Shown here: piece by piece, positions 1 to 64,000 of the stretch
How the letters are laid out: every line of letters begins with the position of its first letter
Numbering within the stretch: the stretch's first letter is position 1
Source of the DNA: Alphaproteobacteria bacterium
Lineage (GTDB): Bacteria; Pseudomonadota; Alphaproteobacteria; CAAHEQ01; UBA3637
DNA length: 64,000 nt
Reading direction: 5' to 3'
Assembly: GCA_015062385.1 (NCBI GenBank)
Contig: SUUT01000002.1
Coordinates: 72,229-136,228 of the forward strand
Position numbers and translations under genes: made by a program
Notes under the pieces: model-generated
What the model saw: the letters and a program-made list of their open reading frames with translations, nothing else
Database searches by the model: none
What the model was told of the DNA's origin: nothing

Positions 1-184
1 GCTTTTGAACTTTTTTAATTTCATTGGCAATTTCTGTTGATTTCTTTTTTGCCTCTTGTTGCGTTTGTCGTTCTTTTTTGAGTTGTGCTTCAATTTTACG
101 CAAATCGTCCTGTGTCGGAGCAGCAACCGCCATCCCCGACAACAGAAGACAACCAATACAACACATGGTTCTGAATAACAGCAA
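1..184 (-). CDS. envC: Probable murein hydrolase activator EnvC, N-terminal part (runs off window)
   Basis: Manual translation from TTG at 184 (AAGGA upstream): LLLFRTMCCIGCLLLSGMAVAAPTQDDLRKIEAQLKKERQTQQ..., a signal peptide followed by coiled coil. Lies directly after gpmI, the conserved gpmI-envC order. Confidence 0.65.
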   Translation of the reverse strand, partial: MLLFRTMCCIGCLLLSGMAVAAPTQDDLRKIEAQLKKERQTQQEAKKKSTEIANEIKKVQK

Positions 185-196
185 GGTATATATCCT

Positions 197-1732
197 TTAT
201 TCTTGAATTAACAATGATTGACCAGACATTTCTGAGGGTTGTTTTAAATGAAGTAAATCCAACAACGTTGGAGCAACGTCACATAAACGCCCCTCTTTTA
301 ATCCGACAACAGTTTGCGGTGCATTTACCAAAACAGCCTGTACCGGCGTGTTTGTATGGGCCGTATAAGGAGCCCCGGTTGCTTCGTCAACCATGCGTTC
401 GGCATTTCCGTGATCGGCAGTTACAAAAACAATACCATCTTTTTCTTTAACGGCATTGATAACCCGACCCAAACAGGAATCAACGGCTTCAACAGCTTTG
501 ATAGCGGCGGATAAAATGCCTGTATGTCCGACCATATCTCCGTTAGCGTAGTTGACAATAATTACGTCAAAAGAATCATTTTCAATGGCTTCAACCAATT
601 TATCTGTTACTTCATATGCAGACATTTCCGGTTTTAAATCGTATGTTGCCACTTTGGGAGAGGCGATTAAAATCCGTTCTTCACCAGGGAATAATGTTTC
701 TTTTCCGCCATTAAAAAAGAATGTGACATGTGCATATTTTTCCGTTTCGGCAATCCGTAATTGTTTTAAACCGGCATTTGATACAACTTCTCCGAAAATA
801 TTTACTAAGTCTTCCGGCGGAAACAATACTTTTAACCATTGATTATGTTCCGTAGAATATTCAGTCATAGCAACGGCGGAGGCAAAATGAACTATGCGTG
901 AACGGGTACTTAATGAAAAATCCGGTTGTAATAGAATACGGGTAATTTCACGGGCTCTGTCAGAACGGTAATTGGCCATAATAATTCCGTCTCCATCTTG
1001 CATCCCTTGATAATCGCCGATAACACTTGGAATAATAAATTCATCATATACTTTATTATCATATGAACTGGAAATAGCTTCATTTGCCGTATTAAAGTGT
1101 GGCCCTTTGGCATTAACAAGAGCTTCATAAGCCAGCTCAATACGTTCCCAGCGATTATCACGATCCATTGCATAATAACGACCGGAAACGGTTGCAAGTT
1201 TAACATATGGCATGTTGGCAATGGCTTTTTCTAAATCGGAAATAAAACCTCGGGCAGAATCCGGAGCCGTATCCCGTCCGTCTGTAAATCCGTGAATGGC
1301 TACCGGAATTTGAGCCTGATTTAAAATAGAAGCTAATGCAATAATATGTGATTGCTGTGCATGTACACCACCTGTACCGAGTAATCCCATTAAATGACAG
1401 GTTCCTTTTGTTTCTTTTAAAGATGAAATCAGGTCTGTTAATACCGGATTTGTATCCAATGTATGACTTTCAATGGCTTGATCAATACGGGGCAAATCCT
1501 GCATAACAATCCGTCCGGCTCCCAAATTGGTATGTCCGACTTCGGAATTACCCATTTGACCATTAGGTAAACCGACATCTAAACCGGATGTTTTTAACAT
1601 TGTTGTCGGATATTCTTTAATTAACCGATGCCAAACAGGTGTATTACCCATTTCGATAGCATTGTTTTCTTTTTGATCACGGAATCCCCATCCGTCTAAA
1701 ATACAAAGTACAACCGGTTTCTGACGTTTCAT
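197..1732 (-). CDS. gpmI: 2,3-bisphosphoglycerate-independent phosphoglycerate mutase
   Basis: LCILDGWG, GQMGNSEVGH, GRYYAMDRD, AETEKYAHVTFFFNGG and DMVGHTG motifs. Confidence 0.97.
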   Translation of the reverse strand: MKRQKPVVLCILDGWGFRDQKENNAIEMGNTPVWHRLIKEYPTTMLKTSGLDVGLPNGQMGNSEVGHTNLGAGRIVMQDLPRIDQAIESHTLDTNPVLTDLISSLKETKGTCHLMGLLGTGGVHAQQSHIIALASILNQAQIPVAIHGFTDGRDTAPDSARGFISDLEKAIANMPYVKLATVSGRYYAMDRDNRWERIELAYEALVNAKGPHFNTANEAISSSYDNKVYDEFIIPSVIGDYQGMQDGDGIIMANYRSDRAREITRILLQPDFSLSTRSRIVHFASAVAMTEYSTEHNQWLKVLFPPEDLVNIFGEVVSNAGLKQLRIAETEKYAHVTFFFNGGKETLFPGEERILIASPKVATYDLKPEMSAYEVTDKLVEAIENDSFDVIIVNYANGDMVGHTGILSAAIKAVEAVDSCLGRVINAVKEKDGIVFVTADHGNAERMVDEATGAPYTAHTNTPVQAVLVNAPQTVVGLKEGRLCDVAPTLLDLLHLKQPSEMSGQSLLIQE

Positions 1733-1901
1733 ATCTGTTTCCTTTCATAAAAAAAATAATAATAACTTTACCGTTTAAAAACGGCGTCTGATTACAGATA
1801 GGGGCATTATAAAATAATTTTTACAAAAAGTGTAATATTTTTTTTGTATTTTTGAAAAAAAAAGGTATAATCAATTATAATCAGCTCAAAAGGAGGGGTT
1901 C

Positions 1902-2867
1902 GTGTTAAGACAACAGGCAATAAAAAATTGGTTTTTATCCGTTGCGGTCTTTTTATTTTGCACTGTCAGTGGTATTATCTTAAGAGAAACAACCATGATA
2001 GATCCCTTTTGGGCATATATATGCATTTTTTTGGGATTTATCCCTGCTTCCATCGGTTCATATCAACTGTCATTGGCAAAGCGGTATAGTTTGGCTCAGG
2101 CTGTTCGAATGAAAACAAAAGCGTTATCACAAGAATTGGAAAAATCTGAACGAACCAAAGAAGCACAATTAGCTTTTCTAGCCCACATGAGTCATGAATT
2201 TCGCACGCCGTTAAATGCCATTATGGGATTTTCCGCAACAATGAGTCAGGAGGCATTCGGACCGATTAAAACGCCGATTTATAAGGAATATGCCGATTGT
2301 ATTTATAAAAGTGGAGCTCATTTGTTAACGATTGTTAACGATATTTTGGATTTTATTAAATTAGAAACACAACAGGCAAAATTAAGATGTGATTGGATAA
2401 ATGTGCAAGATGTTGTTAATGAGGTTATACAAATTATTGCCGGATATCCTAATTATGATAAACGAATCGTAACGCTTGCTGATTTGTCAAAATGTCCGCG
2501 TTTATATATTGATAATCGTTTGATTAGACAAGTTTTATTAAATATTTTTTCCAATGCCGTTAAATTTACGCCGGATAATGGACAAATTACTCTAAAATAT
2601 ACACATACGGATAAAGGAGAGTTTGTTTTATCTGTTTCTGATAACGGAATAGGGATTGCCCCTAATCAAATTCCATTGGTATTACGTCCGTTTACTCAGT
2701 TGGAAAATTCAATGACCCGTAAATACGCAGGAACCGGATTGGGTGTGCCATTGAGTGCTCAAATTATGAAATTACATAATGGGGAATTAAAGATAGAAAG
2801 TGTTTTAAAAAAAGGAACAACAATTCATCTTGTTTTTCCGGAAACAAGTGTTGAAAAAAACACTTAA
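1902..2867 (+). CDS. Membrane sensor histidine kinase (PleC/DivJ-like HisKA + HATPase)
   Basis: Two TM segments; FLAHMSHEFRTPLNAIMGF H-box; NAVKFT, DNGIGI and GTGLG boxes. Confidence 0.9.
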   Translation: MLRQQAIKNWFLSVAVFLFCTVSGIILRETTMIDPFWAYICIFLGFIPASIGSYQLSLAKRYSLAQAVRMKTKALSQELEKSERTKEAQLAFLAHMSHEFRTPLNAIMGFSATMSQEAFGPIKTPIYKEYADCIYKSGAHLLTIVNDILDFIKLETQQAKLRCDWINVQDVVNEVIQIIAGYPNYDKRIVTLADLSKCPRLYIDNRLIRQVLLNIFSNAVKFTPDNGQITLKYTHTDKGEFVLSVSDNGIGIAPNQIPLVLRPFTQLENSMTRKYAGTGLGVPLSAQIMKLHNGELKIESVLKKGTTIHLVFPETSVEKNT

Positions 2868-2941
2868 CGGAAAGGATTGACTTTTTTATAAAATCAGCTA
2901 CAATAAAAAACAGTTTTATGTTAAAATAAAGGAATAATACA

Positions 2942-4240
2942 ATGACACAACATAAAAAACCGGAACTACTTTTACCGGCAGGGTCTTTAAATCGTTTAAA
3001 AACAGCTTTTTTATACGGGGCAGATGCCGTTTATGCCGGTATGCCGGGTGTTTGTTTAAGAAATAAAATTTCATTTACTCCCGAAGAAATGAAAGAAGGG
3101 ATTTTATATGCCCATTCAATCGGCAAAAAAGTTTATTTAACGGTTAATCTGTTTACACATAATCACGATGTACCACGGGTTGAATCTTTTATTGAATTGT
3201 TAAAAGAGTTAAATCCGGATGGTGTTATTGTCGCTGACCCCGGTGTTTTTGCCGAAATTAAAAAACAAATTCCAACTTTGCCATTACATATATCAACACA
3301 GGCAAATGTTTGTTCATATATTACGGTTAATTTTTGGAAAGAGCAGGGGGCTTCTTTATGTGTATTGGGACGGGAAGTCCCTCTGCCGGAAATTAAAGAA
3401 ATACGCAAAAAATGTCCGGATATTCGTTTAGAAACATTTGTTCATGGGGCATTATGTGTCAGTTATTCGGGACGGTGCTTGCTTTCAAACTTTATGACAG
3501 GTCGTAGTGCTAATAAAGGAAATTGTGCCCATTCTTGTCGTTGGCGTTATAAATTATATGAAACAAAAGAAACCGAAAGAGTAAATGACGAACATACCTA
3601 TTACATTGAAGAAGAAACACGCCCACACGAGTTAATGCGAATTGATGAAGATGAACATGGTACATATATTATGAATTCCCGTGATTTGTGTTGGTTGCCT
3701 CGTTTGCCGGATTTATTGCCAATAGGAATTGATTCGTTTAAAATTGAAGGACGTAATAAATCAGAATACTATGCAGCCATTACGGCTCGCACATATCGAC
3801 AGGCCATAGATGATTGGTTTGAAAATCCCCACAACTGGGATGCCGAAAAATACATGTCCGAAATAATGACTTTACAATCAAGAGGTTATACATTGGGATT
3901 TTTAGATGGCAATGCCGGACCGGAAGCACATAATTACGATGTTTCGGCAAGTGCCGGCGGATGGCGTTATGCTGGTTTGGTTCGGGGAACAAATAATAAT
4001 CGATTGATTATGGAAGTGAAACACAAAATTATCAAAGGAATGGAATTAGAGTTTTTATCACCTCATCAATTTGAACCAATTCGGATAACGGTAGATACGT
4101 TTTATGATGCCCGTACCGGAAATGTTGTAGATGAGTTGTCATCCGGTCATTTGGGACAGGCTATTGAAATTCCCGTTTCGGCAGAAATTTTATCAAAATT
4201 ACCGCCATTAAGTGTTGTCAGAACAAAAATTCAGGAATAG
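2942..4240 (+). CDS. U32 family peptidase (TrhP/YegQ-like tRNA hydroxylation protein)
   Basis: KPELLLPAG, GADAVY, HISTQAN, HGALCVSYSGRCLLS, CAHSCRW and KIEGR motifs. Confidence 0.88.
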   Translation: MTQHKKPELLLPAGSLNRLKTAFLYGADAVYAGMPGVCLRNKISFTPEEMKEGILYAHSIGKKVYLTVNLFTHNHDVPRVESFIELLKELNPDGVIVADPGVFAEIKKQIPTLPLHISTQANVCSYITVNFWKEQGASLCVLGREVPLPEIKEIRKKCPDIRLETFVHGALCVSYSGRCLLSNFMTGRSANKGNCAHSCRWRYKLYETKETERVNDEHTYYIEEETRPHELMRIDEDEHGTYIMNSRDLCWLPRLPDLLPIGIDSFKIEGRNKSEYYAAITARTYRQAIDDWFENPHNWDAEKYMSEIMTLQSRGYTLGFLDGNAGPEAHNYDVSASAGGWRYAGLVRGTNNNRLIMEVKHKIIKGMELEFLSPHQFEPIRITVDTFYDARTGNVVDELSSGHLGQAIEIPVSAEILSKLPPLSVVRTKIQE

Positions 4241-4320
4241 ATGTAAAATTTTGAAAAAAAACTCCGTCAATTTTATTGGCGGAGGGATAATTTATGAAAA
4301 AAATGAATATTTTTTTATTA

Positions 4321-4893
4321 TTAATCACCCATTTGACGTTCTTTTTGGCTTTGCGGTATATAGGACGGAATTGATTGAGCTGGAATTTTAACCGGAGAAG
4401 GATAAGCTCCCCCAACATAATTTTTTTGTGCATGTTCCATTTTTGTTGATAAAAAGGAAATAACTTGTTTACAGGATGCTATTTCATTTTCAATATTTAT
4501 TGTTTGGTGTGAAAATGACGTATATATACCATATATTTTATCTAAATTTAATCGGTGTAAATTTTCTTGTGCACATTCAAGAGGTGTTCTGCCAAAAGAG
4601 TCTGTTGCAAAAATATCAGCTCCAAATTCTACAAAAAGTTTAACAGCATCATTCGCTCCACGGGAAGCTAATATATGTATTGCCTTTTTACCAACTGAAA
4701 ATTGAGCTTCATTAATGTCAATTTTATGTTCTGTAATTAATTTTTTATAAAAATCGGCATCATTTAAACCATTTTGAACGGCATAGTAAAAAACATCCTT
4801 GGGCAAACACCCGCCTTTTAAGCACATTTCAAACGTATAACGACTATATGCTGTTGATAATTTCCAATCTAATTCATTATTATATATATCCAT
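4321..4893 (-). CDS. Ankyrin-repeat-containing protein
   Basis: GKKAIHILASRGANDAVKLFVEFGADIFATDSFGRTPLECA matches the ankyrin consensus. Confidence 0.75.
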   Translation of the reverse strand: MDIYNNELDWKLSTAYSRYTFEMCLKGGCLPKDVFYYAVQNGLNDADFYKKLITEHKIDINEAQFSVGKKAIHILASRGANDAVKLFVEFGADIFATDSFGRTPLECAQENLHRLNLDKIYGIYTSFSHQTINIENEIASCKQVISFLSTKMEHAQKNYVGGAYPSPVKIPAQSIPSYIPQSQKERQMGD

Positions 4894-4991
4894 TTTTTTT
4901 CCTTTCTGCGAAAGTAAGTAAAATAATTAAAATCAAGTTAAAAGTCAAGAAAAAATAAAAAAATGCTTTTATAAATTAATTTTTTTTAATC

Positions 4992-5020
4992 TTGACAGTC
5001 ATTTGAGGATATGATAAAAT
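4992..5020 (+). promoter_or_regulatory. Sigma70-like promoter upstream of the uridine kinase-like gene
   Basis: TTGACA (4992-4997), 17 bp, TAAAAT (5015-5020). Confidence 0.6.
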
Positions 5021-5155
5021 GCTTTTGTTATGATAAAAACATCTCAAAATATCAACAAAAAACGCAAAAATCTTTCTTGGAGAGATCCGGCATAACATAC
5101 CTTTTTTAATATAACGTTTTATTTTGATAATTATATTAAGAAAGGATTTTAAAAA

Positions 5156-5872
5156 ATGACTTTATCACACTTGAAATCGACAGAACCGTTTATTCTGTCG
5201 GCAACGTCAAAATTATTACTTAGAGAATTGGCTCATTTACGCCAGACGGCACAAAACAGACCTGTATTAATCGCTATTTCTGGTGAAAGTGCTGCCGGAA
5301 AAACAACGTTCATCAATACATTAAAACGGGTATTGAAATCGGCAAGTTTTATTGATGCTGATAATTATTTTATTGATTTTTCAAAGAAAATTCAAAAGGC
5401 AGGTTCTTTTGCAAATTTGGTAGAACAAGGGTTTGAAAGTGATGCTCCCAGTTCATTCCAATTACAACAAATGGAGCAGGATTTAAAAACTTTAAAAGAA
5501 AATAAAAGTGTCTCAATTCCATTATATGATATGAAAACCGGAAAAAGCATTCCTCAGGCACAACCTATACAGCCGAGAACGTTTATATTTGTTGCCGGTA
5601 TATGCACGTTATACAAACCTGTATCGGATTTATTTGATTTTAAAATCTATTTACAGGCGGATGAAAAATTAAGATTTGAACGGTATATGAAACGGGCAAA
5701 TGAACGTGGGCAAACGGCATCTGAAGCTCAACGACAATATGCTTATATATCAGAAATGGCACAAAAATATATTTTGCCTCAACAAAAACAGGCTGATATT
5801 ATTGTGAAGGGTCGATTGCCAAAACATTATTTGCAACAGTTGTTTATACAAACTATTCGATCCATAGCGTAA
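5156..5872 (+). CDS. Uridine kinase / PRK family P-loop kinase
   Basis: IAISGESAAGKTT Walker A, DNYF, IPLYD, FDFKIYL, RG...YILPQQKQADII. Confidence 0.8.
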   Translation: MTLSHLKSTEPFILSATSKLLLRELAHLRQTAQNRPVLIAISGESAAGKTTFINTLKRVLKSASFIDADNYFIDFSKKIQKAGSFANLVEQGFESDAPSSFQLQQMEQDLKTLKENKSVSIPLYDMKTGKSIPQAQPIQPRTFIFVAGICTLYKPVSDLFDFKIYLQADEKLRFERYMKRANERGQTASEAQRQYAYISEMAQKYILPQQKQADIIVKGRLPKHYLQQLFIQTIRSIA

Positions 5873-6078
5873 TAATTAAAGTTGTTTAACTAATCAGTTA
5901 AAGTCCTCTCTCCATTATGATTAAATTCATTTATGGAGAGGGGATATATTTGTTCTAGTAAAAATGCTTCTGTATTTTTCCAAAATGATGATAAAGCATT
6001 ACACCAATCGTCATCAACCCAGTTTAAAGAAAAAAGATATATATTTTATAAATTATTGAAAGCATTTAAAGATTTGAT

Positions 6079-6405
6079 TTGAGCATTAAGAATAATAATG
6101 ATTTTTCGCATGCAAATAGTACACTTTTAAGTAACAATTCCGAAGTATATAAATTAACGGAAAGTGCATTGTTAAGTATTCAAAATCTTATTTCTATTCG
6201 TAAGGAATCTATGCAAAGTTATAAGGACTGCGGAGAAATAAACGTTCTTTCTTTAAAAAAAGCCGAGATAGAAGCAAGAAGAGCCTTGATTCGTATGGAA
6301 AATTGTTTTATTCAAATGAATGAAAAAGCATTTCATCATCTTGAAACAACGCCTTATTCGCAGAAGGTCTTTTTGTCACAAAAACAACAAAGACAGTCTT
6401 ATTAA
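6079..6405 (+). CDS. Hypothetical protein
   Basis: 108-aa ORF with TTG start and no recognisable motif; true start uncertain. Confidence 0.4.
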   Translation: MSIKNNNDFSHANSTLLSNNSEVYKLTESALLSIQNLISIRKESMQSYKDCGEINVLSLKKAEIEARRALIRMENCFIQMNEKAFHHLETTPYSQKVFLSQKQQRQSY

Positions 6406-6553
6406 TATTTTAATTTAATATCGTGCTATCAAATAGTTTTACAGATATCAAAACCTTACCGATATCTATTATACTTTCGGAACATATTATACTGTCCGAC
6501 AATTTGTGTCAGTTAATTAGCGAAAGCGTCTGTCTTTATATAATTTAGACTAT

Positions 6554-7222
6554 TTATTCGGTTCGAATGCGTTCTTTTCCTTTTTTGATATAAAGCGTTA
6601 ACCCAATGATTTCATTCATTTTATCAAATGATAATTGATCTAGATGCATTTCTAACTCAATTTCACGTAATCTATCAATCATGGCGTTAACACGTGCTTC
6701 TAATTCCGCCCGTTCATCCGGACTTAATTTAGATAAATTTCGTCTCATTTGAGGTAATTCGGCTTCAATACGGTCTCTTGTTTTTTCTAAATCCTTTAAT
6801 ACATTTACGCCTTCTGTGGTTGCCGTTAATTCAATTACTTTGTTATTGACTGCTACTTTTTCACGATACATATCTCGAATGGGATCCATTGGACTGGTTG
6901 CGGCATTTTTTAATTTTGCCTGTGTACGGGCAAAACTCATAAAAACATTACAGCGATGTAAGTGATTAACTAATTTTTGTGTTGCCGTATAGTTTTTATC
7001 TCCGTACTTCATACGTGAAAAGATATCGGCAGCTGTTTGAAATTCCAACAAAATATCATTCTCAACCGTTTCAATTTGAGATAATTCCGTATCAGTAATT
7101 TTTCCGTCTGAAAAAGCTGCTTTTACAAACGAAATCAAATCACGATAACGGCCTATTATTGGAAAACGTGACTTTTGTAAATATTCCGGAACACTGTTGT
7201 TATATTGAGCTTCTTCTGACAT
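6554..7222 (-). CDS. Hypothetical alpha-helical/coiled-coil protein
   Basis: 222-aa ORF with strong GGAGAGG RBS and charged helical composition. Confidence 0.7.
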   Translation of the reverse strand: MSEEAQYNNSVPEYLQKSRFPIIGRYRDLISFVKAAFSDGKITDTELSQIETVENDILLEFQTAADIFSRMKYGDKNYTATQKLVNHLHRCNVFMSFARTQAKLKNAATSPMDPIRDMYREKVAVNNKVIELTATTEGVNVLKDLEKTRDRIEAELPQMRRNLSKLSPDERAELEARVNAMIDRLREIELEMHLDQLSFDKMNEIIGLTLYIKKGKERIRTE

Positions 7223-7359
7223 AGTTTCCTCTCCTTTATATATATGTATCTCCCTATCCGATACTAATATACTTCATTTTTTTACCCTGTTCAATCATTT
7301 TTGTACATAAATACAAAAAAATTTAAACAGGGTAGTAAATTTTTCTTAAAATATATTGG

Positions 7360-7812
7360 TTAAGCTAATTCTTTTAAAACCGTATCCACATGACCGGGAA
7401 CTTTTATATTTCGCCAAGATTGTGCTATATCTCCGTTCTCATCCAACAAAAATGTACTACGTTCAATGCCCATATATTTTCGACCGTACATGGATTTTTC
7501 TTTCCATACATCAAAGGCTTCACTTAATTTGTGGTCACTGTCGGATAATAAAATAAAGTTCAAATTGTGATCTTTTTGAAATTTTTGATGGCTCTTAATA
7601 TTATCCGGACTAACACCGATAACAGTCGCTTTTCCTGTTAATCTGTTATAGCTGTCCCGAAATTGACAGGCTTCTGCTGTACATCCGCTTGTGTTGTCTT
7701 TGGGATAAAAGTATAATACAACTTTTTTCCCTTTAAACGCATCCAGTGAAACATTTATTTCATTGCCATTTTCATCGATTCCTTCAAATTTTTCAGTTAA
7801 ATATGTCGCCAT
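7360..7812 (-). CDS. bcp: Peroxiredoxin, Bcp/PrxQ family
   Basis: VVLYFYPKDNTSGCTAEACQFRD; YGRKYMGIERSTFL. Confidence 0.95.
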   Translation of the reverse strand: MATYLTEKFEGIDENGNEINVSLDAFKGKKVVLYFYPKDNTSGCTAEACQFRDSYNRLTGKATVIGVSPDNIKSHQKFQKDHNLNFILLSDSDHKLSEAFDVWKEKSMYGRKYMGIERSTFLLDENGDIAQSWRNIKVPGHVDTVLKELA

Positions 7813-8015
7813 TTTTTTCTCCTTTCAGCCATAAAAGAGTATAAGAAGACATACAGATAAAATCAAGTATTCTTTTTATGGGGATTTACAAACATTTTTA
7901 TTGTTGCTTTTTGAATGATATAGAAACATGATGCTTTCAGTTGTTTCGGACTTTTTTTGTTTTTTGCATTTGTAGGGCTTTTTTATTCCAACAACTTGAG
8001 TCCTTGTTGCTCTAT

Positions 8016-8056
8016 CGTCACCCCGTACTCCGATACGGGGTCTTGTTGCGATAATG
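8016..8056 (-). repeat. Single degenerate CGTC-type REP-like palindrome related to the 199-bp repeat unit
   Basis: Minus strand reads cattatcgcaacaagaccccgtatcggagtacggggtgacg, versus repeat unit cattatcgtgacgagactccgtgtcggggcacggagtgacg. Confidence 0.7.
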
Positions 8057-8362
8057 GCAGTACATATTCTCAAAAAAAATAAATAAAAAATAGGGAAAAG
8101 AAAAAGTGAACAACAGGAAAAGGGGCATAAACGAACGTATAACGATAATAAAGGAGTACGGGGAGGGGATAAGGATAAGGAAAAAGAGGGTATTTAGAGT
8201 AAAAATAAACGAAAAAGAGAGGTAAAAAAACAGCAGGGGATAAACGAGAAGAAAAATACCTGTAAAAAATCGTATAAAATATTGAAAAGAAAGGAAAAAA
8301 GACTTGATTTTTTTGAAGAAAAAGGGTAAATTGAGGTGTAACCAAAAATAAATGGAGGAAAA

Positions 8363-8731
8363 ATGAAGAAAATATTGTTAGTAATGGCTCTTTCAATGGT
8401 GTTGCCAAGTGTGGCTTTGGCTGCTTGTGAGGGGGGCGAAGAAATTACCGGAAAAAACGGTCAAAAATACTGTGTTAGTAATCAAACGATGAATTGGTGG
8501 AGTGCGTTTGCATGGTGTAAAGCAAATGGTCTTCATTTGGCAACGTTAGATGAAGCATGTAATAACCAAGCTTGGTCAGGTGGTTGTCCAAATATAAATG
8601 TAGGTATAAATAAATGGGCATGGACGGCAATCGCATCGGGGGACAGTGCCGCCTATGCCGTTAATCTTCTCCATCGTGGTAATGTGTCCACCTACGCACG
8701 CACCGACAACTACTACGCCTTATGTTTATAA
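8363..8731 (+). CDS. DGR target protein: small secreted C-type-lectin-fold protein with C-terminal variable region
   Basis: Sec signal MKKILLVMALSMVLPSVALA; CLec-like MNWWSAFAWCKANGLHLA...WAWT...YALCL; 3' end is the VR matching the TR. Confidence 0.92.
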   Translation: MKKILLVMALSMVLPSVALAACEGGEEITGKNGQKYCVSNQTMNWWSAFAWCKANGLHLATLDEACNNQAWSGGCPNINVGINKWAWTAIASGDSAAYAVNLLHRGNVSTYARTDNYYALCL

Positions 8732-8744
8732 CCCCGCTTTTAAA
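8644..8744 (+). repeat. DGR variable repeat (VR) plus IMH
   Basis: Aligns to the reverse complement of 11240-11337. 14 substitutions, all at TR adenines, plus one 3-nt insertion. Ends in TAACCCCGCTTTTAAA (IMH) versus TAACCCCGCCTTTAAA in TR (IMH*). Confidence 0.96.
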
Positions 8745-8763
8745 CCACTACTTAAAAGAGTTT

Positions 8764-8793
8764 AAAATCCGCCTGATTGGGCGGATTTTTTTT
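8764..8793 (+). terminator. Hairpin after VR (intrinsic terminator and/or DGR target-recognition hairpin)
   Basis: AAAATCCGCC-tgattg-GGCGGATTTT followed by a T run, 20 nt after the IMH. Confidence 0.75.
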
Positions 8794-8972
8794 GTCCCTT
8801 TTATTAAAAAAAAGGGACAGGCAACAAAAGCCGACTCTCCCCACACGGGGACCGTGTGGGGAAAAAAATAAAAGCAAGGTATTTTGAAAATTTATGACAA
8901 GACGACGGATTTTAATTTTATCAACAAACATCTTTATATATTCCTCAATGACAGCAGGTATTTTATACCTAC

Positions 8973-9753
8973 CGTCATACTGAACTTGTTTCAGATTTGC
9001 AACGGGGGGGATAAATCTTTACATTTACGTCATGCCGGATTCAGTCCGGCATCTCGGGAAGAAGTGGCAGGAATGATGAGCCATTATCGTGACGCGACTC
9101 CGTGTCGGGGCACGGAGTGATGGTAGGACTAAAAATCGGAACAAGCCCGAAGTGACGTTTTCACTATCCATCGTCATGCTGAACTTGTTTCAGATTCGCA
9201 GCGGGGGGGATAAATCTTTACGTTTACGTCATGCCGGATTCAGTCCGGCATCTCGGGAAGAAGCGGCAGGAACGCTGTGCTATTATCGTGACGAGACTCC
9301 GTGTCGGGGCACGGAGTGACGGTAGGACTAAAAACCGGAACAAGCCCTGAGTGACGTTTTCACTATCCATCGTCATACTGAACTTGTTTCAGATTCGCAT
9401 CGGGGGGGGATAAATCTTTACATTTACGTCATGCCGGATTCAGTCCGGCATCTCGGGAAGAAGTGGCAGGAACGCTGTGCTATTATCATGACGAGACTCC
9501 GTGTCGGGGCACGGAGTGACGGTAGGACTAAAAATCGGAACAAGCCCGAAGTGACGTTTTCACTATCCATCGTCATACTGAACTTGTTTCAGATTCGCAA
9601 CGGGGGGGATAAATCTTTACATTTACGTCATGCCGGATTCAGTCCGGCATCTCGGGAAGAAGTGGCAGGAATGATGAGCCATTATCGTGACGAGACTCCG
9701 TGTCGGGGCACGGAGTGACGGTAGGACTAAAAATCGGAACAAGCCCGAAGTGA
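8973..9753. repeat. Tandem array of about 4 copies of a 199-200 bp unit built from CGTC-type REP-like palindromes
   Basis: Units start at 8973, 9172, 9371 and 9571. Each has CGTCAT(A/G)CTGAACTTGTTTCAG, CGTCATGCCGGATTCAGTCCGGCATCTC and GACTCCGTGTCGGGGCACGGAGTGA. Confidence 0.95.
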
Positions 9754-9911
9754 TGGTGGAACTAAAAAGGGTATGAAGTGACGAAAAAAATAAAAACAAG
9801 GCAGGGAGTGACGGAGCAGATAAAAAGGGTTTGGGATGATGAAGAAGATAAAAAGGACGCAGGGATGTTACTTAAAAATATAGATGATTGTCACGGCAAA
9901 GGTAAAAAGAA

Positions 9912-11225
9912 TCAATATTTATTTGCAGTGTGACAGATATTTTTTTTATTGTGTCGATTTTTTCTTTTGATATCGGGACGAGCAAAAGAAGTTAAGCGTT
10001 GTTGTTTTTTGAGTTTCAGCTTGTTATTCAGGATAGGGTCAACGGAAACTTTTGTAAAGTTCATATCTGCCGAAAATACTTCCCGAATTTCGGAACAAAG
10101 CATATTCCATGCCTTTAATTTAACTCGCCAACAATTAAAATGACGCAAAATGCCAAAATAAGAATTAAGTGTTGAGCGTGTTTTTTCAATTAATATTGTT
10201 TTGCTTTTGTGTGACATTGGTTGTTTCCATTCCTGATTTAAACGTTCTATTCTTTGGTAAAAAGTTTTTTGTAATCGTTTTGACGGATAGATACGATTGG
10301 GCAAAATATAGGCTCCGGTAAAGGAAAATCCTTTGGCATAATGTTGCAATGACACTTTTTTCGGATGAATGGTTAAATGCAATTCGGATTTTAAATAGTC
10401 AGTGATTTGTTGTTTGACCCGATGTAAAAAATCTTTATCCGGATGAATAAAAATCAAGTCATCAACATAACGGGCATAAAACAAATTCGCATCTAATGAG
10501 GTGGCATAATAATCAAAATCGTTCAAATAAAAATTGGCAAAAATCTGACTGGTTAAGTTGCCGATAGGCAATCCGCAATTTGTATTGGCAAAAAACAAAC
10601 TTTTTGATTGTGGTAATTCCGCCCAGTCTTCTATCGGTGTTTGATAATTGCAGTGACGAATAGGGTTGTCCGATAAAATTTCTTTCAAAAGATATAAAAT
10701 CTGTTCTTTGTTTGTGTGATGATAGTGCGTATTGACCAGCGTTTGGATTTTATTGAACAAAATGGTTTTATCAATGTGAAAGAAAAATCCCTGAATATCC
10801 AACCGCAATACAAAACAATCTTGTGTAAAATGGTTCGAACACGCTTGAAGCATTTCATAAACGGAACGAATGCCAAATAGTGTTCCTTTTCCGGCCCGAC
10901 AACTGTAAGAATGTTCGTAAAAAACATTTTCAAACAATCGAAGCAGTTTACCGATAACCAAATGATGAACAATCCTGTCCCGAAAGTTTGCCGCAAACAC
11001 TTCTCTCAGGACAGGATGCCTGACAATAAAGGCATTAGACGGGGCAATATGATATGTATGTGCCGTGATGTCTTGCCATAAGTTAATCAGATTTTGCTCA
11101 TAGTTTGCTTCAAACTTTAATGCTGCCATGCTGTGACGTTTATGTCTTCTGCAATCAAAATAGGCTTGAAACACTTCTTCCAAAGTAATATCCGATAATA
11201 AGTGATAAAAAGTAAGTTGTTCCAT
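9912..11225 (-). CDS. DGR reverse transcriptase
   Basis: REVFAANFRDRIVHH, LDIQGFF, GLPIGNLTSQ (the SQ variant typical of DGR RTs), RYVDD; adjacent TR and avd. Confidence 0.96.
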   Translation of the reverse strand: MEQLTFYHLLSDITLEEVFQAYFDCRRHKRHSMAALKFEANYEQNLINLWQDITAHTYHIAPSNAFIVRHPVLREVFAANFRDRIVHHLVIGKLLRLFENVFYEHSYSCRAGKGTLFGIRSVYEMLQACSNHFTQDCFVLRLDIQGFFFHIDKTILFNKIQTLVNTHYHHTNKEQILYLLKEILSDNPIRHCNYQTPIEDWAELPQSKSLFFANTNCGLPIGNLTSQIFANFYLNDFDYYATSLDANLFYARYVDDLIFIHPDKDFLHRVKQQITDYLKSELHLTIHPKKVSLQHYAKGFSFTGAYILPNRIYPSKRLQKTFYQRIERLNQEWKQPMSHKSKTILIEKTRSTLNSYFGILRHFNCWRVKLKAWNMLCSEIREVFSADMNFTKVSVDPILNNKLKLKKQQRLTSFARPDIKRKNRHNKKNICHTANKY

Positions 11226-11239
11226 AGTGACTTTTTTAT

Positions 11240-11337
11240 TTTAAAGGCGGGGTTATAAACATAAGGCGTTGTTGTTGTTGGTTCGTGTGTTTGTGTTCAC
11301 ATTACCATTATTGAGATTAACGTTATAGGCGGCACTG
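11240..11337 (-). ncRNA. DGR template repeat (TR)
   Basis: AAC/AAT-rich (in VR frame SAAYNVNLNNGNVNTNTRTNNNNALCL*), located between avd and RT, homologous to VR 8644-8744. Confidence 0.96.
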
Positions 11338-11458
11338 CACCGCTATAAAGTTGGAGGATTACCGCCTCCACGGGTAGTCAACACTGTTTTATATACCAAA
11401 CAAACGTTCGGTGATTGACCCTTTTAAAATAAAACACTTGCTCGCTCAAGGTAACGAT

Positions 11459-11845
11459 TTATTCATTCTCCTTGATTCCGGCACTTGTTTTTAACTGTTG
11501 CTTTCTCCTTTCCGCTTTGTACCAAGCACTTGCTTGGGAGGTAATTGATTCCATTGTTTGTGCCAAATAGGCTTGTGCCCGACAACTGATTAAGTTTAAA
11601 TCTGCACATAGTCTTAGGCAAACCCGTGTCTTTTCCAGTTGAAACATAAAGGTGTTGATGTGTTCCGATTTGTCTTCGCTGTGGTTTGCTCGTGATATTA
11701 TGGCACATAGTTCTAAGGCACTGTCGTTAAGCGTGTTCCCCAATGTATATTTATGTTCCCGTGAAAATTTTGTCGTGTACTGATGTATATCCCGTATCAG
11801 TTGATACGTTGCTATGTATATCGGTAATTTATCACTGCGTGTCAT
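11459..11845 (-). CDS. avd: DGR accessory variability determinant (Avd, four-helix bundle)
   Basis: LPIYIATYQL...KFSREHKYTLG...RVCLRLCADLNLIS...QASAW. Start set at ATG 11845, with a GGAG RBS overlapping the end of the upstream pilin-like gene. Confidence 0.9.
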   Translation of the reverse strand: MTRSDKLPIYIATYQLIRDIHQYTTKFSREHKYTLGNTLNDSALELCAIISRANHSEDKSEHINTFMFQLEKTRVCLRLCADLNLISCRAQAYLAQTMESITSQASAWYKAERRKQQLKTSAGIKENE

Positions 11846-11853
11846 AAAATGGT

Positions 11854-13635
11854 TTACTCCACAACAGGGCATTCGCCCAAATCATTTAAGTTAAAGTACA
11901 TATCCAAACAAACGCCCCACAACGGATTACTGCCTTTGGCATCAACCGTATCGGTACAGCCTTTTGATTTAAAGTTCATATAACAATATTGTTTTCGAGG
12001 GCAATCTGTTTGAACGGATAACATTTTTTCCAAATCAGGCATTTCCATTTCACAAGACGGATTTTTATTATTCATATCGGCACAAGCCCCGTAAATAATA
12101 CCCGTATAATTAGCACCGGCTGCTCCGGTACATGTTTCTGTTGTGAATGACAGATAACAATATTGACCTTTGGGACAATCGGATATGGATTGTACCATTT
12201 CTTGTGCATCGGGTAAATTAAGAGAGCAGGATGGATTTTTGTTATCCATAAAGGCACATACTCCATGAAGTGTTCCTGTGTGGTTTGCACCGGCGGCAGA
12301 GGTACACGTATTGTTTTTAAATGACAAATAACAATACTGACCATTCGGACACCCTTTGCTTTCTTTGACCATTTCTCCCGAAGATGGCATATCCGTTGAG
12401 CAAGAGGGATTTTTATTGTTCATATCGGAACAAACACCATAAATCGTTCCCGTATGGTTTGCTCCGGCAGAACTCGTACAAGAATCGTTTTTAAATGACA
12501 GATAGCAATATTGTCCGCTAGGGCATCCGTTAGATTGTGTCACCATATCCCCCTCAGAAGCCTTTTGAACGGCACAGGAAGCGTTTTTATTGTTCATATC
12601 GGTACAAACCCCATAAATGGTCTCTGCCCCCGTTGCAGACACGCTGGAACTGCAATCTGACGTTTTAAATGATAAATAACAATATTGTCCACTGGGGCAA
12701 GCAGTTCCGATAGTCATATTAAGTGTTTCTCCGTCTGATGCCAATCCGTTTGTATAAGAGCAATTTGTAGTCAATGTCATTGTATCTGATGAAACAGTAA
12801 AAGCACAATTTGTATGCATACCCATTGTTTCATCCGAAACTTCATAAGAACAATTTGTACTTAACGTCATTGTTTCATCGGATATCCGATAGGAACAGCC
12901 GGCTTTTCCTTTCATTTCGGCATTTTCAAAGCTGTATTTGCAAAAACCATCCGATTCGGGACATTCATCAACATTTTGTCCGCAAATTGTATTGCCTCCA
13001 CAGCACCAACGCCGTTCTCCGGACCAGCATTCACTTTCATTTTCGGCATCACAAATCGGATTGCAAAATGTGCGGGATTCGTTGGGTTCTTTTCCGACAG
13101 GACATTCATAACAAGTCCCCGTATTGGCATTGCAGTATCCGCCTTCCGATTCAACACATTCTTCGTTTGTTTCACAATCTTTACCGGGGGCACGTGTGCC
13201 GTTAAAGGCAAAAATAATATCCATTGGTTCCGGTGTACAACTTGTTACGGCACCGATCGTTGTTTCTTCATGTTCAATTTCTTGATAAAAAGATAATTGT
13301 TCATTGTTGCCCAGTTGCATAATCAGTTGGCACATTTCATTATCTATATTTTCAACAAGAACAAAGGTATCGCCGTCTTCATCTTTTCCGGTAAACATGT
13401 TGTATCCGCATTTGGGGGTAAAATCAACCGGTGTCCAATTGGTTTCTGCCTCGTTAACCCCTTGTGCATTGGCATAGGCGATATGTGCTTCTTGGATTAA
13501 TAAATTAGCGGTATATTTTTTCATCGCATAGCGATATCCTAATATCCCGCAGACAGATAAAATACCGATAATGGCTAAAACCCCTAGAATTTCTACCATA
13601 CTTCGTCCGGCTTGTGCGTTCTTGTATTTTTTCAT
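11854..13635 (-). CDS. Type IV pilin-like N-terminus, Cys-rich repeat surface protein (first gene of the DGR operon)
   Basis: Prepilin-like AG|RSMVEILGVLAIIGILSV; five ~58-aa CPxGQYCYLSF...YGVCxDMNNKNPSC repeats. Confidence 0.85.
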   Translation of the reverse strand: MKKYKNAQAGRSMVEILGVLAIIGILSVCGILGYRYAMKKYTANLLIQEAHIAYANAQGVNEAETNWTPVDFTPKCGYNMFTGKDEDGDTFVLVENIDNEMCQLIMQLGNNEQLSFYQEIEHEETTIGAVTSCTPEPMDIIFAFNGTRAPGKDCETNEECVESEGGYCNANTGTCYECPVGKEPNESRTFCNPICDAENESECWSGERRWCCGGNTICGQNVDECPESDGFCKYSFENAEMKGKAGCSYRISDETMTLSTNCSYEVSDETMGMHTNCAFTVSSDTMTLTTNCSYTNGLASDGETLNMTIGTACPSGQYCYLSFKTSDCSSSVSATGAETIYGVCTDMNNKNASCAVQKASEGDMVTQSNGCPSGQYCYLSFKNDSCTSSAGANHTGTIYGVCSDMNNKNPSCSTDMPSSGEMVKESKGCPNGQYCYLSFKNNTCTSAAGANHTGTLHGVCAFMDNKNPSCSLNLPDAQEMVQSISDCPKGQYCYLSFTTETCTGAAGANYTGIIYGACADMNNKNPSCEMEMPDLEKMLSVQTDCPRKQYCYMNFKSKGCTDTVDAKGSNPLWGVCLDMYFNLNDLGECPVVE

Positions 13636-13667
13636 ATTTTCTCCATAAGTCTTGTTGCATATTAATG

Positions 13668-13826
13668 AGTGTAATAAAAGGTACGTATAATTGCAACATT
13701 TTTTTTCACATTTTTGAATTTTTTTTGATTTTTACTAACTAATTCAATAAAAACAATAATTTTTCATTTTTGAAAAAAGTCGATTTTTGAGATTCGAAGC
13801 GGGAAAAAAAGGTACGTTTTTGTGCA
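13668..13826 (-). promoter_or_regulatory. Putative invertible promoter, copy 1, ON orientation for pilin-avd-TR-RT
   Basis: IR cores AAAAGGTAC (13676-13684) and GTACGTTTT (13812-13820); interior 13685-13811 = 127 bp. Minus strand reads TTGCAA (13696-13691), 17 bp, TACACT (13673-13668). Confidence 0.85.
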
Positions 13827-13923
13827 TATATCGTTTTTAACGGATGATATTTTGATGTTAAAATTATTATGTTATGATGAGATTCTGAGTAAATTTGAAT
13901 ATTGATAACCCTTTGATATCTAT

Positions 13924-14012
13924 GTTAATATGAACTTGTTTCAGATTCTTGGGAAAAACCGGCACAAACGATGTCCCATTATCGTCATGAGACTCCGATT
14001 TTGGGCATGGGA
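13924..14012 (+). repeat. Degenerate remnant of the REP-like repeat unit
   Basis: tgaacttgtttcagatt...cattatcgtcatgagactccgattttgggcatgg resembles the unit at 8973-9753. Confidence 0.65.
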
Positions 14013-14069
14013 TAAAAGAAGAAATACAATAAAGGGGAATGTTTTCTCGCTAAACTGTCAATATACAAC

Positions 14070-14097
14070 AATCCCCCGATTGGGCGGTCGGGGGATT
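14070..14097. terminator. Hairpin terminator after aas
   Basis: AATCCCCCGAT...GTCGGGGGATT. Confidence 0.7.
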
Positions 14098-14102
14098 AAA
14101 TT

Positions 14103-17100
14103 TTATTCGGTTACCAATTTTTTGGCTGTTTGATAATCAAACTTGCCTGTTCCTAACACTGGCGGTTGTTTCATATAAATAACTTTTTTCGGTACCCATA
14201 ATTCAGATAAACCTGTCTTTTTAAAATATGTTTGAATTTCTTTTGTTGATGCATTCTCTGCTGCCGTTACTAAAATCAATTGTTCGCCTTTTTTTGCATC
14301 GGGCAAGGTAATAATACCTTGTGTGATATTCGGATACATTTTTTCCAAAGCTTGTTCAACGGCTGTTAAAGATACCATTTCGCCGGCAATTTTGGCAAAA
14401 CGTTTGGCTCGTCCTTGAATGGAAATAAAATCATTTTCATCCAAAGAAACAATATCCCCTGTATTGTACCAACCATTTTTTGTCGGTTGCAAAACATTTG
14501 GTTTTTCGGCTTTCATATATCCTAACATAACATTATCGCCTTTTACCCACAGTTCACCACCGGTTTCAATACCTTCAATTGGTTTAATTTTCATTTCCAT
14601 CCCCGGTAATAAACGACCAACTGTTCCGTATTTTAGATACATAGGCGTATTTAAAGAAATAACGGGTGCAGTTTCTGTTGCCCCATAGCCTTCCAAAATC
14701 CGAACCCCGAATTTTTTCATCCATAAATCAGCAGTTGTTTCTTTTAGTTTTTCACCACCGACAATCGCATATTTTACACCAAAGAAATCAAACGGATTTG
14801 CCATGCGACCATAGCCGGAAAGGAATGTATCCGTTCCACAAATAATGGTTGCGTTTGAATCGTATGTTAATTCAGGCACAATTCGATAATGCAGTGGGGA
14901 AGGGTAATAAAATGTTCTAATACCCGATAGTGTTGTCATAATAGAACCGACACACAAACCGAAAGAGTGGAACATCGGTAACGCATTGAAAAATGTATCC
15001 GATGCGTTGACGCTTAAAACAGATAAAACCTGATTGCGATTTGCCTGAATGTTTTTGTGTGACAGTAAAACAGCTTTCGGCATTCCTTCTGAACCGGAGG
15101 TAAATAAAACAACTGCCGGTTTCTGCGGGTCGTTTTGCGGACGTGTCTGTATGAAAGCATCCAGTATGCCTTTTAATTTTGATCCCAAAGTGATTTGAGT
15201 AGCAAAATCTTCCATATAAACAACGTTAAATTCGGTTTTTAAGGCTTCTTCTAAATGTTCCAGATGTCCCAGTTGAATGAATTGACGAGAGGTCAGAATT
15301 GTTTTTAATCCGATTGTTTTTCCACTGGAAACAAGTTGTGTCGGTCCCAGTGAAAAGTTCATCATAGCAGGAACTTTGTCAATGCTTTGTAAGGCAAAGA
15401 ATGAAACCAGATTGACCAATGAGTTTGGCAATAATAAACCGATTTTGTCTTCATTCGGAAATGCTTTTTGAAAAGCTCTTCCCAAAACATAAGCCTTTGT
15501 TATCATTTTTTTGTAAGTCAACGGAACACGTTTAATATCTTCGGCAATTTTATGTTTTTTACCATATGTGTGCATGGCATCCAGTAATGAATTAAACAAG
15601 TGTTCATTTAAATCTGATGTTTGATACATCATATCGGTCATAATATCATATAATTGTTTAGAAATAAATGTTCTTCTATCTCGTCCGAAACAATCTTCCG
15701 GCACGTTTAAAACGGTGGGTTTAAGCAAGGTTAACGAAATATGCGGGAACAGACGGGTTTTATATTTTTTACCCATATACGAAAATTTTGAAAATTGAGC
15801 ACCTTTAATCCGAATTGGTACAATTTTGGCTTCGGCTTTGGCGGCAACCACACCGGCCCCCTCATAAATTTTCATTAATCCGCCGGAGGTAGTAATACGT
15901 CCTTCCGGAAAAATCATCACTTTTTTGTCTTTTTTCACTTCTTCAATCAATGACCGAATGGCCATCGGATTGGTCGGATCTAACGGATATAAATCAACCA
16001 GAACGGAAAATAGGCGAATATACCATTTTTTTGCCCATTCTGTATTAATGGCAAATGTGATTTTTTCAGGCATATAAGCAGCAACTAAAATCCCGTCTAA
16101 TAATGAACAATGATTGGCAATTAATAAAACCCGTTTACCGGCTTTGTGGAAATTTTGGATGTTATAAATCCGAATGTGAAAAAGCGGGCTTAATATAATC
16201 CGTAAAACAGATTTTAATGTTTCATGAGACAATAATTGCATAATGTAAACAGAAACAATCAAGCTCATAACGGCAATAAACAGGAAAAGTGAGGGAATGG
16301 AAAAGCCCATACTTAACAAACCGGCTGAAATGATTGAAATAACAGCCATTCCGAACGAATTAACAATATTGTTGCCGGCAATAACAGATGCCGTACAAGA
16401 TTTAGGAGCGTACGTTTGAATAAAAGCATTAAGTGGAACAATATATAATCCACCAAAAAATGCCATAGCAAACATACAAACGGATAACGCAATACCTCCA
16501 TTAAGCAAGAAAGCAACTAATCCGAAACTTTCGCTCGGGGCTTGATAATTTTTGGTTAAGAAATAAAAGATTAATCCGCAAACGGCCATAGCCAAAGATG
16601 TTAATGGAACATAGACGGCAGAAACAACACCTTTCAACAACTTATTGCAACTGACAGACCCGACACCGACTCCGATAGAGAATAATAATAAAAAGAAAGT
16701 AATCACATGTTGTTTGACGTTTAATACCTGACTGCATAGTGGGAAAATTTGAGTTAGGATTAAAGCTCCAACCGTCCAAAACCAAGTTGCTCCTAAAATG
16801 GATTTCCAAACAATGGGATAAGTATGAATAAGTTTTAAATTGCTGACTGTTTCGGCAAAAATATTTTTACGAATCGTTAAGGTTGGACGTGGAGCTTTTG
16901 CCGTTGGAATGTATCGGGCAGAAATGTATCCGATAACCGAACAGATAATTAACAGGACTATTGCAGTATTGATGTTTAAAATCGTGCCTAAAACAGCTCC
17001 TAAAATAATGGAAACATAAGTTGAAGCTTCAATATAACCATTTCCTGCAAGTAATTCATTTTTCTTTAATAATTGTGGTAAAAGAGCGTATTTTATTGGG

Positions 17101-17459
17101 CCAAAAAAGGCAGACTGGGTTCCCATTAAAAAGAGTAAAACAATTAAAAGTGTTAGGCTTTTGGTATAAAAAACAATGCCGGTTAAAATCATTAAAACCA
17201 ATTCAGTAATTTTTAAAAAACGAGCAATTTTATCCCGATTGTATTTATCGGCAATTTGGCCGGCCGTAGCTGAAAATAAAAAGAAGGGCAGAATAAATAA
17301 TCCGGCAACAACAGCCGATAAAATATCGGATTGTTCCGTCATTTTATAGGCAATCATAACCAATAACATATTTTTGAATAAATTATCGTTAAATGCCCCA
17401 AAAAACTGCACAATTAACAAAGGTAAAAAACGTTTTGTTTTTAAAATCGGATTAATCAT
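14103..17459 (-). CDS. aas: MFS (LplT-like) / acyltransferase / acyl-ACP synthetase fusion (Aas-like)
   Basis: N-terminal MFS QFFGAFNDNLFK; NHCSLLD and FPEG acyltransferase motifs; FTSGSEGMPK and EGYGATE AMP-binding motifs. Confidence 0.92.
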   Translation of the reverse strand: MINPILKTKRFLPLLIVQFFGAFNDNLFKNMLLVMIAYKMTEQSDILSAVVAGLFILPFFLFSATAGQIADKYNRDKIARFLKITELVLMILTGIVFYTKSLTLLIVLLFLMGTQSAFFGPIKYALLPQLLKKNELLAGNGYIEASTYVSIILGAVLGTILNINTAIVLLIICSVIGYISARYIPTAKAPRPTLTIRKNIFAETVSNLKLIHTYPIVWKSILGATWFWTVGALILTQIFPLCSQVLNVKQHVITFFLLLFSIGVGVGSVSCNKLLKGVVSAVYVPLTSLAMAVCGLIFYFLTKNYQAPSESFGLVAFLLNGGIALSVCMFAMAFFGGLYIVPLNAFIQTYAPKSCTASVIAGNNIVNSFGMAVISIISAGLLSMGFSIPSLFLFIAVMSLIVSVYIMQLLSHETLKSVLRIILSPLFHIRIYNIQNFHKAGKRVLLIANHCSLLDGILVAAYMPEKITFAINTEWAKKWYIRLFSVLVDLYPLDPTNPMAIRSLIEEVKKDKKVMIFPEGRITTSGGLMKIYEGAGVVAAKAEAKIVPIRIKGAQFSKFSYMGKKYKTRLFPHISLTLLKPTVLNVPEDCFGRDRRTFISKQLYDIMTDMMYQTSDLNEHLFNSLLDAMHTYGKKHKIAEDIKRVPLTYKKMITKAYVLGRAFQKAFPNEDKIGLLLPNSLVNLVSFFALQSIDKVPAMMNFSLGPTQLVSSGKTIGLKTILTSRQFIQLGHLEHLEEALKTEFNVVYMEDFATQITLGSKLKGILDAFIQTRPQNDPQKPAVVLFTSGSEGMPKAVLLSHKNIQANRNQVLSVLSVNASDTFFNALPMFHSFGLCVGSIMTTLSGIRTFYYPSPLHYRIVPELTYDSNATIICGTDTFLSGYGRMANPFDFFGVKYAIVGGEKLKETTADLWMKKFGVRILEGYGATETAPVISLNTPMYLKYGTVGRLLPGMEMKIKPIEGIETGGELWVKGDNVMLGYMKAEKPNVLQPTKNGWYNTGDIVSLDENDFISIQGRAKRFAKIAGEMVSLTAVEQALEKMYPNITQGIITLPDAKKGEQLILVTAAENASTKEIQTYFKKTGLSELWVPKKVIYMKQPPVLGTGKFDYQTAKKLVTE

Positions 17460-17679
17460 ATTGTTTATCTCCTTTTATAACTTAATTTTAAAGTATCATA
17501 GTATGATGATTATAAAAAAGCAAGAAAATATTATTTTTATTGAAAAATTTAAAACTTGTTTCGTTCGGTAAAAAAACTACCTGAAAAAATATATTCAATA
17601 ATTTCTTTTTAAGTGGACAAGTTCAAATGTTTTGTGTATAAGAATGTATTATATTTTTTTGATAGAAAAGGAAGAAAAA

Positions 17680-20600
17680 ATGTCAGATACACCCGTAATG
17701 AAAATGTTAGATGCTAATGAAGCAGCCGCTTTTGTTGCCCATAAATTAAATGAAGTTTCCATTATTTATCCGATTACGCCTTCATCGCCGATGGGCGAAT
17801 GGTCTGATACTTGGTCAACGGCCGGTGTGAAAAATATATGGGGTAAAGTTCCGCAAGTGTTGGAAATGCAATCCGAAGCCGGTGCTATTGGAGCCGTCCA
17901 CGGATCATTACAGGCCGGTTCAATTACTACAACTTATACGGCTTCGCAGGGGTTGTTATTGATGATTCCGAATATGTTTAAAATTGCCGGAGAATTAACC
18001 CCGTTTGTTATGCATGTGGCCGCCCGTACCATTGCAGGGCATGCATTATCTATTTTTGGTGACCATTCAGATGTGATGGCTTGTCGGCAAACAGGGTTTG
18101 CTATGATTGCCTCAAATTCCGTGCAGGAAGCACAAGATATTGCAGTTGTTGCACAAATGTCTACATTCTTATCCCGTATTCCGTTTATTCACTTTTTTGA
18201 CGGGTTTAGAACATCTCATGAAATCAATAAAATTATTCCGATTTCCGATTCGGAATTAAAAACATTAATGACTGATATTCCGACAGATTTTACCGTTAAA
18301 AACGCATTAAAACCCGAAAATCCGAAAATTCGGGGAACGGCTCAAAATCCGGATGTTTTCTTTCAAATTAAAGAGGCTGCTAATAAATATTATAATGCTT
18401 GTCCGTCCTATGTAGAACAGGCTATGCGTCAATTTGAAGCAATAACAGGCAGAGCTTATCATTTAATTGAATACAAGGGTGTTGCTGATGCCGAACATGT
18501 TGTTGTTGCAATCGGTTCAAGTGTTGAAACATTGGAACAAACGGCAGAAGCCTTAAATGCAATGGGTGGTAAATATGGTGTTATTGGGGTTCGATTATAT
18601 CGTCCGTTCCCGAAAGAAGCCTTTATCAATGCTTTGCCGAAAACAGTTAAATATATTTCTGTATTAGATAGAACAAAAGAATCCGGTTCAGTCGGAGAAC
18701 CGTTATATTTAGATGTTGTTTCCACATTGGCCGAAGGAGTTGCAAACGGAACAGTTGCAACAATGCCAAAAATTTTAGGTGGTCGGTATGGATTATCTTC
18801 AAAAGAATTTACGCCGGCTATGGCAAAAGCCGTTTTTGAAAATACACAAAAAGCACATTTTACCGTTGGTATTGATGATGATGTGACGAACTTATCCTTA
18901 TCATATGATTCTGCTTTTGACATTGAAGGAAAAGATGTTTCTCGTTGTGTCTTTATCGGTTTGGGGTCAGACGGAACAGTCGGAGCTAATAAGAACTCTA
19001 TTAAAATTATTGCTGACGGGGAAGATTATTTCGGACAGGCTTATTTTGTGTATGATTCCAAAAAATCAGGTGGAATGACAACATCGCACTTGCGTTTTTC
19101 CAAAAAGCCGATTAAAGCACCATATTTGATTAATCAGGCTGATTTTGTGGCGTGTCATCATATGCCGTTTTTATTTAAAACGGATGTATTATCTTTTGCC
19201 AATAAAAATGCCGTCTTTTTAATTAATTCAACGGAACCGGCCGATAAAGTATGGGATAGTTTGCCGATAGAGGTGCAACAAGAAATTGTTGATAAAAATA
19301 TTAAATTGTATGCGATTGATGCTGTTGATGTGGCTCAAAAAACAGGTATGGGACGGCGAATTAACACCATTATGCAAACTTGTTTCTTTGCCATTTCAGG
19401 GGTTTTGCCTCGGGAAGAAGCTATTGCAAAAATTAAAAAAGCCATTGAAAAAACATATGCCCGTAAAGGACAGGATGTTGTAGATGCGAACATCAAAGCC
19501 GTTGATGCCTCATTAGCTCATTTGCATGAAATTAAAGTCGGAGCTGTTAATTCCGTTCATAAACGGCAAGCCGGTGTACCCTCAACGGCACCGGAATTGA
19601 TTCAAAAAGTAACAGGTAAAATTATTGAAGGTCGGGGCGAACAATTACCGGTCAGTGCTCTTGAATGGACAGCAGACGGTACATGGCCGACTGATACGGC
19701 AAAATATGAAAAACGCCGAATTGCAACAGCCATTCCGGAATGGGATCCAAGTGTTTGTATTCAATGTGGTAAATGTGTTTCCGTTTGTCCGCATGCAGCT
19801 ATTCGGGCAAAAGCCTTTAAAGAAGATGCATTAAAAAATGCTCCTGAAAACTTTAAATATACAGATTACAAGGGTAAAGAATTTGCCGGCGAGAAATTTG
19901 TATTGCAAGTTGCTCCGGAAGATTGTACCGGTTGTACGTTATGTACACAAGCATGTCCGGTTAAAAATAAACTCAATCCGGATAAAAAAGCCATCAATAT
20001 GGTGCCGATTGAAAGTCATTTGGCTGATGATATTAAAAATTTTGATTTCTTTATGTCATTGCCTGATGTTGACAGAACTAAATTATCGCCGAAACAAATT
20101 AAATCTGTTTCGTTAATGCGACCATTGTTTGAATTTTCGGGAGCTTGTGCCGGTTGTGGTGAAACACCGTATGTTAAAATGATGACACAGTTATTCGGGG
20201 ATAGATTGTTGGTTGCTAATGCAACGGGCTGTTCTTCCATTTATAGTGGAAATTTACCGACAACGCCTTATGCTAAAAACAGTGAAGGCTATGGTCCGGC
20301 TTGGGCAAACTCTTTGTTTGAAGATAATGCTGAATTTGGATTGGGTATGCGGACATCTGTTGATTCTAAAACTGATTTTGCGATGCAATTATTAGGTGAA
20401 ATGAGCATGGAAATTGGCGAAGACATTGTTGCTGAAATTGTTAATGCCGAACAGGAAACTGAATCAGATATTCAAGAACAACGCAAACGGATTCAAGCAT
20501 TAAAAGAACAATTAAAAACCATTGACCATCCCAGAGCCAAAATTTTAATTGAAAATGCTGATTATTTGGTTAAAAAATCGGTTTGGATTTTAGGCGGTGA

Positions 20601-21222
20601 CGGTTGGGCTTATGACATCGGATACGGTGGATTGGATCATGTTTTGTATTCCGGCAAAAATGTTAATATTATGGTAATGGATACGGAAGTTTATTCCAAT
20701 ACGGGTGGACAACGGTCCAAAGCAACGCCGATTGGTGCTTCTGCTAAATTTGCTATGGGTGGAAGTGAATTGCCTCGTAAAGATTTAGGTATGATTGCCA
20801 TGTCTTCGGGCGGTGTTTATGTTGCCAGTATTTCATTAGGGGCAAAAGATATGCATGCGTTGCAGGTTATGAATGAAGCTGAAAGTTTTAACGGTCCTTC
20901 TTTAATTATTGCATACAGTCATTGTATTTCACATGGATACGATATTGGTAAATTTGGTTTAGAACATCAAAAATTAGCCGTTGAAACAGGATTGTGGCCG
21001 TTATATCGGTTTGACCCTAGACGGGTAGAGCAGGGATTAAATCCGTTTCAATTAGACAGTAAGCCGACAAAGCCGGTCGCTGAATTTATGGAAACTGAAA
21101 ATCGCTTTAAAGCCGTTCGTCAAAGCAATCCGAAACATTATGAAGAATTGGTACAAAAAGCACAAGCTCAAATTGACCAACGGTTCAAATTATATGAACG
21201 CTTGGCAAAGGGAGATGAATAA
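17680..21222 (+). CDS. nifJ: Pyruvate:ferredoxin (flavodoxin) oxidoreductase
   Basis: IYPITPSSPMGE, GLGSDGTVGANKNS, two CxxCxxCxxxCP, FSGACAGCGETPY, GGDGWAYDIG. Start moved to ATG 17680, after the AAGGAAG RBS. Confidence 0.97.
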   Translation: MSDTPVMKMLDANEAAAFVAHKLNEVSIIYPITPSSPMGEWSDTWSTAGVKNIWGKVPQVLEMQSEAGAIGAVHGSLQAGSITTTYTASQGLLLMIPNMFKIAGELTPFVMHVAARTIAGHALSIFGDHSDVMACRQTGFAMIASNSVQEAQDIAVVAQMSTFLSRIPFIHFFDGFRTSHEINKIIPISDSELKTLMTDIPTDFTVKNALKPENPKIRGTAQNPDVFFQIKEAANKYYNACPSYVEQAMRQFEAITGRAYHLIEYKGVADAEHVVVAIGSSVETLEQTAEALNAMGGKYGVIGVRLYRPFPKEAFINALPKTVKYISVLDRTKESGSVGEPLYLDVVSTLAEGVANGTVATMPKILGGRYGLSSKEFTPAMAKAVFENTQKAHFTVGIDDDVTNLSLSYDSAFDIEGKDVSRCVFIGLGSDGTVGANKNSIKIIADGEDYFGQAYFVYDSKKSGGMTTSHLRFSKKPIKAPYLINQADFVACHHMPFLFKTDVLSFANKNAVFLINSTEPADKVWDSLPIEVQQEIVDKNIKLYAIDAVDVAQKTGMGRRINTIMQTCFFAISGVLPREEAIAKIKKAIEKTYARKGQDVVDANIKAVDASLAHLHEIKVGAVNSVHKRQAGVPSTAPELIQKVTGKIIEGRGEQLPVSALEWTADGTWPTDTAKYEKRRIATAIPEWDPSVCIQCGKCVSVCPHAAIRAKAFKEDALKNAPENFKYTDYKGKEFAGEKFVLQVAPEDCTGCTLCTQACPVKNKLNPDKKAINMVPIESHLADDIKNFDFFMSLPDVDRTKLSPKQIKSVSLMRPLFEFSGACAGCGETPYVKMMTQLFGDRLLVANATGCSSIYSGNLPTTPYAKNSEGYGPAWANSLFEDNAEFGLGMRTSVDSKTDFAMQLLGEMSMEIGEDIVAEIVNAEQETESDIQEQRKRIQALKEQLKTIDHPRAKILIENADYLVKKSVWILGGDGWAYDIGYGGLDHVLYSGKNVNIMVMDTEVYSNTGGQRSKATPIGASAKFAMGGSELPRKDLGMIAMSSGGVYVASISLGAKDMHALQVMNEAESFNGPSLIIAYSHCISHGYDIGKFGLEHQKLAVETGLWPLYRFDPRRVEQGLNPFQLDSKPTKPVAEFMETENRFKAVRQSNPKHYEELVQKAQAQIDQRFKLYERLAKGDE

Positions 21223-21250
21223 TTTTACAGTGTTTTTAATTGTTTTGAAG

Positions 21251-21279
21251 ATTACCGCCTCTATTTTAGGGGCGGTAAT
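21251..21279 (+). terminator. Terminator hairpin after nifJ
   Basis: ATTACCGCCTCTA-ttt-TAGGGGCGGTAAT. Confidence 0.7.
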
Positions 21280-21391
21280 TGTATGAAAATGATAAAATAA
21301 AAAAAACATCCGAAACGAATCAATTTTTTGAATTTTTATATAAATTTTAAATTGATTCGTTTTTGTTTTATATGGTTTTACTATAAGTTTG

Positions 21392-21552
21392 ACTATAAAA
21401 AAAGGTACGTTAAAACGCAACATTTTTTTCACTTTTTGAGATTTTTTTTTAATTTGAAATAAATTATTATTTTAAAAGGATTTTAGTTTATTTTTATAAA
21501 TCAACGTGTTTTGCAAAAAGCATCTGCAAAAAAAGATACCTTTTTTTATACT
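21392..21552. promoter_or_regulatory. Putative invertible promoter, copy 2, pointing away from the autotransporter (OFF)
   Basis: Perfect 14-bp IR TATAAAAAAAGGTA (21394-21407) / TACCTTTTTTTATA (21537-21550). Interior homologous to copy 1 (127 bp, 21409-21535). Inversion gives TTGCGT-17-TATACT on the + strand. Confidence 0.8.
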
Positions 21553-21701
21553 GTCTTTTGTTAAATGAGTACAGAAGCATAAGATGTTATGTTTGAAAAA
21601 CCAAAAGGGCGGGAGTAGTATGAAAATAAAAAAAATAACACATTGAAAATAAATATTTTTTTCAGCATATTAAAATATGTCATAAAAATGCAAAATAATG
21701 G

Positions 21702-21730
21702 TTGACATTTTAAATAGGATTTAATAGGCT
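21702..21730 (+). promoter_or_regulatory. Additional sigma70-like promoter for the autotransporter
   Basis: TTGACA (21702-21707), 17 bp, TAGGCT (21725-21730). Confidence 0.5.
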
Positions 21731-21794
21731 GAAAGAAGCTTCTTCTATGAAGTGAGGAACTTATGATTAATTTTTTAACTAGAGTGAGGTATTT

Positions 21795-24245
21795 ATGAGG
21801 TATTCAAATACAGCAATTACAGAACTTTCAAAAAAATATCGTACAATTTTGAAAAAATGTGCCATTTTAAATGCAGTTGCATTATTGGCTTTATCCACAC
21901 CGGCTATGGCAGCTCAATATGGTATTGCCGTGACAGAAAGTAGAGTATACACAGAATCTGCTTTTACAGGTGATGATGTTGGTATTTATTCGGGTAGTGG
22001 TGCAACTGGTACATTTACAGCCGAAGATATTACTGTTACAGACAGTTTAAGAGGGATTCTTGCAAAAGGAACAGAATCAAAAATTGTTATTGGTAGTGCA
22101 AGTGATTATACCAATAGTTTAACCATTTCTAATAACAATACAGAATCCGGAATTCATGATCGAGGTATTCGTGCCGAAAATGGTGGAACAGTTGAAGTTT
22201 ATACGGATAATTTAACAATTACCGGTACAGATACCTCTTATGCATTACATGCAAGAGGTGGGGACGATTCTTTAACAACAAAAATTGTAGTGAATGCTAA
22301 AAATGTAGATATTACAAGCAAAGATTCTCCAGCAGTTAATGCAAATAATACAGGAATCAGACCGGAAGAAACTTATGCAACAACACAAGTTGATATTGTA
22401 GCAGATAATATTAATATTTCTTCTGATACAACGGCAGTTTCTGCTATGAGCCAAGGAATTGTTAATATTACGGGTAACACAGTTTTAAATGCTGAAAACG
22501 CTATTTTAGGTCGTGGTGATGCACAAATTAACATTAACACAACCGACTTGACTAAAACGTTGGTAATGAATGGTAATATTGATTTTGATTATGATAAAAA
22601 AACATCAGACTCTGCTATTAATGCTTTCATTAATGTTAATTTGAATGGTACTTCTTCTTCATGGACGGGAAATACTGTTAAAAGTTGGGGTGATGATGAA
22701 CCAGAAGATCCTAATAAGTTAATTGTTTCTGATGCAACAGTTACACTTAATGACGGGGCAACTTGGAATGCAACAAAAATTACAGCAACTGATACAATGA
22801 AACAAACCGCATTAAACTACTTAATTGTTAAAAAAGGTACAATTAATGTTGCAGACGGGGCCACTGCTTTGGTTGGCGATTTAACGGTAACGGACTTAAC
22901 GTTAAATGGTATGGTTGAAGCTGATACAGCTACATTTGAATCCGGTTCAAAATTAACAACTGCTTTGGATGATACTGTTAAAATTAAAGCTAAAAAAGTT
23001 ACAATTGGTGATGGTTCCACATTGAACTTAATCATTGATGGTGCCGTTGAAGAAAAATCATATAACTTTATTGATTCCGCAGATATTACAGGAGCCTTTA
23101 CAATTGCTGATAACGGTTTATATTCTTTCACACAAGATGAAACTGGTACTATTACGGCAAGTCAGAAAAATGCTGATGAAATTGCAGCAGATACAGGGGC
23201 TTCTGCTCAGGAAACAAGTGCTTTATTAGCAATGATTAATGCGGATGGATCAAGTACGGAACAAGGTAATGCATTAGCTTCTGCTTTGTCAACGGCAATG
23301 CAATCCGGTGATGCAGCAGTTGCTGTTCAGGCTGCAAAAGAAGCTGCTCCGACAACAGCACAAGTTGTGACAGGTTTAACCAAAGAAACTGCCAATACAA
23401 TTGCACAAGTTTCTACGACTCGTTTAGATTCTATTAAAGGAACAAGCGGTGGTGATACGGTAACAGGGGCCGGTTTGTGGGTTCAAGGATTATATAACCA
23501 TACAAAACAAAGCACAACATCTTCATCTGATGGATTCAAAGCAAATTCACGTGGTTTGGCTGTTGGTGCCGATGCAGAATTATCCGAAACAACAACGTTA
23601 GGTTTGGGGTATGGTTATATGGAAACAGATGCTGATACTACCGGTCGTGATATTACAGTTGATAGTCATAATGTTTTTGTTTACGGAGAATATCAACCGT
23701 CTGAATGGTATGTTAATGCTGTTTTAAATTATGGGTTCTCTAAATACAAGGAAGATAAGGCTCCATTGGGTGTTGCATTAAAGAGCAAGTATGATGTTAA
23801 ATCATATGGAGCAAGCATTATGACCGGTTATGATTTTGATAACGGTATTACACCGGAAGCAGGCTTGCGTTATTTGATTGTTGATGCTGAATCATACAAT
23901 GATGGTGCACAAGACATTAATTCTAAAAAGAATGATATCTTAACAGCCGTTGCCGGTGTTAAATATACAGCTAATGTCAAAGCTGACAAAGCAATTTTAA
24001 AACCGACTGTTCGTTTAGCCGCAACATACGACATTGTTTCTGATAGTGATGAAGCAAGTGTTCAAGTTTTGGGTGGTGGTAATTATACCATTAACGGACA
24101 GCGTTTACATCGCTTTGGTGTAGAAGCCGGAGCAGGTGTGACAGCAACTGTTAACAACTGGGATTTCACATTAGAATATAACGGTGCTTTCAGAGAAGAT
24201 TATCGCTCACAAGGGGGTATCGTCAGAGCAAGATACAATTTCTAA
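21795..24245 (+). CDS. Autotransporter (type Va) with beta-helical passenger
   Basis: Extended signal peptide; Thr/Asn/Gly-rich passenger; C-terminal barrel starting LWVQGLYNH and ending GIVRARYNF. Confidence 0.92.
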   Translation: MRYSNTAITELSKKYRTILKKCAILNAVALLALSTPAMAAQYGIAVTESRVYTESAFTGDDVGIYSGSGATGTFTAEDITVTDSLRGILAKGTESKIVIGSASDYTNSLTISNNNTESGIHDRGIRAENGGTVEVYTDNLTITGTDTSYALHARGGDDSLTTKIVVNAKNVDITSKDSPAVNANNTGIRPEETYATTQVDIVADNINISSDTTAVSAMSQGIVNITGNTVLNAENAILGRGDAQININTTDLTKTLVMNGNIDFDYDKKTSDSAINAFINVNLNGTSSSWTGNTVKSWGDDEPEDPNKLIVSDATVTLNDGATWNATKITATDTMKQTALNYLIVKKGTINVADGATALVGDLTVTDLTLNGMVEADTATFESGSKLTTALDDTVKIKAKKVTIGDGSTLNLIIDGAVEEKSYNFIDSADITGAFTIADNGLYSFTQDETGTITASQKNADEIAADTGASAQETSALLAMINADGSSTEQGNALASALSTAMQSGDAAVAVQAAKEAAPTTAQVVTGLTKETANTIAQVSTTRLDSIKGTSGGDTVTGAGLWVQGLYNHTKQSTTSSSDGFKANSRGLAVGADAELSETTTLGLGYGYMETDADTTGRDITVDSHNVFVYGEYQPSEWYVNAVLNYGFSKYKEDKAPLGVALKSKYDVKSYGASIMTGYDFDNGITPEAGLRYLIVDAESYNDGAQDINSKKNDILTAVAGVKYTANVKADKAILKPTVRLAATYDIVSDSDEASVQVLGGGNYTINGQRLHRFGVEAGAGVTATVNNWDFTLEYNGAFREDYRSQGGIVRARYNF

Positions 24246-24267
24246 TTGTGTAATTTAATTGGCTAAA

Positions 24268-24305
24268 AAAACCGAGTTGTCAATTTTTATTGAGAACTCG
24301 GTTTT
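24268..24305 (+). terminator. Terminator hairpin after the autotransporter
   Basis: AAAACCGAGTT...AACTCGGTTTT. Confidence 0.7.
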
Positions 24306-24635
24306 CATATTGATTTAGTACAGATAACCCTCATTTTAATTGAGATTGAGTTATTCTGAGGTTAATGTTAAATAGTAGGGTATGGAATGACATGGGAATA
24401 CTTATTTTAGAATGCTATTAATCTGATAAACGCTGTTTAAAAACATGTCATTTAAAAACAATAAGTTTTAACGTTAAAGAGTAATAATATCCCATATAAC
24501 AGAGAAAACGGATTTTTTTGACAAAGTTAAAGTCTTTGCCTAATTTTTTACTATATTTTTTTGTTTTATTGAAAAAAAATATTTGACAATAAGCTGTTTT
24601 TATATTATAATAAAAAAATATAAAGGGGATATATT

Positions 24636-25580
24636 ATGTATCGATATGATTCAAATAATCAAACAAAAATACCTGATTTAACAGATACTGAAAGTATTGT
24701 TAAAGGATTAGAAAAAGCTGTTTCGGATTATAAAGAAGCAGTTGAGCATGAGCATAAAAAATTCTTAAAATATGATCAAGAGGGTTTAGGAATTGGTCCG
24801 ACTAATACACCCCTACCAACATCAAAAACACCGACAAAGGAAGATGTTTTTAAAGATGTAGTGGTTCATTTTCATCAAAAAGAGGGCTTGGATGCTATTG
24901 ATGAACTACTGTCTTCTCGTAAAATCGAAACGGTTTCTAACTCAAATGGTTTTTGGACTAAAAGCGGAGTCTATTTAATTGTTGATGAAAAAATAACTTA
25001 CAACACGAAAGGGATAGATGTTTCTTTAATTACCCAAGGACGTGTTCATAATAAAGACGGCATTAATCCTTATACTGTCTTAGGACCGGATGCAAATGGC
25101 ATTGGTGCCTCTGTTTATAAGACACTTGCCAGTGGTATAAATAATAATCAATATGACAGCCAAACGACAACGGCTCTCAATGTTTCCTGCGGAAATTACG
25201 GGGTAACGATGGGAGAATGGTATCAATTTGGACCAAGATTAAGTCAAGAAACACAAAAGGGAGTAAAATTTCAATACGGGGATGAAGACGAAGCAAGAGC
25301 TTTAACAATAGGAAACGGTCTTATGGCAGAATATCGTCAAAAAGCAACCAGTGCTTCAAATTTTATATGGACAGCTTCACATAGTCATAGAGTTTTAACA
25401 ATGATGATAGGTGTTGATGCACGAGTATCTGATTATAAATTAGGTGCTGTTGTCGGTATTAATTCTAAAGGGAAAGGTAGTGTTTCGGCCGTTTTGAGAA
25501 ATAATTCAACGGAAGTATCCGCCAGCCTGGATACAGAGGGACATTATGAAGTGAGAGCTGGTTTTTTAATGACTTACTAA
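24636..25580 (+). CDS. Hypothetical protein with beta-strand-rich C-terminal half
   Basis: 314-aa ORF with RBS and upstream TTGACA/TATAAT-like boxes; alternating hydrophobic strands ending ...YEVRAGFLMTY. Confidence 0.75.
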   Translation: MYRYDSNNQTKIPDLTDTESIVKGLEKAVSDYKEAVEHEHKKFLKYDQEGLGIGPTNTPLPTSKTPTKEDVFKDVVVHFHQKEGLDAIDELLSSRKIETVSNSNGFWTKSGVYLIVDEKITYNTKGIDVSLITQGRVHNKDGINPYTVLGPDANGIGASVYKTLASGINNNQYDSQTTTALNVSCGNYGVTMGEWYQFGPRLSQETQKGVKFQYGDEDEARALTIGNGLMAEYRQKATSASNFIWTASHSHRVLTMMIGVDARVSDYKLGAVVGINSKGKGSVSAVLRNNSTEVSASLDTEGHYEVRAGFLMTY

Positions 25581-26170
25581 AATTTTTTTATACTGTTTTT
25601 CTTAAAGATTCAATATATTTTAATCCGGAAAATTTTTTCTATACTTGGCAATTTTTATACTTTTTGTTCTGTTATTGATAATACAGTTTTAAATGCTGAA
25701 AAGGGAAACCGTTAACATTGACTTTATCAGATTGATAAATTACTCAACTTTCTTTTAAAGTGGCATATGCATTTTTTAACTCATCAATATTCAAATCTTT
25801 TCTGTTTATTTAAAGCCTTTCTTTTTTTACGATAATATAAGAAAAATAGAAACTTAACTTAAATTTTTATTGAATTTTCTTCCAAAAATTACTTGCTACT
25901 ATTTTTATTTCTTGATCCAATTCATATCTATTAGAGGAACTATTCATTATTATAAATTCTAAACGGATCAGAAACCAATTAATTACGGATAAGTAAAAGG
26001 TAACAATGTCCAACAAATCCATTCGGATAAAATGGTATAAAAGTCTTATAGATAGAGTAGGGGTTAAATGTCTTCTACGGGCAAAGTGACGTGCAACTGT
26101 GATAGGAAGCAGAAAATCGGGAAAAACAAGCAATAAAAAATCCCCTATAACCAAAAGGTTAAGGGGATAA

Positions 26171-26260
26171 TGGCGGATGGGGTGAGATTCGAACTCACGG
26201 TGGAGTTACCCCCACGCCGGTTTTCAAGACCGGAGCCTTAAACCACTCGACCACCCATCC
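26171..26260 (-). tRNA. tRNA-Ser(UGA)
   Basis: GGATGGGTGGTCGAGTGG...CCGGT-CTTGAAA-ACCGG, long variable arm, GTTCGAATC, ends CCA. Confidence 0.96.
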
Positions 26261-26369
26261 ACTGGTTTTTTTAGGCTGAAATCTTTATGACATAAAAAAA
26301 ATAAAAAATCAAGTGCTTTTTTTAAAAAAATGTATTATAGTTATTAAAAATGTTTATGAAAGGGAGATT

Positions 26370-27608
26370 ATGAAACGCTTATTTAAATTTGAGTTTTGTT
26401 TTATATTCATTGTTTTCAGTATGTTGTTTTTCTCTATTAATGTAATTGCTGAAAATTTAAAAGATAAAAAAATATCTGCTGAAAATGTGGCTTTTGAAAA
26501 ATGGAAAATAGATTTTAAACGTATTGCATTGAAAAACGGATTAAAATCAACATTTCTTGATTCTGTGTTGCCTCAACTAGATTATTTACCAAAAGTTATT
26601 CAATCCGATAAAAAACAAAGCGAATTTTTACTAACTTTTTGGGATTATACCGACAGAACAATTACGACAAAACGTATCCAAACAGGGAAAAATTTATCAA
26701 AACTCCATGCCGACTTGTTAACAAAAACTGCTGAAAAATATGGTGTTCATCCGCAAGTTTTGATGGCTTTTTGGGGAATGGAAACAAATTACGGAACATA
26801 TAAAGGAAATATTGATACATTGGATGCTTTGGCAACCTTGGCTTTTGATAAAAGGCGTCGCTCTTTTTTTACCAATGAATTAATTACATTGCTAAAATTA
26901 ATTCAATCAGGTGAAAAAACAACTTTTAAAGGATCTTGGGCTGGTGCTTTCGGTAATTTTCAATTTATGCCGACAACTTATTACTATTATGCCGTTGATG
27001 GAGATGGAGATGGTCAGAAAGATATTATAAATTCTTTGCCGGATGCTTTTGAATCAGCGGCCAATTATTTATCAAAAATGGGCTGGAATGTTAATCAGCC
27101 TTGGGGAACAGAAGTTATTCTTACAAAAAAATTAAACTGGAAAAAAATACCGGAAAATATGAGATTATCCCTTGAAAATTGGGAACAAATGGGTGTTTTG
27201 CCGGCTTGTGATAAAAAATGGGCTTCCGATATTAATAAATCTTTAATGGCTCGTCTTGTTTTGCCAAATGGTATAGGTGGTCCTGCATTTTTAACTTTTA
27301 AAAACTATGATTTGATAATGAGGTGGAATAATTCGGCAATGTATGCCTTATCGGTTGGTATTTTATCAGATAAAATAAAGTATGATATGGCCCCATTGTG
27401 TACAAAACGCAATAAACAACAGATATCACGTTCAGATATTAAATACATACAAGAAAAGTTAAAACAAAAAGGATTGTATACTTTGGAAATTGATGGTATT
27501 CTTGGCAAGCAAACCCGTAAAGCAATAAAAAAATATCAAAAATCGGTTGGTATGGATGAAGATGGGTATCCCTCATTTAAATTACTTAATAAGATGAAAG
27601 AAAAATAA
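26370..27608 (+). CDS. Lytic murein transglycosylase (MltB/SltB family) with C-terminal PG-binding domain
   Basis: WGMETNYG, GSWAGAFGNFQFMPT, DGDGDG, ANYL; start at ATG 26370 after GGGAG. Confidence 0.92.
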   Translation: MKRLFKFEFCFIFIVFSMLFFSINVIAENLKDKKISAENVAFEKWKIDFKRIALKNGLKSTFLDSVLPQLDYLPKVIQSDKKQSEFLLTFWDYTDRTITTKRIQTGKNLSKLHADLLTKTAEKYGVHPQVLMAFWGMETNYGTYKGNIDTLDALATLAFDKRRRSFFTNELITLLKLIQSGEKTTFKGSWAGAFGNFQFMPTTYYYYAVDGDGDGQKDIINSLPDAFESAANYLSKMGWNVNQPWGTEVILTKKLNWKKIPENMRLSLENWEQMGVLPACDKKWASDINKSLMARLVLPNGIGGPAFLTFKNYDLIMRWNNSAMYALSVGILSDKIKYDMAPLCTKRNKQQISRSDIKYIQEKLKQKGLYTLEIDGILGKQTRKAIKKYQKSVGMDEDGYPSFKLLNKMKEK

Positions 27609-27611
27609 AAT

Positions 27612-28601
27612 ATGTATTTGAAAAAAATATTATGTTTATCCTGTGCTTTTTGTCTTTTCGGATGTTCCGATAATGGTTTTTTATTTCGGTCTGTCGGCAG
27701 TTATAATCAATCAAAATCTGTCGGAACTTATCTTGTAGGGGCTCCATATGAGATAAATGGTGTTGTTTACACGCCCAAAGAAGATTATGATTATTTTGAT
27801 AGTGGAGATGCATTTTGGTATAGTGAAGATAAAAATCATCCGTTAACGGCAAACGGTGAAATATATGATAAAAATAAAATGACGGCAATGCATAAAACAT
27901 TGCCTTTACCGTCCATTGTGAAAATTACAAACTTAAATAATCAGATGTCTGCCTTTGTTCGGGTAAATGATCGAGGTCCTTTTGATAATAATCGCATTAT
28001 GGATGTTTCGGAAGCAACAGCCCGTTATTTGAATTTTTCAAAAACAAAGGTAACACCGATTCAGATTGAAATAATGGTTTTGGAAAGTCAAAAATTAAAA
28101 GAACAATTAAATAAAACACATTTTAATCGAATCCTTTCGCTTACTGATACTTCTCAAAAAGAAACTTCAACAAAAATAACACAAGGCGAAACCATTTTGG
28201 ATTCTGATAAAATTTTATATCCGGGTTTAAAACAGGAAAAGATTGAAAATTTAAAATTAAAACAGATGGATAAAGATGCTTCTTCATTTAAAACATTATT
28301 GAATAAACAAACGTTATCTGATACGCTTATTCAACCCGAGAAGAATGCGGTATTATATGCCGGTTCCGGTAAAGAAGGGTATTATGTTCAAATCGGTGCG
28401 TTTTCAAAAGAGAAATCTGTTCATAAAATCCGCCAAAAATTAAAAGCATACGATAATTTAAAAGTAAAAGATAAGTATAAGAACGGGCAATTATTGCACT
28501 ATGTGCGAATCGGACCGCTTGAAACACAAAATAAGGCATTAAAGATACTTGACAAAATCCATAATGAAGGGTATGCTGATGCAACGATTATTTTTGAATA
28601 G
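27612..28601 (+). CDS. rlpA: Septal ring lytic transglycosylase RlpA with SPOR domain
   Basis: Lipobox LFGC; TANGE, TAMHKTLPLPS, VNDRGPF; C-terminal YYVQIGAF SPOR. Confidence 0.93.
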   Translation: MYLKKILCLSCAFCLFGCSDNGFLFRSVGSYNQSKSVGTYLVGAPYEINGVVYTPKEDYDYFDSGDAFWYSEDKNHPLTANGEIYDKNKMTAMHKTLPLPSIVKITNLNNQMSAFVRVNDRGPFDNNRIMDVSEATARYLNFSKTKVTPIQIEIMVLESQKLKEQLNKTHFNRILSLTDTSQKETSTKITQGETILDSDKILYPGLKQEKIENLKLKQMDKDASSFKTLLNKQTLSDTLIQPEKNAVLYAGSGKEGYYVQIGAFSKEKSVHKIRQKLKAYDNLKVKDKYKNGQLLHYVRIGPLETQNKALKILDKIHNEGYADATIIFE

Positions 28602-28615
28602 AAAAGGACGAAAAA

Positions 28616-29749
28616 ATGAAAAAACTCCCATTATTAACAGGTATTGCTCTTTGTGCATTTTCTGTTTCTGCTCAGGCTTTTGAAACATTGGCAAAGAATG
28701 CATTATTGATGGATGCAGATACCGGATACGTTTTGTTTGAAAAAAATGCAGATATCCCGATGCCTCCGGCTTCAATGAGCAAATTAATGACGGCATATAT
28801 GATTTTTGATGCATTGAAAAACGGTAAAATTACTTTGGATACGGAGTTTATTACATCTGAAAACGCATGGCGAAAAGGTGGTGCCAAAAGTGGTAGTTCA
28901 ACAATGTTTTTAAATATTGATGAACGTGTAAAAGTACGTGATTTATTACGAGGAATTATTGTTCAATCCGGTAATGATGCCTGTATTGTGGCGGCTGAAA
29001 ATATGGCAGGAACTGAAGAAGCTTTTGCTGAATTAATGACTGAAAAAGCAAAGGAATTAGGTTTGAAAACAGCAACCTTTAAAAATGCGACAGGGTTGCC
29101 GGATGAAAAGCATTTAATGAGTGCAAAAGATTTGGCAAAATTAGCAAAAATTTTGATTAATGAATTTCCTGAATACTATCCGATATATTCTGAAAAGGAA
29201 TTTACCCATAATGGTATTAAACAAGGGAATCGGAACCCATTGTTATATACTATGCCGGGGGCAGATGGATTAAAAACCGGTCATACAAGTCAATCCGGTT
29301 ATGGTTTAACAGCTTCAGCAAAATCACCGGATGGTCGTCGACTGATTATGGTTATTAACGGATTAGACAGTATGAAAGACCGTTCAGAAGAATCTAAAAA
29401 GCTGATGAATTGGGGAATGCTTGGATTTGAAAACAAAACACTTGTTCAACAAAATCATTTCGTTGAAGAAATACCCGTTTGGTTAGGGGAGGCAAAAACC
29501 GTAAAGGCCGTTACAAAAGATGGATATATCGCAACATTTTCAAAAGGACGTTCTGAGATGCCTAAAATGACAGTTGCTTATGATACGCCCATTCAGGCCC
29601 CCATTCAAAAAGGAGAAAAAATCGGTGTATTAAAGATTGATACAAATAGTGGGGTTACGCATGATATTGATTTAATTGCCGCCGATACAGTTGAAAAAGT
29701 AGGATATTTTGGAAAAATAAAGCACATCGTTTTATCTTTGTTTCAATAG
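28616..29749 (+). CDS. D-alanyl-D-alanine carboxypeptidase (PBP5/6)
   Basis: PASMSK, SGNDA and GLKTGHT motifs. Confidence 0.95.
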   Translation: MKKLPLLTGIALCAFSVSAQAFETLAKNALLMDADTGYVLFEKNADIPMPPASMSKLMTAYMIFDALKNGKITLDTEFITSENAWRKGGAKSGSSTMFLNIDERVKVRDLLRGIIVQSGNDACIVAAENMAGTEEAFAELMTEKAKELGLKTATFKNATGLPDEKHLMSAKDLAKLAKILINEFPEYYPIYSEKEFTHNGIKQGNRNPLLYTMPGADGLKTGHTSQSGYGLTASAKSPDGRRLIMVINGLDSMKDRSEESKKLMNWGMLGFENKTLVQQNHFVEEIPVWLGEAKTVKAVTKDGYIATFSKGRSEMPKMTVAYDTPIQAPIQKGEKIGVLKIDTNSGVTHDIDLIAADTVEKVGYFGKIKHIVLSLFQ

Positions 29750-29758
29750 GGTATTCTA

Positions 29759-30403
29759 ATGACAAAAGGTTTTTTTATCACATTTGAAGGGGGCGAGGGA
29801 GCCGGTAAAACAACGCAAATTTCTTTATTAACAAAATATTTGCGTGAACATCATTCAAAAGAAGTTGTTTGTACGCGTGAGCCGGGTGGAACAACCGGGG
29901 CAGAAGAAATTCGTGATTTACTGGTTAAAGGCGGACAGGATAGATGGGATAAATTAACGGAATTGTTGTTATTTTCGGCTGCTCGCCGAGATCATTTGGT
30001 AAAAAAAATTCTACCAACCGTTCAATCGGGAAATATTATTTTATCCGATCGTTATGCCGATAGTACAATTGCATATCAATGTTTTGGATACGGTTTTAAT
30101 GAAGCAGTTTATCACCAGGCAGAATTATTATATCAATTAATTGCTGATGATTTTTATCCGGATTTAACAATTATTTTAGATATTGATGTGAAAAAAGGTT
30201 TAGAACGCAGTAAAAAGCGGGCAGGGAATAATGAACAGCGTTTTGAGGCCATGGATTTATCCTTTCATCAAAACTTAAAAGATGGATTTTTATTTTTAAG
30301 TCGTAAATATCCACATCGTTATGCTGTTATTGATGCCAATCGTAGCATTGAAGAAATTCATCAGGATATTATTACTGTTGTACGGGAGCGACTAGGTTTA
30401 TGA
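29759..30403 (+). CDS. tmk: Thymidylate kinase
   Basis: FITFEGGEGAGKTTQ, TREPGG, DRYADSTIAYQ. Confidence 0.96.
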   Translation: MTKGFFITFEGGEGAGKTTQISLLTKYLREHHSKEVVCTREPGGTTGAEEIRDLLVKGGQDRWDKLTELLLFSAARRDHLVKKILPTVQSGNIILSDRYADSTIAYQCFGYGFNEAVYHQAELLYQLIADDFYPDLTIILDIDVKKGLERSKKRAGNNEQRFEAMDLSFHQNLKDGFLFLSRKYPHRYAVIDANRSIEEIHQDIITVVRERLGL

Positions 30404-31350
30404 CACCTAAAGAACAAATTTTATCAGTCATAAAGAAAGGCAAAATCAGTGGATCTTGGCTAATATCCGGTCCAATGGGAACAGGAAAAAAAGAATTTGC
30501 ATCATCTTTGGCTAATTTCTTAACAACGGGGGAGTGGATTGATGATCGTTCATATAATCCCAGTATTAAATGGATTGAATGCGGTTTAACCGAAGAAGCT
30601 AAAAAAGAAATCCAAAAAATGATTTTAGCCGGAAAAGAAGTAGAGGAAAATGTAAAAACACAAGCTCGAAAAAAAATTATTTCCATTGAAGATATTCGAG
30701 AAGGAATACAATTTTTATCGCTAAAACCCACCGAAAACGAATATCGAATTTTAATTGTGTCTTTGGCAGAAGATATGAATTCCAATGCAGCAAATGCACT
30801 TTTGAAAATTTTGGAAGAACCCTATCCTCGTAGCGTGTTAATATTGATTTCTCAAAATACGGGCAAGTTATTACCAACTATCGGATCCCGTTGTCGAAAA
30901 ATTGTTTTTCCTCAAAAATCATTTGAAGAAATATTTGCTTATTTGCAGGAAAAGCATCCAACTAATCAAAATAATGATTTAATTGCCGAATTGGCTGACG
31001 GTTCAATTGGCTTAGCGGATATGATTTGTGAAATAAACGGGTTAGAAATTTATCAAAAGTTAAATTCTTTTTTGCTTCCGTTGAATCAGGTAAATATAGA
31101 ACAGCTTAATCAATTTATCGAGAACATAATTAAAGATGCACAGAGCTATGAATTATTTCAAACATTTTTAATATATTATTTGCGAAAAAAAATTAAGGAT
31201 TTAGCTATTCAAAAGCATCCGAAAGGAGAAGTTTTATTAGATATAATGAGTGATGTGCAAAATTTATTTAATAAAATTGACAAACTAAATTTAGATAAAA
31301 AACAATCACTTATGAATATTGTTTTGCGTATTGCCGGAGAAATTGAATGA
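30400..31350 (+). CDS. holB: DNA polymerase III subunit delta'
   Basis: GPMGTGK, NAANALLKILEEP, LLPTIGSRC; follows tmk. Confidence 0.9.
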   Translation: MTPKEQILSVIKKGKISGSWLISGPMGTGKKEFASSLANFLTTGEWIDDRSYNPSIKWIECGLTEEAKKEIQKMILAGKEVEENVKTQARKKIISIEDIREGIQFLSLKPTENEYRILIVSLAEDMNSNAANALLKILEEPYPRSVLILISQNTGKLLPTIGSRCRKIVFPQKSFEEIFAYLQEKHPTNQNNDLIAELADGSIGLADMICEINGLEIYQKLNSFLLPLNQVNIEQLNQFIENIIKDAQSYELFQTFLIYYLRKKIKDLAIQKHPKGEVLLDIMSDVQNLFNKIDKLNLDKKQSLMNIVLRIAGEIE

Positions 31351-32120
31351 TTGACAGTCATTGCCATATCGGAATAGGAGAAGAAGCAGAGAAGGGGATA
31401 CCGCTATCTGAAACTTTAAACCGGGCAAAAAATGCCGGTATTTCTCATATTTTAACCGTTGCTTGTTCATTTGATGACATCGATGACTTAAAAGCGATGT
31501 TGACATTTCAAAATGTATATGGAGCATTTGGAATTCATCCGGAAAACTGTTTGAATTTCAGTAGAGAAGGTATATTTGAAGTTTTCGAAGAATTACCAGA
31601 ATTAATTGCTTTGGGAGAAATCGGTTTAGATTATTTTTATGAACCGGAAACACGCCCAAAACAAATACATGCATTTGAAAATCAAATTGAAATTGCAGAC
31701 CGATTAAATTTACCGATTATCATTCATACCCGTGATGCAGAAGATGATACAATCAGTATTTTAAAAAGTGCAAAAAATGGAGGCTTGTTAAAAAAATCAG
31801 GTGTGTTGCATTGTTTTACAGGCACACAACGATTGGCTGACTTTGCATTGGATATGGATTTATATATTTCTGCTTCCGGTATTATCACATTTAAAAATGC
31901 ACAATCATTGCGAGATATATTTCAACGCATACCATCAAATAGACTGTTGATTGAAACGGATTCACCTTATTTAGCTCCGGTACCGTATAGAGGAAAAGTA
32001 AATGAACCGGCATATGTGATTGAAACGGCAAAATGTTTGGCAGATATAAAGTCATTGAATTATGCAGACCTAGAAAAAATAACAACCGAAAATTTTAATC
32101 GTTTATTTATAGAGAGATAA
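31347..32120 (+). CDS. TatD family deoxyribonuclease
   Basis: DSHCH, GIHP, GEIGLDY, HTRDAE, LHCF, ETDSPYLAP. Confidence 0.95.
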   Translation: MIDSHCHIGIGEEAEKGIPLSETLNRAKNAGISHILTVACSFDDIDDLKAMLTFQNVYGAFGIHPENCLNFSREGIFEVFEELPELIALGEIGLDYFYEPETRPKQIHAFENQIEIADRLNLPIIIHTRDAEDDTISILKSAKNGGLLKKSGVLHCFTGTQRLADFALDMDLYISASGIITFKNAQSLRDIFQRIPSNRLLIETDSPYLAPVPYRGKVNEPAYVIETAKCLADIKSLNYADLEKITTENFNRLFIER

Positions 32121-32125
32121 GAAAA

Positions 32126-32887
32126 ATGAAAATACGAATTTTAGGTTGCGGTCCGTCACAAGGAATTCCCTCAATTTCCAGAGGGTTTGGGTTGTGTGAT
32201 GAGAATAATCCTAAGAATATTCGTACTCGAACATCTGCATTGATTTATACGAATGATAATCAGAATATATTGATAGATACCTCTCCTGAAATTCGTATTC
32301 AGTTATTACGGGCAGGGATGCCTAAAATTGATGCAATCTTATATACACATGCCCATTATGATCATATGGGAGGGGCTAATGATTTATATGCTTGGGCTAT
32401 GGATAAAAAAATAACGCTTCCGATTTATTTGACATTACAAGATGCTGAAAGATTTAAGCAACAAATGGAGTATGTTTTCAAAACACCGGAAACGCAAACT
32501 GCATTTCAATTAAATATTATTGAACCATTTAAACCATTTTATGTTGGAAATACTAAAATTTTACCGATACGACAATATCACGGTGATGTCATAACAATTG
32601 GGTATCGGATTAAGGATTTTGCGTATTCCACTGATTTAAAGTCAATGGATAAAGAAGGATTTGAAGCTTTAAAAGGAATAAAAACTTGGATAATGGGCGT
32701 TATAACACCGCGTGAGAGTTATAAACACATTCATATTATAGAAGCGTTAAACTGGATAAAAAAAATTAAACCGGAAAGAGTTTATTTTACACATATGGGA
32801 CAAAGAATGGATTATGACTCGTTATGCCATGAATTGCCTGAATCTATTCGTCCTGCTTATGATAATCTGTTAATTTCTTTAGATTAA
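32126..32887 (+). CDS. MBL-fold metallo-hydrolase (PhnP-like)
   Basis: ILGCG, THAHYDHMGG, THM, AYD. Confidence 0.9.
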   Translation: MKIRILGCGPSQGIPSISRGFGLCDENNPKNIRTRTSALIYTNDNQNILIDTSPEIRIQLLRAGMPKIDAILYTHAHYDHMGGANDLYAWAMDKKITLPIYLTLQDAERFKQQMEYVFKTPETQTAFQLNIIEPFKPFYVGNTKILPIRQYHGDVITIGYRIKDFAYSTDLKSMDKEGFEALKGIKTWIMGVITPRESYKHIHIIEALNWIKKIKPERVYFTHMGQRMDYDSLCHELPESIRPAYDNLLISLD

Positions 32888-33354
32888 AAAAGAGCCTGTT
32901 TTTAGAATTTTTCTTTTGTTATAAATTAGTTATTTGTATATTTACCAAAGACTGATAACGATTTAGAGCGAAATTTTCAATCAGAATTAACCTTTGGCAT
33001 ACTTGCTGTTTTTAAAATTCACAAAATGAATGAAGGTAAATTTCTAAAGCAGAGAAAACAGATAAAAAATATTCATTCAGATTTACGAAATGTTAAGCAT
33101 TAGAAAAAAATCTCAACACTGGGAAATTAAGAGAAAACCAGAGAAAAATCCTGTTTGAAAGTTATAAATATAATTTAATATTTGTTTCTCTATGTGTCTA
33201 CACTTATTTTTTTTAGTAAAGATATTTTACACAAATAATGTTTTTAAATATCTTATAAAAAATAATTTTATTTTTAATTTCAAAATTTAATAAAATAAAG
33301 TTTTTGAAAGACGTTATAATTATGAGATTTATTTTGATTTAATTTTTACCCATT

Positions 33355-33382
33355 ACTATACATAATATAAATTATGCGACAA
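33355..33382 (-). other. Putative dif site (XerC/XerD chromosome dimer resolution)
   Basis: Minus strand TTGTCGCATAA-TTTATA-TTATGTATAGT; 20/28 identical to E. coli dif GGTGCGCATAA-TGTATA-TTATGTTAAAT. Lies in a 1.3-kb gene-free region between convergent genes. Confidence 0.8.
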
Positions 33383-34175
33383 ATTACTACATAAAAAAAC
33401 AGATAAAAACATTAAAAATCATAATATTGCAAAAAATGTGGATAACTCTGTTTATAAATTAATTTTTAAAATCATCAGGTTTGTTTTCTAAATATTTTTG
33501 AAATATTTTTTATTCAAAACAATTTGAATGAATGAAAATTTTATTAAATCAATCCTTAAATCAGGTTTCTTTTATTAGAAATTTACATGGTATTTTTTTC
33601 TCTGACTTATTTTAAAGACTTATTATTTGTATTCTTTTACACACATTTTAGTAATTTTTAGATATTATAAAGTTGAACTAAAATTTAATATATCTTCAAT
33701 CATCAATTTACCGCTTCTTGTTTTTGTTTTCTGTATTTTAATTTGATAATACTACCTCATAAATTGATGGTATTGTAAATTCATATAAGAATGGTGAGAT
33801 TCTCGGCAATGTTTTGTTTGAAAATCCGAATGACTAATGACTTATGTCTATTCCCTTCTCTAAATAAATATTATTATAAATGAACTGAAAGGATTAAGAG
33901 GGTAGCTTTATAGTATTTATTGATAAAAATATTCGGTATTTCCAGAAATTGCCCTGCAATTAGCTTCAAGAAGCATTTCAAAATTCTTACAAAATATCAT
34001 ATTTTCTTTTTGTTTTCATATATTAAATTGATTTTTTAGAAATTTTCAGATAAAATCTAAAAGAAATTTTCAGTATAAAACTAATATCAGGACGTTTGTG
34101 TTCCCCAAAATCTTTATTTTATAATATACGAGGAGGAGAGTTTGTGCCCCTCCTCTTTGTCATTTATAAAATTAT

Positions 34176-36389
34176 TTAATCTATAACACAAAGTGCAGGA
34201 TAGGAATTTGTCGTATAAGTACCATCTATATTGCCGAATTCCAGTCCTACCTGATATACTTCGCAAGATGTATATACTTTATCAAGCCAGTAAAAATCAT
34301 CTCCAACTTTACCAAAGGCTTCCCATAATCCGGTTACAATTTTTGATATATTATCCTTAACATATGCGTTTGATCCAATTGCTTTATAATGACAATATCC
34401 CCATCGACCTAACCCGTCCATGCAATGCATATCATTTGAACCGGCAACTCGTCCGCCAATAGCTTCACAAAAACGATTAGCACTCCACCAAGTCATTTCT
34501 AAATTTGGAGTTCCATAAAAAGTTTTTGTTCCCGTCACTTCTCTGCCATAACCGTCATAGTGGGTCCAGTTGATAGTTGCTTGAATTGCATCATCTTTTG
34601 CTACACGACAAATTCCCGTATCAATAAAAGGTCCTTCAAATTCTATACCACAAGCATATCCCTTCTTTTGATAGCAATAATATCCGTATTTTCCGTCTTT
34701 GTTACAATCGGCATTTGTTGTGCAATATTCAACACATTCTTTTCCATTCCAACGTGTTCCGTCCAAGCAAGGTACACACACATTCATTTTTAAATCACAG
34801 GTTGGTTTTGTTTCATCTATACAATGAGTATTATTTAAGCATTCGGAACACAAACCCGTATCGGCACAATATAAACCCATATCACAATCATCATTTGTTT
34901 CACAAGATGAACAAGTTCCGTTTTTACAAATATTTTTACCAATTATTTCAGTGCAATCATCATGAGATAAACACAATACTTGTTCTTCAGGTTCAATCCC
35001 TTCAATAATCGCATCATCAACACATAAAGCATAATATCCCTCTTCCAGAATTTCTCCATCTATATTTCCGTATTCCAAACCGATACCATATCCGGAACAC
35101 TCATCAATAATATTAGAAAACCAATACCAACCACCATTTAATGCGGTTTTTAATTTTGTTACAACTGTTGAAATATTACCATCTTGCCAAGCATTTGATC
35201 CGATATATTTTTTATGACAATAGCCCCAACTTCCCACATTATCTGCACATTGAAAATCTGTTGTGGTCACTTGTCTTTTTCCAATGCTTTTACAAAAACG
35301 ATTGGCACTATGCCAAGTCATTTCTAACTCCGGAACGGCATAAAAATTTGTTGTTCCATATGTTATTAAGCCTTTTGAGTCTGTTTTGTTCCATTTAACA
35401 GTTACTTTTTTCATATCATCTTCTGCAAAATGGCATTCTCCTTTATCTTCACGAGGTCCATAAAATTCATATCCGGAACAAGCATATCCTAGTGCATTAT
35501 AACAGTAATAACCTGTTCTGCCGTTTTTGTTACACTCCTCATTTGTTTTGCAAGGTAAAACACACCGTTTTCCATTCCATTTTTCTCCATTCGGACAAGG
35601 TTCACACGTACTTGTTTTTGTATCGCAATAAGGTTTAGAGGCATCTTTACAATCTGCATAACTTTGACACTCTACACATCCTTCCGCTGTTTCAATAGGT
35701 GTTTGACGTGGACATTGACATATGTTATCAATCCATTCTTTGGGCGGATAACACCACTCACAATTGTCCCCAAATTCATATTCATGCCGACAAACACATC
35801 CGTATGTCCCATCATCTTTTTGTCGCCATGCCATTTTGTCCGGACAAGATTGTGGTTCACTGCTTGGATTGTCATCCGGCATATCCGAACCACCGCTTCC
35901 GCCATTTCCACCACTACTTCCCCCATCAAAGTGAGAACCGGATTCAACAGTCGGAGTTGCATTAAAGGAAAACACCATATTTGTTTTGCTGTTTGGGTTT
36001 CCGCACATTCTTGTTAAAATAGAAATACCCATCTCATTTAAAATGCTTTCTCTTTGCAGGAGTTTTTCACAAACTTTATAAACCACTTTAAATGCTGTTA
36101 CTTGATAATTACCATCAACGAGCTTGACCATAGATTTTTTATCATCCGGTGTATATTCAGGTAGGGCAGATTTTAAAAACCGATTAACCTCCAATGCATG
36201 AGAAGCCCGAGAATCCGTTTGAGCCAATGTTTTAGCCTTGCCAAGAACATCTTGAATTTTACCGGATTGATAGGCTGTTAAGGCATATTGATACATACCG
36301 ACACCGGCAACGGACAAAACGCCGATAATTGCCAATACACCTAGCATTTCTACCATACTCCGACCGGTTTCATTGATTTTGATTTGCAT
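34176..36389 (-). CDS. Type IV pilin-like N-terminus, Cys-rich stalk, two tandem C-type-lectin-like domains
   Basis: TG|RSMVEMLGVLAIIGVLSV; duplicated module with EMTW(H/W)SANRFC...Y(Y/P)ALCV resembling the DGR target. Confidence 0.85.
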   Translation of the reverse strand: MQIKINETGRSMVEMLGVLAIIGVLSVAGVGMYQYALTAYQSGKIQDVLGKAKTLAQTDSRASHALEVNRFLKSALPEYTPDDKKSMVKLVDGNYQVTAFKVVYKVCEKLLQRESILNEMGISILTRMCGNPNSKTNMVFSFNATPTVESGSHFDGGSSGGNGGSGGSDMPDDNPSSEPQSCPDKMAWRQKDDGTYGCVCRHEYEFGDNCEWCYPPKEWIDNICQCPRQTPIETAEGCVECQSYADCKDASKPYCDTKTSTCEPCPNGEKWNGKRCVLPCKTNEECNKNGRTGYYCYNALGYACSGYEFYGPREDKGECHFAEDDMKKVTVKWNKTDSKGLITYGTTNFYAVPELEMTWHSANRFCKSIGKRQVTTTDFQCADNVGSWGYCHKKYIGSNAWQDGNISTVVTKLKTALNGGWYWFSNIIDECSGYGIGLEYGNIDGEILEEGYYALCVDDAIIEGIEPEEQVLCLSHDDCTEIIGKNICKNGTCSSCETNDDCDMGLYCADTGLCSECLNNTHCIDETKPTCDLKMNVCVPCLDGTRWNGKECVEYCTTNADCNKDGKYGYYCYQKKGYACGIEFEGPFIDTGICRVAKDDAIQATINWTHYDGYGREVTGTKTFYGTPNLEMTWWSANRFCEAIGGRVAGSNDMHCMDGLGRWGYCHYKAIGSNAYVKDNISKIVTGLWEAFGKVGDDFYWLDKVYTSCEVYQVGLEFGNIDGTYTTNSYPALCVID

Positions 36390-36427
36390 GTTTTCTCCTC
36401 ACTTCATAAAGTTGCATTTATAAAGTG

Positions 36428-36586
36428 AGTATAAAAAAAGGGACCTTTTTTTCCCGCTTCGAATCGGCAAAATCGGATTTTGTAAAAAATAAAAGATTAT
36501 TGTTTGAGTTGAATAAGTTATCTAAAATCAAAAAAAATGCCAAAATGTGAAAAAAAGTGTTGCATTTATACGTCCCTTTTATTGCA
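36428..36586. promoter_or_regulatory. Putative invertible promoter, copy 3 (OFF)
   Basis: IR AAAAGGGAC (36436-36444) / GTCCCTTTT (36572-36580). Interior 36445-36571 = 127 bp, the reverse-complement homolog of copy 1. Inversion gives TTGCAT-17-TATACT toward the pilin gene. Confidence 0.87.
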
Positions 36587-36670
36587 GATAGATATTCTTA
36601 CATTAAGATATTACTTCTTTATAGATATTCCCCACCAAACCGGGGGTTGTCTGTAAGGCATTAATACAAC

Positions 36671-36696
36671 ACCAGCGACTATAAAAAGTCGCTGGT
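36671..36696. terminator. Hairpin terminator after trxA
   Basis: ACCAGCGACT-ataaaa-AGTCGCTGGT. Confidence 0.7.
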
Positions 36697-36728
36697 GGGT
36701 ATAAGAAAATTTTATCAGGAAAAACAAA

Positions 36729-37037
36729 TTATGCGGTAAACCAATTTGCCAATTCGGTTTTTGTTTGAGCTCCTGTTTTTTTATCTACTAATTCCCCGTT
36801 TTTAAACATTAAAAATGCCGGAATGCTTTGAATATTATAAAGTTCCGGTGTGTGGGGGGCTTCATCTACATCCATTTTTACAATTTTAACTTTATCGGCA
36901 TATTCTTGTGATAATTCGTCCATAATCGGCAACATTTGTCTGCATGGACCACACCATGTTGCAAAGAAATCCACAACGACAGGTTTGTCGGATTCTAACA
37001 CTTCTGATTTAAAGTTATCATCATTAATTTGTTGCAT
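36729..37037 (-). CDS. trxA: Thioredoxin
   Basis: VVDFFATWCGPC. Confidence 0.96.
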   Translation of the reverse strand: MQQINDDNFKSEVLESDKPVVVDFFATWCGPCRQMLPIMDELSQEYADKVKIVKMDVDEAPHTPELYNIQSIPAFLMFKNGELVDKKTGAQTKTELANWFTA

Positions 37038-37108
37038 AAGTTTCTCCTTTTTGTTTGTGTTGTTTTTTTTATTTATATATATTTTTTAATTTGTTTGTCA
37101 AGCATGAT

Positions 37109-38140
37109 TTACAAACTTTCCAATGGCCAACGGGGACGAGCTTTAAAATCAAAACCATCTGATATCCCCAACAAATGCCTTTCCATGCCGGCCCAAGCAA
37201 TCATAACACCATTATCCGTACATAAATTGACGGGTGGAGCCGAAAAAATCAATCCGTTTTTTTGTGCTTTTTCTTCCAACATTTTACGAACACTTAAATT
37301 AGCAGCGACACCTCCGGCGACAACCAAATCTTTGGCGGTTGGGTATAAGGATTTGAACATGTCAATACCATGATCTAATCTGTCAGACATTTGTTTAATA
37401 ACTGCTTGCTGAAAAGCCGCACAAATATCTTGTTTGATTGCCTCTGTTAAATTCGATTGTTTTTCAATACATACCCGAACAGCTGTTTTTAATCCGGAAA
37501 ATGAAAAATCACACCCTACCCGTCCTTTCATTGGTACCGGAAACTGAAATGCTTTCGGATTTCCTTTTTTTGCCCATAATTCTACATTGGGACCTCCGGG
37601 GTAACCAACTTCAAGCATTTTGGCCACCTTGTCAAATGCTTCACCGGCAGAATCATCAATCGTACCACCTAATTTTTTATATTTTCCAACCCCCTCTACA
37701 ATGAGTAATTGGCAATGTCCACCGGATGTTAACAACAATAAATACGGAAATTTTACCGGATTTGAGAGCCTTGCCGTTAAAGCATGCCCCTCTAAATGAT
37801 TAACGGCAATAAACGGTAATTGACGTGCCCAAGCAATTGCTTTTGCGGTCATAACGCCAACCAAAACGCCACCGATAAGACCTGGTCCACCTGCAACGGC
37901 AACAGCAGATAAATCATCATACGTTTTGCCGGCTTTTTTCATAGCTTCTTTAATTAAAACAATACATTTTTCCAAATGTGCTCTTGCGGCAATTTCCGGA
38001 ACAACCCCCCCGAATTGTCGATGTTCGTCATATTGTGACCAAACAACGGATGATAAAATTTCTTTCTTATCATTAACCAAGGCACAGGCTGTTTCATCAC
38101 AACTGCTTTCAATACCTAGAACAATTTTTTCTTTTGTCAT
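37109..38140 (-). CDS. tsaD: tRNA N6-adenosine threonylcarbamoyltransferase
   Basis: LGIESSCDET, GGVVPEIAARAH, NHLEGH, GEAFDKVAK, CTDNGVMIAW; start MTKEK at 38140. Confidence 0.97.
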   Translation of the reverse strand: MTKEKIVLGIESSCDETACALVNDKKEILSSVVWSQYDEHRQFGGVVPEIAARAHLEKCIVLIKEAMKKAGKTYDDLSAVAVAGGPGLIGGVLVGVMTAKAIAWARQLPFIAVNHLEGHALTARLSNPVKFPYLLLLTSGGHCQLLIVEGVGKYKKLGGTIDDSAGEAFDKVAKMLEVGYPGGPNVELWAKKGNPKAFQFPVPMKGRVGCDFSFSGLKTAVRVCIEKQSNLTEAIKQDICAAFQQAVIKQMSDRLDHGIDMFKSLYPTAKDLVVAGGVAANLSVRKMLEEKAQKNGLIFSAPPVNLCTDNGVMIAWAGMERHLLGISDGFDFKARPRWPLESL

Positions 38141-38532
38141 TTTTGTTTGTTCCTTTTTAATGTTATTTGTAAAACACCACCGCTGTTTATCCACTTCGTT
38201 TCCCTGATTTTGTGTGAAAAAACAGGTGTTTCCAACCATAATTCAATTTCACTCTTAATTTTGCCGAGTTGATTAATACCTTTTCCTGTTATGATTTTTA
38301 TTTGTTTGGATTCTTTTTTATAGTGTAAATCAATAAAACTTTTAACGGCATTATACGCTTCTTCCAAGGTATAACCATGCAAATCCAACTCAAACAATAA
38401 TTCTCTTTTAGGTACACGGTATACGTGTATTTGAGGTGGAAATTCTCGCGGATGCTTGTCTGTTTTTCCCGAAAGCGGTTTTACGGTTTGGGTAAACTGA
38501 TTCCAAACATCTGTGTCTGTTGTTTGTTTCAT
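38137..38532 (-). CDS. Smr domain protein
   Basis: LDLHG...IITGKG. Confidence 0.9.
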   Translation of the reverse strand: MKQTTDTDVWNQFTQTVKPLSGKTDKHPREFPPQIHVYRVPKRELLFELDLHGYTLEEAYNAVKSFIDLHYKKESKQIKIITGKGINQLGKIKSEIELWLETPVFSHKIRETKWINSGGVLQITLKRNKQK

Positions 38533-38541
38533 TTGTATGCC

Positions 38542-39573
38542 TCAACTTTTAGGCAATAACAAATAATAAGAACCTTTACTTTTCATCCGGCCGGCTTTAT
38601 TAAAGGCTTTTTCTCCATGTCCCCAAAAATAATCTGCACGAATCCCCCCTTGAATAGCTTTTCCGATATCTTGAGCGACAACTAATTTTTGGATATAAAT
38701 TCCGTCAGGGTCTTTTGTGTTTAAATAAACAGGTGTATGCATGGGAATATAGGTTCTGTCAACAGCAATGGATCGTTCAGGTGTTAAAACAACACCTGCG
38801 GATCCGTAAGGGGATTCTCCCTGTATTTCTTTAAAGAAAATATAACGAGGATTTTCAGCCATGATTTTTCGACCTTTTGAGGGGTTTTCTTTCAACCATT
38901 GACGCATGTTTTGCATAGAGTGTAAATTGCGAACGCCGTATGAAGCAAAAATACTGCCTAATCCTTTAAATTTTCGGTTGTTATTTCCTGCATATCCCAG
39001 TTTAATTTCACCATCAGGTGTAATCATCCGACCAGACCCTTGAATTTGTAAAATAAATAAATCGACGGGAGAATCCGCCCATGCAATAATAGGCGCATTG
39101 ATACCGTCTTCTTCGATATCTGCTCGGGTTGGATAAGTTTTGCCGTTTTGATAGCCATACGGAACACCGTAAACAGGAACCTGCGATTGTGAAACCCGAT
39201 GACGGGTTCCTGTTAATTCCGCTTCATAATAACCGGTCATAATTCCTGTTGTTTCACCATAAGACATAACTAAATATGGGGTTAGCTGATTTTCAATATA
39301 GCGTTTAATTTGATACGAATCACTTGTGCGATATCGCTGTAATCCGACACAAAAATTAACCCATTGTTGATTGGGATTTTGACAAGATCGTAATAATGCA
39401 GGCAACGCTTCTTCAAAGTTTTCATAGCTCCATCCCGGCAATGCCGTAAACGGAACTTCTTTAAGTTTAAAAGCCCTGCCCTGTGATAAATTATGTGTTG
39501 ATGGACAACCACATAAAAACAAAGAAACGGTACAGGTTAATCCAATAGAAAACAGTGAATTTATTTTACTCAT
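38542..39573 (-). CDS. mltA: Membrane-bound lytic murein transglycosylase A
   Basis: TGYYEA, LQIQGSG, SIAVD, AQDIGKAIQG, RADYFWG; lipobox LCGC. Confidence 0.93.
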   Translation of the reverse strand: MSKINSLFSIGLTCTVSLFLCGCPSTHNLSQGRAFKLKEVPFTALPGWSYENFEEALPALLRSCQNPNQQWVNFCVGLQRYRTSDSYQIKRYIENQLTPYLVMSYGETTGIMTGYYEAELTGTRHRVSQSQVPVYGVPYGYQNGKTYPTRADIEEDGINAPIIAWADSPVDLFILQIQGSGRMITPDGEIKLGYAGNNNRKFKGLGSIFASYGVRNLHSMQNMRQWLKENPSKGRKIMAENPRYIFFKEIQGESPYGSAGVVLTPERSIAVDRTYIPMHTPVYLNTKDPDGIYIQKLVVAQDIGKAIQGGIRADYFWGHGEKAFNKAGRMKSKGSYYLLLPKS

Positions 39574-40156
39574 AAAAAGCCTCACTTTGGGTTGCATTTA
39601 AAACCCATTTATTTTTAATTTTTTTAAATGTCCAAAAATCAGTTGTTTTGGCTATGCTCATAGCATCACCTTCAATAACATTTCCTTCTGAATCTTTTAA
39701 AATATTAATTTGTTCCGTTTCAAAACAAACGGTAATTTTATCCTTTTGTTCCGATGTATGTATCACTTCGGCTTTGTTGAAACAAACGAGTGTAAATTCC
39801 ATTTTTTCCCCCCGTTCTTGCCGTTCTTTGATTAATTTTTCAAAGGCTTCAAAAACAGCTGTATCTGTTTGTGAACGTAAAACAGCCAAATCACCACCTG
39901 CAAATGATTCGCAAACAGATTGAAATATCATTTTTGCTTTTAATAAAAAAGTCTGTTGATTCATTTTTTCCATTTCAACCAAATTAAGCGGTTCTTTTAA
40001 CAGTTTCATTTCAACAACCTGCCCTGTTTTTTCAGAAATAAATCTTAATTTCTCAGGAAGTTGAGGTTGTTTGAGAGACTGTTTTCCCAAACTTTTATAT
40101 AAAACAAAAACCAAAAACGCAATAATTCCGCCTAAAATGATATTTTCAATAAACAT
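39566..40156 (-). CDS. Tim44/TimA-like domain protein
   Basis: N-terminal TM; ITVCFETEQI...VIEGD...DFWTF; located between secB and mltA. Confidence 0.85.
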   Translation of the reverse strand: MFIENIILGGIIAFLVFVLYKSLGKQSLKQPQLPEKLRFISEKTGQVVEMKLLKEPLNLVEMEKMNQQTFLLKAKMIFQSVCESFAGGDLAVLRSQTDTAVFEAFEKLIKERQERGEKMEFTLVCFNKAEVIHTSEQKDKITVCFETEQINILKDSEGNVIEGDAMSIAKTTDFWTFKKIKNKWVLNATQSEAFYE

Positions 40157-40262
40157 TCTGTTCTTTTTTCCTTTTTTTCTCTTTACAATTAAGTTAAACG
40201 ACTGTATACATATTCTGTATTTAAGCCGAAAATTAAATTTTTTTCAAGAGGATTTTTACAAA

Positions 40263-40721
40263 ATGACAGAAAATACACAACAAATGGTACCCAATATTCA
40301 GGTAAATGCTCAATATATCAAAGATCTTTCTTTTGAAGCTCCGGCTTTACCGCAAATTTTAACAGAAATTACATCTGCACCGGCAATCAGTGTTAATGTT
40401 GATATTCAGGTCAATAAAACAGATAACGAAAATATGTTTACGGTTGATTTAAACGTAAAAGCTGCCGCACAAACACAAGACACAAAAAAACCGATATTTA
40501 TCTGTGAATTAACATACGGAGCTTTGGTAACACTTGAAGTTCCGAAAGAACACACGGAAGGTGTTTTGTTGGTAGAAATTCCGCAATTATTGTTCCCTTA
40601 TGCTCGTGCAATTGTTGCCAATACAACACGTGAAGCCGGTTTGCCTCCATTGCAAATCAACCCAATTGATTTTGCATCTTTATATCGGAATAAAGTGGCA
40701 CAAACAGAAACAAAACAATAA
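40263..40721 (+). CDS. secB: Protein-export chaperone SecB
   Basis: QYIKDLSFEAP, LLFPYAR, PIDFASLY; start at ATG 40263. Confidence 0.95.
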   Translation: MTENTQQMVPNIQVNAQYIKDLSFEAPALPQILTEITSAPAISVNVDIQVNKTDNENMFTVDLNVKAAAQTQDTKKPIFICELTYGALVTLEVPKEHTEGVLLVEIPQLLFPYARAIVANTTREAGLPPLQINPIDFASLYRNKVAQTETKQ

Positions 40722-40819
40722 AGAAATAAAATTTATACGTTAAAAGACAAAAAAGGTTTGCTTTTTTGTCTTTTTTTATAGTAAGCTACCTTATCATTAT
40801 ATAAATATGAGGTGTTATT

Positions 40820-41230
40820 TTGAAGTATATAGCGGAAACAGAAAAGGATACCGTTGAAATTGCAACACAATTTGCTAAAACATTAAAAGCAGGTGATGTT
40901 GTTGCGTTATACGGAACACTTGGAGCCGGCAAAACGGCTTTTTGTCGGGGATTTATTCAATCCTTAACAGGAATGGATATTGAAGTTCCCAGTCCGACAT
41001 TTACATTGTTACAAACGTACGATACAGATATATATCCGGTTTATCATTTTGATATGTATCGATTAAAGCAACCGGAAGAAGCCTATGAGTTAGGGATTGA
41101 AGATGCATTTATCGAAGGTGTATCCTTAATAGAATGGCCTGAAAAATTAGGCTATTTACTACCTAAAAAACACATTCGTGTGACTATAACGATTTTACCG
41201 AATGAAAAACGGGAAATTATTATTGATTGA
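40820..41230 (+). CDS. tsaE: tRNA threonylcarbamoyladenosine biosynthesis ATPase
   Basis: GTLGAGKT, SPTFTL, HFDMYRL, IEWPE. Confidence 0.96.
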   Translation: MKYIAETEKDTVEIATQFAKTLKAGDVVALYGTLGAGKTAFCRGFIQSLTGMDIEVPSPTFTLLQTYDTDIYPVYHFDMYRLKQPEEAYELGIEDAFIEGVSLIEWPEKLGYLLPKKHIRVTITILPNEKREIIID

Positions 41231-41239
41231 GAGGGTGTT

Positions 41240-42250
41240 ATGCAAAGAGATGATTTATTGACACAATTTTTAACACAAGCCGGATGGGAAATGGCACATC
41301 GTTCTTTATTGGCACACGATGCTTCGTTCCGGTGGTATGACAGGTTAACAAAGGATAATGGAGAAAGTATGGTTTTAATGAATGCTCCTATCCCTCAGGA
41401 AAATCCGGCACAATTTGCCTTCGTAGATGAAATTTTGGAAGAAACCGGTGTTAAAGTGCCTCATATTTTTGCCAAAGATTTAACAAACGGTTTTTTATTA
41501 TTGGAAGATTTTGGTGACAATACATTTACCCGCTTAATCAATGCAGGAACCGATGAAGAACTCTTATATAGACAAGCGGTTGATTCACTTATTCAAATTC
41601 AAAAAAACGTTCATACTAACAAAGGATTAAAAGAATATGATTTTGACTTAATGTTTTTTGAAGCCTCTTTGTTGCCGTTGTGGTATGCAAAATATGTTTT
41701 AAATAAAGAAATCGATTCGGATGGAATGACTGAGTTTGAGGCAATCTGGAAAGAATTGTATATGTTGATCCGTCAAGTGCCAAACACATTGGTGCTGTTA
41801 GATTATCATGTAGATAATTTAATGATTACAAAAGATAACAAGTGCGGATTATTGGATTTTCAGGATGCTCGTTTTGGTCCTGTTACGTATGATTTAGCTT
41901 CTTTATTGGAAGATGCCCGTCGGTTGGTATCAGATGATATTCAACAAAAAATGTTGGCACATTATTTTGAACAAATGCCCGAACACAATACAAAAGCGTT
42001 TAAAGAATCTTATCCGATTATGGCGGTACAGCGTCATACAAAAGTTATTGGTATTTTTGTTCGATTATGCGTCAGAGACGGTAAAAAACGTTATTTAAAA
42101 CATATCCCGTTTGTTTGGTCTTTATTGGAAAAACATTTGGATAATCCACTGTTAGCTCGTTATAAAAAATGGCTGGATACATATATTCCAAAAGAAAAAC
42201 GGTCGATTGTTCCGTTTGCAGATGGAGAAATTCCGTCATGTCAAAAATAA
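41240..42250 (+). CDS. amgK: N-acetylmuramate/N-acetylglucosamine kinase (AmgK-like phosphotransferase)
   Basis: DASFR, LLEDFGD, DYHVDNLM, LDFQDA, YDLASLL; sits in the tsaE-amgK-murU-addBA cluster. Confidence 0.85.
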   Translation: MQRDDLLTQFLTQAGWEMAHRSLLAHDASFRWYDRLTKDNGESMVLMNAPIPQENPAQFAFVDEILEETGVKVPHIFAKDLTNGFLLLEDFGDNTFTRLINAGTDEELLYRQAVDSLIQIQKNVHTNKGLKEYDFDLMFFEASLLPLWYAKYVLNKEIDSDGMTEFEAIWKELYMLIRQVPNTLVLLDYHVDNLMITKDNKCGLLDFQDARFGPVTYDLASLLEDARRLVSDDIQQKMLAHYFEQMPEHNTKAFKESYPIMAVQRHTKVIGIFVRLCVRDGKKRYLKHIPFVWSLLEKHLDNPLLARYKKWLDTYIPKEKRSIVPFADGEIPSCQK

Positions 42251-42960
42251 AAACAGCAATGATTTTAGCAGCTGGAAGGGGTGTTCGTATGCGGGAATTA
42301 ACCGATACAAAACCCAAACCGTTGATTGAAGTTTGTCAGAAGCCGATTATTCATTACATTGTTGAAAAAATGCAGGTTCACCCCATTAACAAAATCGTTG
42401 TCAATACTTGCTACAAAGGAGATATGATTAAAACGGCACTTGCCGATTATGACAATATTGTATTTTCGGATGAAGAAACGGCATTGGAAACCGGAGGCGG
42501 TGTTAAAAAAGCCCTTCCCTTATTACAAGATGAAGTTTTTTTTGTCAGCAATGCCGATCCTGTTTGGTTAGATAACTCTACAAGTGTTTTTCAACAGTTA
42601 GAAGATAGTTGGAATCCGGATGAAACAGATATTCTATTGGCATTAATACCGACACAAAATGCCAAAGGTGATGTAAAAGACGGCAATTACTTTATTGAAA
42701 ATAATAAACCCCGTCGTCAAAGAGTTGGCGAGAAAAATATTCCGTATTTGTTTATGGGGATACAAATTATACATTCACGTATATTTAAAAATGTGACAAA
42801 TACGGTATTTAGTTTACGGGATTTATATGATGAAGCTGAACGTAATAACAGATTGGGATACATTATTTTTGACGGAAAATGGTACCATGTCGGCACGCCC
42901 GAAGCTCTTCAAGAAACAGAAACAGATTTAATACGGGATTTTGAATGCTTGCCACATTAA
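42238..42960 (+). CDS. murU: Nucleotidyltransferase (MurU-like)
   Basis: AMILAAGRGVRMRELT..PKPL, LETGGG, W.HVGTP. Confidence 0.85.
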   Translation: MSKIKTAMILAAGRGVRMRELTDTKPKPLIEVCQKPIIHYIVEKMQVHPINKIVVNTCYKGDMIKTALADYDNIVFSDEETALETGGGVKKALPLLQDEVFFVSNADPVWLDNSTSVFQQLEDSWNPDETDILLALIPTQNAKGDVKDGNYFIENNKPRRQRVGEKNIPYLFMGIQIIHSRIFKNVTNTVFSLRDLYDEAERNNRLGYIIFDGKWYHVGTPEALQETETDLIRDFECLPH

Positions 42961-45749
42961 ACTTATCTGCTCATTTTGCCGATAAAATCGCTGAAATTGT
43001 ACTAAACAATCGTCAAAATCCCTTAGATATGGCTCAAACGTTAATTATATTGCCGACAAAACGAGCATGTCGCAGTGTGAAAGAGGCTTTTGTTCGCCGA
43101 TGTGAAAACAAACCGATTTTAATGCCTCAAATCAAAGCACTGTTTGACGCAGATGATTTAATTGTCGATATTCCACCTGCAATATCAGAATTGGAACGAT
43201 TGTTTTTATTGACTCGTTTATGTCAGGCGAAACCGAACGTAGATTCTTTGGATAAAGCCTTAAAAATTGCGATGAGTTTGTGTAAACTGTTGGATGAGTT
43301 TTACACATATGAAGTCTCTTTTGATAACTTAATCGATTTGGTTGAAGAGCAAAATTTAGCTATTCATTGGCAAGAAAGTATTTTATTTTTAGATATTTTA
43401 AAATCAGTATGGCCATCTGTTTTAGCCGAAAAAGGCAAAATTGATGCCGTTGACAGAAATATTCGTTTAATCAACCATTTGACCTCAAAAATCAATACGC
43501 CGATTTTTAAACAATATGTTATTTTGGCAGGTTTTGACGGCGAAACACCAGCCATTAAAAGATTGATAAAAACATTAAGTTTGAAAAATAATGCATTGAT
43601 TTTATTTGATGGATTAAATAAAAAAATTGAAAAAGATGAAGAAAAAAATTTAACAACGCAACACTATCAACAAACACTTTATCATTTATTGCATTATTTA
43701 AAGAAAACTCCAAATGAAATACCGGATTTATCTGTTTTTCAAACACCTCAGGAAACATTAATACACGAAGCGTTAAAACCGGCAGAACAAACAGATGAAT
43801 GGCGTTATTCCCAAATAACGGCAGATGTATTGCAAAACGTTTATCGAATTGATTGTGAAAATCTGAATGAAGAGGCATTAATAATTGCCTCTATTATGCG
43901 AACCGTATTGGAAATACCTGAAAAAACAGCCGCTCTTGTGACAAATGACCGAAATTTGTCTCGTCGGGTTATTGCAGAAATGAAACGCTGGGGAATTGAA
44001 TTGGATGATTCGGCAGGAACCCCGTTAAATCATACACCAATCGGCGTGTATATGTCTCTTATTGCTGATTATGGTACACAAAACGGAAGTGGTTGTTCAG
44101 CTCTAGCCTTACTAAAACATCCGCTATGTGCCGATTTTTTGTATCCAACAGATTTACGATTAGAAGTAAAAAAAATCGAAAAAGAAGCCCGACAAAAAAA
44201 TGAAAAATTTATCTATCCGTTTCAAACGGATATGAAACCGTTTTTATCCTTTTTCGAACAGAAACAACCTGTTCCGTTTGTTGATATACTAAATGAACAC
44301 TTAAAAATTGCCGAATTATTGGCGACCAGTTCCGATAGAACAGGCATTGAACGTCTTTGGGAAACAGATACAGGTGAAACGGCTTATCAGTTTTTTATGC
44401 AATTGAAAGAGGAAGCTAAAAATATTGGTAATATTTTACCCAAATTATATGCTGAAACATTAACACTATTAATGACAAATATTTCCGTGCGTCCGAAATA
44501 TGGTATGCATCCCCGTTTGGATGTATTAGGACCGATTGAAGCCCGTTTGTCACATCCGGATGTATGTATTATTGGCGGATTAAACGAAGGATCTTTTCCG
44601 CAACTGCCGGAATCGGGACCATGGCTTAGTAGGCAGATGCGAAAAAAAATCGGTTTGCCCTCCCCTGAAAAATTAATTGCTGTTCAAAGTATGGATTTTG
44701 CTCATTGTTTTTGTGCAAAAGAAGTATATTTAACACGTTCATTAAAAGCAGATGGTTCACAAACGATTCCATCTCGCTTTTTATCTCGTTTGGAAGCTGT
44801 TTTACAAGGTGCAGGTATTGATTGGCCTCTTTATAACCCAAGTTGGGTGGCACAATTAACCATACCGGAAGCATTTGAAAAAATTGAACGACCTGCTCCC
44901 GTTCCACCCAAAGAATTACGCCCTACTCAATTATCTGTAACCGGAATTGAAACATTGATGCGTAATCCATATGGATTATATGCCCGTCATATTTTAAAAT
45001 TATATCCATTGGAAGATTTAGAGAATTTCAGTGAAACCAAAACATATGGTACAGCTATTCATACCGCTGTCGAAAAAAGTGTTTCCGAACAAAATTTTAA
45101 TCAGACATATCTTGTAAACACAATGCAAACAACTTTGTGTAACTTAAATGCTTCGGCATCAATGGTTGCGTTGTTACGTCCCAAAATGGAAAATGTTGCC
45201 CGTTTTATTATTGAACGCCAAAAAGAAAAAGCCCCATTGTTAGATACAACTTTTGTTGAAACAAGTGGATCATTTGATTTTAAATTGGATGACGGAACGC
45301 TCTTTACTTTAACAGCAAAAGCTGATAGGATTGATGTTATAAATGACGGAAGTGTTGAAATTATTGATTATAAAACCGGAACCCTTCCTTCACAAACAGA
45401 TATCAAAAAAGGATATAGTCCGCAGTTGCCTTTGGAAGGATTAATTGTCCAACAAGGAGGATTTAAAGAAATTGGTCAAAAAAAGGATATTAAATTAACG
45501 TTCTGGAAGTTAGATGGCAAAAAAAATGGAGGAACAATTCAACAAATCGGCAACGGACGAGATAAAATACCGGTATCAGAAATTATCCAAAACTCTTTTG
45601 AGGGAATAAAAAATCTGTTAAATGCGTATAATAATGATACAATGCCATATGAAGCATATCCTAAACCCAAATTGGTAAAATATGATGATTATGCCCATTT
45701 GGCTCGGGTCAAGGAATGGTTAAGTGAAGATGACGAAAGTGAAGAATAA
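42945..45749 (+). CDS. addB: Double-strand break repair protein AddB
   Basis: LPTKRA, ALVTNDRNLSRRV, DDSAG, GPIEARL, PSRFL, ADRID...IIDYKTG. Confidence 0.93.
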   Translation: MLATLNLSAHFADKIAEIVLNNRQNPLDMAQTLIILPTKRACRSVKEAFVRRCENKPILMPQIKALFDADDLIVDIPPAISELERLFLLTRLCQAKPNVDSLDKALKIAMSLCKLLDEFYTYEVSFDNLIDLVEEQNLAIHWQESILFLDILKSVWPSVLAEKGKIDAVDRNIRLINHLTSKINTPIFKQYVILAGFDGETPAIKRLIKTLSLKNNALILFDGLNKKIEKDEEKNLTTQHYQQTLYHLLHYLKKTPNEIPDLSVFQTPQETLIHEALKPAEQTDEWRYSQITADVLQNVYRIDCENLNEEALIIASIMRTVLEIPEKTAALVTNDRNLSRRVIAEMKRWGIELDDSAGTPLNHTPIGVYMSLIADYGTQNGSGCSALALLKHPLCADFLYPTDLRLEVKKIEKEARQKNEKFIYPFQTDMKPFLSFFEQKQPVPFVDILNEHLKIAELLATSSDRTGIERLWETDTGETAYQFFMQLKEEAKNIGNILPKLYAETLTLLMTNISVRPKYGMHPRLDVLGPIEARLSHPDVCIIGGLNEGSFPQLPESGPWLSRQMRKKIGLPSPEKLIAVQSMDFAHCFCAKEVYLTRSLKADGSQTIPSRFLSRLEAVLQGAGIDWPLYNPSWVAQLTIPEAFEKIERPAPVPPKELRPTQLSVTGIETLMRNPYGLYARHILKLYPLEDLENFSETKTYGTAIHTAVEKSVSEQNFNQTYLVNTMQTTLCNLNASASMVALLRPKMENVARFIIERQKEKAPLLDTTFVETSGSFDFKLDDGTLFTLTAKADRIDVINDGSVEIIDYKTGTLPSQTDIKKGYSPQLPLEGLIVQQGGFKEIGQKKDIKLTFWKLDGKKNGGTIQQIGNGRDKIPVSEIIQNSFEGIKNLLNAYNNDTMPYEAYPKPKLVKYDDYAHLARVKEWLSEDDESEE

Positions 45750-45782
45750 TGATAATATCCAATCAAAGTAAAAGAGGTTAAA

Positions 45783-48700
45783 ATGGAAATTGACTCTCGG
45801 ATTATCGAGGCACAACGTCAGGCAGCTCATCCGCTTAATTCGGTATGGGTATCTGCTTCGGCCGGCTCCGGAAAAACAAAAGTTTTAACGGACAGGGTTT
45901 TAAATTTATTATTATCTGATACCCGACCGGAAAAAATACTTTGCTTGACCTTTACAAAAGCGGCAGCAGCCGAAATGTCAAACCGAATTACGGATAAATT
46001 AAAAAAATGGACGATTGCTCCGTTTGATGATTTATGCAAAGAATTAACGGAATTACTGGGAGTCCCCCCTTCAAACGAAACCATTTTAAAAGCACGCAAA
46101 CTGTTTGTAGAAGTATTAGAAGCTCCGGGTGGTATGAAAATTATGACTATCCATTCTTTTTGTCAATCGGTTTTAGGTCGTTTTCCCATTGAAGCAAAAA
46201 TCCCACCACAATTTGATGTTATTGATGAAGCAAAATCTTCTCTTTTAATGAAACAAGTGGTTGATGAAACATTTTTGAATCCTGCTTTTGAATGTGAAAT
46301 AGATGCATTAAACGGTTATTTTCAAGAACGAGACATTCAGATAATTTTTAATAATATTTTAAAGAACGAAGCTCGTTTTGCTGATTTATTTCAACAAATT
46401 GGTTCATATGAAACAATAAAAAAACAATTAAAGAAAAAGTATAATTTATCAAAATATCAATCTGAAAATGATATACTTATTGACTTTTTGAATCCGTTAA
46501 AATTTTTAAATTATACCCAAGAAGATGTTCGGGAAGCACAACAAATTTTTGAAGAACGAAAAGCAAATCATTTAACCAAAAATCTGAGTAAAGTTAAAAC
46601 AAAAAAATTAATCGGAACTGTTGAAGAAGCCGAAGAAACATTTTTAATTTTGGAACAACTCAATATGTTTCGGATTATTGAATTAACCGGCAGTATTTTG
46701 CATCTAATTGAGCAAATTGTTCACCGCTACCGTTTATTAAAACAAGAAGAATCCTTAATGGATTACGGAGACTTAATTTACCATACAAAAAAATTACTTA
46801 CCCAAAGTGGTATGTCGCAATGGGTTATGTTTAAAATGGATGAAGGTATTGACCATATTTTAGTTGATGAAGCACAAGATACCAATCCGGAACAATGGGA
46901 AATCATTCGCTTGATTTCAGAAGAATTTTTTGCCGGTTTTGGACGAGAAACATCTGTTGTCAGAACAATTTTTGCCGTTGGAGATAAAAAGCAATCCATA
47001 TATAGTTTTCAGGGGGCTGATCCTTCGGAATTTGAACGGATGCATTTCTATTTTAAAAAGAAAGTTTTGGATTCAAAACACCAATTTCAAACCGTCCCGC
47101 TCAATGCTTCTTTTCGTTCAACGCAAACGGTTTTGGATTTGGTTAATGATGTATTACATTTTCCGGTTGCGGCAAAAGGAGTTTTAAATGTTGGAGAAAA
47201 TGCCGACCATACAGCTGTACGTAAAAAAGAAGCTGGATTAATTGAAATTTGGCCACTGGTAGAAGTTGAAAAAGAGGAAAATGACTTAATTTGGCCATTA
47301 CCCAAACGACAAAAAAATGAAAATCCAATATCTGTTTTATCTGTCAAAATCGCCAAAAAAATTAAAGATTTTTTAGATAACAAAGAAATTTTAAAGTCTG
47401 AAAACAGACCAATTGAACCAAAAGACATTTTAATCTTAGTGAGCAAACGTAGCGGAATCGTAACTGAATTAGTACGAGCATTGAAAGAAAAAAACGTTCC
47501 CGTTGCCGGTATAGACCGATTGGATTTAGGAAGTCATATTGCTGTTCAGGATTTACTTTCAGCGGCCCGTTTTGCGTTATTGCCGGAAGATGATTTAAAT
47601 TTAGCAACACTTTTGAAAAGTCCTTTATGCGGTATTTCCGAAACAGAATTAATGAATTGTTGCATCCATCGGGAAAAACAGTCCTTATGGAGCATCGTTC
47701 AAAAGAAGCTGCCTGATATTGCTGAAAAACTCCAAAAAATTCAAAATTTAGCCGATAAAATGCCGGTATATGAATTTTTCTCTTATATTTTAAGTCCTAT
47801 GCATGGACGTAAAGCATTTATTCGCCGATTAGGATTAGAAGCCAATGAGGCTATTGATGAATTTTTGTCTTTAACGTTACAATATGAGCAATCAGAAACA
47901 CCATCTTTGCAAAATTTTATTATTTGGTTTCAAAATCGAAATAACATTATTAAACGTGATATGGACCAAAGCCAACTAAACGCTGTTAAAATCATGACAA
48001 TACATGGTTCAAAAGGATTACAAGGAAATATTGTATTTATGCCGGATGCCCAACGGATTCCGTCTTTATCGGAAAATTTCTTTTGGACAGAGGAAAATCT
48101 ACCGTTATGGATTGCTCGAAGTGAATTCAAAAACAGCTTTTTAAATCCGTTATATGAACAGTATAGAAATCTAACGGAAGAAGAATATCATCGATTGTTG
48201 TATGTCGCTTTAACCCGTGCACGTGACCGCCTTTATATTTGTGGTTGGGCAAAACCGAAAAAGAAATCTGATGAGAAAAAAAGTGAAACTCAAACAAAGC
48301 CAAACAATGAAACTGCATTGTTGAATTGGTATGATTTAATTCAACAGGCGTTACCCGAAAAAGTAAAAACAGATGCATCTGGATATATACATATTGAATC
48401 GGAACAAGAAAAAATTCCGGATAAAAAACAAAAAGACGGTCCGATTTATTTACAATTACCGTTTCCGACATGCTTAAATCATTCAGCCCCAATGGAAACA
48501 CCGCTTTCCAAACCGTTAATGCCCTCTCGTTTGGTGGAAAATGAACCACAAACAGAATCACTGGGAACGGGTAATCAAGATTCAGCCTTAAAAAGAGGTA
48601 TTTTTATTCATAAATTATTGCAATATTTACCCGAAATTGAACCGAGTAAAAGAAAAGAAATTGCTTTTCGGTTAAAACCGGATGAAATTGATATTTCAGA

Positions 48701-49067
48701 GAAATTATTTGATGTTTTTGAAGATCCAACATTCAACGTGTTATTTGGACAAAATTCGGTTGCAGAAGCCCCCATTACCGGTATTGTTAGCGGTAAAGTA
48801 TTTTCCGGACAGATAGATAGATTGATTGTTTTGGATAATGAAGTTTGGATTGTGGATTATAAATCTAACAGATATGTACCTAAATCCCCCAATGAAGTGC
48901 ATAAAACGTATAAAGCACAATTATATGCATATAATAACTTGATTAAAGATATTTTTCCTGATAAGATAATCAGAACATTTTTATTATGGTGCGAAAATTT
49001 AACTTTAATGGAAATGACAGAGACATTGACAACGTTTACACCAGAATTTGTAAAGGATAAAAAATGA
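45783..49067 (+). CDS. addA: Double-strand break repair helicase/nuclease AddA
   Basis: SASAGSGKT, LVDEAQDT, GDKKQSIYSFQGA, MTIHGSKGL, YVALTRA, IDRL..IVDYKS. Confidence 0.96.
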   Translation: MEIDSRIIEAQRQAAHPLNSVWVSASAGSGKTKVLTDRVLNLLLSDTRPEKILCLTFTKAAAAEMSNRITDKLKKWTIAPFDDLCKELTELLGVPPSNETILKARKLFVEVLEAPGGMKIMTIHSFCQSVLGRFPIEAKIPPQFDVIDEAKSSLLMKQVVDETFLNPAFECEIDALNGYFQERDIQIIFNNILKNEARFADLFQQIGSYETIKKQLKKKYNLSKYQSENDILIDFLNPLKFLNYTQEDVREAQQIFEERKANHLTKNLSKVKTKKLIGTVEEAEETFLILEQLNMFRIIELTGSILHLIEQIVHRYRLLKQEESLMDYGDLIYHTKKLLTQSGMSQWVMFKMDEGIDHILVDEAQDTNPEQWEIIRLISEEFFAGFGRETSVVRTIFAVGDKKQSIYSFQGADPSEFERMHFYFKKKVLDSKHQFQTVPLNASFRSTQTVLDLVNDVLHFPVAAKGVLNVGENADHTAVRKKEAGLIEIWPLVEVEKEENDLIWPLPKRQKNENPISVLSVKIAKKIKDFLDNKEILKSENRPIEPKDILILVSKRSGIVTELVRALKEKNVPVAGIDRLDLGSHIAVQDLLSAARFALLPEDDLNLATLLKSPLCGISETELMNCCIHREKQSLWSIVQKKLPDIAEKLQKIQNLADKMPVYEFFSYILSPMHGRKAFIRRLGLEANEAIDEFLSLTLQYEQSETPSLQNFIIWFQNRNNIIKRDMDQSQLNAVKIMTIHGSKGLQGNIVFMPDAQRIPSLSENFFWTEENLPLWIARSEFKNSFLNPLYEQYRNLTEEEYHRLLYVALTRARDRLYICGWAKPKKKSDEKKSETQTKPNNETALLNWYDLIQQALPEKVKTDASGYIHIESEQEKIPDKKQKDGPIYLQLPFPTCLNHSAPMETPLSKPLMPSRLVENEPQTESLGTGNQDSALKRGIFIHKLLQYLPEIEPSKRKEIAFRLKPDEIDISEKLFDVFEDPTFNVLFGQNSVAEAPITGIVSGKVFSGQIDRLIVLDNEVWIVDYKSNRYVPKSPNEVHKTYKAQLYAYNNLIKDIFPDKIIRTFLLWCENLTLMEMTETLTTFTPEFVKDKK

Positions 49068-49798
49068 AAAAATTAACTTTATTACTCACATTGTTATTAA
49101 TAGCAGGTTGTTCAAGTATGCCTTCTACGCCTGATGGATTTGAAATGCGAGAGGCACAAACAGAACATTTTACTATTCCTGTTTGGGAAAAGGCCCCTTT
49201 ACAATCAAACAAAACAATTCGCTTTTACATCAGTGGAAATGGCAATCCAACTCCAAAAGAACCGGTTGCTTTAAATTTGGCAGAAAAAGATAGTTTTAGA
49301 AATATTGTTGTTTTATCTCGTCCATGTCAATATGCTGATAGTAAATTATGCTCTAATTCTGCCATTTATGGGGTTGGACAATACAGTCCCGAAATTATAA
49401 AAGAATTAGAAGAAATTGTTGTGTATTATATTCAAAAATATAAATCGCCCAACATTGAATTTGTGGCTTATGACGGAGGAGCTCCGATTGCATTCAGTTT
49501 GGCAAGTCAAATCGGACGGGTACAAAAAATTGTAACAATTGCCGGTATATTGGATTTAGATGCTTATGTGAATAAAAACAACTTGCCTGCATTTCAAAAT
49601 GCACAAAATCCGATAAAAATGACAAACAGAGTTACGCAAATTCCGCAAATTCATTTTGTCGGAGGTAAAGATGAAATCACAACCCGTGGAATGGCCGAAC
49701 GATTTGTTTCCAAATTAAAAGACCCGCTTTCAGCCGTTGTTAAAGTAGCTCCTAATATGGGACATGACGGGTGGGAAAAAATTAATTTAAAATATTAA
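49064..49798 (+). CDS. Lipoprotein, alpha/beta-hydrolase-like fold
   Basis: Lipobox IAGC; RPCQY; VAYDGGA where GxSxG is expected; IPQIHFVG. Confidence 0.7.
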   Translation: MKKLTLLLTLLLIAGCSSMPSTPDGFEMREAQTEHFTIPVWEKAPLQSNKTIRFYISGNGNPTPKEPVALNLAEKDSFRNIVVLSRPCQYADSKLCSNSAIYGVGQYSPEIIKELEEIVVYYIQKYKSPNIEFVAYDGGAPIAFSLASQIGRVQKIVTIAGILDLDAYVNKNNLPAFQNAQNPIKMTNRVTQIPQIHFVGGKDEITTRGMAERFVSKLKDPLSAVVKVAPNMGHDGWEKINLKY

Positions 49799-49876
49799 CA
49801 TCAACATACTGTTTTTAATTATTGGAAAACTTCTTTTAACAAAACAGAAGTCTGTTTTAAATATGAAAGGATATTA

Positions 49877-50491
49877 ATGTCAACACTTATTATTTGGGAT
49901 TGGGATAATACTTTAATGAATACACGTCCTGCTGTAACAGAAGGATTGCAAGATGTTTGCCGTTTTTATCAGTTGCCGGATATTACCCCTGCTGATGTTT
50001 TGAATGTTATGACAAATCATCGAGGAGATTTTTGGCAACGTAATTTTGGAGAAAATGTTCCACAGGCTGTTGCTCGTTATGTAGAATATTATCGTTCACA
50101 TATGGATATGGTCAAACCATTTGATCAAACAGAATCTGTTTTAAATTTTATTCGTTCTTTAAATTTACCTCAAATAATTTTAAGTAATAAGAACCATGAG
50201 TCATTGGTTGAAGAAGTAAAACGTCATCAGTTGGATGAATATTTTGAAGTTATTCAGGGAACAAATGGTCCATTGGGTAAACCGGATGTTGCTTTTGTTG
50301 CTCCCCATTTAAATTTATTTAAACCTGAACGAATTATTCTTATCGGTGATGGTGTTTCAGATATGTTAATGGCGCAAAATTTAAATGCCGAAGCTATATT
50401 AGTTCATCAACCGGATAACACATTACCGCATCATCATTATTGTGAAAACTTATCAGATGTTTTATCTGTTTTAAAAACACTTTTGAGCTAA
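49877..50491 (+). CDS. HAD family hydrolase (phosphoglycolate phosphatase-like)
   Basis: WDWDNTL, SNK, KPD, IGDGVSD. Confidence 0.9.
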   Translation: MSTLIIWDWDNTLMNTRPAVTEGLQDVCRFYQLPDITPADVLNVMTNHRGDFWQRNFGENVPQAVARYVEYYRSHMDMVKPFDQTESVLNFIRSLNLPQIILSNKNHESLVEEVKRHQLDEYFEVIQGTNGPLGKPDVAFVAPHLNLFKPERIILIGDGVSDMLMAQNLNAEAILVHQPDNTLPHHHYCENLSDVLSVLKTLLS

Positions 50492-50516
50492 ACAACAGAC
50501 TCATTGGCATCACCGG

Positions 50517-51083
50517 TTAAAAATTCATTTTTTCACAAAACAAATGAAATGCTTTTAAAAACGTCGGATTAAATTCTTCGGCGTTTTTTTGTATCATCTC
50601 TTTTAAGGTTGAAACATCAAATGAACAAAGCCCTTGTGTTTCTTTTGTATCAATTTGATATGGACCGTTATGATAAACTAAAAATACATGATAAAAAGCC
50701 CCCTTTTGACCGTTATCTTTATCCGCCCGTACAACGCCGATTTCCGAATGAATCATGCCGTTAATTCCGAGTTCTTCTTTTAACTCACGCAAAGCTCCAA
50801 CTTCGTATGTTTCACCTGCAGAAATGTGTCCGCCGGAAGAAAACGTCCATTTGTCCGGATGTTTGAATTTTCTCTTTGAAGAACGCTGTAATACCAATTG
50901 ATTTTCGTTATTTAAAACAAATGTAGCCCCAATTTGCGTATAACAACCTTTTGGTTTAGGATACGCCCGCCAATGGGAACATACAACTTCATCCTGATCA
51001 TTAACTAAACTGATAATTTCATTAAAATGCGGACTGTTTTCAGCACAACGAGCCAAATTAGGAAAATACGGTTTATATGTCAT
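50517..51083 (-). CDS. NUDIX hydrolase (IDI-like subfamily)
   Basis: GGHISAGETYEVGALRELKEELGI Nudix box. Confidence 0.9.
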   Translation of the reverse strand: MTYKPYFPNLARCAENSPHFNEIISLVNDQDEVVCSHWRAYPKPKGCYTQIGATFVLNNENQLVLQRSSKRKFKHPDKWTFSSGGHISAGETYEVGALRELKEELGINGMIHSEIGVVRADKDNGQKGAFYHVFLVYHNGPYQIDTKETQGLCSFDVSTLKEMIQKNAEEFNPTFLKAFHLFCEKMNF

Positions 51084-51729
51084 TATAAATTTCTCCTTTC
51101 GAAGTCATTGAGATGGGTGGTTCTTTATAAAAACCTTTTAATATTAATTCCGGAGTGCTAAATGTTTTTTTGTTTGTATCATACAAACAAGAAACACAAC
51201 CACAATTACCGATTTGAATGGATGTTTGCAATTGTGTCAAAAACAAATTGGTAATAATTCGCCCGTGAGAAACAATTAAAATATGTTCTTCTGTGCAATT
51301 TTCCAATGTTTGATTTAAGTATGTTAAAACCCGTTTTTCTGCCTGATTCCACGTTTCTCCATTTGGCATAGAAAGATTAAATCGGTTTGGATTGTTTTTA
51401 TCATACATATCGTGTAAAAGCCGAGCATATTGCAAAGAGATAAATTGTTTGTTTTTACCTTCACAAATTCCGTATGAAAGCTCTTTTAATGCAGGATTAA
51501 TCATTATCGGTACATTCAGAAAAGAATTGATAATATCAGCCGTTTGTATTGCTCGTTTAAGTGAACTGCTTAAAATACGATTAATTGGGTACTTCTCTAA
51601 TTTTTCGGCGGTTAAAAAAGCCTGTTCCCGACCGGTTGAATTTAAAGGAATATCAGTCCAGCCTTGTAATTTTCCGGCAATATTCCAATCGGTTTCCCCA
51701 TGACGTAAAAAATAAAGTTTTTTATACAT
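51073..51729 (-). CDS. Histidine phosphatase family protein
   Basis: RHGETDWN, SSLKRA, VSHG. Confidence 0.9.
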   Translation of the reverse strand: MYKKLYFLRHGETDWNIAGKLQGWTDIPLNSTGREQAFLTAEKLEKYPINRILSSSLKRAIQTADIINSFLNVPIMINPALKELSYGICEGKNKQFISLQYARLLHDMYDKNNPNRFNLSMPNGETWNQAEKRVLTYLNQTLENCTEEHILIVSHGRIITNLFLTQLQTSIQIGNCGCVSCLYDTNKKTFSTPELILKGFYKEPPISMTSKGEIYNDI

Positions 51730-51825
51730 CTGATATTCCTTTTAGTATATATTTTATTCAATTATAAAAAAATATCCTTAATTTTTCGTTAAGAATATTT
51801 TTTTTAATTTATATAGCATTATGTA

Positions 51826-52272
51826 CTATTCCCCATATCGAATTTCCCAGCCATCACCATATGGATTAAAAGGACTGTCATCAAGATAAGGATTCCCTGC
51901 CCCATATGGATTATTGATACTATCTATGGAATATTCACTACCATATCGACCATAGGGATTAGCAATAGAATCCGGATCATACGGATTACTGTTTAAGTTT
52001 CCCCGAAAATTCCCGGCAGAATCATAAAGTTTTGGTGAATTTGAACTATCCCCGTATGGATCCAAAATGGATGTATCATCAAATTGATTGCCAAATTCAC
52101 CATAAGGATTTTTAATGCTATTCGGAGAATATATACTGCCATATTGTCCGTACGGATTGCTGATCGAGTTAATGTGATATGGATTAACGGTAAATTGTCC
52201 TAAATAACGGGCTGTTGCCGTACCGGAAAAAAGACATATAATTACAATAAAAATAACGAGGTGTTTTTTCAT
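51826..52272 (-). CDS. Secreted protein with SIxNPYGxYGS repeats
   Basis: Signal peptide; repeated NPYG motif. Confidence 0.75.
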   Translation of the reverse strand: MKKHLVIFIVIICLFSGTATARYLGQFTVNPYHINSISNPYGQYGSIYSPNSIKNPYGEFGNQFDDTSILDPYGDSSNSPKLYDSAGNFRGNLNSNPYDPDSIANPYGRYGSEYSIDSINNPYGAGNPYLDDSPFNPYGDGWEIRYGE

Positions 52273-52409
52273 GGAATATCCTCCTGATGGTTTGTAAATG
52301 TATTCTTCTCTTATTTAATTATCCCTCCTTATTTAGAAACAAACAAGTACAAAGATTCATTTTTTGTTCTTTTTTTTGTGTTTTTTTTAGAGACCACACG
52401 CATAGGTTG

Positions 52410-53201
52410 TTATTTTTGTTTTTGAGGTTTAGAAAAATGATTTTTAGACCGATTTAATCGCCTTTTTGTTTTTTGGGGACGAATCCCTCGCACAATTAAA
52501 CCAATCATAATTCCCAACATCACATAACATGTTAAACATTCGGCAACTAAAATCATTTTTGAAAAATACGAAATCGGAATAAAATCACCAAAACCGACTG
52601 TTGTCATTGTAATAACCGTAAAATAAAGGGCGTTATAAATATCATGAGAATCATAAAAAGAAATACGTTTATTTAACATATCCTCGCTGGCAGAAATAAC
52701 GGGGTTATCTGGTATTCGGAATAAAAAATTGATTAAAGTAAACAAAACAATTAATTGAACAAAGAAACGAAAGAAAATAAAAACTTCTTTATGAGTTACA
52801 TACTGTCGGGGAGATAAAAAAGATTTCATTTGTTTGATAAATATGGTAATTTGATAAACAGTAAACGGTAATAAAAAAATACCTGTTATGAAACGAACGG
52901 ATTCTAAATGTGTAAACGGAGCATATATACCGGCAATACAGGCAACAGCATATAAATTGACCGGTTCAGAAATAATCGTGAATGACTTACTTATCCGTTT
53001 GGGCAGAATTCGCAATAACAGAACATATCCACCGGACAATAATAAACCACTGATTAACGGAAAGATAATATATTGTAAAATCAAGGTATCCGTTAATGTA
53101 TAAATTGCTTTCGGATAAATCAAAATAATTGTTTCTAAAAAAAGCAATCCGATAAAGAAAAATAACAAAAACGACATGGTGTATTTGATTAAAATTTGCA
53201 T
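52410..53201 (-). CDS. Potassium channel family membrane protein
   Basis: Multiple TM segments; YFTVITMTTVGFGD pore signature. Confidence 0.85.
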   Translation of the reverse strand: MQILIKYTMSFLLFFFIGLLFLETIILIYPKAIYTLTDTLILQYIIFPLISGLLLSGGYVLLLRILPKRISKSFTIISEPVNLYAVACIAGIYAPFTHLESVRFITGIFLLPFTVYQITIFIKQMKSFLSPRQYVTHKEVFIFFRFFVQLIVLFTLINFLFRIPDNPVISASEDMLNKRISFYDSHDIYNALYFTVITMTTVGFGDFIPISYFSKMILVAECLTCYVMLGIMIGLIVRGIRPQKTKRRLNRSKNHFSKPQKQK

Positions 53202-53385
53202 TCTTTCCCCCTATATTCTATTTATGTAGAAAATATTTATTTAAAATCAACAAGAAAAAAGAATATTTTTTATTATCAAATAATTATTTATCACTTTTAA
53301 TGTAGAAATTAAAAAAGCCTCTCCAAGTTGGCTACGGCTTTCTACACATAAAAAAAACCTCTTTAAAACAAAAGAGGATTTTGTA

Positions 53386-53460
53386 TGGTGGGTGTGACAG
53401 GGATTGAACCTGTGACCCCTACCGTGTGAAGGTAATGCTCTCCCGCTGAGCTACACACCC
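53386..53460 (-). tRNA. tRNA-Val(CAC)
   Basis: GGGTGTGTAGCTCAGCGGGAGAGC...TT-CAC-AC loop...GGTTCAATCC...CACCA. Confidence 0.95.
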
Positions 53461-53582
53461 ATCAAAACAATAGAACTTATATCAAAAACAATCTCAGTTG
53501 TCAATAAAAAATTAAAAATACGTTGATTTTTGTTTGACATCAGTTATTTCCTTGCGTAAAGTATCAAAACAAGGAAATAAAA

Positions 53583-54605
53583 ATGAAGTTACCGGATAAA
53601 TCAAAAAAAATTTTAGCAACCCTCGGTTGTTTGTTGGTTTTAACAATCGGCTATATATGGTTTTATTTTAACAAAGTAAATGAAGTAGATTATCCTGTTG
53701 ATATGGTTTATTTATGGGTTAATGGACACGATGAAGAATGGCAAAAAAAGAAAGAGTTTTGGCAAGCTCAGTATGGAAAATTATCGGATAATGCTATTAA
53801 TAAAGCTCGCTTTCGTCAGTTTGATGAGTTAAAATACAGCCTACGTTCAATCGAAAAAAATTTACCCTGGTTACGTTATATTTTTATTGTGACAGATAAT
53901 CAAACACCGGAATGGCTGAATACAAATCATCCCAAAATAAAAATGGTTAATCATATGGATATTTTTCCTGAAAGTGCTTTGCCAACCTTTAATTCTGTCG
54001 CCATTGAAACCCGCTTACCCTATATTGATGAGTTAGCAGAACATTTTTTATTTGCTAACGATGATAATTATGTGCGTGTACCATTAAATAAAAGTTTTTT
54101 CTTTGATAAAAACGGAAATCCAAATGTTTTTGTAAAATTTAAAAAGAAAACGTCAGATAAAAACATGTGGTTATCTCAAATTAAAAAAGCACATGAATTG
54201 GTTGCATCAAAATATCCGCTTGATTATGCAGTTACGCCATCACACAATATTGATGCTTATAGAAAATCTTATTTTTTGGATACAATTAATGAATTTAAAG
54301 AAGAATTTTATAAAACAACACATTCTAAATTTCGGCAACCGACAGATGTTCAACGAATTATTGTTTCTTTAACTGATAACATGAAAAACAGAACAAATAT
54401 TTTTGATAAATCAGATTATCGTCATTTTCCACCAACTTGCAATAAGGCTTTTTCATTGATTTCTCGAGATTTTTTAACATTAGACGAAGAAATGCCATGC
54501 TTATTTTGTTTGAATGATTTTGAGGGAAAAACAGACAGGGAAATATTAATAACATTAAAAATTTTAGAATGTTTATTTCCTGAAAAATCAACATTTGAAA
54601 AATAA
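53583..54605 (+). CDS. Stealth family hexose-1-phosphate transferase (capsule-type)
   Basis: CR1 DMVYLWVNG; CR2 ELKYSLRSI..PW, PTFNS, FLFANDD; CR4 FCLND...FPEKSTFE; N-terminal TM. Confidence 0.92.
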   Translation: MKLPDKSKKILATLGCLLVLTIGYIWFYFNKVNEVDYPVDMVYLWVNGHDEEWQKKKEFWQAQYGKLSDNAINKARFRQFDELKYSLRSIEKNLPWLRYIFIVTDNQTPEWLNTNHPKIKMVNHMDIFPESALPTFNSVAIETRLPYIDELAEHFLFANDDNYVRVPLNKSFFFDKNGNPNVFVKFKKKTSDKNMWLSQIKKAHELVASKYPLDYAVTPSHNIDAYRKSYFLDTINEFKEEFYKTTHSKFRQPTDVQRIIVSLTDNMKNRTNIFDKSDYRHFPPTCNKAFSLISRDFLTLDEEMPCLFCLNDFEGKTDREILITLKILECLFPEKSTFEK

Positions 54606-54698
54606 ATTAAAAATCTGTTTTATAATGCTTGATTTTTAATGATGTATCAGTTATGATAATGCCAGTTTTATGTTTTGTTATTTAATATGAGGAAAAAA

Positions 54699-57305
54699 AT
54701 GTCAAAATACAAGGAAACCAGAAAACTAGACGATAAATTCAATTCGGAAGCTATGGAGGAACGCAGTATTCGTTTTTGGGAAGAAAACAACGTTTATCAA
54801 TATGATAAAACAGCTTCTCGTGAAAATACATTTGTTGTGGATACCCCTCCTCCAACTGTGTCGGGGTCTTTGCATATCGGGCATATTTTTTCATACACAC
54901 AAACAGATGTAATGGTTCGGTATAATCGTATGCTTGGCAAATCCATTTTTTACCCAATTGGATGGGATGATAACGGCTTGCCGACAGAACGTCGTGTTCA
55001 AAATTATTTTAATATTGCATGTAATCCTAATGTGCCGTATGATCCTGATTTTAAACCAATTCATGACCCTAAATCAAAAGAACCACGCAAAGATGTTTCT
55101 CGTCAAAATTTTATTGAAGCATGTGATGAATTAGTTGTAAATGATGAAAAAATTTTCGAAGATATTTTCCGACACATCGGTCATTCCTATGATTGGAGTT
55201 TAAAATACGCAACTATTGATAAAAAGTCACGTCGGGAAGCTCAAAAATCATTTTTAGATTTAGTTCATCGGGGATTAGCCAAATCCGTTGAAGCTCCGAC
55301 TATGTGGGATGTAACGTTCCAATCAGCTGTTGCACAAGCTGAAATTGAAGACAGAGAAACAGCCGGTTTCTTCCACGATATTCATTTCGGTGTAGAAGGT
55401 TCCGATACAAAATTTACCATTGCAACAACTCGTCCGGAATTTTTGCCGGCTTGTATTGCGGTTGTTGCTCATCCGGATGATGAACGCTATAAACCTTTCT
55501 TTGGTAAAAAAGCCATTGTGCCGTTGTTTGACATTCCTGTTCCGATTGTGCCGTCTGAACATGCTGAAATGGACAAAGGAACCGGTATTATGATGGTTTG
55601 TACATTCGGGGATGCTGCTGACGTCGCTTGGTGGAAAAAATCCGGTTTGCCGATTAAACAAATTATCGGTTTGGACGGTCGTTTAATGGATATTGAATAC
55701 GGCAAAGGTAATTTTGTGTCTTTAAATGCCGAAAAAGCTGTCTCTTATTATGAACAAATCAAAGGATTAAAAGTTAAAGATGCTCGGGCTAAAATTGTTG
55801 AATTCTTGCGGGAAAGTGGTGATTTGGTCGGCGAACCGAAACCGTTAATGCATCCGGTTAAATTCTATGAAAAAGGATCTGTTCCTTTGGAATTTGTTTC
55901 TTCTCGTCAATGGTTTGTTTCTATTTTAAATTTAAAAAATGAATTATTGGATATGGGTCGCAAAATTAAATGGACTCCAGCACACATGCAATCTCGTTAT
56001 GAAGCTTGGGTTGAAGGGTTAAATCAAGATTGGTGTATTTCCCGTCAACGCTTTTTCGGAGTTCCCTTCCCTGTTTGGTATAAAATTAATGAAAAAGGTG
56101 TTATTGATTATGATTCTCCGATATATCCGTCTGTTGATGAATTACCGATTGATCCGATGATTGCCGTTCCTGCCGGATATACGGAAGAACAACGCAATCA
56201 GCCAAACGGTTTTGTCGGAGATAAAGATATTATGGATACTTGGGCAACCAGTTCATTAACCCCTCAAATTGCCATGGCTCATGCACCGGCAGGACATCAT
56301 TTGTCTATGCCGTTTGATATTCGTCCACAAGCACATGATATTATTCGCACATGGGCATTTTATACGATTATGAAATCTTATGCACATGAGGGCAAAGAAC
56401 CATGGAATGAAGCATTAATCAGTGGATTTATTTTGGATCCGGACAGAAAGAAAATGAGTAAATCCAAAGGAAACGTTATTACCCCTATGGATTTGTTGGT
56501 TAAGCATTCAGCAGACGCTGTTCGTTATTGGGCAAGTCGGGCTAAATTGGGAATGGATACAGCTTTTGAAGAACAAATTATGGAGCAAGGTCGTAAATTA
56601 AGCATGAAAATCTTCAATGCTGCAAAATTTGTATTTATGATGGTTGAAAAATCGGGTATTGATTTGTCTGTTGATTATCATAAAAATATTACAGAAGCAG
56701 AAGATAAGGCCTGGATTGCTCATTTGTCAGATGTGATTGCTACTGCAAATAAATCTTTTGAAATCAATGACTATGCTTTTGCTCTTGAAGTAACTGAAAA
56801 ATGTTTCTGGGATTTCTGTGACAACTATTTGGAATTGGTCAAAGGACGTGCTTACAGTGAAAATCCGATTTCTGCCGTTTCTTCACTTATGTTGACGATT
56901 GATGTTTTAATGCGCTTATTTGCACCATTTTTGAGCTTTACAACAGAAGAAGTTTGGCAATCTCGTCCGTGGGGAACAAGTGATGTTTCCGTTCACAAAG
57001 AATCTTTTCCGACTGTTGCCGAATTAAAGGATGTATCAGGAGATGAAGCCGTTTATGCAAAATCCGTTTTATTGATTAATTTAATTCGGAAACAAAAAGC
57101 AGAAGAAAAACGGTCAGTTAAAACACCGATTTTAGAACTGGTTGTTTCAGCTTCTGAAAAAGATATTCCGTTATTAAAACAATCTCAATCAGATATTATC
57201 AATGCCGGAAATATTAAAGACAACAACATTTCTTATGCTGTTGGCAATGAATTAGCACTAACAACCTGCATTTTCGGAGAAGATGAAAAAAAAGTAAAAG
57301 CCTAA
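54699..57305 (+). CDS. valS: Valine--tRNA ligase
   Basis: DTPPPTVSGSLHIGH, DWCISRQR, KMSKS. Confidence 0.96.
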   Translation: MSKYKETRKLDDKFNSEAMEERSIRFWEENNVYQYDKTASRENTFVVDTPPPTVSGSLHIGHIFSYTQTDVMVRYNRMLGKSIFYPIGWDDNGLPTERRVQNYFNIACNPNVPYDPDFKPIHDPKSKEPRKDVSRQNFIEACDELVVNDEKIFEDIFRHIGHSYDWSLKYATIDKKSRREAQKSFLDLVHRGLAKSVEAPTMWDVTFQSAVAQAEIEDRETAGFFHDIHFGVEGSDTKFTIATTRPEFLPACIAVVAHPDDERYKPFFGKKAIVPLFDIPVPIVPSEHAEMDKGTGIMMVCTFGDAADVAWWKKSGLPIKQIIGLDGRLMDIEYGKGNFVSLNAEKAVSYYEQIKGLKVKDARAKIVEFLRESGDLVGEPKPLMHPVKFYEKGSVPLEFVSSRQWFVSILNLKNELLDMGRKIKWTPAHMQSRYEAWVEGLNQDWCISRQRFFGVPFPVWYKINEKGVIDYDSPIYPSVDELPIDPMIAVPAGYTEEQRNQPNGFVGDKDIMDTWATSSLTPQIAMAHAPAGHHLSMPFDIRPQAHDIIRTWAFYTIMKSYAHEGKEPWNEALISGFILDPDRKKMSKSKGNVITPMDLLVKHSADAVRYWASRAKLGMDTAFEEQIMEQGRKLSMKIFNAAKFVFMMVEKSGIDLSVDYHKNITEAEDKAWIAHLSDVIATANKSFEINDYAFALEVTEKCFWDFCDNYLELVKGRAYSENPISAVSSLMLTIDVLMRLFAPFLSFTTEEVWQSRPWGTSDVSVHKESFPTVAELKDVSGDEAVYAKSVLLINLIRKQKAEEKRSVKTPILELVVSASEKDIPLLKQSQSDIINAGNIKDNNISYAVGNELALTTCIFGEDEKKVKA

Positions 57306-57322
57306 TCAGATTTTAATTATAA

Positions 57323-57360
57323 TAAAACGGTGAGAGACAAAGAGTCAATCACCGTTTTTT
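57323..57360. terminator. Bidirectional terminator between valS and the pilin-like gene
   Basis: AAAACGGTGA...TCACCGTTTT. Confidence 0.7.
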
Positions 57361-57376
57361 ATTGAAAACAAATACC

Positions 57377-58762
57377 CTACTCTGTTAAGCAATAATCCAC
57401 AACCTTATGAAGTTTAAAATTCATACTGCCGCAGTTATTATCACATTCATTATCCCAAAATTGAATGGTTATATCTGCCAAGCCATTAAATGTAAAATAT
57501 TTAATCGGTTGATTTCTTAATGCATTTGTTACTTGTTTAGTTGTTCCAACATTATATCCCTCACCATTTCCCACAAAATCAGAATCTTTATTAATAATAT
57601 ATCCTAAATTTTTTGTACCCTCAAATACATATGTTGCAAAACCGACCCGCTTCGTCTTACAATTATAATAATGGTATCCATCAACCCATTCAAAATAATA
57701 TGTCCCTTTTAGTTTACCTAAGTTATTTGTTGTAATACGGCACTCCCAAACAGAACTATTAATTCCGGTTGAAGCAATATCCATTTCAACCACATCTTCT
57801 GTTTTACAAACACATTCGCCATTTTGATTGGGTTCTAATTCATATTTTGATGTATCACAATAACACACACATGTTTCCCCATCCTGAATCTGTCCCGTTG
57901 GACAAGATGTTGCACACGGCGTACACATTTTTGTTATTGCATCCCAATGTATTTTATCTGTCGGACAAGATTCACACATATTGTTTGTTCCGCATACCGG
58001 AGTCGGATTAGCACAATCATCATTCGTTAAGCATTCCACACACTTTTCATCTTTCCAAATCGGAGAGAAATCCGGACAGCGACACATTACTTCATCTTCA
58101 AACCATTCTTTGGGAGGATAACATCGTTCACAATTATCCCCGAACTCATATTCATGCCGACAAATACATCCGTATGTACCGTCTTCTTTTTGTCGCCATA
58201 CCATTTTATCGGGGCAGGTTTCCGGTTCAATATTTGGATTATCTATATCCGGCAGATTCGAACTCCCGCTTCCGCTATTTCCGCCCCCATTTCCTCCGCC
58301 AAAGTGAGAACCGGATTCAAATGTCGGTGTTGCATCAAAGGAAAATACCATGCTTGTTTTATTGTTTGGGTTTCCACACGTTTTTGTTAAAATTGAAATA
58401 CCCATATCATTCAATATACCTTCCTTTTGAAAGAGCTTTTCACAAATTTTATGTGTCATCTTAAATGCCGTTACCTGATAATTGCCGTCAACCAATTTAA
58501 CCATAGACTTTTTATCATCCGGCGTATATTCGGAAAGTGCTGACTTAATAAATCGATTGACTTCTAAGGCATGTGAAGCCCGAGAATCTGTTTGTGCCAA
58601 TGTTTTGGCTTTTCCGAGAACATCCTGCACTTTGCCGGCTTGATAAGCCGTTAACGCATATTGATAGGTTGCAACACCCCCAACGGATAATACCCCGATA
58701 ATTGCCAGAACCCCCAGCATTTCCACCATTGAACGACCAAGTTCATTTATTTTAGTTTGCAT
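57377..58762 (-). CDS. Type IV pilin-like N-terminus, Cys-rich stalk, distinct C-terminal domain
   Basis: LG|RSMVEMLGVLAIIGVLSVGG; first ~220 aa highly similar to the 34176-36389 protein, C-terminus unrelated. Confidence 0.85.
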   Translation of the reverse strand: MQTKINELGRSMVEMLGVLAIIGVLSVGGVATYQYALTAYQAGKVQDVLGKAKTLAQTDSRASHALEVNRFIKSALSEYTPDDKKSMVKLVDGNYQVTAFKMTHKICEKLFQKEGILNDMGISILTKTCGNPNNKTSMVFSFDATPTFESGSHFGGGNGGGNSGSGSSNLPDIDNPNIEPETCPDKMVWRQKEDGTYGCICRHEYEFGDNCERCYPPKEWFEDEVMCRCPDFSPIWKDEKCVECLTNDDCANPTPVCGTNNMCESCPTDKIHWDAITKMCTPCATSCPTGQIQDGETCVCYCDTSKYELEPNQNGECVCKTEDVVEMDIASTGINSSVWECRITTNNLGKLKGTYYFEWVDGYHYYNCKTKRVGFATYVFEGTKNLGYIINKDSDFVGNGEGYNVGTTKQVTNALRNQPIKYFTFNGLADITIQFWDNECDNNCGSMNFKLHKVVDYCLTE

Positions 58763-58798
58763 ATTTTCCTCACATCATAAAGTTGCATTTATGAAATG

Positions 58799-58957
58799 AT
58801 TATAAAAAAAGGGACCTTTTTTTCCCTATTCAAAATAGAAAAATCTGATTTTTACAGAAATGAAAGATTATTGTTTTAATTTAATAAGTTAATTAAAATC
58901 AAAAAAAATGCTAAAAAGTGAAAAAAATTGTTGCATTTATACGTCCCTTTTATTGCA
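58799..58957. promoter_or_regulatory. Putative invertible promoter, copy 4 (OFF)
   Basis: IR AAAAGGGAC (58807-58815) / GTCCCTTTT (58943-58951). Interior 58816-58942 = 127 bp. Inversion gives TTGCAT-17-TATAAT toward the pilin gene. Confidence 0.87.
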
Positions 58958-59030
58958 ACCATTCAAATATTACGAAAAGTGAAGAAACAGAAAATTCTTC
59001 AAACTTTATTCTTTTAATCTAAATAGAAAA

Positions 59031-59933
59031 TTAAACAGTATAATAATTTCGAATTTGGTTAATCAACTCATCAAAACAACCGGCTGTTTTTTGAATTTGT
59101 TCCTGTATTTGAGGGGTTATATTTGCTACATCATTTTTTATTTCGGATAAAACATATTCTTTTATTTTTTCTGGCACATTCTCTTTTAATGCCCATTGAA
59201 TGGTCGCATTATATGTGAATTTCCAAAACCAAGCCATGTAAGAAACAGCTGTATCAGCAAATGTTTGAATATCGGAAAATAAAACATATTCCCGCTGGAT
59301 AGCTCTGTTAAATACTTTATCCGATATAACCGGTATTTTTGGTTTATTCCGATATGGAATAATAAACGTATAATCCAATATGTTTGATAATGTATCGGCA
59401 TCCTTAACTAAATAACACACATTTTTAACAAATTGCTTATCCTTATTGCTTAAAGAATGATATTGTTGATTAACAGTTAACACACTATTTTGAAGAGTAT
59501 CCGATAATTTTTGAAAACGGGGATGTAAACACAAATCCTTTTCGGACAAATCCAAAAAATCCATATCCGTTTGATCATGAACCAATACAGCACTTAATAT
59601 GGCAATATCATTCAGTTGATAGGTATCAATTAACCATTGCATACCTGCTGCACCATGCTGAAATCCTTCAATTTTGCTACCATCTTCCCTCAACTCAAAG
59701 GCCCGTCCGATATCATGCATCAACAAAGCCAATGAAACTCGTTGTTTATCCTTATCTGATAATTGATGAAATATCGGTTCAGACTGCATTAGTTCTTCAC
59801 CAACTTTTACAACTTGAAGCGTATGAAAATATTTCAACATTAACCAATCTTTATTTAATGCCGTATAACGTTTATAGTAAATATCAGCAGCTCGAAATAC
59901 ATCTAATACATCCGTATAATAATTAGGCATCAA
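59031..59933 (-). CDS. HD domain phosphohydrolase
   Basis: KYFHT...LMHDIGR...H...VKDAD. Confidence 0.85.
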   Translation of the reverse strand: MMPNYYTDVLDVFRAADIYYKRYTALNKDWLMLKYFHTLQVVKVGEELMQSEPIFHQLSDKDKQRVSLALLMHDIGRAFELREDGSKIEGFQHGAAGMQWLIDTYQLNDIAILSAVLVHDQTDMDFLDLSEKDLCLHPRFQKLSDTLQNSVLTVNQQYHSLSNKDKQFVKNVCYLVKDADTLSNILDYTFIIPYRNKPKIPVISDKVFNRAIQREYVLFSDIQTFADTAVSYMAWFWKFTYNATIQWALKENVPEKIKEYVLSEIKNDVANITPQIQEQIQKTAGCFDELINQIRNYYTV

Positions 59934-60615
59934 CCGTTTCCTTTTGTAAGTATTTTTCCAAATATTCCAACCAATCTGCTAAATTCTGTTCGGCAAAAAA
60001 ACACCGCAGAAAATCAATCATAATTTTTTCTCGTTTTTCAGCCTCTGCTCTACCAGATTTTGTTCGCATAGCTTTTTTTAATTTTAATAATTTGTCAAAA
60101 AAATGATTGATGGATGAATTACCTTCCCGAAATAAATTTTTATATTCTGCTTGCGTTAAATCATCTTTGGGAAAAGAATTTTCATCAAATAACGTAATGC
60201 CAAAAGCCCCGCCAAATAAAATTGTTCGAGAAATACCGATTGCCCCCATCGCATCCAATTTATCCGCATCCGATAAAATAGCCTGTTCAATTGTTTTAAA
60301 TGACGGATTAGCCCCACTGTTTGCAAAAGATGATTCTTGTATCGTTTCCAATATTCGACAAACTGTTTTCGCTGATAACGGCAATGTTTTTAAAAATGTT
60401 TCCGCCCGTTTTCCGTCCCCACCGAATTTATGATCATCCACATCATGCAATAATGCACTCATTTTAACGACAAATACATCCGCAGACGGTTCTGTTTTTA
60501 AAATAAAATCTACATTTTTATAAACCCGTTCCAAATGAGAAAAATCATGTCCGGATGTGTCTTTTTGATGATAATTTTTTACAAATGCTCTTGTTTGTTG
60601 CAAAATTTGTTGCAT
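59923..60615 (-). CDS. HD domain protein (YedJ-like)
   Basis: GHDFSH, LLHDVDD, DADKLDAMGAIG, HFFDKLLKL. Confidence 0.9.
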   Translation of the reverse strand: MQQILQQTRAFVKNYHQKDTSGHDFSHLERVYKNVDFILKTEPSADVFVVKMSALLHDVDDHKFGGDGKRAETFLKTLPLSAKTVCRILETIQESSFANSGANPSFKTIEQAILSDADKLDAMGAIGISRTILFGGAFGITLFDENSFPKDDLTQAEYKNLFREGNSSINHFFDKLLKLKKAMRTKSGRAEAEKREKIMIDFLRCFFAEQNLADWLEYLEKYLQKETVDA

Positions 60616-60616
60616 A

Positions 60617-61786
60617 TTAAATTGCCTTTTTCTTTAAAATAATCAATGAACAAATAAAAACACCTATTTTAACCAGAATTGCCGTTAAAATTGCTGTTCG
60701 AGCTCCATATTTATCTGCAATCAATCCCATTAAAACAAGAGCAAATACCATAAAAATACCGGATAAGCACGAAATAATGGATTTCATAGTAGCTCGTTGT
60801 TCGGATGAAAATTCCTGTTGCATAATATCAGCACAACTTGTTTTTTCAGAACCATAAAACAAACTAACAGTCGCCATAATAAACGGTGAAAAGACATTAT
60901 TTAAAGTAACCCCGACCAATCGAACAAATGCATTTCCAAACATGGCTCCAAAAAACAATTTAACCACACTAATTTTGCGAAAATAAGGAACAATAAAAAA
61001 GCCGATTATTCCCAAAATGTGTTTGATACCCCGAACAATATTGACCCCCCATTCTTTCACAAATGCCTGATAATATGCCCCTTCAAAACGAAACGTAGCC
61101 ATTCCGAAAGCCGTATCAATCATTTCAATTCCGGCATAAAAACGTAATTTTTTATTTTGCCATAATTTTTTAAAAGCAAGCTGAAAATGTGTCCATGAAT
61201 TTGATGTTTTCCGTTTTTGTGTGCATTTAGGTTCAACAAAAAACCATACAACAACAAATTGAGCAATAAAGGGGATAACAGATACCCACGCTAATACCTG
61301 TAATGAACAAAAATATGTAATCACCGCGGCCATAACGGCACTGACAGACAATCCGATTTGTCCCCATCCACGGCTTTTAGCATATTGAATTTTAAAATTT
61401 TCCCGTTCACCCAATTCATCCATTGTTTCGTAAATTAAGGCTTCATCCGTGCCGGATTTAACAGCTTCTGCCGTTCCCCATAAAAAAGCCCCGAGAAAAA
61501 GTAAAAACGAATACTGAAAAGACCCTGCCAACGCCCACAATAAAAAAGCCAAACAAACAAGAATGGGGGAGCATAACAGCGTTTTTCTGCGACCGATTTT
61601 ATCTGAAAACAAACCGGCCGGAATTTCCATAACTGTTGTAGAAAGTGATGAAATGGCAAAAACAGCCATTGCTAAAGCATACGATTGCGTAATTGTTTCA
61701 AAATAAACAACAGCCAAAGAAGATAAAAACCATAATCCGCCTAAAAACTGTGTTAATTTAAATAAAATGATATTTCTGTGAATCAT
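60617..61786 (-). CDS. MFS transporter
   Basis: EIPAGLFSDKIGRRKTL, SGTDEALIYE; about 12 TM segments. Confidence 0.92.
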   Translation of the reverse strand: MIHRNIILFKLTQFLGGLWFLSSLAVVYFETITQSYALAMAVFAISSLSTTVMEIPAGLFSDKIGRRKTLLCSPILVCLAFLLWALAGSFQYSFLLFLGAFLWGTAEAVKSGTDEALIYETMDELGERENFKIQYAKSRGWGQIGLSVSAVMAAVITYFCSLQVLAWVSVIPFIAQFVVVWFFVEPKCTQKRKTSNSWTHFQLAFKKLWQNKKLRFYAGIEMIDTAFGMATFRFEGAYYQAFVKEWGVNIVRGIKHILGIIGFFIVPYFRKISVVKLFFGAMFGNAFVRLVGVTLNNVFSPFIMATVSLFYGSEKTSCADIMQQEFSSEQRATMKSIISCLSGIFMVFALVLMGLIADKYGARTAILTAILVKIGVFICSLIILKKKAI

Positions 61787-61908
61787 ATAATCTCCTTAAA
61801 TATTATGGGAAAGTATACAAAAATATTCAAATAAATGCAATAAATATATCGACAAATAAACACTCTTTAAAATATTATTTGTTAAAGAGAAAAATCAAAA
61901 TTCCATTA

Positions 61909-63348
61909 TCAGCGTATTATGCCTTTATCAATTATATTAATGGCTTGTTTAGCTGATTTTTTCGCTTTTTTCTGCTGTTTTTCCCGTAAAATATTATTTT
62001 TTTCAATTCTACGAAGTGCCGATTCTACATAATGAATACTACACGCTTTTCTTGTTACACTTTCTTTGGGATTATAAACTGTTTGTTCAGGGGGCATGAT
62101 TTTATTTTTAACTGTTTCATTTAAAACATGTTTTATTGCCGGTGTATTATCTGTTAAAGCAACAGTTAAAGCATTTTGACCATTACAAACGATATCCGGT
62201 TTATGCCCAATACACTCTATATTTCCTCCTTCTTTGTCCCAATATGTTAATTTTGTCACGCCAACTCGCATTAAAAACCCACATGGCAAATGAATTTGCC
62301 CTTGTTGAAATTGTTGTTGGCCATATGTATTTTCTCCGATATAACGCACTTTGGGATGATGATAAAAAAGCGTATAGGCTGATTCCGCAGCTGATCCGTT
62401 ATGGCGATCCATTAAAACATCAATCTCGCCCTGAAACCCGTCCCTTTCATTAAATGCATAATAAGATTGTGTTTCATCAAACAATATGATATTCTTCCCC
62501 GAAAAATGATAACGAGGACAGTGTTTTACGCCATCATTAAAACGAGAAAAAATACCATGTGTATGATATATGTAATCTGACAAAGGCGAATCTTTAATTT
62601 CACACCATTTATACGGATTTAAATAATTACCATATGTTCGACGGGCAATATGATAAATGGCTCTGTCTTCTCCGCCAACATTACCCCGTACATCTAAAAT
62701 GATTTTATCCCAATTTTGACCGCCTTCGTAAATTGAATCAAAGGTTGTAATAAATTCTTTCCATCTTTCATAAGAATAATCACACCCTAATGATGCAATA
62801 GAAATTAACAAAATATTTTTATTATTCCAGTTGAGTGTACCAATCTCCCACTTTGGTAGATTGTTTTCATCAAATTCTTGTTTAACAACCTGATATCCAT
62901 CCAGTCGTTTAGGCGATTTCATTAAATTTTGACCGCAATCTGCTTGTGCTCTTTCTGCCCTTTTAGAACCGATCCAATTAGCCCCTGTTCCCACTATACA
63001 ATGTCTGTCTAAAATATATTGATGTGCCGTTTGCATTATTTGGTATATAAAATCTAAGGCCGACATTGGCACCTGAATTTGTTGATACAGTTCAACAATC
63101 TGTTGTTTAAATTTTGTATTGTTTTCCAATCCAAATCCTTCAAATCCAACATGCTCATGCATTAATTTTGCATAAGTCGCTAAATTTTTTCGTTGCTCAT
63201 CAACACTTAATATTTTACTTTCCAATTCCGGTCGGGGAATACGCTCAACAAATTCTTTAAATGTGACGCCGTTTTTAACCGGCATCATTAATTCTTCATC
63301 TGATACGGATGAAATAATATCGTAAAAATCACATGTTTGTTTATTCAT
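61909..63348 (-). CDS. S41 family peptidase-like protein
   Basis: IILDVRGNVGG, GSAAE, IGENTYG, IECIGHKPDI; no signal peptide evident. Confidence 0.8.
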   Translation of the reverse strand: MNKQTCDFYDIISSVSDEELMMPVKNGVTFKEFVERIPRPELESKILSVDEQRKNLATYAKLMHEHVGFEGFGLENNTKFKQQIVELYQQIQVPMSALDFIYQIMQTAHQYILDRHCIVGTGANWIGSKRAERAQADCGQNLMKSPKRLDGYQVVKQEFDENNLPKWEIGTLNWNNKNILLISIASLGCDYSYERWKEFITTFDSIYEGGQNWDKIILDVRGNVGGEDRAIYHIARRTYGNYLNPYKWCEIKDSPLSDYIYHTHGIFSRFNDGVKHCPRYHFSGKNIILFDETQSYYAFNERDGFQGEIDVLMDRHNGSAAESAYTLFYHHPKVRYIGENTYGQQQFQQGQIHLPCGFLMRVGVTKLTYWDKEGGNIECIGHKPDIVCNGQNALTVALTDNTPAIKHVLNETVKNKIMPPEQTVYNPKESVTRKACSIHYVESALRRIEKNNILREKQQKKAKKSAKQAINIIDKGIIR

Positions 63349-63448
63349 ATAATATCCTTACTATCTGTTTATTATATCACAAATCAATATCTTGTCAAAC
63401 GAAAACAATCATCTAACTATCAATTTTCCAAATGATTTTTTTATACAA

Positions 63449-63470
63449 AAAGGAGCCGTAAAAGCTCCTT
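63449..63470. terminator. Hairpin terminator after tolB
   Basis: AAGGAGC-cgtaaaa-GCTCCTT. Confidence 0.6.
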
Positions 63471-63475
63471 AAATT

Positions 63476-64000
63476 TTAATGTAATAACGGGGACCAAGCC
63501 GGATCGGATGCATCATGTGGGGTTAGTATCTCCCGTTCATTATATCCGGTAATATCTATGGAATATAATTTAGGCATGCCACCCCGTCCGTATTTATCCG
63601 ATCGCCCTTGACGATAAAACATTAAAACACGTCCGTTCGGAGCCCATGTGGGTGATTCAACCAAAAATCCGTTTGTAATAAGTCGTTCTCCCGAACCATC
63701 CGGTTTAATAACACCGATATGGAACTGTCCGTGTCTGATTTTGGTAAACGCAATATAATCACCCCGTGGAGACCAAACCGGTGTTGCATATGTCCCTTCT
63801 CCAAAACTAATCCGATGAACATTACTTCCGTCTGCATTCATAATATATAATTGCTGATTACCCCCTCTATCAGAGTTAAACACAATTTGTTTTCCATCCG
63901 GTGAATAACTGGGTGAGGTATTGATGGACGGATGATTTGTTAATCGTTTCTTTTCTCTGGTTCGTAAGTTATACGTATAAATATCGGCATTTCCCCGATT
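63476..64000 (-). CDS. tolB: Tol-Pal system beta-propeller protein TolB, C-terminal part
   Basis: PD40 repeats: [39 protein letters not shown]. Confidence 0.93.

Follow-up and report, generated by a model that had tools for sequence, protein, structure and literature searches.

The described systems closest to the locus presented here are the Legionella-type CLec2/DUF1566 DGRs, category ‘d’ in the part of the DGR survey consulted (PMC5758913), which are likewise chromosomal and non-phage, consist of avd, TR and RT, carry the VR in the C-terminal end of a short exported protein that amounts to scarcely more than one lectin-fold domain with conserved cysteines, have a GC inverted repeat after the IMH, and may have remote targets. 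The Treponema denticola DGR (TvpA and its remote targets), as outlined in that same part of the survey (PMC5758913), also combines one TR with scattered paralogous chromosomal targets of the CLec fold, although these targets are about three times the size of ours, and the family studied here reaches up to 26 copies per genome, only a few of which are live targets. A type V pilus-linked system is, like ours, a non-phage DGR of the gut in which a variable C-Lec head is tied to pilus genes, with a small stand-alone, head-only form existing there as here; however, the pilus genes of our locus resemble those of type IV pilins, with a candidate class III signal and a long helix predicted at the N-terminus, and the variable head is a separate polypeptide beside the pilin-like gene, whereas in that system it is the C-terminal domain of the pilin itself. 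Finally, a large tip minor pilin and a small Sec-exported partner that binds it are described as encoded at the same locus in two systems, CofB-CofJ of ETEC (PMC6048534) and TcpB-TcpF of V. cholerae (PMC9565799). No sequence relationship is established between these pairs and the proteins of our locus, in which docking of the lectin-fold protein on the large protein (BIG, below) finds weak support in modelling. We know of no DGR in the CofB-CofJ or the TcpB-TcpF systems.

The same survey already contains DGR targets of 44–2697 aa, of which the smallest are no more than an Ig or C-type lectin fold. It also has variant gene orders, targets that do not adjoin the cassette (in 45 of its 372 DGRs) and 25 DGRs with in-frame indels between TR and VR (PMC5758913), and thus the rarity that the first-pass annotation of this DNA, made from the sequence alone, had seen in the locus was overrated. 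The DGR itself is of a well-known kind; what is less ordinary is that small proteins of this family lie beside type IV pilin-like proteins, and are elsewhere fused to them.

The window, that is, the whole stretch of 64,000 nucleotides analysed, comes from an uncultured gut alphaproteobacterium with a 1.8-Mb genome (99% complete), and carries a complete chromosomal DGR at 8363–11872, with avd, a 91-nt TR and an intact RT on the minus strand, and a 122-aa target on the plus strand, convergent with the avd-TR-RT cassette. Its features are given below in window positions, except for the last two, which lie on other contigs of the genome (C).

8363..8731, plus strand: target gene, 122 aa, with a signal-like N-terminus (about residues 1–21) and one compact C-type-lectin-like domain (ORF, AF2 model)
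8644..8737, plus strand: VR, 94 nt, covering the last 28 codons and stop of the ORF 8363–8731 and 6 nt after it
8717..8744, plus strand: candidate IMH, the invariant VR 3′ end (GCCTTATGTTTATAACCCCGC, T, TTTAAA), identical in the genome’s three VRs
8764..8789, plus strand: GC-rich hairpin AAAATCCGCC-TGATTG-GGCGGATTTT, about 30 nt after the stop
8973..9753, no strand: 199-nt unit repeated 3.9 times in tandem, lying between target and RT, not a recognised DGR part
9912..11225, minus strand: DGR reverse transcriptase, 437 aa, intact (PF00078, E 5e-17; YVDD)
11240–11264, minus strand: IMH*-like copy at the TR 3′ end, one T/C difference from VR
11247..11337, minus strand: TR, 91 nt, with 34 A and 11 AAY codons, placed by alignment with VR
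11459..11872, minus strand: Avd accessory protein (PF22296), 137-aa ORF, 128 aa from a likely Met start at 11845
11854..13635, minus strand: ‘BIG’, a type IV pilin-like protein of 593 aa whose repeats are rich in Cys, at the head of the BIG-avd-TR-RT string
C6:5359–5448, minus strand: remote VR interrupted by a run of N; where it is resolved, all 8 mismatches are at A sites
End of C24 and start of C10: remote VR, 13 A-site and 0 other mismatches over 87/91 positions

The TR and VR codon strings quoted in the first-pass annotation are both found in the sequence, and their alignment, with one 3-nt gap, gives 14 mismatches, all 14 at TR adenines, and none at the 57 non-A positions of TR, in line with what had been claimed for the coding part; under random placement, the chance of 14 out of 14 falling on A would be about (34/91)^14, roughly 1e-6. 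The hand count on the alignment likewise returns the 30 adenines upstream of GCC TTA TGT in TR and the 11 AAY codons reported there. The VR is one codon longer than TR (CTT/TCT inserted after GTT AAT), and is therefore not a plain copy of it; TR itself is present once in the genome. The 11 AAY codons and five other A-bearing codons of TR map to the last 25 residues of the target, and therefore some 9e15 peptide variants (8.9e15 as computed) would be possible from the TR adenines with the scaffold fixed.

The earlier description of a complete DGR with a convergent target, on the chromosome and away from phage genes, is also borne out, as RT, Avd and TR are all present together with a VR that departs from TR at adenines only, the plus-strand ORF faces the minus-strand cassette in an arrangement that recurs in relatives, and the family-matched ORFs of at least 120 aa at 197–28601 of the window are all housekeeping or cell-envelope genes, with no phage family among them (they include iPGM, a histidine kinase, peptidase U32, an ankyrin protein, uridine kinase, a peroxiredoxin, an Aas acyltransferase, PFOR, an autotransporter and lytic transglycosylases).

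The identity between TR and VR extends beyond the stop, through TAA CCCCGC to one position with T in VR and C in TR, and then TTTAAA. The last 21 nt and the CCCCGC have never varied, and the single T/C difference separates all three VRs of the genome from TR and is found again in five related loci (L002, L004, L022, L009 and L003). This VR 3′ end is a candidate IMH, whose function would be that known from BPP-1, as described in PMC5758913. The GC hairpin occupies the same place after the VRs of relatives with different stem sequences, and is a candidate for a terminator-like element, for the inverted repeat of DGR target recognition, or for both; it may be only a terminator, given the T-run that follows it at the adjacent target, a run found at neither of the two remote targets.

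The RT reads without internal stop, and its translation holds YVDD and IGNLTSQ. Among solved structures its closest relative is 8ub7_A, entered as a ‘Reverse transcriptase’ of 328 aa (E 3.9e-24), which we take from this length to be the BPP-1 enzyme, and the best match to a group II intron RT (E 2e-7) is 17 orders worse. The length of the BPP-1 RT is 328 aa (PMC11661182). The assignment of the window RT to the DGR type rests on its context and its best PDB match rather than on a DGR-specific RT model. The Avd protein matches PF22296 (bAvd) at 44.9 bits, against a cut-off of 40, and the DGR Avd model NF033474 at 54.2 bits, below its cut-off of 80; its true start is likely Met 11845, since the matches of relatives begin there, at residue 10. 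One RT and one Avd are matched in the whole of this 99%-complete genome.

The target begins with MKK, a hydrophobic run and ALA followed by A, read by eye as the signal-like segment that had been proposed, and would thus be exported by a Sec-type signal; the remainder models, as had also been proposed, as one compact C-type-lectin-like domain of about 100 aa (AF2, pLDDT 85.9, pTM 0.75), predicted to adopt the CTLD double-loop α/β fold. In the comparison of this model with 48,161 chains (VIA-align), 55 reached Z ≥ 8, and among the matches listed essentially all are CTLD or Link modules, the best being Ly49L4 (Z 10.7, rmsd 2.6, 91 aligned), the C-terminal domain of Bdellovibrio Bd2740 (Z 10.6, rmsd 2.6, 90 aligned) and LLT1 (Z 10.5); the only Foldseek matches at E ≤ 0.001 are two Bd2740 chains. 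The comparison with CLec folds that the first-pass annotation had suggested is therefore positive for CTLDs, whereas Mtd and TvpA, which it had named, are absent among the structural matches listed. C52 and C121 are invariant in 38 family sequences, and would form a CTLD-type disulfide between the cysteine of helix 1 and that of the C-terminal strand.

True C-type lectins bind sugar and calcium through the EPN/QPD and WND motifs. None of the strings EPN, QPD and WND occurs in the 122 residues of the target, and none of the 38 family members matches Lectin_C at E ≤ 1. Hence the lectin assignment of the first-pass annotation stands as far as the fold goes, and ‘lectin’ would here describe the fold only, calcium-dependent sugar binding not being indicated by the sequence. 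No Pfam or NCBIfam family matches the target at E ≤ 0.1, and its placement in the Lcl_C/DUF1566 class was rejected on that ground; Lcl_C (PF07603/DUF1566) is matched by three of the 38 members (best E 0.053), and in one ESM Atlas cluster (score 0.92) it is found on 13% of members. A distant relation of the target to Lcl_C is possible. The solved C-terminal domain of Lcl (8q4e_A) comes no higher than rank 10 in Foldseek (E 5.7e-3, TM 0.42/0.39), which sets the target apart from the Legionella type. The Legionella target LdtA is a lipoprotein, unlike the family of the window, in which the residue before the conserved Cys is mostly K or D, read by eye as a signal peptidase I site without lipobox. 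The relatives of about 120 aa number 62.

The genome-wide search with TR that the first-pass annotation had proposed finds two more VRs, each on a contig other than that of the window and each interrupted within the VR by the assembly, with 8 of 8 and 13 of 13 mismatches on A, and the single target described before thus gives way to at least three, one adjacent and two remote. Both remote VRs have CCCCGC-T-TTTAAA after the stop, and a hairpin, and none of the three VRs of the genome copies another. The family is encoded at 10 places; most of the paralogues, those on C36, C11, C40, C1, C26, C41 and C12, carry VR-like ends with many non-A mismatches, or have no match to TR.

Of the 80 genomes in the same family-level group, 16 have an orthologue of the RT (7 of 16 genera). 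L002 and L020 again show the order BIG-avd-TR-RT-target, and L018 shows avd-TR-RT-target, its contig beginning inside avd; the convergent form is found in L036 and in the genomes G047, G048 and G027. The VRs of five related loci have 0 non-A mismatches to the TR of their own genome, with A-site mismatches of 15 (L002), 13 (L022), 12 (L009), 9 (L020) and 11 (L036). The TR of a same-genus genome presents two changes, neither at A, and two further species keep all 30 adenines upstream of GCC; in other words, the TR adenines are constant across three species, and it is exactly there that the VRs differ.

On this evidence, we consider it very probable that the element is an intact and recently active chromosomal DGR with at least three small lectin-fold targets. 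Samples were compared through assembled contigs, and a single contig of depth 4.7 from another study (run X7; 598 nt, window 8144–8744) departs from the window sequence once outside the VR, at 8149, and 15 times inside it, between 8658 and 8706, all 15 being TR-adenine sites when mapped by hand onto the TR/VR alignment; this contig is without the extra codon of VR. The A-specific variation that the first-pass annotation had sought is thus seen, and on this one contig, of that depth, 15 of the 16 differences lie in the VR, the TR of the same-genus genome being unchanged at its adenines, as ongoing mutagenic retrohoming would leave them; differences on a single contig below depth 5 may be errors, according to the warning of the tool, and that 15 errors should all fall on TR-A sites is implausible, although this is a single observation. 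The in-frame stop carried by 4 of the 16 RT orthologues, from which it follows that the element decays in this lineage, and the decayed VR-like ends of many paralogues could suggest that here too the RT no longer works, the TR/VR and sample differences being old strain alleles, all the more as a comparison of contigs leaves variation within a sample out of sight. We regard this as quite improbable: RT, Avd and TR are intact here, the three VRs hold 0 non-A mismatches, where a long-dead element would have gathered ordinary substitutions like those of C40 and C11, and the X7 contig has one difference in about 500 nt outside VR against 15 inside, and therefore the VR would have changed over the period in which the strains diverged. 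It is scarcely credible, in turn, that the VR differences came about through recombination or gene conversion between the family's roughly 10 paralogues and not through reverse transcription, since conversion would import non-A differences, and the mismatches to TR (14/14, 8/8 and 13/13) and the between-sample differences (15/15) all fall on A, besides which no VR here is the copy of another; the 10 places of the family with their common conserved 3′ end, and the breaking of the assembly at two paralogues, are what could be said for it.

In an active DGR of this kind, and by analogy with BPP-1, avd, TR and RT would be co-transcribed on the minus strand, RT and Avd would copy the TR RNA into cDNA with misreading of adenines, and the cDNA would replace the 3′ ends of those targets that carry the IMH-like end, GCCTTATGTTTATAACCCCGC-T-TTTAAA, followed by the GC hairpin. 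One TR would serve at least three paralogous targets (the adjacent 8363–8731 and the two remote ones), each of them a Sec-exported protein of about 120 aa with one compact C-type-lectin-like domain, in which the TR-coded variants would vary the last 25 residues on a fixed scaffold; the target likely acts at the cell surface as a hypervariable module for the binding of ligands.

As to what such a module might be attached to, BIG is the probable partner. Its N-terminus, read from the translation, is GRSMVEILGVLAIIGIL, with G10-RSMV-E15 followed by ILGVLAIIGILSVCGILGY, a candidate class III signal peptide (Gly at -1, Glu at +5, then a hydrophobic helix), and R11, E15 and L17 are invariant in 13 homologues. 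TIGR02532 does not match BIG (its one place in the genome is elsewhere), and the best NCBIfam match is far below cut-off (E 0.0064). The AF2 model of residues 1–150 (pLDDT 82.9) has a 46-residue helix at 13–58 and a sheet of five strands, and its top three matches among 48,161 chains are type IV pilins: 9iuf_A, an ETEC type IVb pilin (Z 8.0), PilA1 (7.4) and TcpA (6.6), with PilS at rank 5 (Z 5.7), TcpB at rank 7 (5.4), and CofB at 4.8; values of Z up to 8 are middling, and the best Foldseek E is 0.02. The genome encodes machinery for type IV pilin processing and assembly, namely a prepilin peptidase (PF01478, C3:29636–29962), T2SSE ATPases at three places and a secretin (C8:23404–23994), as well as 103 pilin-like N-termini.

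A tentative reading, which we hold with more doubt than conviction, is that the small DGR targets are detachable hypervariable heads docked on BIG. BIG, with its pilin N-terminal domain and Cys-rich repeats, would sit in a type IV filament as its tip pilin or as a minor pilin, and the Sec-exported lectin-fold protein of about 100 aa would dock on BIG and supply the ligand surface rewritten by the DGR; if true, the locus would give the first case of a DGR linked to type IV pili, and a two-polypeptide variable adhesin. The opposite possibility, not far short of an even chance in our estimation, is that the lectin-fold proteins act alone as soluble periplasmic or secreted binders, adjacency to BIG reflecting co-regulation or shared ancestry. 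Each carries a Sec-type signal of its own and lacks a pilin N-terminus, as befits independent proteins, and small periplasmic DGR proteins of Bacteroides, BovT and BfiT, are described in bioRxiv 10.1101/2024.11.15.621889. Both tandem and convergent orientations of BIG to the target occur, and therefore co-transcription is not conserved. Docking itself finds weak support in the complex prediction, in which BIG and target score 0.32 against 0.05 for the best of three controls: among 80 solved complexes 58 attain this mark, as do 2 of 110 mismatched pairs, but with a score of 0.60 or less only 7 of the 80 attain it, together with the two mismatched pairs that passed; at least 70% of contacts are common to the runs, with partner pLDDT of at least 81. 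Against proteins that act alone, however, stands the recurrence of the pairing, as BIG adjoins the target in 25 of 47 related loci (of 21 loci without it, 15 have less than 1.6 kb of upstream flank) and adjoins a target paralogue on seven contigs of this genome (C6, C40, C11, C24, C41, C1 and C12), and elsewhere the same lectin-fold domain is fused behind a pilin-like N-terminus in five proteins (P0071, P0176, P0205, P0213 and P0214), the N-terminus of P0176 being 33% identical to BIG over 147 residues (E 2e-19).

The tandem array between target and RT has no Rfam match, and its fold z-scores are -1.1 and -1.3; related arrays are found on three other contigs (C33, C40 and C10).

The element is evidently a clean, complete and recently active DGR of the source genome (G000; 1.81 Mb in 45 contigs, 35.5% G+C, 99% complete and 0.5% contaminated), and every testable feature of such an element is present in it. 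The window corresponds to 72229-136228 of contig C9. The cassette occupies the minus strand in the order BIG (a pilin-like protein), avd, TR and RT, and the parts of the locus are the following:

8363-8731, plus strand: target ORF, 122 aa, convergent with the cassette
8644-8737, plus strand: VR, the 3′ end of the target ORF
8973-9753: tandem array of 199-nt units (3.9 copies, 94% alike), after the RT and between it and the target
9912-11225, minus strand: RT, 437 aa
11247-11337, minus strand: TR, with the RT after a further 21 nt
Between avd and TR: spacer of 121 nt
11459-11872, minus strand: avd, start probably at 11845
11854-13635, minus strand: BIG, 593 aa, first in minus-strand order

The RT matches PF00078 (E 5e-17). 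Among solved structures its nearest counterpart, with E 3.9e-24, is 8ub7_A, a chain of 328 aa that we take to be the BPP-1 enzyme; the best of the group II intron RTs reaches 2e-7. PMC11661182 gives the BPP-1 RT a length of 328 aa, in agreement with this chain. Avd matches PF22296 with 44.9 bits against a cut-off of 40, and scores 54.2 bits with NF033474, under that model's own cut-off of 80; RT and Avd have one match each in the whole genome. The neighbours of the DGR in the window are housekeeping or envelope genes, among which family matching found no phage families. Also nearby are an autotransporter of 816 aa (21795-24245; PF03797, E 3e-41) and, at 4321-4893, a protein of 190 aa with ankyrin repeats; both are further signs of a lifestyle that involves contact with a host or a surface.

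An alignment of TR and VR with a single 3-nt gap shows 14 differences, every one at a TR adenine, while all 57 non-A positions agree; by our own arithmetic, with 34 adenines in 91 nt, 14 out of 14 would fall on A by chance with a probability of about 1e-6. The first-pass annotation had counted 30 adenines upstream of GCC TTA TGT and 11 AAY codons in the TR, and both counts are correct. The VR is longer than the TR by one codon (at 8665-8670), and the identity of the two extends past the stop through CCCCGC, followed by T in the VR and C in the TR, and then by TTTAAA, which is the difference expected between a putative IMH and IMH*, the invariant 3′ ends of VR and TR. A GC hairpin lies downstream of the VR (8764-8789), and the TR has none. 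The A-bearing codons of the TR are confined to target residues 95-118, and by enumeration the mutagenesis of TR adenines could yield 8.9e15 peptides.

The data on activity are Logan contigs from four sequencing runs of four studies, all of animal gut or faeces. One of these runs (X7) has a contig of 598 nt and depth 4.7 that spans 8144-8744. Apart from one difference at 8149, it departs from the window sequence at 15 positions within 8658-8706, all of which map to TR adenines in the TR/VR alignment, and it does not have the extra codon of the VR. Thus, the VRs of two near-identical strains are separated by A-specific changes and by a reset of the length to that of the TR. A single contig under depth 5, such as this one, may carry errors; random error, however, would not pick only A sites. 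The template itself varies little: in G036, a genome of the same genus whose BIG-avd-TR-RT segment is 96.7% identical, the TR has two changes, neither at A, and the 30 mutagenic adenines are unchanged in two further species with RTs about 83% identical. As regards the remaining runs, no contig covers 8668-8714 in X10, in X6 the contig ends at 8657 and a 117-nt piece with the window's VR has a word depth of 4.54 as against 10.9, and X15 gives only short pieces, from paralogues; these patterns are compatible with VR heterogeneity, which contig depth and holes cannot show. Contig ends at the target genes of relatives were also considered as a mark of heterogeneity and then dropped, since most loci are cut at the 5′ flank, on the BIG side; the two contig breaks at targets in G000, by contrast, fall within VRs.

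Further VRs were sought throughout the genome with the TR, by blastn-short and by direct alignment of the 3′ end of every paralogue, and this search for remote targets, already proposed in the first-pass annotation, found two more:

Contig C6, 5359-5448, minus strand: remote VR with an N-run inside it
Contigs C24 (last 36 nt) and C10 (first 51 nt): remote VR split between contigs

In the resolved positions these have 8 (C6) and 13 (C24/C10) mismatches to the TR, all at adenines, and both keep CCCCGC-T-TTTAAA and a hairpin with the same stem, there without the following T-run. The target family is encoded at 10 places in G000, and the seven other paralogues, whose ends either are VR-like but differ from the TR at many non-A positions or keep no TR remnant, are retired targets or were never targets. 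The paralogue closest to the window target (C36:29460-29822, 63% identical) still ends in a VR-like sequence but has lost the match to the TR, which makes it a candidate for a recently retired target.

At the level of the relatives, a word-indexed search found 62 target-family proteins of about 120 aa, and an exhaustive one matched 678 cluster representatives with E<=0.001, of which 356 reached E<=1e-10; the 47 related loci are from MAGs titled Alphaproteobacteria, from the guts of roe deer, goat and other animals. Within the family-level group of G000 (uncultured gut alphaproteobacteria) 55 of 80 genomes carry the target family, at up to 26 places each, and 16 have an RT orthologue, in every case together with the target family. 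Four of these orthologues (G036, G018, G003 and G075) contain one in-frame stop, TAG or TAA, which could mean that the element is decaying, that the sequence is in error there or that the stop is recoded. Two loci (L002 and L020) have the full order BIG-avd-TR-RT-target, and L018 has avd-TR-RT-target, its contig beginning inside avd; the target is convergent, as in the window, at L036 and in G047, G048 and G027, and co-directional in G034, G010 and G018.

When the VRs of 24 loci were compared with the TR of their own genome, five had no non-A mismatches (L002, with 15 A-site mismatches; L022, 13; L009, 12; L020, 9; L036, 11), L001, L003 and L004 had one to three, and the other 16 had at least 10. 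The VR exceeds the TR by 3, 6 or 12 nt in five of the eight clean or near-clean cases, and an in-frame excess of 3, 6, 9 or 12 nt is found at L001, L003, L009, L012, L022 and in the window. By eye, two of the five longer VRs among the clean or near-clean cases fit the duplication of a repeat unit of the TR followed by A-mutagenesis, which suggests that the RT may slip on its template; Wu et al. (PMC5758913) report TR/VR indels in 25 DGRs and likewise put them down to slippage. Live DGR targets amount to only a few copies per genome, and, being few among many copies, they allow target gain and loss to be followed.

The target has no significant match in Pfam, NCBIfam or PDB sequences, and the profile of its family reaches at best E 0.24 against the latter; its fold was read from a model (AF2 on a 38-sequence alignment; pLDDT 85.9, pTM 0.75, with low confidence in residues 1-20). 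At E<=0.001 Foldseek gave only two chains, both of the C-terminal domain of Bdellovibrio Bd2740, followed by NK-receptor CTLDs and, at rank 10, the C-terminal domain of Legionella Lcl; a structure search independent of Foldseek gave 55 chains at Z>=8, the best being Ly49L4 (10.7), Bd2740 (10.6) and LLT1 (10.5), with 85-91 residues aligned at an rmsd of 2.3-2.6. Mtd, TvpA and other solved DGR variable proteins are not among the matches listed by Foldseek and VIA-align, which has no bearing on relatedness. The family has six conserved cysteines, C52 and C121 among them, and the sugar and calcium motifs that true C-type lectins have are not found in the target. As for export, the LAAC of the target fits a lipobox and would indicate a lipoprotein, but K or D precedes the Cys in most homologues, and among 38 family members only 7 show any match to LPAM_1 (best E 0.061), for which reasons a putative signal of the signal peptidase I type is preferred.

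The more interesting question than the DGR itself is that of separable heads on type IV pilin-like proteins. BIG begins with G-RSMVE and a hydrophobic helix, and in the model of its residues 1-150 (pLDDT 82.9) a helix of 46 residues lies on a sheet. Among 48,161 chains its top matches are type IV pilins, all with middling Z (ETEC type IVb pilin 8.0, C. difficile PilA1 7.4, TcpA 6.6, PilS 5.7 and TcpB 5.4); the best Foldseek E is 0.02, and TIGR02532 does not match BIG. BIG is probably type IV pilin-like. G000 encodes a prepilin peptidase, T2SSE ATPases and a secretin, and carries the BIG-like N-terminus at 103 places (in the window at 11857-13635, in BIG itself, 35955-36386 and 58427-58753), so that type IV pilin-like genes are expanded to an extreme degree for a genome of 1.81 Mb. 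On C3, two genes with this N-terminus immediately precede that of the prepilin peptidase.

The link of such proteins with the target is seen, at the level of genes, in synteny and in gene fusion. A BIG paralogue adjoins a target paralogue on seven contigs of G000 (C6, C40, C11, C24, C41, C1 and C12), and in the 47 related loci BIG is placed upstream in tandem in 17, downstream and convergent in 8, otherwise in 1 and is absent from 21, 15 of which have less than 1.6 kb of upstream flank. In five proteins from outside the window (P0071, P0176, P0205, P0213 and P0214) a pilin-like N-terminus is fused to the lectin-fold domain of the target, with or without a Cys-rich linker and with one or two copies of the domain; the N-terminus of P0176 matches that of BIG with E 2e-19. 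In P0212 the lectin-fold domain follows a signal peptide and a Cys-rich region. The predicted complex of BIG 60-593 with target 22-122 scores 0.32 against 0.05 for the best control. Of 80 solved complexes 58 attain this mark, and so do 2 of 110 mismatched pairs; with scores of 0.60 or below, only 7 of the 80 attain it, along with both passing mismatches. The runs share at least 70% of contacts, with a partner pLDDT of at least 81, and the prediction would weakly support binding. That the DGR targets might be separable heads for type IV pilin-like proteins is a tentative reading, which we would sooner doubt than assert.

As a DGR, the element adds little in principle, since every architectural feature has already been catalogued: Wu et al. 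(2018; PMC5758913) describe bare lectin-fold targets of small size, DGRs with several targets or with remote ones, gene orders that vary, indels and GC repeats. Its value lies in two aspects undescribed in the searchable papers: (i) an unannotated family of secreted lectin-fold proteins of about 120 aa; and (ii) the genetic link to type IV pilin-like proteins. DGR-diversified tips are known from the type V pili of Bacteroides, according to bioRxiv 10.1101/2024.11.15.621889, and the link, if physical, would extend them to a second, unrelated pilus class and suggest how gut bacteria with small genomes vary their attachment partners. With subscription papers outside the scope, the literature search found neither a DGR tied to a type IV pilin partner nor an account of the DGR of this alphaproteobacterial family, although the element or the family may already be entered in Table S1 of PMC5758913 or among the PMC8144416 target clusters.

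The 199-nt unit also forms diverged arrays elsewhere in the genome (C33:7770-8468, C40:126091-126697 and C10:293-502), one of which is just downstream of a remote DGR target. It folds no better than its shuffles (z -1.1 and -1.3), and Rfam gave only sub-threshold, terminator-like matches in 8000-14500, none of them on the array. A 41-nt element at 8838-8878 contains the palindrome CCCCACACGG...CCGTGTGGGG. Each of the four runs has short contigs of its own that match this element, and it is found again downstream of the C10 remote target; it is thus a dispersed REP-like repeat.

What the first reader, a model, noticed from the sequence alone, without database searches (positions are those of the whole stretch)
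9912..13826. DGR machinery placed under an invertible promoter: a possible on/off switch for hypermutation
Seen: pilin-like gene (13635-11854), avd (starts 8 nt after the pilin stop, RBS overlapping the pilin 3' end), TR and RT are co-oriented and tightly packed. I see no terminator between the pilin gene and avd. The evident upstream promoter is inverton copy 1 in the ON state (TTGCAA-17-TACACT). Inference: Avd, TR-RNA and RT are made only in cells with the switch ON, coupling adenine mutagenesis of the lectin-like target to expression of one pilin-like protein. I am not aware of a described DGR with this regulatory layout, but I cannot search the literature here.
Basis: partly seen in the sequence, partly recalled or inferred. 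Interest (0 to 1): 0.92.

Follow-up and report, generated by a model that had tools for sequence, protein, structure and literature searches.

The report
Hypermutation cassette behind an invertible promoter
A gut bacterium keeps the machinery that deliberately mutates its sugar-binding surface proteins directly behind a pilin-like gene whose promoter sits on a flippable piece of DNA, so targeted hypermutation is probably itself switched on and off.

Summary
On the minus strand lie a 145-bp invertible segment (13676-13820), a pilin-like gene (13635-11854), avd 8 nt after its stop, the TR and the RT. No terminator-like site lies between the pilin-like gene and avd. The segment is one of 110 copies in this 1.81-Mb uncultured gut alphaproteobacterial genome. 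82 face one way and 4, including this one, face the other. Only the minority orientation brings the segment's TTGCAA to 17 nt from a fixed TACACT. Copy 1 is seen flipped in an independent metagenome (run X8) and, less cleanly, in a sister genome.

The DGR is real. It has Avd, an RT, adenine-specific TR/VR differences, a C-type-lectin-like target and at least four VR copies.

The layout pilin-like gene, then avd, TR, RT with a gap of -14 to +20 nt recurs in 10 related loci. No conserved internal promoter was found. In another species of the genus a different DGR also sits behind a minority-orientation inverton.

Co-transcription, and which orientation is ON, remain inferred. No usable RNA data were available. 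I found no paper describing a DGR under an inverton. Verdict: the inverton is real and the regulatory coupling is likely but unproven, a new variant of known kinds.

The parts
14069..14098 (-). Intrinsic-terminator-like hairpin ending the upstream gene (MFS/acyltransferase/AMP-binding fusion, 14103-17459). It insulates the inverton from read-through.
   Evidence: 11-12 bp stem, 6 GC pairs; Pfam for the upstream gene
13676..13820 (-). Invertible segment of inverton copy 1. It carries the -35 hexamer and an A-rich upstream tract. It is bounded by short imperfect inverted repeats AAAA(C/G)GTAC (about 13804-13821 and 13673-13690).
   Evidence: It is inverted relative to copies 2 and 3 while the coding N-termini are direct repeats. 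It belongs to the 110-copy family. The same 145 nt are seen on the opposite strand, joined to the unique left flank, in run X8 record 19 with 2 mismatches.
13668..13696 (-). Split promoter formed only in this orientation: -35 TTGCAA (13696-13691, inside the segment), a 17-nt spacer containing the proximal IR, and -10 TACACT (13673-13668, in fixed DNA).
   Evidence: 8 of 12 matches. All 4 copies in this orientation have TTGCA[AT]-17-TACACT. G043 has TTGCAA-17-TACAAT in the same arrangement.
11854..13635 (-). Pilin-like gene, 593 aa. It has a prepilin-type N-terminus (G|RSMVEILGVLAIIGIL) and cysteine-rich repeats with a 58-aa period. It has no VR.
   Evidence: There is only a weak sub-threshold match to a prepilin-dependent pilin model (E 0.0064) and no Pfam family.
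11459..11845 (-). avd, the DGR accessory variability determinant, 128 aa. It starts 8 nt after the pilin-like stop.
   Evidence: Pfam bAvd 1.5e-11; NCBIfam DivGenRetAVD 1.2e-14, below that model's cut-off; spacing
11240..11346 (-). Template repeat (TR)
   Evidence: Inverted-repeat pairs with 8635-8744. Adenine-specific differences to four VR copies.
9912..11225 (-). DGR reverse transcriptase, 437 aa
   Evidence: RVT_1 5e-17. It is the only RT homologue of this kind in the genome. IGNLTSQ and YVDD are read from the sequence. A 242-nt contig of RNA run X20 covers 10981-11222.
8966..9901 (.). Four tandem copies of a unit of about 199 nt between the RT and the target. Each copy has a terminator-like hairpin on the minus strand. 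Function unknown; it probably ends the operon.
8363..8731 (+). Local DGR target, 122 aa. It is a lipoprotein-like protein (signal ...VALAAC) with a C-type-lectin-like fold, convergent with the cassette. A possible own promoter TTGATT-17-TAAATT lies at 8305-8334.
   Evidence: AlphaFold2 model with pLDDT 87; fold hits to C-type-lectin-like domains
8635..8744 (+). Variable repeat (VR) with an IMH-like 3' end (CCCCGCTTTT against CCCCGCCTTT in the TR). A hairpin follows at 8764-8789.
   Evidence: 15 adenine differences, a 3-nt insertion, a C>T at the IMH; hairpin; protein variation confined to residues 99-120
36435..36586 (-). Inverton copy 2, in the majority orientation. It lies upstream of a 737-aa pilin-like gene (34176-36389).
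58806..58968 (-). Inverton copy 3, in the majority orientation. It lies upstream of a 461-aa pilin-like gene (57377-58762).

Best explanation
A site-specific recombinase, not yet identified, flips a 145-bp segment (13676-13820) upstream of a pilin-like gene. The segment carries an A-rich tract and a -35 hexamer. The -10 hexamer sits in the fixed DNA just outside the proximal inverted repeat. A sigma-70-type promoter (TTGCAA-17-TACACT) therefore exists only in the orientation seen in this window, which I call ON.

Transcription from it runs through the pilin-like gene and, with no terminator and an 8-nt gap, into avd, the TR and the RT. Synthesis of the DGR core (Avd, TR-RNA, RT) is then largely confined to cells with the switch ON.

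In those cells adenine-mutagenised cDNA of the TR replaces the VRs of small C-type-lectin-like lipoproteins. These are the local convergent target and at least three remote ones. The remote targets lie in other pilin-like operons that have their own invertons.

What is shown: the inverton and both of its states, the DGR parts, the adenine-specific TR/VR pattern, and the conserved operon-like packing. What is inferred: which state is ON, co-transcription, the absence of an independent promoter, and the identity of the recombinase.
For: **Inverton.**
- There are 110 copies of at least 100 nt in the 1.81-Mb genome. Relative to an adjacent pilin-like gene, 82 are in one orientation and 4 in the other, including copy 1. 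The remaining 24 have no pilin motif within 200 nt; I did not tabulate how many of these sit at contig ends.
- Copy 1 is inverted relative to copies 2 and 3, while the coding starts are direct repeats.
- In run X8 one 7779-nt contig (depth 7.6) joins the unique left flank 14046-13843 to 13676-13820 on the opposite strand, with 2 mismatches in 145 nt. Runs X7 and X16 have the window's orientation.
- In sister genome G036 a contig carries the pilin593 start and fixed flank at 99% identity, followed by the segment in the opposite orientation.

**Promoter.**
- All 4 minority copies read TTGCA[AT]-17-TACACT. The -35 is at least 90% conserved in the 82 majority copies, and the key -10 positions are conserved in the fixed flank.
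- The -35 end of the segment is the part conserved across genera.
- tRNA genes in the window use TTGACA-17-TATAAG and TTGATT-17-CATAAA, so sigma-70-type promoters are in use here.
- Relatives have fixed promoters at the same place: TTGACG-17-TAAAAT in L020 and L021.

**Operon.**
- The gap is 8 nt and the RBS lies in the pilin 3' end. There is no terminator-like site. A terminator follows the upstream gene.
- A pilin-like ORF lies -14 to +20 nt before avd in G000, L018, L019, L003/L045, L020, L021, L022, L024, L025 and L070.
- No promoter-like site is conserved in the last 350 nt before avd. There is none at 8 of 12 or better in L020, L021, L022 and L070.

**Second case.** G043 has a different DGR (RT 45-46% identical). 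Its pilin-like VR-bearing target, avd, TR and RT follow an inverton with perfect 16-nt IRs in the TTGCAA-17-TACAAT orientation. That orientation is the minority there too: 5 of 26 unique elements against 18 in the other.

**DGR.**
Against: - No transcript evidence was obtained. The only RNA run holding any of the stretch gave one 242-nt contig (10981-11222, depth 3). It says nothing about a start site and could be DNA carry-over.
- The promoter matches only 8 of 12 consensus positions. In this AT-rich DNA every copy, in both orientations and both directions, has some site at 8 of 12 or better, so consensus matching does not discriminate.
- 31 of 82 majority-orientation copies have GGGAAA-16-TATACT or TATAAT facing the gene. 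The other state may therefore be leaky rather than silent.
- Promoter-like sites exist on the minus strand inside the pilin-like gene (12744, 12217, 12095). TTGAGC-17-TAAAAG lies between avd and the TR. An independent promoter for avd, the TR or the RT is not excluded.
- The inverted state of copy 1 rests on one contig in one run, plus a G036 contig whose distal flank belongs to another inverton locus. That contig may be chimeric.
- The local VR has a 3-nt insertion relative to the TR.
- No recombinase could be assigned.
Confidence: 0.55

Rival explanations
1. The inverton is real and controls the pilin-like gene, but avd, the TR and the RT also have their own promoter. That promoter would lie inside the 3' part of the pilin-like gene or in the avd-TR spacer. 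The switch would then only modulate DGR expression, or be irrelevant to it.
For: Promoter-like sites lie on the minus strand at 12744, 12217 and 12095. The site at 12095 scores 9 of 12 and lies 250 nt before the avd ATG. TTGAGC-17-TAAAAG is read in the avd-TR spacer. AT-rich DNA offers many weak promoters. In G043 the target-avd gap is 268 nt, enough room for a promoter.
Against: These sites occur at chance frequency: 18 found against 17.4 expected. None is conserved in position among 9 related loci, and four loci have none. The gap before avd is -14 to +20 nt in 10 loci of several genera, which is the signature of a translationally coupled operon.
Confidence: 0.28
2. The polarity is the reverse. 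The majority orientation would be ON and the orientation in the window OFF. The DGR-linked pilin operon would then be silenced in this sample, and most pilin-like genes expressed at once.
For: 31 of 82 majority copies have a good -10 (TATACT or TATAAT) with a poor -35 (GGGAAA) facing the gene. No expression data exist.
Against: Only the minority orientation gives a -35 at 17 nt from the conserved -10, with an A-rich tract upstream. Fixed promoters in relatives (G062 L027, and L020/L021) have the same geometry as the minority state. Simultaneous expression of more than 80 paralogous surface proteins is not how phase-variable families usually behave (general knowledge).
Confidence: 0.12
3. There is no switch at this locus. 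The opposite orientation of copy 1 would be a fixed ancient rearrangement, and the inverted forms seen elsewhere would be assembly artefacts among more than 100 similar repeats.
For: The inverted form of copy 1 is supported by one contig in X8. The G036 contig has a foreign distal flank.
Against: The X8 contig matches copy 1 at 143 of 145 positions, whereas the nearest other copy in the genome is 88% identical. It is joined to the unique flank. The IR arms of about 10-15 nt are shorter than what I recall to be the 31-letter assembly word of these contigs (k = 31, from memory; one search states only that the run index uses sampled 31-letter words). A repeat-induced misjoin is therefore unlikely. 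Orientation differs among samples of one species: X7 and X16 against X8.
Confidence: 0.04

Closest known systems
Diversity-generating retroelements of the Bordetella phage BPP-1 type (mtd-avd-TR-brt) and the Bacteroides DGRs that diversify type V tip pilins (Macadangdang et al., bioRxiv 10.1101/2024.11.15.621889; passages read)
   Same: It has Avd, a TR and an RT with the IGxxxSQ-like motif. TR/VR differences are adenine-specific. There is an IMH-like 3' end and a C-type-lectin-like variable protein. A gene immediately upstream of avd shares the operon. It is linked to pilus-like surface proteins. The Bacteroides paper reports that DGR activity tracks avd/TR/rt transcript levels.
   Different: The gene in the upstream 'target' position here is a type-IV-pilin-like protein without a VR. 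The VRs sit downstream of the RT and at remote loci. The only recognisable operon promoter is assembled by DNA inversion. The Bacteroides paper contains no occurrence of 'invertible', 'inversion' or 'phase-variable'.
Invertible promoters (invertons), such as E. coli fimS and the Bacteroides fragilis capsule/Mpi regulon (recalled; general inverton literature seen only as search listings)
   Same: A short IR-flanked segment upstream of surface-structure genes is found in both orientations. A multi-copy family shares one IR consensus, which implies one global recombinase. Most copies are in one state and few in the other.
   Different: The promoter is split: the -35 is inside the segment and the -10 outside. 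fimS carries a whole promoter (recalled). There are about 110 copies in a 1.8-Mb alphaproteobacterial genome. One copy sits in front of a retroelement cassette. The recombinase is not identified.
Multi-target DGRs with remote VRs (a known DGR architecture class; recalled, no paper read for it here)
   Same: One RT and TR serve several VR-bearing paralogues spread over the genome.
   Different: The remote targets each follow a pilin593-like gene that has its own inverton. Expression of each diversified protein is therefore probably phase-variable as well.

Membership tests
Diversity-generating retroelement | Reverse transcriptase of the DGR type | tested here: met
   RVT_1 5e-17. IGNLTSQ and YVDD are read in the sequence; that these motifs are DGR hallmarks is recalled. 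No DGR-specific RT model was available. The best NCBIfam hits are group II intron and defence RTs, all below their cut-offs.
Diversity-generating retroelement | Accessory protein Avd next to the RT | tested here: met
   Pfam bAvd 1.5e-11 at 45.1 bits, above the cut-off of 40. NCBIfam DivGenRetAVD 1.2e-14 at 54.5 bits, below its cut-off of 80.
Diversity-generating retroelement | TR/VR pair differing almost only at TR adenines | tested here: met
   Local VR: 15 of 39 aligned TR adenines differ. There are 4 non-adenine substitutions, three at the 5' edge and one at the IMH, plus a 3-nt insertion. C10: 7 adenine and 1 non-adenine. C24: 3 and 0. C40: 14 and 7.
Diversity-generating retroelement | IMH at the VR 3' end differing from IMH* in the TR, with a hairpin downstream | tested here: met
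   CCCCGCTTTT in the VRs of C9, C6 and C10 against CCCCGCCTTT in the TR. A hairpin lies at 8764-8789, 20 nt after the VR. The role of these features is recalled.
Diversity-generating retroelement | Variable protein with a C-type-lectin fold, VR at the C-terminus | tested here: met
   Model pLDDT 87. The Foldseek top hit is 8oks (E 7e-5, TM 0.56-0.61), followed by many C-type-lectin-like domains. TM scores are modest. There is no Pfam hit.
Diversity-generating retroelement | Ongoing diversification of the VR | tested here: inconclusive
   The nearest database homologue differs from the window's target at residue 73 and otherwise only within residues 99-120. Contigs C24 and C10 end inside a VR, and the C6 VR holds a run of N. 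No read-level VR diversity was measured.
Invertible promoter (inverton) | Segment flanked by inverted repeats | tested here: met
   The family consensus is AAAAAGGGAC ... GTCCCTTTT. Copy 1 has AAAA(C/G)GTAC at both ends. The IRs are short (9-10 nt) and imperfect. G043 has perfect 16-nt IRs.
Invertible promoter (inverton) | Both orientations of the same locus observed | tested here: met
   The X8 contig is inverted. X7, X16 and the window are not. The G036 contig is inverted but has a foreign distal flank. The evidence comes from assembled contigs, not raw reads.
Invertible promoter (inverton) | Promoter activity dependent on orientation | not testable with these tools
   Only motif geometry is available: TTGCAA-17-TACACT in one state and CGGGAA-17-TACACT in the other. 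Consensus scanning is not discriminating.
Invertible promoter (inverton) | A cognate site-specific recombinase | tested here: inconclusive
   There are 6 tyrosine and 5 serine recombinase matches in the genome and none in the window. Two small tyrosine recombinases have patchy, HGT-like distributions. Serine recombinases of about 200 aa occur in 21 of 21 genomes of the genus. None could be assigned.
Operon pilin-like gene, avd, TR, RT (co-transcription) | One transcript spanning the pilin-like gene and the DGR core | not testable with these tools
   Indirect evidence only: the 8-nt gap, no terminator, synteny conserved in 10 loci and no conserved internal promoter. The single RNA contig covers the RT 5' end only.
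Type IV pilin / pseudopilin | Prepilin-type N-terminal cleavage/methylation motif with Glu at +5 and a hydrophobic helix | tested here: inconclusive
   G|RSMVEILGVLAIIGIL is read in the sequence. The genome has a prepilin peptidase (PF01478, 55 bits) and three T2SSE ATPase matches. However, there is no Pfam family, and the only model hit is far below its cut-off (16.6 against 138 bits). I therefore call it 'pilin-like', not a shown pilin.

The most novel reading that the evidence does not exclude
This gut alphaproteobacterium runs a two-tier surface-variation system. About 100 invertons choose which pilin-like adhesin operons are expressed. A single DGR rewrites the lectin-like partner proteins encoded in at least four of those operons. 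The DGR core is itself gated by one of the invertons. Targeted hypermutation would then be a reversible, heritable 'mutator phase' held by a subpopulation. Cells could diversify their binding proteins while ON and then freeze a useful variant by flipping OFF. The same linkage in a second species with a different DGR suggests that selection keeps it.
Probability: 0.35. Interest if true: 0.85.

Novelty: new variant of a known kind. Interest (0 to 1): 0.72.

Why it matters
How DGR mutagenesis is regulated is largely unknown. The Bacteroides study reports only that activity follows avd/TR/rt transcript levels. A DGR core behind an inverton would be a concrete, testable mechanism: a stochastic, reversible DNA switch deciding which cells hypermutate their ligand-binding proteins. 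It would join two classic diversity generators, phase variation and retroelement-driven hypermutation, in one circuit. It would also explain how a lineage can both explore variants and stabilise them.

The locus offers direct tests. Long reads could phase switch state with VR haplotypes. Constructs locked in either orientation could be used in reporter assays.

Separately, about 110 invertons in a 1.8-Mb genome is an extreme case of phase-variable surface architecture outside the Bacteroidales.

Tried and rejected
1. I searched metagenome contigs for the unique fixed flank of copy 1 and found no stretches. The protein-based scan that followed gave only one close locus with upstream flank, L070.

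2. Rfam at gathering scores found only two tRNAs in the window. Nothing matched the 199-nt repeats or the inverton.

3. I scanned for consensus promoters to decide ON against OFF. At 8 of 12 or better, all 4 minority and all 82 majority copies have hits in both directions, so the scan does not discriminate.

4. I counted terminator-like hairpins after pilin-like genes genome-wide, to ask whether the lack of one before avd is unusual. My crude finder hit only 27 of 81, which is uninformative.

5. I tried to assign the invertase by phyletic pattern.
   - The tyrosine recombinase at C12:131553 is 90-96% identical across genera and was not found in G036.
   - The tyrosine recombinase at C12:71102 occurs only in G000, G043 and G065.
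   - Serine recombinases are universal in the genus.
   - None could be assigned.

6. RNA evidence: one run (X20) holds a 242-nt piece of the RT 5' end. It gives no information on promoters. The parts without cover say nothing.

7. I considered that the pilin-like gene might be a DGR target. No TR-like repeat lies in it, so I rejected this for this locus. It is true for the G043 and G062 DGRs.

Supplementary files of the papers were not consulted; those of the Bacteroides DGR paper might list promoters or invertons that I could not see.

Full report
**What is at the locus**

Reading the minus strand from 14100 down to 8300, the order is as follows.
- The end of a large MFS/acyltransferase/AMP-binding gene (Pfam), with a strong terminator-like hairpin at 14098-14069.
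- A partial copy of a 199-nt repeat (13931-14029).
- A segment of about 145 bp (13676-13820).
- A 593-aa gene (13635-11854) with a prepilin-like N-terminus (G|RSMVEILGVLAIIGIL) and cysteine-rich 58-aa repeats.
- avd (11845-11459), the TR (about 11346-11240) and the RT (11225-9912).
- Four tandem 199-nt repeats (9901-8966).
- On the other strand, a 122-aa gene (8363-8731) whose 3' end is the VR (8635-8744).

- The pilin-like stop (11856-11854) and the avd ATG (11845) are 8 nt apart.
- GGAG (11860-11857) lies inside the last pilin codons.
- TTGCAA (13696-13691), a 17-nt spacer and TACACT (13673-13668) are present.
- No terminator-like site lies on the minus strand between the pilin-like gene and avd.
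- Avd matches Pfam bAvd at 1.5e-11 and the RT matches RVT_1 at 5e-17.

**The DGR is real**

The genome, 1.81 Mb in 45 contigs, has a single RT and a single avd of this kind. The TR aligns to several VR-like copies.

| VR copy | Adenine differences | Other differences or notes |
|---|---|---|
| Local (C9) | 15 of 39 aligned TR adenines | 3 substitutions at the 5' edge, 1 C>T in the IMH-like end, a 3-nt insertion |
| C10 | 7 | 1 non-adenine |
| C24 | 3 | 0 non-adenine |
| C40 | 14 | 7 non-adenine |
| C6 | not tallied | interrupted by a run of N |

- Contigs C24 and C10 end inside a VR. That is what population-level VR heterogeneity does to an assembly, but it is indirect evidence.
- The target models with pLDDT 87. 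Its best structural matches are C-type-lectin-like domains: 8oks at E 7e-5, the Legionella Lcl C-terminal domain and NK-receptor CTLDs. TM scores are modest, about 0.5-0.6.
- The closest database homologue (P0001) matches the window's protein through residue 98 apart from one change at residue 73. From residue 99 to 120, the VR-encoded part, it differs at many positions.

**The upstream element is a genuine inverton and belongs to a very large family**

- Within the window, the 150-160 nt upstream of three pilin-like genes are related. Copy 1 is inverted relative to copies 2 and 3, while the coding N-termini are direct repeats.
- Genome-wide, BLAST gave 111 hits, 110 of them at least 100 nt long. 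82 are in the copy-2 orientation relative to an adjacent pilin-like gene. 4 are in the copy-1 orientation. 24 have no pilin motif within 200 nt; I did not tabulate how many of those sit at contig ends.
- The consensus shows short IRs, AAAAAGGGAC ... GTCCCTTTT.
- Laying Logan contigs of four runs gave the direct test.
  - Runs X7 and X16 have the window's orientation.
  - In run X8, from a different study, a 7779-nt contig (depth 7.6) runs from the unique left flank (14046-13843) into 13676-13820 on the opposite strand, with only 2 mismatches in 145 nt.
  - The best other copy in the genome is 88% identical to copy 1, so this is copy 1, inverted in place.
  - The X8 contig that carries the operon stops aligning at 13684, as expected for the flipped state.
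- The sister genome G036 (RT 97% identical) has a contig with three parts.
  - The pilin593 start and fixed flank match at 99%.
  - The segment follows in the opposite orientation. It is 89% identical to copy 1 and has the same GTAC core.
  - The distal flank matches another inverton locus. This is either an inter-inverton rearrangement or a chimeric contig.

**Which state is ON (inferred)**

- The promoter is split. The -35 and an A-rich upstream tract lie inside the segment. The -10 lies in the fixed flank just beyond the proximal IR.
- All four minority-orientation copies read TTGCA[AT]-17-TACACT.
- In the 82 majority copies the same -35 is at least 90% conserved but faces away. The sequence placed 17 nt from the -10 is then CGGGAA.
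- The -35 end of the segment is the part conserved across genera.
- tRNA genes in the window have TTGACA-17-TATAAG and TTGATT-17-CATAAA, so this organism uses sigma-70-type promoters.
- Relatives have fixed promoters in the same place with the same geometry: TTGACG-17-TAAAAT in L020 and L021, and TTGCAA-17-TACACT in L027.

Against this reading:
- The motif is only 8 of 12, below the scan's threshold.
- Any copy in any direction has some site at 8 of 12 or better.
- 31 of 82 majority copies have GGGAAA-16-TATACT or TATAAT facing the gene, so the other state may be leaky.

**Is the DGR core driven by this promoter (inferred, not shown)**

For:
- The gap is 8 nt with an overlapping RBS, and there is no terminator.
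- The upstream gene is terminated, so there should be no read-through from above.
- The arrangement is conserved. Among relatives of the same family, 16 of 80 genomes have this RT. A pilin-like ORF ends -14 to +20 nt from the avd start in G000, G036, G034, G042, G048, G047, G018, G010, G027 and metagenome locus L070.
- The prepilin motif was verified in the seven of those loci where the N-terminus is on the contig.
- One relative, G070, instead has a 92-aa ORF 124 nt upstream.
- No promoter-like site is conserved in the last 350 nt before avd. Four loci have none at 8 of 12 or better.

Against:
- Promoter-like sites occur inside the pilin-like gene at chance frequency, and a weak one lies in the avd-TR spacer.
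- The only RNA run gave one 242-nt contig at the RT 5' end, which says nothing about start sites.

**A second, independent case**

- G043 belongs to the same genus and has a different DGR (RT 45-46% identical).
- Its variable protein is itself a 447-aa pilin-like protein with a C-terminal lectin-like VR. It is followed by avd, the TR and the RT.
- The operon starts behind an inverton with perfect 16-nt IRs, TTAAAGGTACGTTTAA / TTAAACGTACCTTTAA. The orientation gives TTGCAA-17-TACAAT.
- Among 26 unique elements examined in that genome, 5 are in this orientation, 18 in the other, and 3 have no pilin motif nearby (two rows were duplicates from overlapping loci).
- In two species, then, the DGR-linked copy is among the minority state. 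The sample is small and the genomes are related, so this is a hint, not a test.

- The closest paralogues of the 593-aa protein in this genome lie on C6, C40, C11 and C24.
- On C6 and C40 a small lectin-like gene of the target family follows within 16-34 nt. On C11 the listed target ORF overlaps the pilin-like stop, and on C24 the target starts about 120 nt downstream.
- Three of these targets carry VRs.
- Each paralogue has its own inverton upstream, all in the majority orientation in this assembly.
- The ancestral module is thus inverton, pilin-like gene, lectin-like target. In the window's locus avd-TR-RT sits between the two.
- In G034 and G042 the target is co-directional after the RT. 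Here it is convergent, behind the repeat array, with a possible own promoter TTGATT-17-TAAATT.

**Organism and literature**

- Record titles of close loci name uncultured Alphaproteobacteria MAGs from ruminant guts. The runs that hold the locus are gut or faecal metagenomes of animals.
- Full-text searches combined DGR terms with invertible promoter, inverton, phase variation, invertase and DNA inversion. They returned only papers that mention the two topics separately.
  - Searches were seen as listings only.
  - Passages were read.
- The Bacteroides DGR preprint links DGRs to type V pilins and to transcriptional control. It contains none of 'invertible', 'inversion' or 'phase-variable' (passages only; supplements not seen).
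- Searches for inverton + Alphaproteobacteria + pilin and for RF32 + pilin found nothing.
- Papers in subscription journals are not covered by these searches.

**Verdict**

The inverton is real and copy 1 switches.
- The DGR is real and has been active in the species' recent history.
- That the switch gates Avd, TR-RNA and RT synthesis is the best-supported reading (about 0.55), but it is inferred.
- It is a new combination of two known systems. It is worth RNA mapping and long-read tests that phase switch state with VR haplotypes.

Noticed in passing
whole genome G000 (for example window 36435-36586 and 58806-58968): There are about 110 copies of the 150-bp invertible element in a 1.81-Mb genome, nearly all directly upstream of pilin-like genes. 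Many copies sit at contig ends. This is an unusually dense inverton regulon for a small alphaproteobacterial genome.
   Followed up: partly
window 8966-9901; partial copies at 13931-14029 and 8012-8058 (inverted): Four tandem units of about 199 nt lie between the RT and the target. Each unit has several hairpins, including a terminator-like one. Similar arrays occur on C33 (7770-8468), on C40 (126091-126697) and on C10 (294-502), the last just after another VR. There is no Rfam match. Function unknown.
   Followed up: partly
window 8340-8828 against L019 (G034) and L003 (G042): The target gene is convergent with the RT here but co-directional in the 83-84%-identical relatives. Here it is bracketed by inverted partial copies of the 199-nt repeat (8012-8058 against 9080-9126 and 9678-9724). 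The target segment may itself have been inverted, or may be invertible.
   Followed up: partly
L102 (G036:C8:1-1769): This contig joins the DGR-linked pilin start (99% identical) through an opposite-orientation inverton to the distal flank of a different inverton locus (G000 C9:68106-69596, 92-96% identical). It is either recombination between different invertons or an assembly chimera.
   Followed up: partly
window 8668-8700 (VR) against 11300-11320 (TR): The local VR carries a 3-nt insertion relative to the TR, while the remote VRs (C6, C24, C40) are collinear with it. Homologues of the target also differ by single-residue indels inside the VR-encoded part.
   Followed up: no
window 34176-36389 (minus strand): The 737-aa pilin-like protein behind inverton copy 2 contains two internal repeats (34456-34532 and 35281-35357). 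They resemble the conserved WWSA..C core of the DGR target family, so lectin-like domains also occur fused to pilin-like proteins. A 371-aa fused form is on C12:73317-74432.
   Followed up: no
window 21397-21495: A degenerate partial copy of the inverton element (75% identity over about 100 nt) lies upstream of an autotransporter gene (21795-24245; Autotransporter beta-domain 3e-41).
   Followed up: no
G000 C12:131553-132134: A 193-aa tyrosine recombinase is 90-96% identical in genomes of five different genera of the family and is patchily distributed. This looks like recent horizontal transfer of a mobile element rather than a housekeeping invertase.
   Followed up: partly
window 10981-11222: A metatranscriptome run (X20) holds one exact 242-nt contig at depth 3. 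It covers only the 5' end of the RT gene and stops 3 nt inside the ORF, next to the TR. It may be a real transcript or DNA carry-over.
   Followed up: no

Follow-up and report, generated by a model that had tools for sequence, protein, structure and literature searches.

The window, a 64,000-nucleotide stretch of a 1.81-Mb MAG of uncultured gut Alphaproteobacteria (G000, the own genome in what follows), holds four segments bounded by inverted repeats (IRs), each with a gene downstream. An earlier, sequence-only reading had described them as invertible split promoters, in which a -35 hexamer travels with the segment and a -10 hexamer stays behind on the gene side. All four segments lie where that reading had put them, with the hexamers it had named, and the four-segment pattern is far above chance. 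The features are listed below, ON and OFF standing for the arrangements in which the putative -35 is directed towards or away from the gene.

11854-13635 (-): gene downstream of copy 1, 593 aa, prepilin-like
13668-13673 (-): -10-like hexamer TACACT of copy 1, fixed, outside the cassette, 17 bp from the -35
13676-13820 (-): copy 1 cassette, interior 13685-13811 (127 bp), equal to G000 C9:85904
13676-13684 and 13812-13820: IR cores of copy 1, AAAAGGTAC and GTACGTTTT, one mismatch
13691-13696: putative -35 of copy 1, TTGCAA, gene-facing, ON
21394-21550 (+): copy 2 cassette, diverged family member
21394-21407 and 21537-21550: 14-bp IR of copy 2, TATAAAAAAAGGTA and its complement
21415-21420: putative -35 of copy 2, TTGCGT, directed away from the gene, OFF
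21547-21552 (+): -10-like hexamer TATACT of copy 2, fixed
21795-24245 (+): gene downstream of copy 2, 816-aa autotransporter (PF03797, E 3.1e-41)
34176-36389 (-): gene downstream of copy 3, 737 aa, prepilin-like
36428-36433 (-): -10-like hexamer TATACT of copy 3, fixed
36436-36580 (-): copy 3 cassette, interior 36445-36571 (127 bp)
36436-36444 and 36572-36580: IR cores of copy 3, AAAAGGGAC and GTCCCTTTT
36560-36565: putative -35 of copy 3, TTGCAT, directed away from the gene, OFF
57377-58762 (-): gene downstream of copy 4, 461 aa, prepilin-like
58799-58804 (-): -10-like hexamer TATAAT of copy 4, fixed
58807-58951 (-): copy 4 cassette, IR cores 58807-58815 and 58943-58951, interior 58816-58942 (127 bp)
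58931-58936: putative -35 of copy 4, TTGCAT, directed away from the gene, OFF

Seen from its own gene, copy 1 reads as the reverse complement of copies 3 and 4, and the leaders are collinear. In all four copies the two hexamers come to stand 17 bp apart in one orientation only, as can be read directly. By the logic of a split promoter, copy 1 would be ON and copies 2-4 OFF, which agrees with the earlier assignment. Copy 2 is 69-76% identical to the rest of the four and gives a partial match in the own-genome BLAST.

Genes downstream of the cassettes

Across the genome, the genes downstream of cassettes code mostly for large proteins whose N-terminus is prepilin-like; an autotransporter, ankyrin-repeat proteins and a DGR-target-like lectin make up the rest. 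The motif GRSMVE[MI]LGVLAIIGVL is invariant in alignment A1 and occurs in 79/124 ORFs flanking cassettes. Its +1 residue is R, which is unusual. The Pfam model N_methyl matches the prepilin-like proteins weakly (E 0.29-0.68), and the 593-aa gene of copy 1 matches a prepilin-peptidase-dependent pilin in NCBIfam (E 0.0064). The nearest named Atlas clusters (PilS, Bundlin and N_methyl, at 0.93-0.94) are a lead only, and an AlphaFold2 model of residues 1-300 of a prepilin-like protein has a mean pLDDT of 56.6, with residues 1-86 below 50. The own genome also encodes a prepilin peptidase (PF01478, C3:29636), a T2SSE assembly ATPase (PF00437, C8:27273) and a secretin (PF00263, C8:23404). The label 'adhesin' used earlier is a guess; the products are prepilin-like, with one autotransporter in the window.

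Family size and the proposed split promoter

Four is the exact number of segments in the window, but the family that had been proposed on this basis has more than 100 members genome-wide. Using copy 3 as the query, BLAST against the own genome returns 114 matches, 109 of them of at least 100 bp; 103 copies are complete and 5 more are partial or diverged. The 109 cassettes are spread over 44 contigs, which gives more than 100 switches in 1.8 Mb, or about one per 17 kb. The IR 9-mers are the same at both ends in 89/103 complete copies; at their variable central base the two ends agree in 102/103 (pairs G/G, T/T and A/A). Target-site duplications of at least 3 nt occur in 0 or 1/103 copies at most settings (7/103 at a single setting, with 4 nt and the boundary shifted outwards by 2 nt), and a consensus is present in both flanks of the 103 copies. 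A MITE- or Correia-like mobile repeat would be expected to have target-site duplications and unrelated flanks, which these copies do not show. The same architecture is found in diverged families of the sister species G010, G014 and G031 (43 matches in G031).

Each unit is an invertible cassette of about 145 bp, with a 127-bp interior and 9-bp inverted cores lying within longer sites of about 26 bp. At one cassette end an A-rich tract precedes an outward putative -35 (TTGCAT or TTGCAA). Fixed outside the cassette are the putative -10 (TAnnnT), the 5' leader and the gene, and the IR contributes 9 of the 17 spacer bases. In the proposed mechanism, with -35 mobile and -10 fixed, a flip would either complete the promoter (ON) or set CGGGAA at the -35 position (OFF).

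The genome-wide counts support the split-promoter reading. The -35 is TTGCAT in 81, TTGCAA in 26 and TTGCTT in one of the 108 readable copies (one of the first two in 107/108). On the fixed leader side, TAnnnT stands at the exact 17-bp position in 95/104 copies, where it would reach 17 bp from TTGCAT/TTGCAA only after a flip. By comparison, TAnnnT is found on the side currently faced by the -35 in only 8/108, with the gene leader there in 6 of those 8. Six copies, window copy 1 included, have the ON arrangement in the assembly. Four of them have a prepilin-like ORF on the promoter-facing side, all with TACACT at 17 bp; the ORF at C4:7335 is cut by the contig end, and that at C33:29302 is a 510-aa ORF that is not pilin-like. 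The assembled consensus corresponds to about 6 switches ON and about 95 OFF. Taken at the level of sequence, the TTGCAW and TAnnnT hexamers would form a promoter whose activity depends on orientation.

The same cassettes may also be read as inverting while TTGCA(T/A) serves mainly as a recombinase half-site, with orientation acting through a device such as an A-rich UP element, a read-through block or a promoter for another sigma factor. We consider this unlikely. In its favour, the 22-bp IR of G031 carries TTGCAA at both ends, so that only the upstream A-tract differs between orientations there, and in G010 five of the six -35 bases lie inside the 21-bp IR. The far-side site in G000 also reads symmetrically as TGCA...TGCA. 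Moreover, the TTGCAA-17-TACACT site matches the E. coli consensus at 8/12 positions, which makes it a weak promoter by that consensus, and our promoter scan does not call it. A leader hairpin spanning the -10 to the Shine-Dalgarno (mean MFE -7.47 vs -3.50 for shuffled sequences) also hints at an additional layer of control. In G000, however, TTGCA(T/A) is present at one cassette end only, and the hexamer at equal distance on the far side is T[GA]CAGA-like, without the final T. The exact spacing of the leader TAnnnT in the 95/104 copies, and of TACACT in each of the four ON copies that have a pilin-like ORF, likewise argues for a -35/-10 pair.

Inversion and the candidate invertase

The segments do invert, as the sequence-only reading had supposed, and this is seen between species. 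At an orthologous locus (G000 C9:34215-34480 and G016 L117:2215-2468, from a sister species) the flanks are collinear on either side, and the interior aligns with 92% identity over 127/127 bases only as the reverse complement; it is this reversal between collinear flanks that establishes inversion. Both ends of this locus have changed together, since the core reads GGGAC/GTCCC in one species but GGTAC/GTACC in the other. Another three G016 elements lie the opposite way round from the G000 element with which they have a far flank in common, and about 13 have the same orientation.

We infer that switching is ongoing within populations. Against this, at the level of contigs, from which rare variants are dropped, the Logan contigs of X1, X5 and X8 show the reference orientation alone at copies 1 and 2, and those of X14, also among the four runs examined, do not span the two copies. 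No strand-change joint is present among the 15 of 39 joints listed for Logan contigs. X8 is a related strain (it holds 0.71 of the sampled words) with the reference orientation, so the orientation at copies 1 and 2 is stable across strains. Among the runs that contain the stretch, none is recorded as RNA.

This shared orientation of copies 1 and 2, in the contigs of source-like runs and of the related strain, is what one would also see if the cassettes were fixed repeats (MITE-like, Correia-like or a duplicated promoter module) that underwent rare old inversions, which could be recombination between short IRs, for example, and show no programmed phase variation now. Terminal IRs and high copy number are MITE-like as well. 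Nevertheless, we hold such fixed repeats to be very unlikely. There is no target-site duplication, the flanks are conserved on both sides and the cassettes are strongly biased in orientation with respect to their genes (about 95 to 6). The orthologous inversion is exact and IR-bounded, with the core changed at both ends together, and the central base covaries in 102/103 copies. Homologous recombination is inefficient between repeats as short as 9 bp, which counts against fixed repeats, as does the retention of a dedicated invertase family in 21/21 genomes of the genus. We take the more than 100 cassettes to be a real inverton regulon, probably of Mpi type, unusual in its size and with a putative split promoter.

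The sequence-only reading had called for a trans-acting recombinase encoded elsewhere, and a candidate exists. G000 has one intact gene for a probable Mpi-family serine invertase (C26:78020-78772), on a contig other than the window's, where it adjoins dnaA in a core chromosomal neighbourhood. Its protein matches NF009949, 'master DNA invertase Mpi family', with E 4.7e-81 and 271.3 bits, 0.7 bits short of the curated cut-off of 272, over positions 1-194 of 203. It has a PF00239 serine-recombinase core (107.1 bits), followed by about 55 aa of additional C-terminal tail, and its closest solved relative is Gin (4m6f, residues 1-190), with YIRVSS opposite YVRVST. Homologs of this invertase are found in all 21 genomes of the genus, although the G016 ortholog was found only as a 41-aa fragment (76% identity) in a genome that carries the element family. 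The whole own genome gives five Resolvase-family and six Phage_integrase-family matches, and none of these lies on the window's contig. One intact invertase set against 109 cassettes on 44 contigs suggests one enzyme for many dispersed sites, and a single Mpi-like invertase most likely flips all cassettes in trans. The closest genomes to this one are Alphaproteobacteria MAGs, and membership of the Bacteroidales was rejected.

Flipping by another recombinase of the genome is a very remote prospect in our view. The candidates are tyrosine recombinases at C12:71102-71698 and C12:131553-132134 and serine recombinases at C26:27368-28111 and C26:42618-43223. The two tyrosine enzymes are FimB-sized (about 195 aa), match NF007370 ('tyrosine-type DNA invertase') weakly (45.7 and 38.6 bits, where the cut-off is 221), and both lie 2-3 kb from a cassette. 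On the other hand, they are patchy (5/21 and 6/21 genus genomes at E <= 1e-10), have 99% and 96% identical copies in other species, as expected for mobile DNA, and were not found in G016, G014, G015 and G017, which have the element or its relatives. Moreover, no invertible region is evident around them, and the best scores of the other serine recombinases are to IS607-type or large serine recombinases.

Relation to known switches and proposed meaning

The >100 putative split-promoter switches are a variant of known Mpi-type promoter inversion. In Bacteroides fragilis, the master serine DNA invertase Mpi is reported to invert 13 regions, including seven capsular-polysaccharide promoters (PMC4747536, citing Coyne 2003). 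Both systems combine a small serine invertase, here probably of Mpi's own NCBIfam family, whose gene lies apart from the target sites, with many dispersed, short, IR-flanked promoter segments that switch surface structures in a gut commensal. The host here belongs to the Alphaproteobacteria rather than the Bacteroidota, its sites are about eight times as numerous (103-109 vs the 13 reported), and its targets are prepilin-like proteins rather than the polysaccharide loci described there. The invertase differs too, in its C-terminal extension of about 55 aa and its score 0.7 bits under the family cut-off. Bacteroides invertible promoters lie wholly within the invertible segment, whereas the putative -10 here lies outside it.

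One-gene-one-switch families are also known. M. penetrans mpl enzymes are tyrosine recombinases, whereas the candidate enzyme here is a serine invertase. The mpl (P35) lipoproteins of Mycoplasma penetrans comprise 38 genes, each with its own promoter inversion, in the account that PMC10502178 gives citing Horino 2003. As in that account, each gene of a large paralogous surface-protein family would have its own switch here, giving a combinatorial ON/OFF display; measured against it, the present family has about three times more members, encodes a different kind of protein and belongs to a Gram-negative gut commensal. E. coli fimS (FimB/FimE) and Salmonella Hin/hix likewise have an IR-bounded promoter segment whose orientation decides the expression of a surface appendage, and the present invertase is distantly related to the Gin/Hin group (best solved match Gin 4m6f). 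Both of these classical systems switch a single locus, and their segments, 314 bp or about 1 kb long, contain the entire promoter. The present switches differ in their 127-bp interior, putative split promoter, more than 100 loci and candidate enzyme acting in trans.

Altogether, we think it probable that these cassettes form a >100-member regulon of one-gene-one-switch split promoters, flipped most likely by one chromosomal Mpi-family invertase. With more than 100 surface-protein switches, the on/off display repertoire of the cell would be very large. A fuller version, which we put forward tentatively and with some doubt, is that one Mpi-type invertase governs the largest inverton regulon yet, with promoters assembled when a mobile -35 meets its fixed -10, an OFF state that is perhaps insulated by the hairpin, and a phase-variable DGR. 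Such insulation would operate only in read-through transcripts from upstream, where the leader hairpin would mask the ribosome-binding site. As for the DGR, copy 1 precedes a pilin-avd-TR-RT operon, and a switch at this position would, if true, make diversity-generating retro-mutagenesis itself phase-variable. The 593-aa prepilin-like gene of copy 1 and the DGR's avd gene overlap by 19 nt.

Cassette anatomy and a proposed split promoter

Direct reading finds a 127-bp interior between 9-bp inverted cores at four places in the window, which bears out the four homologous segments, each bounded by an inverted repeat (IR), that the sequence-only reading had placed there. Two further parts of that account also agree with direct reading: copy 1 lies the opposite way round to copies 3 and 4 when each is read from its gene, as their reverse complement, with the leaders collinear, and the -35/-10 hexamers and their 17-bp spacing match.

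Cassettes in the window
13676-13684 and 13812-13820, gene on the minus strand: copy 1, IR cores AAAAGGTAC and GTACGTTTT, one mismatch
21394-21407 and 21537-21550, gene on the plus strand: copy 2, 14-bp repeat
36436-36444 and 36572-36580, gene on the minus strand: copy 3, IR cores
58807-58815 and 58943-58951, gene on the minus strand: copy 4, IR cores

The same account spoke of a family of four. This is right for the window, which holds exactly four, but not for its genome (G000; 1.81 Mb in 45 contigs, ~35% G+C, 99% complete; the window is 72229-136228 of contig C9). There, BLAST with the copy-3 cassette returns 114 matches, 109 of at least 100 bp and 5 partial (copy 2 among the latter), and 103 copies have both ends inside a contig. 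An exact 24-nt cassette pattern searched in genome contigs gave no matches, and a JGI metagenome scan with the copy-3 protein gave one short locus (L124) bearing a truncated cassette. Among public genomes, the nearest (PFOR identity 87% and 75%) are gut MAGs, from animals and humans, with the title Alphaproteobacteria bacterium, and the sequencing runs carrying window DNA are faecal or gut metagenomes.

Many G000 contigs (C2, C12, C13, C19, C26, C36, C40 and others) are cut off within a cassette or at the point where a pilin-like gene has its conserved start, and Logan contigs (assembled from sequencing runs) likewise break at window 13580-13602. The cassette family is a main cause of assembly fragmentation. 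Families of this kind break short-read assemblies and are missed by isolate-based inverton surveys.

Every copy in G000 was oriented by its interior before flanks were compared. Nearly all oriented copies then share the same two flanks: a semi-conserved 'far' flank on one side (consensus TatCTGtAAA) and, on the other, a conserved leader running to a Shine-Dalgarno sequence, with the ATG at a distance of 40-48 nt. At the far-flank end, the cassette carries an outward-pointing TTGCAT (81), TTGCAA (26) or TTGCTT (1; n = 108 readable copies), and an A-rich tract precedes the TTGCAT/TTGCAA hexamer. The leader contains TAnnnT in 95 of 104 copies (TACACT 44, TATAAT 26, TATACT 18, others), exactly 17 bp from the place that a flip of the interior would give this hexamer. 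Just 8/108 copies have TAnnnT on the side towards which the -35 currently points; in six of these a gene leader is on that side, so that by hexamer geometry the consensus assembly would hold about 6 switches ON and about 95 OFF (ON meaning a -35 sitting 17 bp from the fixed gene-side -10).

Copies in the ON arrangement
C6:4860, C9:85904 (= window copy 1), C13:34507 and C26:97180: prepilin-like ORF
C4:7335: ORF cut off by the contig end
C33:29302: 510-aa ORF, not pilin-like

In the OFF state, CGGGAA fills the -35 position; facing the -35, the far flank has a TGCAGA- or TACAGA-like hexamer that lacks the final T. The proposed promoters, with sites scoring 8/12, were not called in a simple consensus promoter scan; promoter function is what we infer from the geometry. 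If correct, the split promoter is a compact part and illustrates how a 127-bp segment can yield a clean ON/OFF switch.

Sister species carry diverged families of the same design. Two genomes of the genus (G010 and G014) have a 21-bp repeat, and the gene flank yields TTGCAT-17-TACATT only after flipping. A third (G031) has 43 matches to the promoter end of the cassette, and the one locus read there (L150 on G031:C44, locus positions 1497-1660) is ON, with TTGCAA-17-TACAAT. Its ~22-bp repeat includes TTGCAA at both cassette ends, so only the upstream A-tract differs between orientations. TTGCA may therefore be conserved partly as a recombinase half-site, which is the main caveat on the split promoter.

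Two further features concern the interior and the leader. The AA/TT phasing of the interior has a power peak at 10.5 bp (1.61 vs 0.22 in shuffles); with other peaks present and related copies being compared, it gives no more than a hint of intrinsic bending. The leader can form a hairpin whose 5' arm begins in the last -10 bases and whose 3' arm extends into the Shine-Dalgarno sequence (e.g. 36390-36435 and 58763-58806, both on the minus strand); the arms vary among subfamilies yet remain complementary. Mean MFE is -7.47 vs -3.50 for shuffles, with z < -2 in 32/59 unique leaders, and the structure is absent when the leader is folded from the presumed transcription start. The hairpin could mask the ribosome site in read-through transcripts only.

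Comparative evidence for inversion

The inverted repeats behave as functional pairs: the central position of the core varies (G, T or A), and both ends carry the same base in 102/103 copies, although these are not 102 independent events since the copies are kin. A MITE or other mobile repeat inserted either way round would also give copies in two orientations, yet target-site duplications of at least 3 nt are found in 0 or 1/103 copies in most settings (7/103 in one setting) and the flanks are conserved; we reject this explanation.

That the segments invert is now backed by comparison between species. Sister species G016 carries the same cassette family (27 scored matches, 86-91% identity), and at one locus (G000 C9:34215-34480 and G016 L117:2215-2468) the sequences to either side are orthologous, with far flank and leader collinear. 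Between these flanks, the interior aligns over 127/127 bases at 92%, only as the reverse complement; G016 is ON (TTGCAA-17-TATACT) and G000 OFF. The core reads GGGAC/GTCCC in G000 and GGTAC/GTACC in G016, and therefore both ends changed together. Three more G016 elements (L109:7999, L119, L123) run opposite to the G000 element whose far flank is orthologous to theirs, and ~13 further elements have the same orientation as their G000 counterpart.

Some G016 cassettes have mixed flanks. The L123 cassette (G016:C241:1-4800) lies between two 'far' flanks, whose orthologs are those of G000 C35:16029 and C42:28232. In others (compare L119 and L109), one G000 locus accounts for the far flank and a different G000 locus for the gene. 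Either different cassettes have recombined, giving large inversions, or the assembly is chimeric.

Within populations, we compared Logan contigs of four sequencing runs with window 12501-32500. In the two source-like runs (X1, X5) and a related strain (X8), contigs across copies 1 and 2 all have the reference orientation; the remaining run (X14) has no long contig across either copy. No strand-change joint is among those listed for this interval. Reference-only contigs neither support nor refute switching, because contigs drop rare variants; they do show that the majority orientation at copies 1 and 2 is stable across strains.

A candidate invertase and its known counterparts

The sequence-only reading had expected a recombinase encoded elsewhere, and indeed none lies on the window's contig, while an Mpi-like gene is present on C26 (78020-78772; 250 aa). 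In NCBIfam, its product hits the model for the 'master DNA invertase Mpi family serine-type recombinase' (NF009949; E 4.7e-81), scoring 271.3 bits where the cut-off is 272; the best solved relative is the Gin invertase, with the catalytic motif aligned. The gene adjoins the end of dnaA and an hsp20 gene, outside any mobile element, and is the single intact copy in G000 (two others bear stop codons). Mpi-like matches occur in 21/21 genomes of the genus (1 to 12 each), and orthologs at 72-78% identity are found in G031, G015, G017, G014 and G010, all with recognisable cassette relatives. This co-occurrence is weak evidence, because close kin share both.

Two FimB-sized tyrosine recombinases of ~195 aa (G000:C12:71102-71698 and C12:131553-132134) were also considered. 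They are patchy (5/21 and 6/21 genomes of the genus), were not found in four genomes carrying the cassette family or its relatives, and recur at 99% and 96% identity in further species of this genus (G031, G005), which suggests a recently moving element. On these grounds they are unlikely to be the cassette invertase.

The Mpi-like invertase would instead bind both sites of a cassette and cut somewhere within the 9-bp cores, rotating the 127-bp interior. Helically phased T-tracts in the interior may, on weak grounds, aid looping of so short a segment. Flipping would bring the -35 and A-tract to, or away from, the fixed -10. The cassette anatomy, the orientation bias, the inversion between species and the presence of the enzyme are direct observations; its role and the rate of switching are inferred.

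In the gut, Bacteroides is the textbook case of surface variation through promoters inverted by a master invertase. The present cassettes would work much as in Bacteroides fragilis, where Mpi inverts 13 regions (PMC4747536), and the same enzyme family is found here in an unrelated, uncultured, small-genome lineage with roughly eight times the targets. They share the one-gene-one-switch logic of the 38 mpl genes of Mycoplasma penetrans (PMC10502178), and differ from both systems in lineage, scale, split promoter and targets. Given that PhaseFinder reported 4686 invertons in 54,875 genomes (PMC11868660), ~100 in one 1.8-Mb genome is extreme. Our literature search found no description of the cassette system, although the supplementary catalogues of DeepInverton (PMC11602134) could still list it.

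Putatively controlled genes and a neighbouring retroelement

A pilin-like ORF (60 aa or longer, G[RH]S[ML].E among the first 45 residues) lies on the leader side of 75/109 cassettes and on the promoter side of 4/109; the remaining 30 have no ORF, a contig end or only a short ORF. Across 14 aligned paralogs, the N-terminus M..K.NE.GRSMVE[MI]LGVLAIIGVL is invariant and is followed by a conserved ~145-aa domain, a Gly/Ser linker and Cys-rich modules. Family proteins range from ~350 to 3850 aa, the 3850-aa member being encoded at G000:C12:46563-58115. The N-terminus looks like a class III (prepilin) signal; family models for pilins match it weakly, and the Atlas neighbours PilS, Bundlin and N_methyl serve as no more than a lead. 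AlphaFold2, run on the N-terminal 300 aa with 14 paralogs, reached pLDDT 56.6 overall and left the pilin part without a usable model; the Cys-rich modules were confidently modelled, at pLDDT 75-93 over residues 200-280 in the protein of copy 4. G000 also encodes a prepilin peptidase (C3:29636), a T2SSE ATPase and a secretin. Cassettes also precede genes for two ankyrin-repeat proteins, for a paralog of the target of a diversity-generating retroelement (DGR) and, at window copy 2, for an autotransporter. The huge, modular prepilin-like family suggests that much of the genome is invested in variable surface filaments or adhesins, perhaps directed against host immunity or phages.

A complete DGR stands beside copy 1, across window 8363-13635.

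DGR features in the window
8363-8731, plus strand: target gene, 122-aa secreted lectin-like protein; VR at ~8634-8762
9912-11225, minus strand: RT
~11240-11337, minus strand: TR
11459-11872, minus strand: bAvd

All TR/VR differences fall at TR adenines. The 593-aa pilin-like gene was rejected as the DGR target, since the VR is found at the end of another, small gene (8363-8731). Because avd overlaps the 593-aa gene by 19 nt, transcription of avd-TR-RT may also come from the promoter of copy 1, which is ON.

Between the VR and the RT gene (8966-9901) lie four tandem ~199-bp units, each with a small hairpin motif and a G-run; Rfam on window 8000-22000 returned nothing, the tandem unit included. 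Related pieces occur in the far flank of copy 1 (~13930-13960) and on C33, C40, C10, C6 and C36. Further VR-like copies of the DGR template are found at G000:C6:5335-5465, C10:1-90 and C36:29418-29828; one of them, which contains a run of N, adjoins the ON cassette C6:4860, and the DGR target paralog lies directly behind cassette C36:29274.

Follow-up and report, generated by a model that had tools for sequence, protein, structure and literature searches.

We report a 737-aa modular protein (P0001) that is probably a type-IVb-like pilin with two hard-wired heads, both C-type lectin-like domains (CTLDs) of the family of the DGR target encoded in the same 64,000-nt stretch of DNA (the window). 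In this genome the two pilin CTLDs are fixed and are not targeted by the DGR. One CTLD family in one lineage has three uses: it is diversified by a DGR both as a free secreted protein and, in a congener, fused to a pilin, and it supplies fixed tandem pilin heads.

Architecture of the 737-aa protein

The following features of the P0001 gene were mapped in the window.

34176..36389 (including the stop codon), minus strand: P0001 gene, 737-aa modular pilin-like protein (ORF list and translation)
35865..36389, minus strand: prepilin-type N-terminus and putative pilin module, residues 1-175 (motif TG/RSMVEMLGVLAIIGVLSVAG, Glu at +5)
35010..35414, minus strand: CTLD A (dA), residues 326-460, closing module A (47% identical to CTLD B)
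34179..34589, minus strand: CTLD B (dB), residues 601-737, the C-terminal domain (AlphaFold2 model, pLDDT 93.9)
35019..35090, minus strand: VR-equivalent 24 codons of CTLD A, residues 434-457, YGIGLEYGNIDGEILEEGYYALCV, fixed
34185..34256, minus strand: VR-equivalent 24 codons of CTLD B, residues 712-735, YQVGLEFGNIDGTYTTNSYPALCV, fixed
34130..34155, minus strand: terminator-like hairpin, 21 nt past the P0001 stop codon (consensus scan)
36670-36697, minus strand: second terminator-like hairpin, between the P0001 gene and the upstream thioredoxin gene (consensus scan)

The translated N-terminus reads ETG/RSMVEMLGVLAIIGVLSVAGV, with Glu at +5 and with Arg, not Phe or Met, at +1. The Pfam N_methyl model matched below its cut-off of 21.2 (10.8 bits, E 0.38). 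The nearest ESM Atlas clusters of the N-terminal module are PilS/Bundlin/N_methyl (feature score 0.92; structure TM 0.57/0.58 with the PilS cluster), which we rate as a lead only. A Gly/Ser-rich linker and Cys-rich spacers lie between the pilin module and the CTLD modules. The latter are tandem units of a Cys-rich stalk and a compact CTLD and, judging from their sequences (110/225 residues identical over whole modules, 49%, E 3e-73), are the product of an internal duplication.

Residues 1-268 are 69% identical to a MAG protein with another C-terminus, and a related-locus search with P0001 alone returned one MAG locus, with only the pilin module in common. In a word-indexed search with residues 590-737, the sole match was the near-identical P0002 (from public data; also 737 aa and 99% identical to P0001); more distant CTLD relatives came from an exhaustive profile search. 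The cluster of P0002 has 19 members.

The P0001 gene is monocistronic and bounded by the terminator-like hairpins, and its neighbours are housekeeping genes, with no pilus genes flanking it. An NCBIfam scan of three proteins, P0001 among them, returned nothing. Rfam matched two tRNAs only in the window, with no match for the 200-nt repeats or the ORF-free gap.

The DGR locus

The DGR lies elsewhere in the window and comprises the following features.

8363..8731, plus strand: 122-aa secreted DGR target, a compact CTLD (TR comparison, model); VR at about 8635-8744
9912..11225, minus strand: DGR reverse transcriptase (Pfam RVT_1, E 5e-17)
11240..11346 (about), minus strand: TR of the genome's only DGR (inverted repeat with the VR)
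11459..11872, minus strand: Avd accessory protein (Pfam bAvd, E 1.9e-11)
11854..13635, minus strand: 593-aa pilin-like protein of the DGR locus, without a CTLD (prepilin motif)

Protein search and PF00078 each detected a single reverse transcriptase (RT) in the genome, that of the DGR, and one TR was found; the assembly is 99.08% complete in 45 contigs. Over 110 nt, the local VR differs from the TR at 22 positions, of which 15 are TR adenines, three belong to a one-codon indel and four are others. The target and its strain variant differ at 17 sites inside residues 99-120 and at one site outside. Further TR matches are VRs at G000 C6:5343-5449, at the end of C24 and at the start of C10, that is, at least two VRs of this TR lie on other contigs. 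The 3′ end of the TR is common to the VRs of C9, C6 and C10.

The pilin CTLDs are homologous to the DGR target

The earlier note had placed two lectin-like domains, in exact register with the TR, at 34176..35620. The register is confirmed; the interval covers only the C-terminal two thirds of the ORF. The translated TR ends in YNVNLNNGNVNTNTRTNNNNALCL followed by a stop codon, and the last 24 residues of each pilin CTLD sit where the TR rewrites its targets. The local VR exceeds the TR by one codon, and thus the pilin stretches match the length of the TR better than does its neighbouring VR. Ungapped identity to the TR translation is 7/24 for dA and 10/24 for dB, and this sequence identity, taken alone, would be a weak indication of homology.

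Over whole domains, the sequence similarity appears well beyond chance. BLASTP aligned the target to P0001 with 29/111 identical residues (E 3e-5) and in a second segment with 15/36 (E 2e-4). An HMM of seven short paralogues, run against the genome's full set of 10,732 ORFs, found P0001 at E 4.2e-9, and every match carried a CTLD; domain i-E values from the short-target HMM were 2.7e-4 for CTLD A and 1.5e-6 for CTLD B. The comparison by HMM and structure that had been proposed came out clearly: hhalign joined the 55-sequence target family to the 39-sequence pilin-type family with 98.6% probability (E 1.1e-15, 91 columns), in a single register running from the xNWWSA motif through the terminal ALC, and the models of dB and of the target have solved CTLDs in common among their matches, at Z 10-11. 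These results support one domain family and one fold for the pilin CTLDs and the DGR target.

In detail, all 50 top VIA-align matches of the dB model are C-type lectin-like domains, the best being 1egg_A (Z 11.4, rmsd 2.2 Å, 97 residues). The model of the 122-aa target (pLDDT 86.8) matched CTLDs at Z 10.8-9.9, with 3g8k_A as its best match (Z 10.8). Against the same solved chains, target and dB scored Z 10.7 and 10.6 (8oks_B), 9.9 and 11.4 (1egg_A), and 10.6 and 10.2 (4qkg_A). Both are thus predicted to have the CTLD fold over most of the domain. Foldseek with the dB model gave no match at E ≤ 0.001, where VIA-align was clear. Mtd and TvpA, solved DGR variable proteins, are not among the structure matches listed, which says nothing on whether the folds differ.

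The sequences of dA, dB and the target all have the Cys of helix 1 (WxxAxxFC) and that of the last strand (ALC); across the 39 aligned sequences, C134 never changes and C41 is conserved to at least 90%. Pfam Lectin_C (PF00059) matched neither P0001 nor the target at E ≤ 1, and a dA+dB profile weakly reached six PF00059-bearing proteins (E 1.9e-9 to 6.2e-4). The compact CTLD family of the target and the pilin heads is unnamed, without a Pfam or NCBIfam model. EPN/QPD and WND are the sugar/Ca motifs of classical C-type lectins. Neither domain contains these tripeptides in its translation, and therefore “lectin” refers here to a fold and not to a ligand, and sugar binding should not be read from it.

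The pilin CTLDs are fixed in this genome

Local alignment of the TR to the DNA of dA and dB gave gapped alignments with background scores of 23-28, compared with 137.5 for the real VR. Only 3/15 and 3/25 mismatches fall at TR adenines. As positive controls, 15 of the 22 differences of the local VR and all 14 mismatches of the VR of a congener (G019) are at adenines. A blastn-short search across the genome with the 3′ ends of both domains found no repeat partner, and the IMH-type 3′ end of the TR has no counterpart after dA, which runs on into coding sequence, or after dB, which is followed by the stop codon and the terminator hairpin. Differences at many non-adenine positions and the lack of an IMH had already been noticed, and both observations hold.

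Codons of the VR-equivalent stretches are ordinary and AT-rich. C at the third codon position has a frequency of 0.11 in the dA stretch and 0.15 in the dB stretch, against 0.118 in the whole gene. Glu and Gln occupy positions that are Asn in the TR and are unreachable by adenine mutagenesis of AAY codons. We also tried NNY codon compatibility at TR-Asn positions as a test for former targets and found it uninformative in an AT-rich genome.

None of the seven substitutions between P0001 and P0002 falls within a VR-equivalent stretch, and a fragment (P0065) has a C-terminus identical to that of P0001. Gut-metagenome contigs that span 34100-35700 or beyond, from four runs of four studies, carry 6/1880, 7/1887, 4/1691 and 2+1+0 differences. 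In these four runs no difference is listed in either VR-equivalent stretch, at the resolution of contigs, which drop rare variants. For the N-terminal part (35717-36400), contigs of many paralogues pile up and are unreadable as variation of the P0001 gene. The proposal that the diversified domain family is also in use as fixed pilin domains thus stands for this genome.

The domain family in this and related genomes

This genome has nine short secreted CTLD genes and five pilin-CTLD fusions. The prepilin motif also occurs in at least 21 of 57 database relatives of the domain, and pilin-fused copies abound in relatives, with 49 matches in G010, 36 in G014 and 23 in G019. G019 has a complete canonical DGR cassette whose target is a pilin-fused CTLD, which bears out the broader idea of one family in fixed and diversified forms. 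With the RT query used here, no RT was found in G010, G014 or G015 despite many pilin-CTLD copies (G014 and G015 are only 76-77% complete).

In another genome (G023), 11 pilin-CTLD paralogues have an NNC-type variation pattern. Neither BLAST nor a profile built from these 11 VR-like ends found a TR for them in G023; the twelfth hit of the profile was a further pilin-CTLD gene. The one RT-like gene detected in G023 comes with a separate TR/VR pair, in another ORF. No VR was found in the fetched DNA at five of ten RT loci (G058, G073, G008, G062 and G042), where several stretches reach contig ends.

Origin of the fixed heads

The earlier note had considered the fixed domains to be either captured former targets or targets of another TR. 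If dA and dB had once been DGR targets that lost their link to the TR and drifted since, their register and their conserved frame residues (Y..L..GN...ALC), which equal those of the TR, would be accounted for. Other paralogues do look like decaying VRs without an IMH (14/21 mismatches at TR adenines in C40 and 15/24 in C11), and the live pilin-fused targets of G019 and the NNC-type pattern in the G023 paralogues are in keeping with such a past. However, no DNA similarity to the TR remains in either domain, third-position C is at background, and TR-Asn positions hold Glu and Gln. GLE(Y/F)GNIDG is common to dA and dB within the stretch, and therefore that part has stayed the same from the duplication onwards. 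In the tree, the nearest neighbours of the two domains, G019_L007 and G015_L027 (support 96/86), carry no target label, and the TR of G019 has no other full-length match in G019, the G019_L007 copy included. The tree places dA and dB among pilin-type domains, apart from a well-supported clade of short targets; it is unrooted and therefore no direction is readable from it. Given the ordinary codons, the Glu and Gln residues and the position outside the short-target clade, capture of former targets is not borne out, and we regard it as very unlikely.

Targets of another TR would call for a second TR or DGR missed by the draft assembly. VRs do interrupt this assembly (among its 45 contigs, C24 ends in one, C10 begins in one and the C6 VR contains a run of N), and the eleven VR-like ends of G023 similarly have no TR in their assembly. 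Yet a genome search of the 99%-complete assembly found no second RT or TR, with a single RVT_1 match. The stretches are unchanged in P0002, in P0065 and in contigs of four independent metagenome studies, whereas the true target differs at 17 VR positions between two strains. In codon usage, too, the stretches do not resemble a VR. That the pilin CTLDs are current targets of a missed element therefore seems hardly credible.

Proposed display of the fixed heads

As a modular pilin, P0001 would be cut by prepilin peptidase after Gly9, and its pilin module would be inserted into a filament by the type IV filament machinery of the genome. P0001 would probably sit at the filament tip because its C-terminus is bulky, and in the animal gut the two CTLDs may serve as static heads that bind a ligand. 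We infer pilus incorporation, a binding function and a ligand for P0001, and its tip position by analogy with modular pilins. The genome encodes a Peptidase_A24 protein (C3:29636-29962, 55.3 bits, above cut-off) and has three T2SSE matches above cut-off (PilB/GspE-like ATPases; best 229 bits, C8:27273-28496).

A doubtful but conceivable alternative concerns the display step only: the prepilin-type N-terminus could be an export or anchor signal and nothing else, making P0001 a surface or secreted CTLD adhesin outside a pilus. Archaeal surface sugar-binding proteins with class III signal peptides offer a resemblance. The genome has 96 prepilin-motif ORFs (8.6% of 1.8 Mb), 70 of them of at least 300 aa and the longest of 3,841 aa, far above the need of any known pilus, and it is therefore doubtful that all of them polymerise into filaments. 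The isolated position of the P0001 gene, monocistronic between terminator-like hairpins and housekeeping neighbours, also fits an export signal. On the other hand, prepilin peptidase and PilB/GspE-like ATPases are encoded, residues 1-175 look like type IVb pilins by ESM Atlas comparison, and filament display is known for large modular pilins, as described in PMC8179133.

The pilin of the DGR locus had been said to lack a lectin-like domain, and the 593-aa protein indeed has no CTLD. The accompanying proposal, that the free 122-aa target is its tip partner, gained some support from gene order and little from structure prediction. Tentatively, the free target may dock on the 593-aa pilin, with fused pilins as the hard-wired version of a two-part adhesin. 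Three of the nine short CTLD genes (C24, C40 and C6) start 8 nt past an upstream pilin frame on the same strand. These frames, of 469-545 aa, are homologous to the 593-aa pilin (28-29% identity, E 1e-45 to 1e-58), and three more short CTLD genes are at or near contig ends. CofB/CofJ is a precedent, as far as PMC6048534 describes it. However, gene order by itself is weak evidence of binding, the C11 and C36 short CTLD genes have no directly adjoining member of this pilin group, and in the window the target and 593-aa pilin genes are divergent, with the RT and Avd genes between them.

Complex prediction for this pair scored a weak 0.46 (runs 0.29, 0.52 and 0.46), against 0.00 for the best of three controls; at least 75% of contacts are common to the runs, and partner pLDDT is at least 81. 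The mark was passed by 116/157 solved complexes and 2/215 mismatched pairs; at scores of 0.60 or less it was passed by 18 of the 157 and by both passing mismatches, and by this calibration of the tool a pass at such a score is oftener wrong than right unless the pairing was likely beforehand. Complex prediction is also counted against docking as having given no interface.

A broader scheme, which we consider unlikely as a whole, would make these proteins a two-tier adhesin system on the type IV filaments of a family of gut Alphaproteobacteria with small genomes. In its first tier, the DGR would keep evolving a minimal CTLD, either free, secreted and docking on a dedicated repeat-bearing pilin or fused to a pilin as in G019. 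In the second, CTLD variants that prove useful would be retained, hard-wired, as the heads of modular pilins in a very large germline repertoire, which could extend to the 96 prepilin-motif ORFs here and to the up to 49 pilin-CTLD copies of a congener. P0001 would be an archived member of the second tier.

Comparison with known systems

Bordetella phage Mtd and Treponema denticola TvpA are CLec-fold DGR variable proteins whose variable ligand-binding surface is built from a C-terminal stretch. Likewise, the 122-aa target is a CLec-type DGR protein, to which the pilin CTLDs are homologous without a shift in register. Unlike Mtd and TvpA, the pilin CTLDs have no VR/TR/IMH relationship, and the domain, of about 100 aa, has its nearest matches in classical CTLDs and in the tip of the Bd2740 fibre. 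The latter is represented by PDB 8oks, which we take to be the C-terminal domain of Bdellovibrio bacteriovorus Bd2740, the tip of a chimeric fibre protein. Chain 8oks_B superposes at an rmsd of 2.2 Å over 95 residues for dB and 3.3 Å over 92 residues for the target. As in Bd2740, a bacterial CTLD would end a surface fibre, whereas sequence identity is only 7-17%, the Bd2740 carrier is a trimeric fibre and not a pilin, and it has no DGR.

The PilV shufflon of the thin pili of plasmid R64 varies the C-terminal adhesive end of a type IVb minor pilin by site-specific recombination. In the pilin-fused DGR target of G019, an adhesive end is similarly varied by a dedicated DNA-diversifying system, one that works by retro-mutagenesis and not by recombination among fixed segments; P0001 itself is unvaried.

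Modular type IV pilins with adhesive modules are established (PMC8179133): in Streptococcus sanguinis, PilB has a vWA module and PilC a lectin module (PMC8179133), and the ETEC type IVb minor pilin CofB has a lectin-type head (PMC6048534). Like the modular pilins described in those accounts, P0001 has a putative class III signal and what may be a small pilin module, then a linker and bulky modules. It differs from them in that its heads are two tandem compact CTLDs on Cys-rich stalks, and in that its gene is an orphan outside a pilus operon, one of 96 prepilin-motif ORFs.

In Bacteroides, Type V pilus tip adhesins and small periplasmic variable proteins are described as DGR-diversified, and a static BovFim1C head is contrasted with a diversified BunT head (bioRxiv 10.1101/2024.11.15.621889). 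Three forms of CLec head appear in that account as they do here: a diversified pilin-fused head, a small free diversified protein and a static pilin tip, which correspond to the G019 pilin-fused target, the free 122-aa target and the static P0001. In contrast to the lipoprotein pilins described there, the N-terminus here is of the type IV prepilin kind, and the phylum and the CTLD family also differ. The Bacteroides Type V pattern now takes in type IV-type pilins as well, in a gut alphaproteobacterial family that is uncultured. The literature on DGRs with pilins, type IV pili and type IVb minor-pilin lectins yielded no description of this system, and published catalogues may list relatives of it. 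Matched natural pairs of fixed and diversified heads offer a handle on the ligands tracked by these gut bacteria. The repertoire of prepilin-headed proteins is unusually large for a 1.8-Mb genome.

A pilin-like protein with two C-type-lectin-like domains

P0001, a 737-aa pilin-like protein, is most plausibly a modular type-IV-like pilin carrying two static C-type-lectin-like domain (CTLD) heads, dA and dB. The whole finding lies inside one open reading frame:

34176-36389, minus strand: P0001, 737 aa
35010-35414, minus strand: dA, residues 326-460
34179-34589, minus strand: dB, residues 601-737

The N-terminus reads MQIKINETG followed by RSMVEMLGVLAIIGVLSVAG, a prepilin-type motif with Glu at +5, and leads through a linker rich in Gly and Ser to Cys-rich stretches. 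The C-terminal part comprises two tandem modules (110/225 residues identical, E 3e-73), each closing with a domain of ~115-135 aa; dA and dB themselves are 47% identical. Pfam and NCBIfam searches recognized no family in P0001 except for a sub-threshold N_methyl match, and the ESM Atlas likens residues 1-175 to PilS/Bundlin, pilins of type IVb, which is taken as a lead only. Terminator-like hairpins lie on both sides of the gene, which is flanked by housekeeping genes including those for a metallo-beta-lactamase-fold protein, thioredoxin, TsaD, and MltA. Downstream is a very AT-rich region of ~1.2 kb (32888-34130) that lacks ORFs of at least 60 aa and gave no match in an Rfam scan.

The DGR locus and its targets

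A complete DGR sits 26 kb upstream of P0001:

8363-8731, plus strand: DGR target, 122 aa, secreted
about 8635-8744: VR of this local target
9912-11225, minus strand: DGR RT
about 11240-11346, minus strand: TR
11459-11872, minus strand: Avd
11854-13635, minus strand: 593-aa pilin-like gene, next after Avd

Over 110 nt, the local VR and the TR show 22 differences, of which 15 fall at TR adenines, 3 in a one-codon indel, and 4 elsewhere. Elsewhere in the assembly, the TR also matches VRs at C6:5343-5449, where C24 ends, and where C10 starts, and therefore the DGR has remote targets that were invisible to the earlier note; C40 and C11 hold decayed look-alikes of the VR. The local VR exceeds the TR by the extra 3 nt after TTAAT, with adenine-type differences on both sides of this indel. 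The VR stretch of P0003, a strain variant of the target, also has 25 residues, and the C24 and C10 VR pieces align to the TR free of gaps.

Several contigs of the window's own genome begin or end in or beside VRs (C24:21998-22368, C10:1-58, C6:5343-5449, C1:151-591, and C26:96-527), and there is a run of N in the C6 VR. This assembly seems to break at hypervariable DNA, which would make its target count a lower bound. Four repeats of about 199-200 nt stand in tandem between the target and the RT (8966-9901), each holding GC-rich hairpin-like segments, and an inverted 47-48-nt piece of them occurs upstream of the target at 8012-8059. Related units adjoin other target loci (C10:293-502 and C6:7687-7825) and are also present on C33 and C40; two related genomes (G008 and G052) likewise have repeats near the RT. 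Rfam returned no match for the repeats of the DGR locus.

Homology of the pilin domains with the DGR target

DGR targets with a CLec fold are textbook knowledge. The earlier note had aligned two 24-aa stretches of P0001 (dA residues 434-457, 35019-35090; dB residues 712-735, 34185-34256) with the TR-frame peptide and proposed a shared domain family. Both stretches exist as described, with ungapped identities of 7/24 and 10/24; we base the shared family on domain-wide statistics. BLASTP of the target against P0001 gave E 3e-5, and an HMM of seven short paralogues retrieved P0001 at E 4.2e-9 among 10,732 ORFs, all matches being CTLD-bearing. Alignment of the target family (55 sequences) with the pilin-type family (39 sequences) in hhalign gave a probability of 98.6% and E 1.1e-15 across 91 columns, from the NWWSA motif through the last ALC. 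The pilin-type CTLD has a ~25-residue insertion mid-domain, and its C-terminal stretch is in register with the target family. The kinship is thus significant.

Predicted structures agree. AlphaFold2 models reached pLDDT 93.9 (dB) and 86.8 (target), and in VIA-align all 50 of the listed matches of dB to solved structures were C-type lectin-like domains, the best being 1egg_A (Z 11.4, rmsd 2.2 A, 97 residues) and 8oks_B (Z 10.6). The target model reached the same set (3g8k_A, Z 10.8; 8oks_B, Z 10.7; 1egg_A, Z 9.9). With Foldseek, the target had a significant match (E 1.2e-4) and dB had none (best E 4e-3).

The pilin domains are fixed

There is no evidence that the CTLDs of P0001 are diversified, and several tests speak against it. 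As the earlier note had observed, they have no IMH, and DNA similarity to the TR is absent as well, so they are not current targets of this TR. No repeat partner of the stretches was found elsewhere in the genome. P0002, a 99%-identical relative, differs from P0001 at seven residues, none of them in the stretches, and P0065, a fragment, has the same C-terminus. In contrast, the target and P0003 differ at 17 sites inside residues 99-120 and at one outside. The P0001 gene is held by 20/24 listed metagenome runs, the runs coming from 13 studies (feces, gut, sheep). Contigs of four runs (four studies) span both CTLDs with differences of 6/1880, 7/1887, 4/1691, and 2+1+0; none of those listed falls in the stretches, 95 further, less supported differences lie beyond the list, and rare variants would escape a comparison of contigs. 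The note's view of the pilin copies as fixed is borne out.

That the stretches are former DGR targets is improbable, given that they lack DNA similarity to the TR, that their codons are ordinary (third-position C 0.11 and 0.15, against 0.118 for the whole gene), unlike the live VR with its abundant NNC codons, and that Glu and Gln occupy TR-Asn positions. We consider it still less credible that dA and dB are targets of an unassembled TR: the window's RT is the only one in a 99%-complete genome (protein search and PF00078), no other repeat partner exists there, and the stretches are the same in P0002.

Relatives of the pilin CTLDs

Of 1.84 billion representatives, 57 proteins matched a profile of dA and dB at E <= 1e-3, and at least 21 of these have a prepilin motif. 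A Pfam scan of 15 of the 57 found Lectin_C in six (weak profile matches) and no family in the other nine. CTLD matches occur in 11 of 41 genomes searched (our own plus 40 related), all of the same family, with 49 in G010, 36 in G014, 23 in G019, and 14 in G023, most of them in 400-600-aa open frames.

The RT type of the window's DGR is present in 12/61 family genomes (own included). At 10 RT loci inspected, the nearby VR-bearing ORF is short and lacks a pilin motif in four (G012, G004, G074, and G052) and is pilin-fused only in G019. There, a 447-aa pilin-fused CTLD protein precedes Avd, TR, and an RT 46% identical to the window's; its VR shows 87% identity to the TR across 104 nt, with 14/14 mismatches at TR adenines by reading. 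This TR has no other full-length match in G019, and the other copies there are therefore fixed, like P0001.

In G023, the 3' ends of eleven pilin-CTLD paralogues show NNC-type variation with invariant bases in between, and 5/11 have a common downstream flank:

L044-L054, contigs C4, C13, C1, C33, C36, C43, C31, C17, and C38: eleven G023 paralogues

From their sequences, these look like a multi-target DGR; neither a TR nor a matching RT for them was found in the G023 assembly. An RT-like gene 27-39% identical to the window's RT lies in a phage-like region (G023:C4:30000-60000, L037+L038; about 23400-27500 of the joined stretch). It has its own pair, a 119-nt repeat upstream of the RT with an 82% identical copy in a downstream 652-aa ORF, unrelated to the pilin-CTLD genes.

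In a maximum-likelihood tree of 42 domains, dA and dB are sisters (support 100/97) and lie among pilin-type domains, outside the short-target clade (99/99), with labeled targets at three separate places. We claim no direction from this tree because it is unrooted and has several long branches.

Free target and DGR-locus pilin

The earlier note also suggested that the free 122-aa target may be the tip partner of the 593-aa DGR-locus pilin, which we regard as possible but doubtful. Three of nine short CTLD genes begin 8 nt past the end of an upstream same-strand pilin frame of 469-545 aa, homologous to the 593-aa pilin (E 1e-45 to 1e-58). The predicted complex of pilin residues 40-593 with the mature target supports it weakly, scoring 0.46 (best of 3 controls 0.00), with runs agreeing in at least 75% of contacts and partner pLDDT of at least 81. 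In calibration the mark was reached by 116/157 solved complexes and 2/215 mismatched pairs, and at scores of 0.60 or under by 18/157 solved complexes and both passing mismatches; for a pairing with no good prior likelihood, a pass at such a score is wrong in most cases. Gene order supports the pairing. A precedent exists in the type IVb pili of ETEC, with their CofB/CofJ pair (PMC6048534).

Pilin modules and the prepilin repertoire

Modular pilins bearing adhesive heads are established and widespread (PMC8179133). In Bacteroides, Type V pili have been described whose tips are diversified by a DGR and have homologues both static and free (bioRxiv 10.1101/2024.11.15.621889), and a survey counts a G-type pilin domain among the rare VR-bearing domains (PMC11661182). 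Three things are new here: a compact CTLD family that is still unnamed, the use of this family in three ways within a single alphaproteobacterial lineage (among them a DGR target fused to a type IV pilin), and how large the set of prepilin-headed proteins is.

Of the CTLD genes in this genome, nine are short and encode secreted proteins, and five are fused to a pilin. Two of the fused proteins, at C9:53012-54967 and C7:40972-42951, match P0001 in the pilin and stalk region (44-47% identity over ~570 aligned positions, residues 2-516) and bear different CTLDs. A 419-aa protein of the MAG 'Alphaproteobacteria bacterium isolate RGIG7750' (L043:365-1624) is 69% identical to P0001 residues 1-268, with an unrelated C-terminal part lacking a CTLD; the same pilin module therefore bears different heads.

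This genome (1.81 Mb) encodes a prepilin peptidase together with three ATPases of the T2SSE type, and the motif G(R/K/Q)S(M/L)xE occurs near the N-terminus of 96 ORFs. These sum to 52,224 aa (8.6% of the genome); 70 have at least 300 aa, and the longest has 3,841 aa (C12:46533-58112). So many prepilin-headed proteins would suit an N-terminus whose general role is to anchor proteins at the surface, not to bring them into a pilus, a reading we think rather unlikely. The third prepilin-motif ORF of the window lies at 57380-58774 on the minus strand (C9:129608-131002 of the genome) and encodes 453 aa from the motif.
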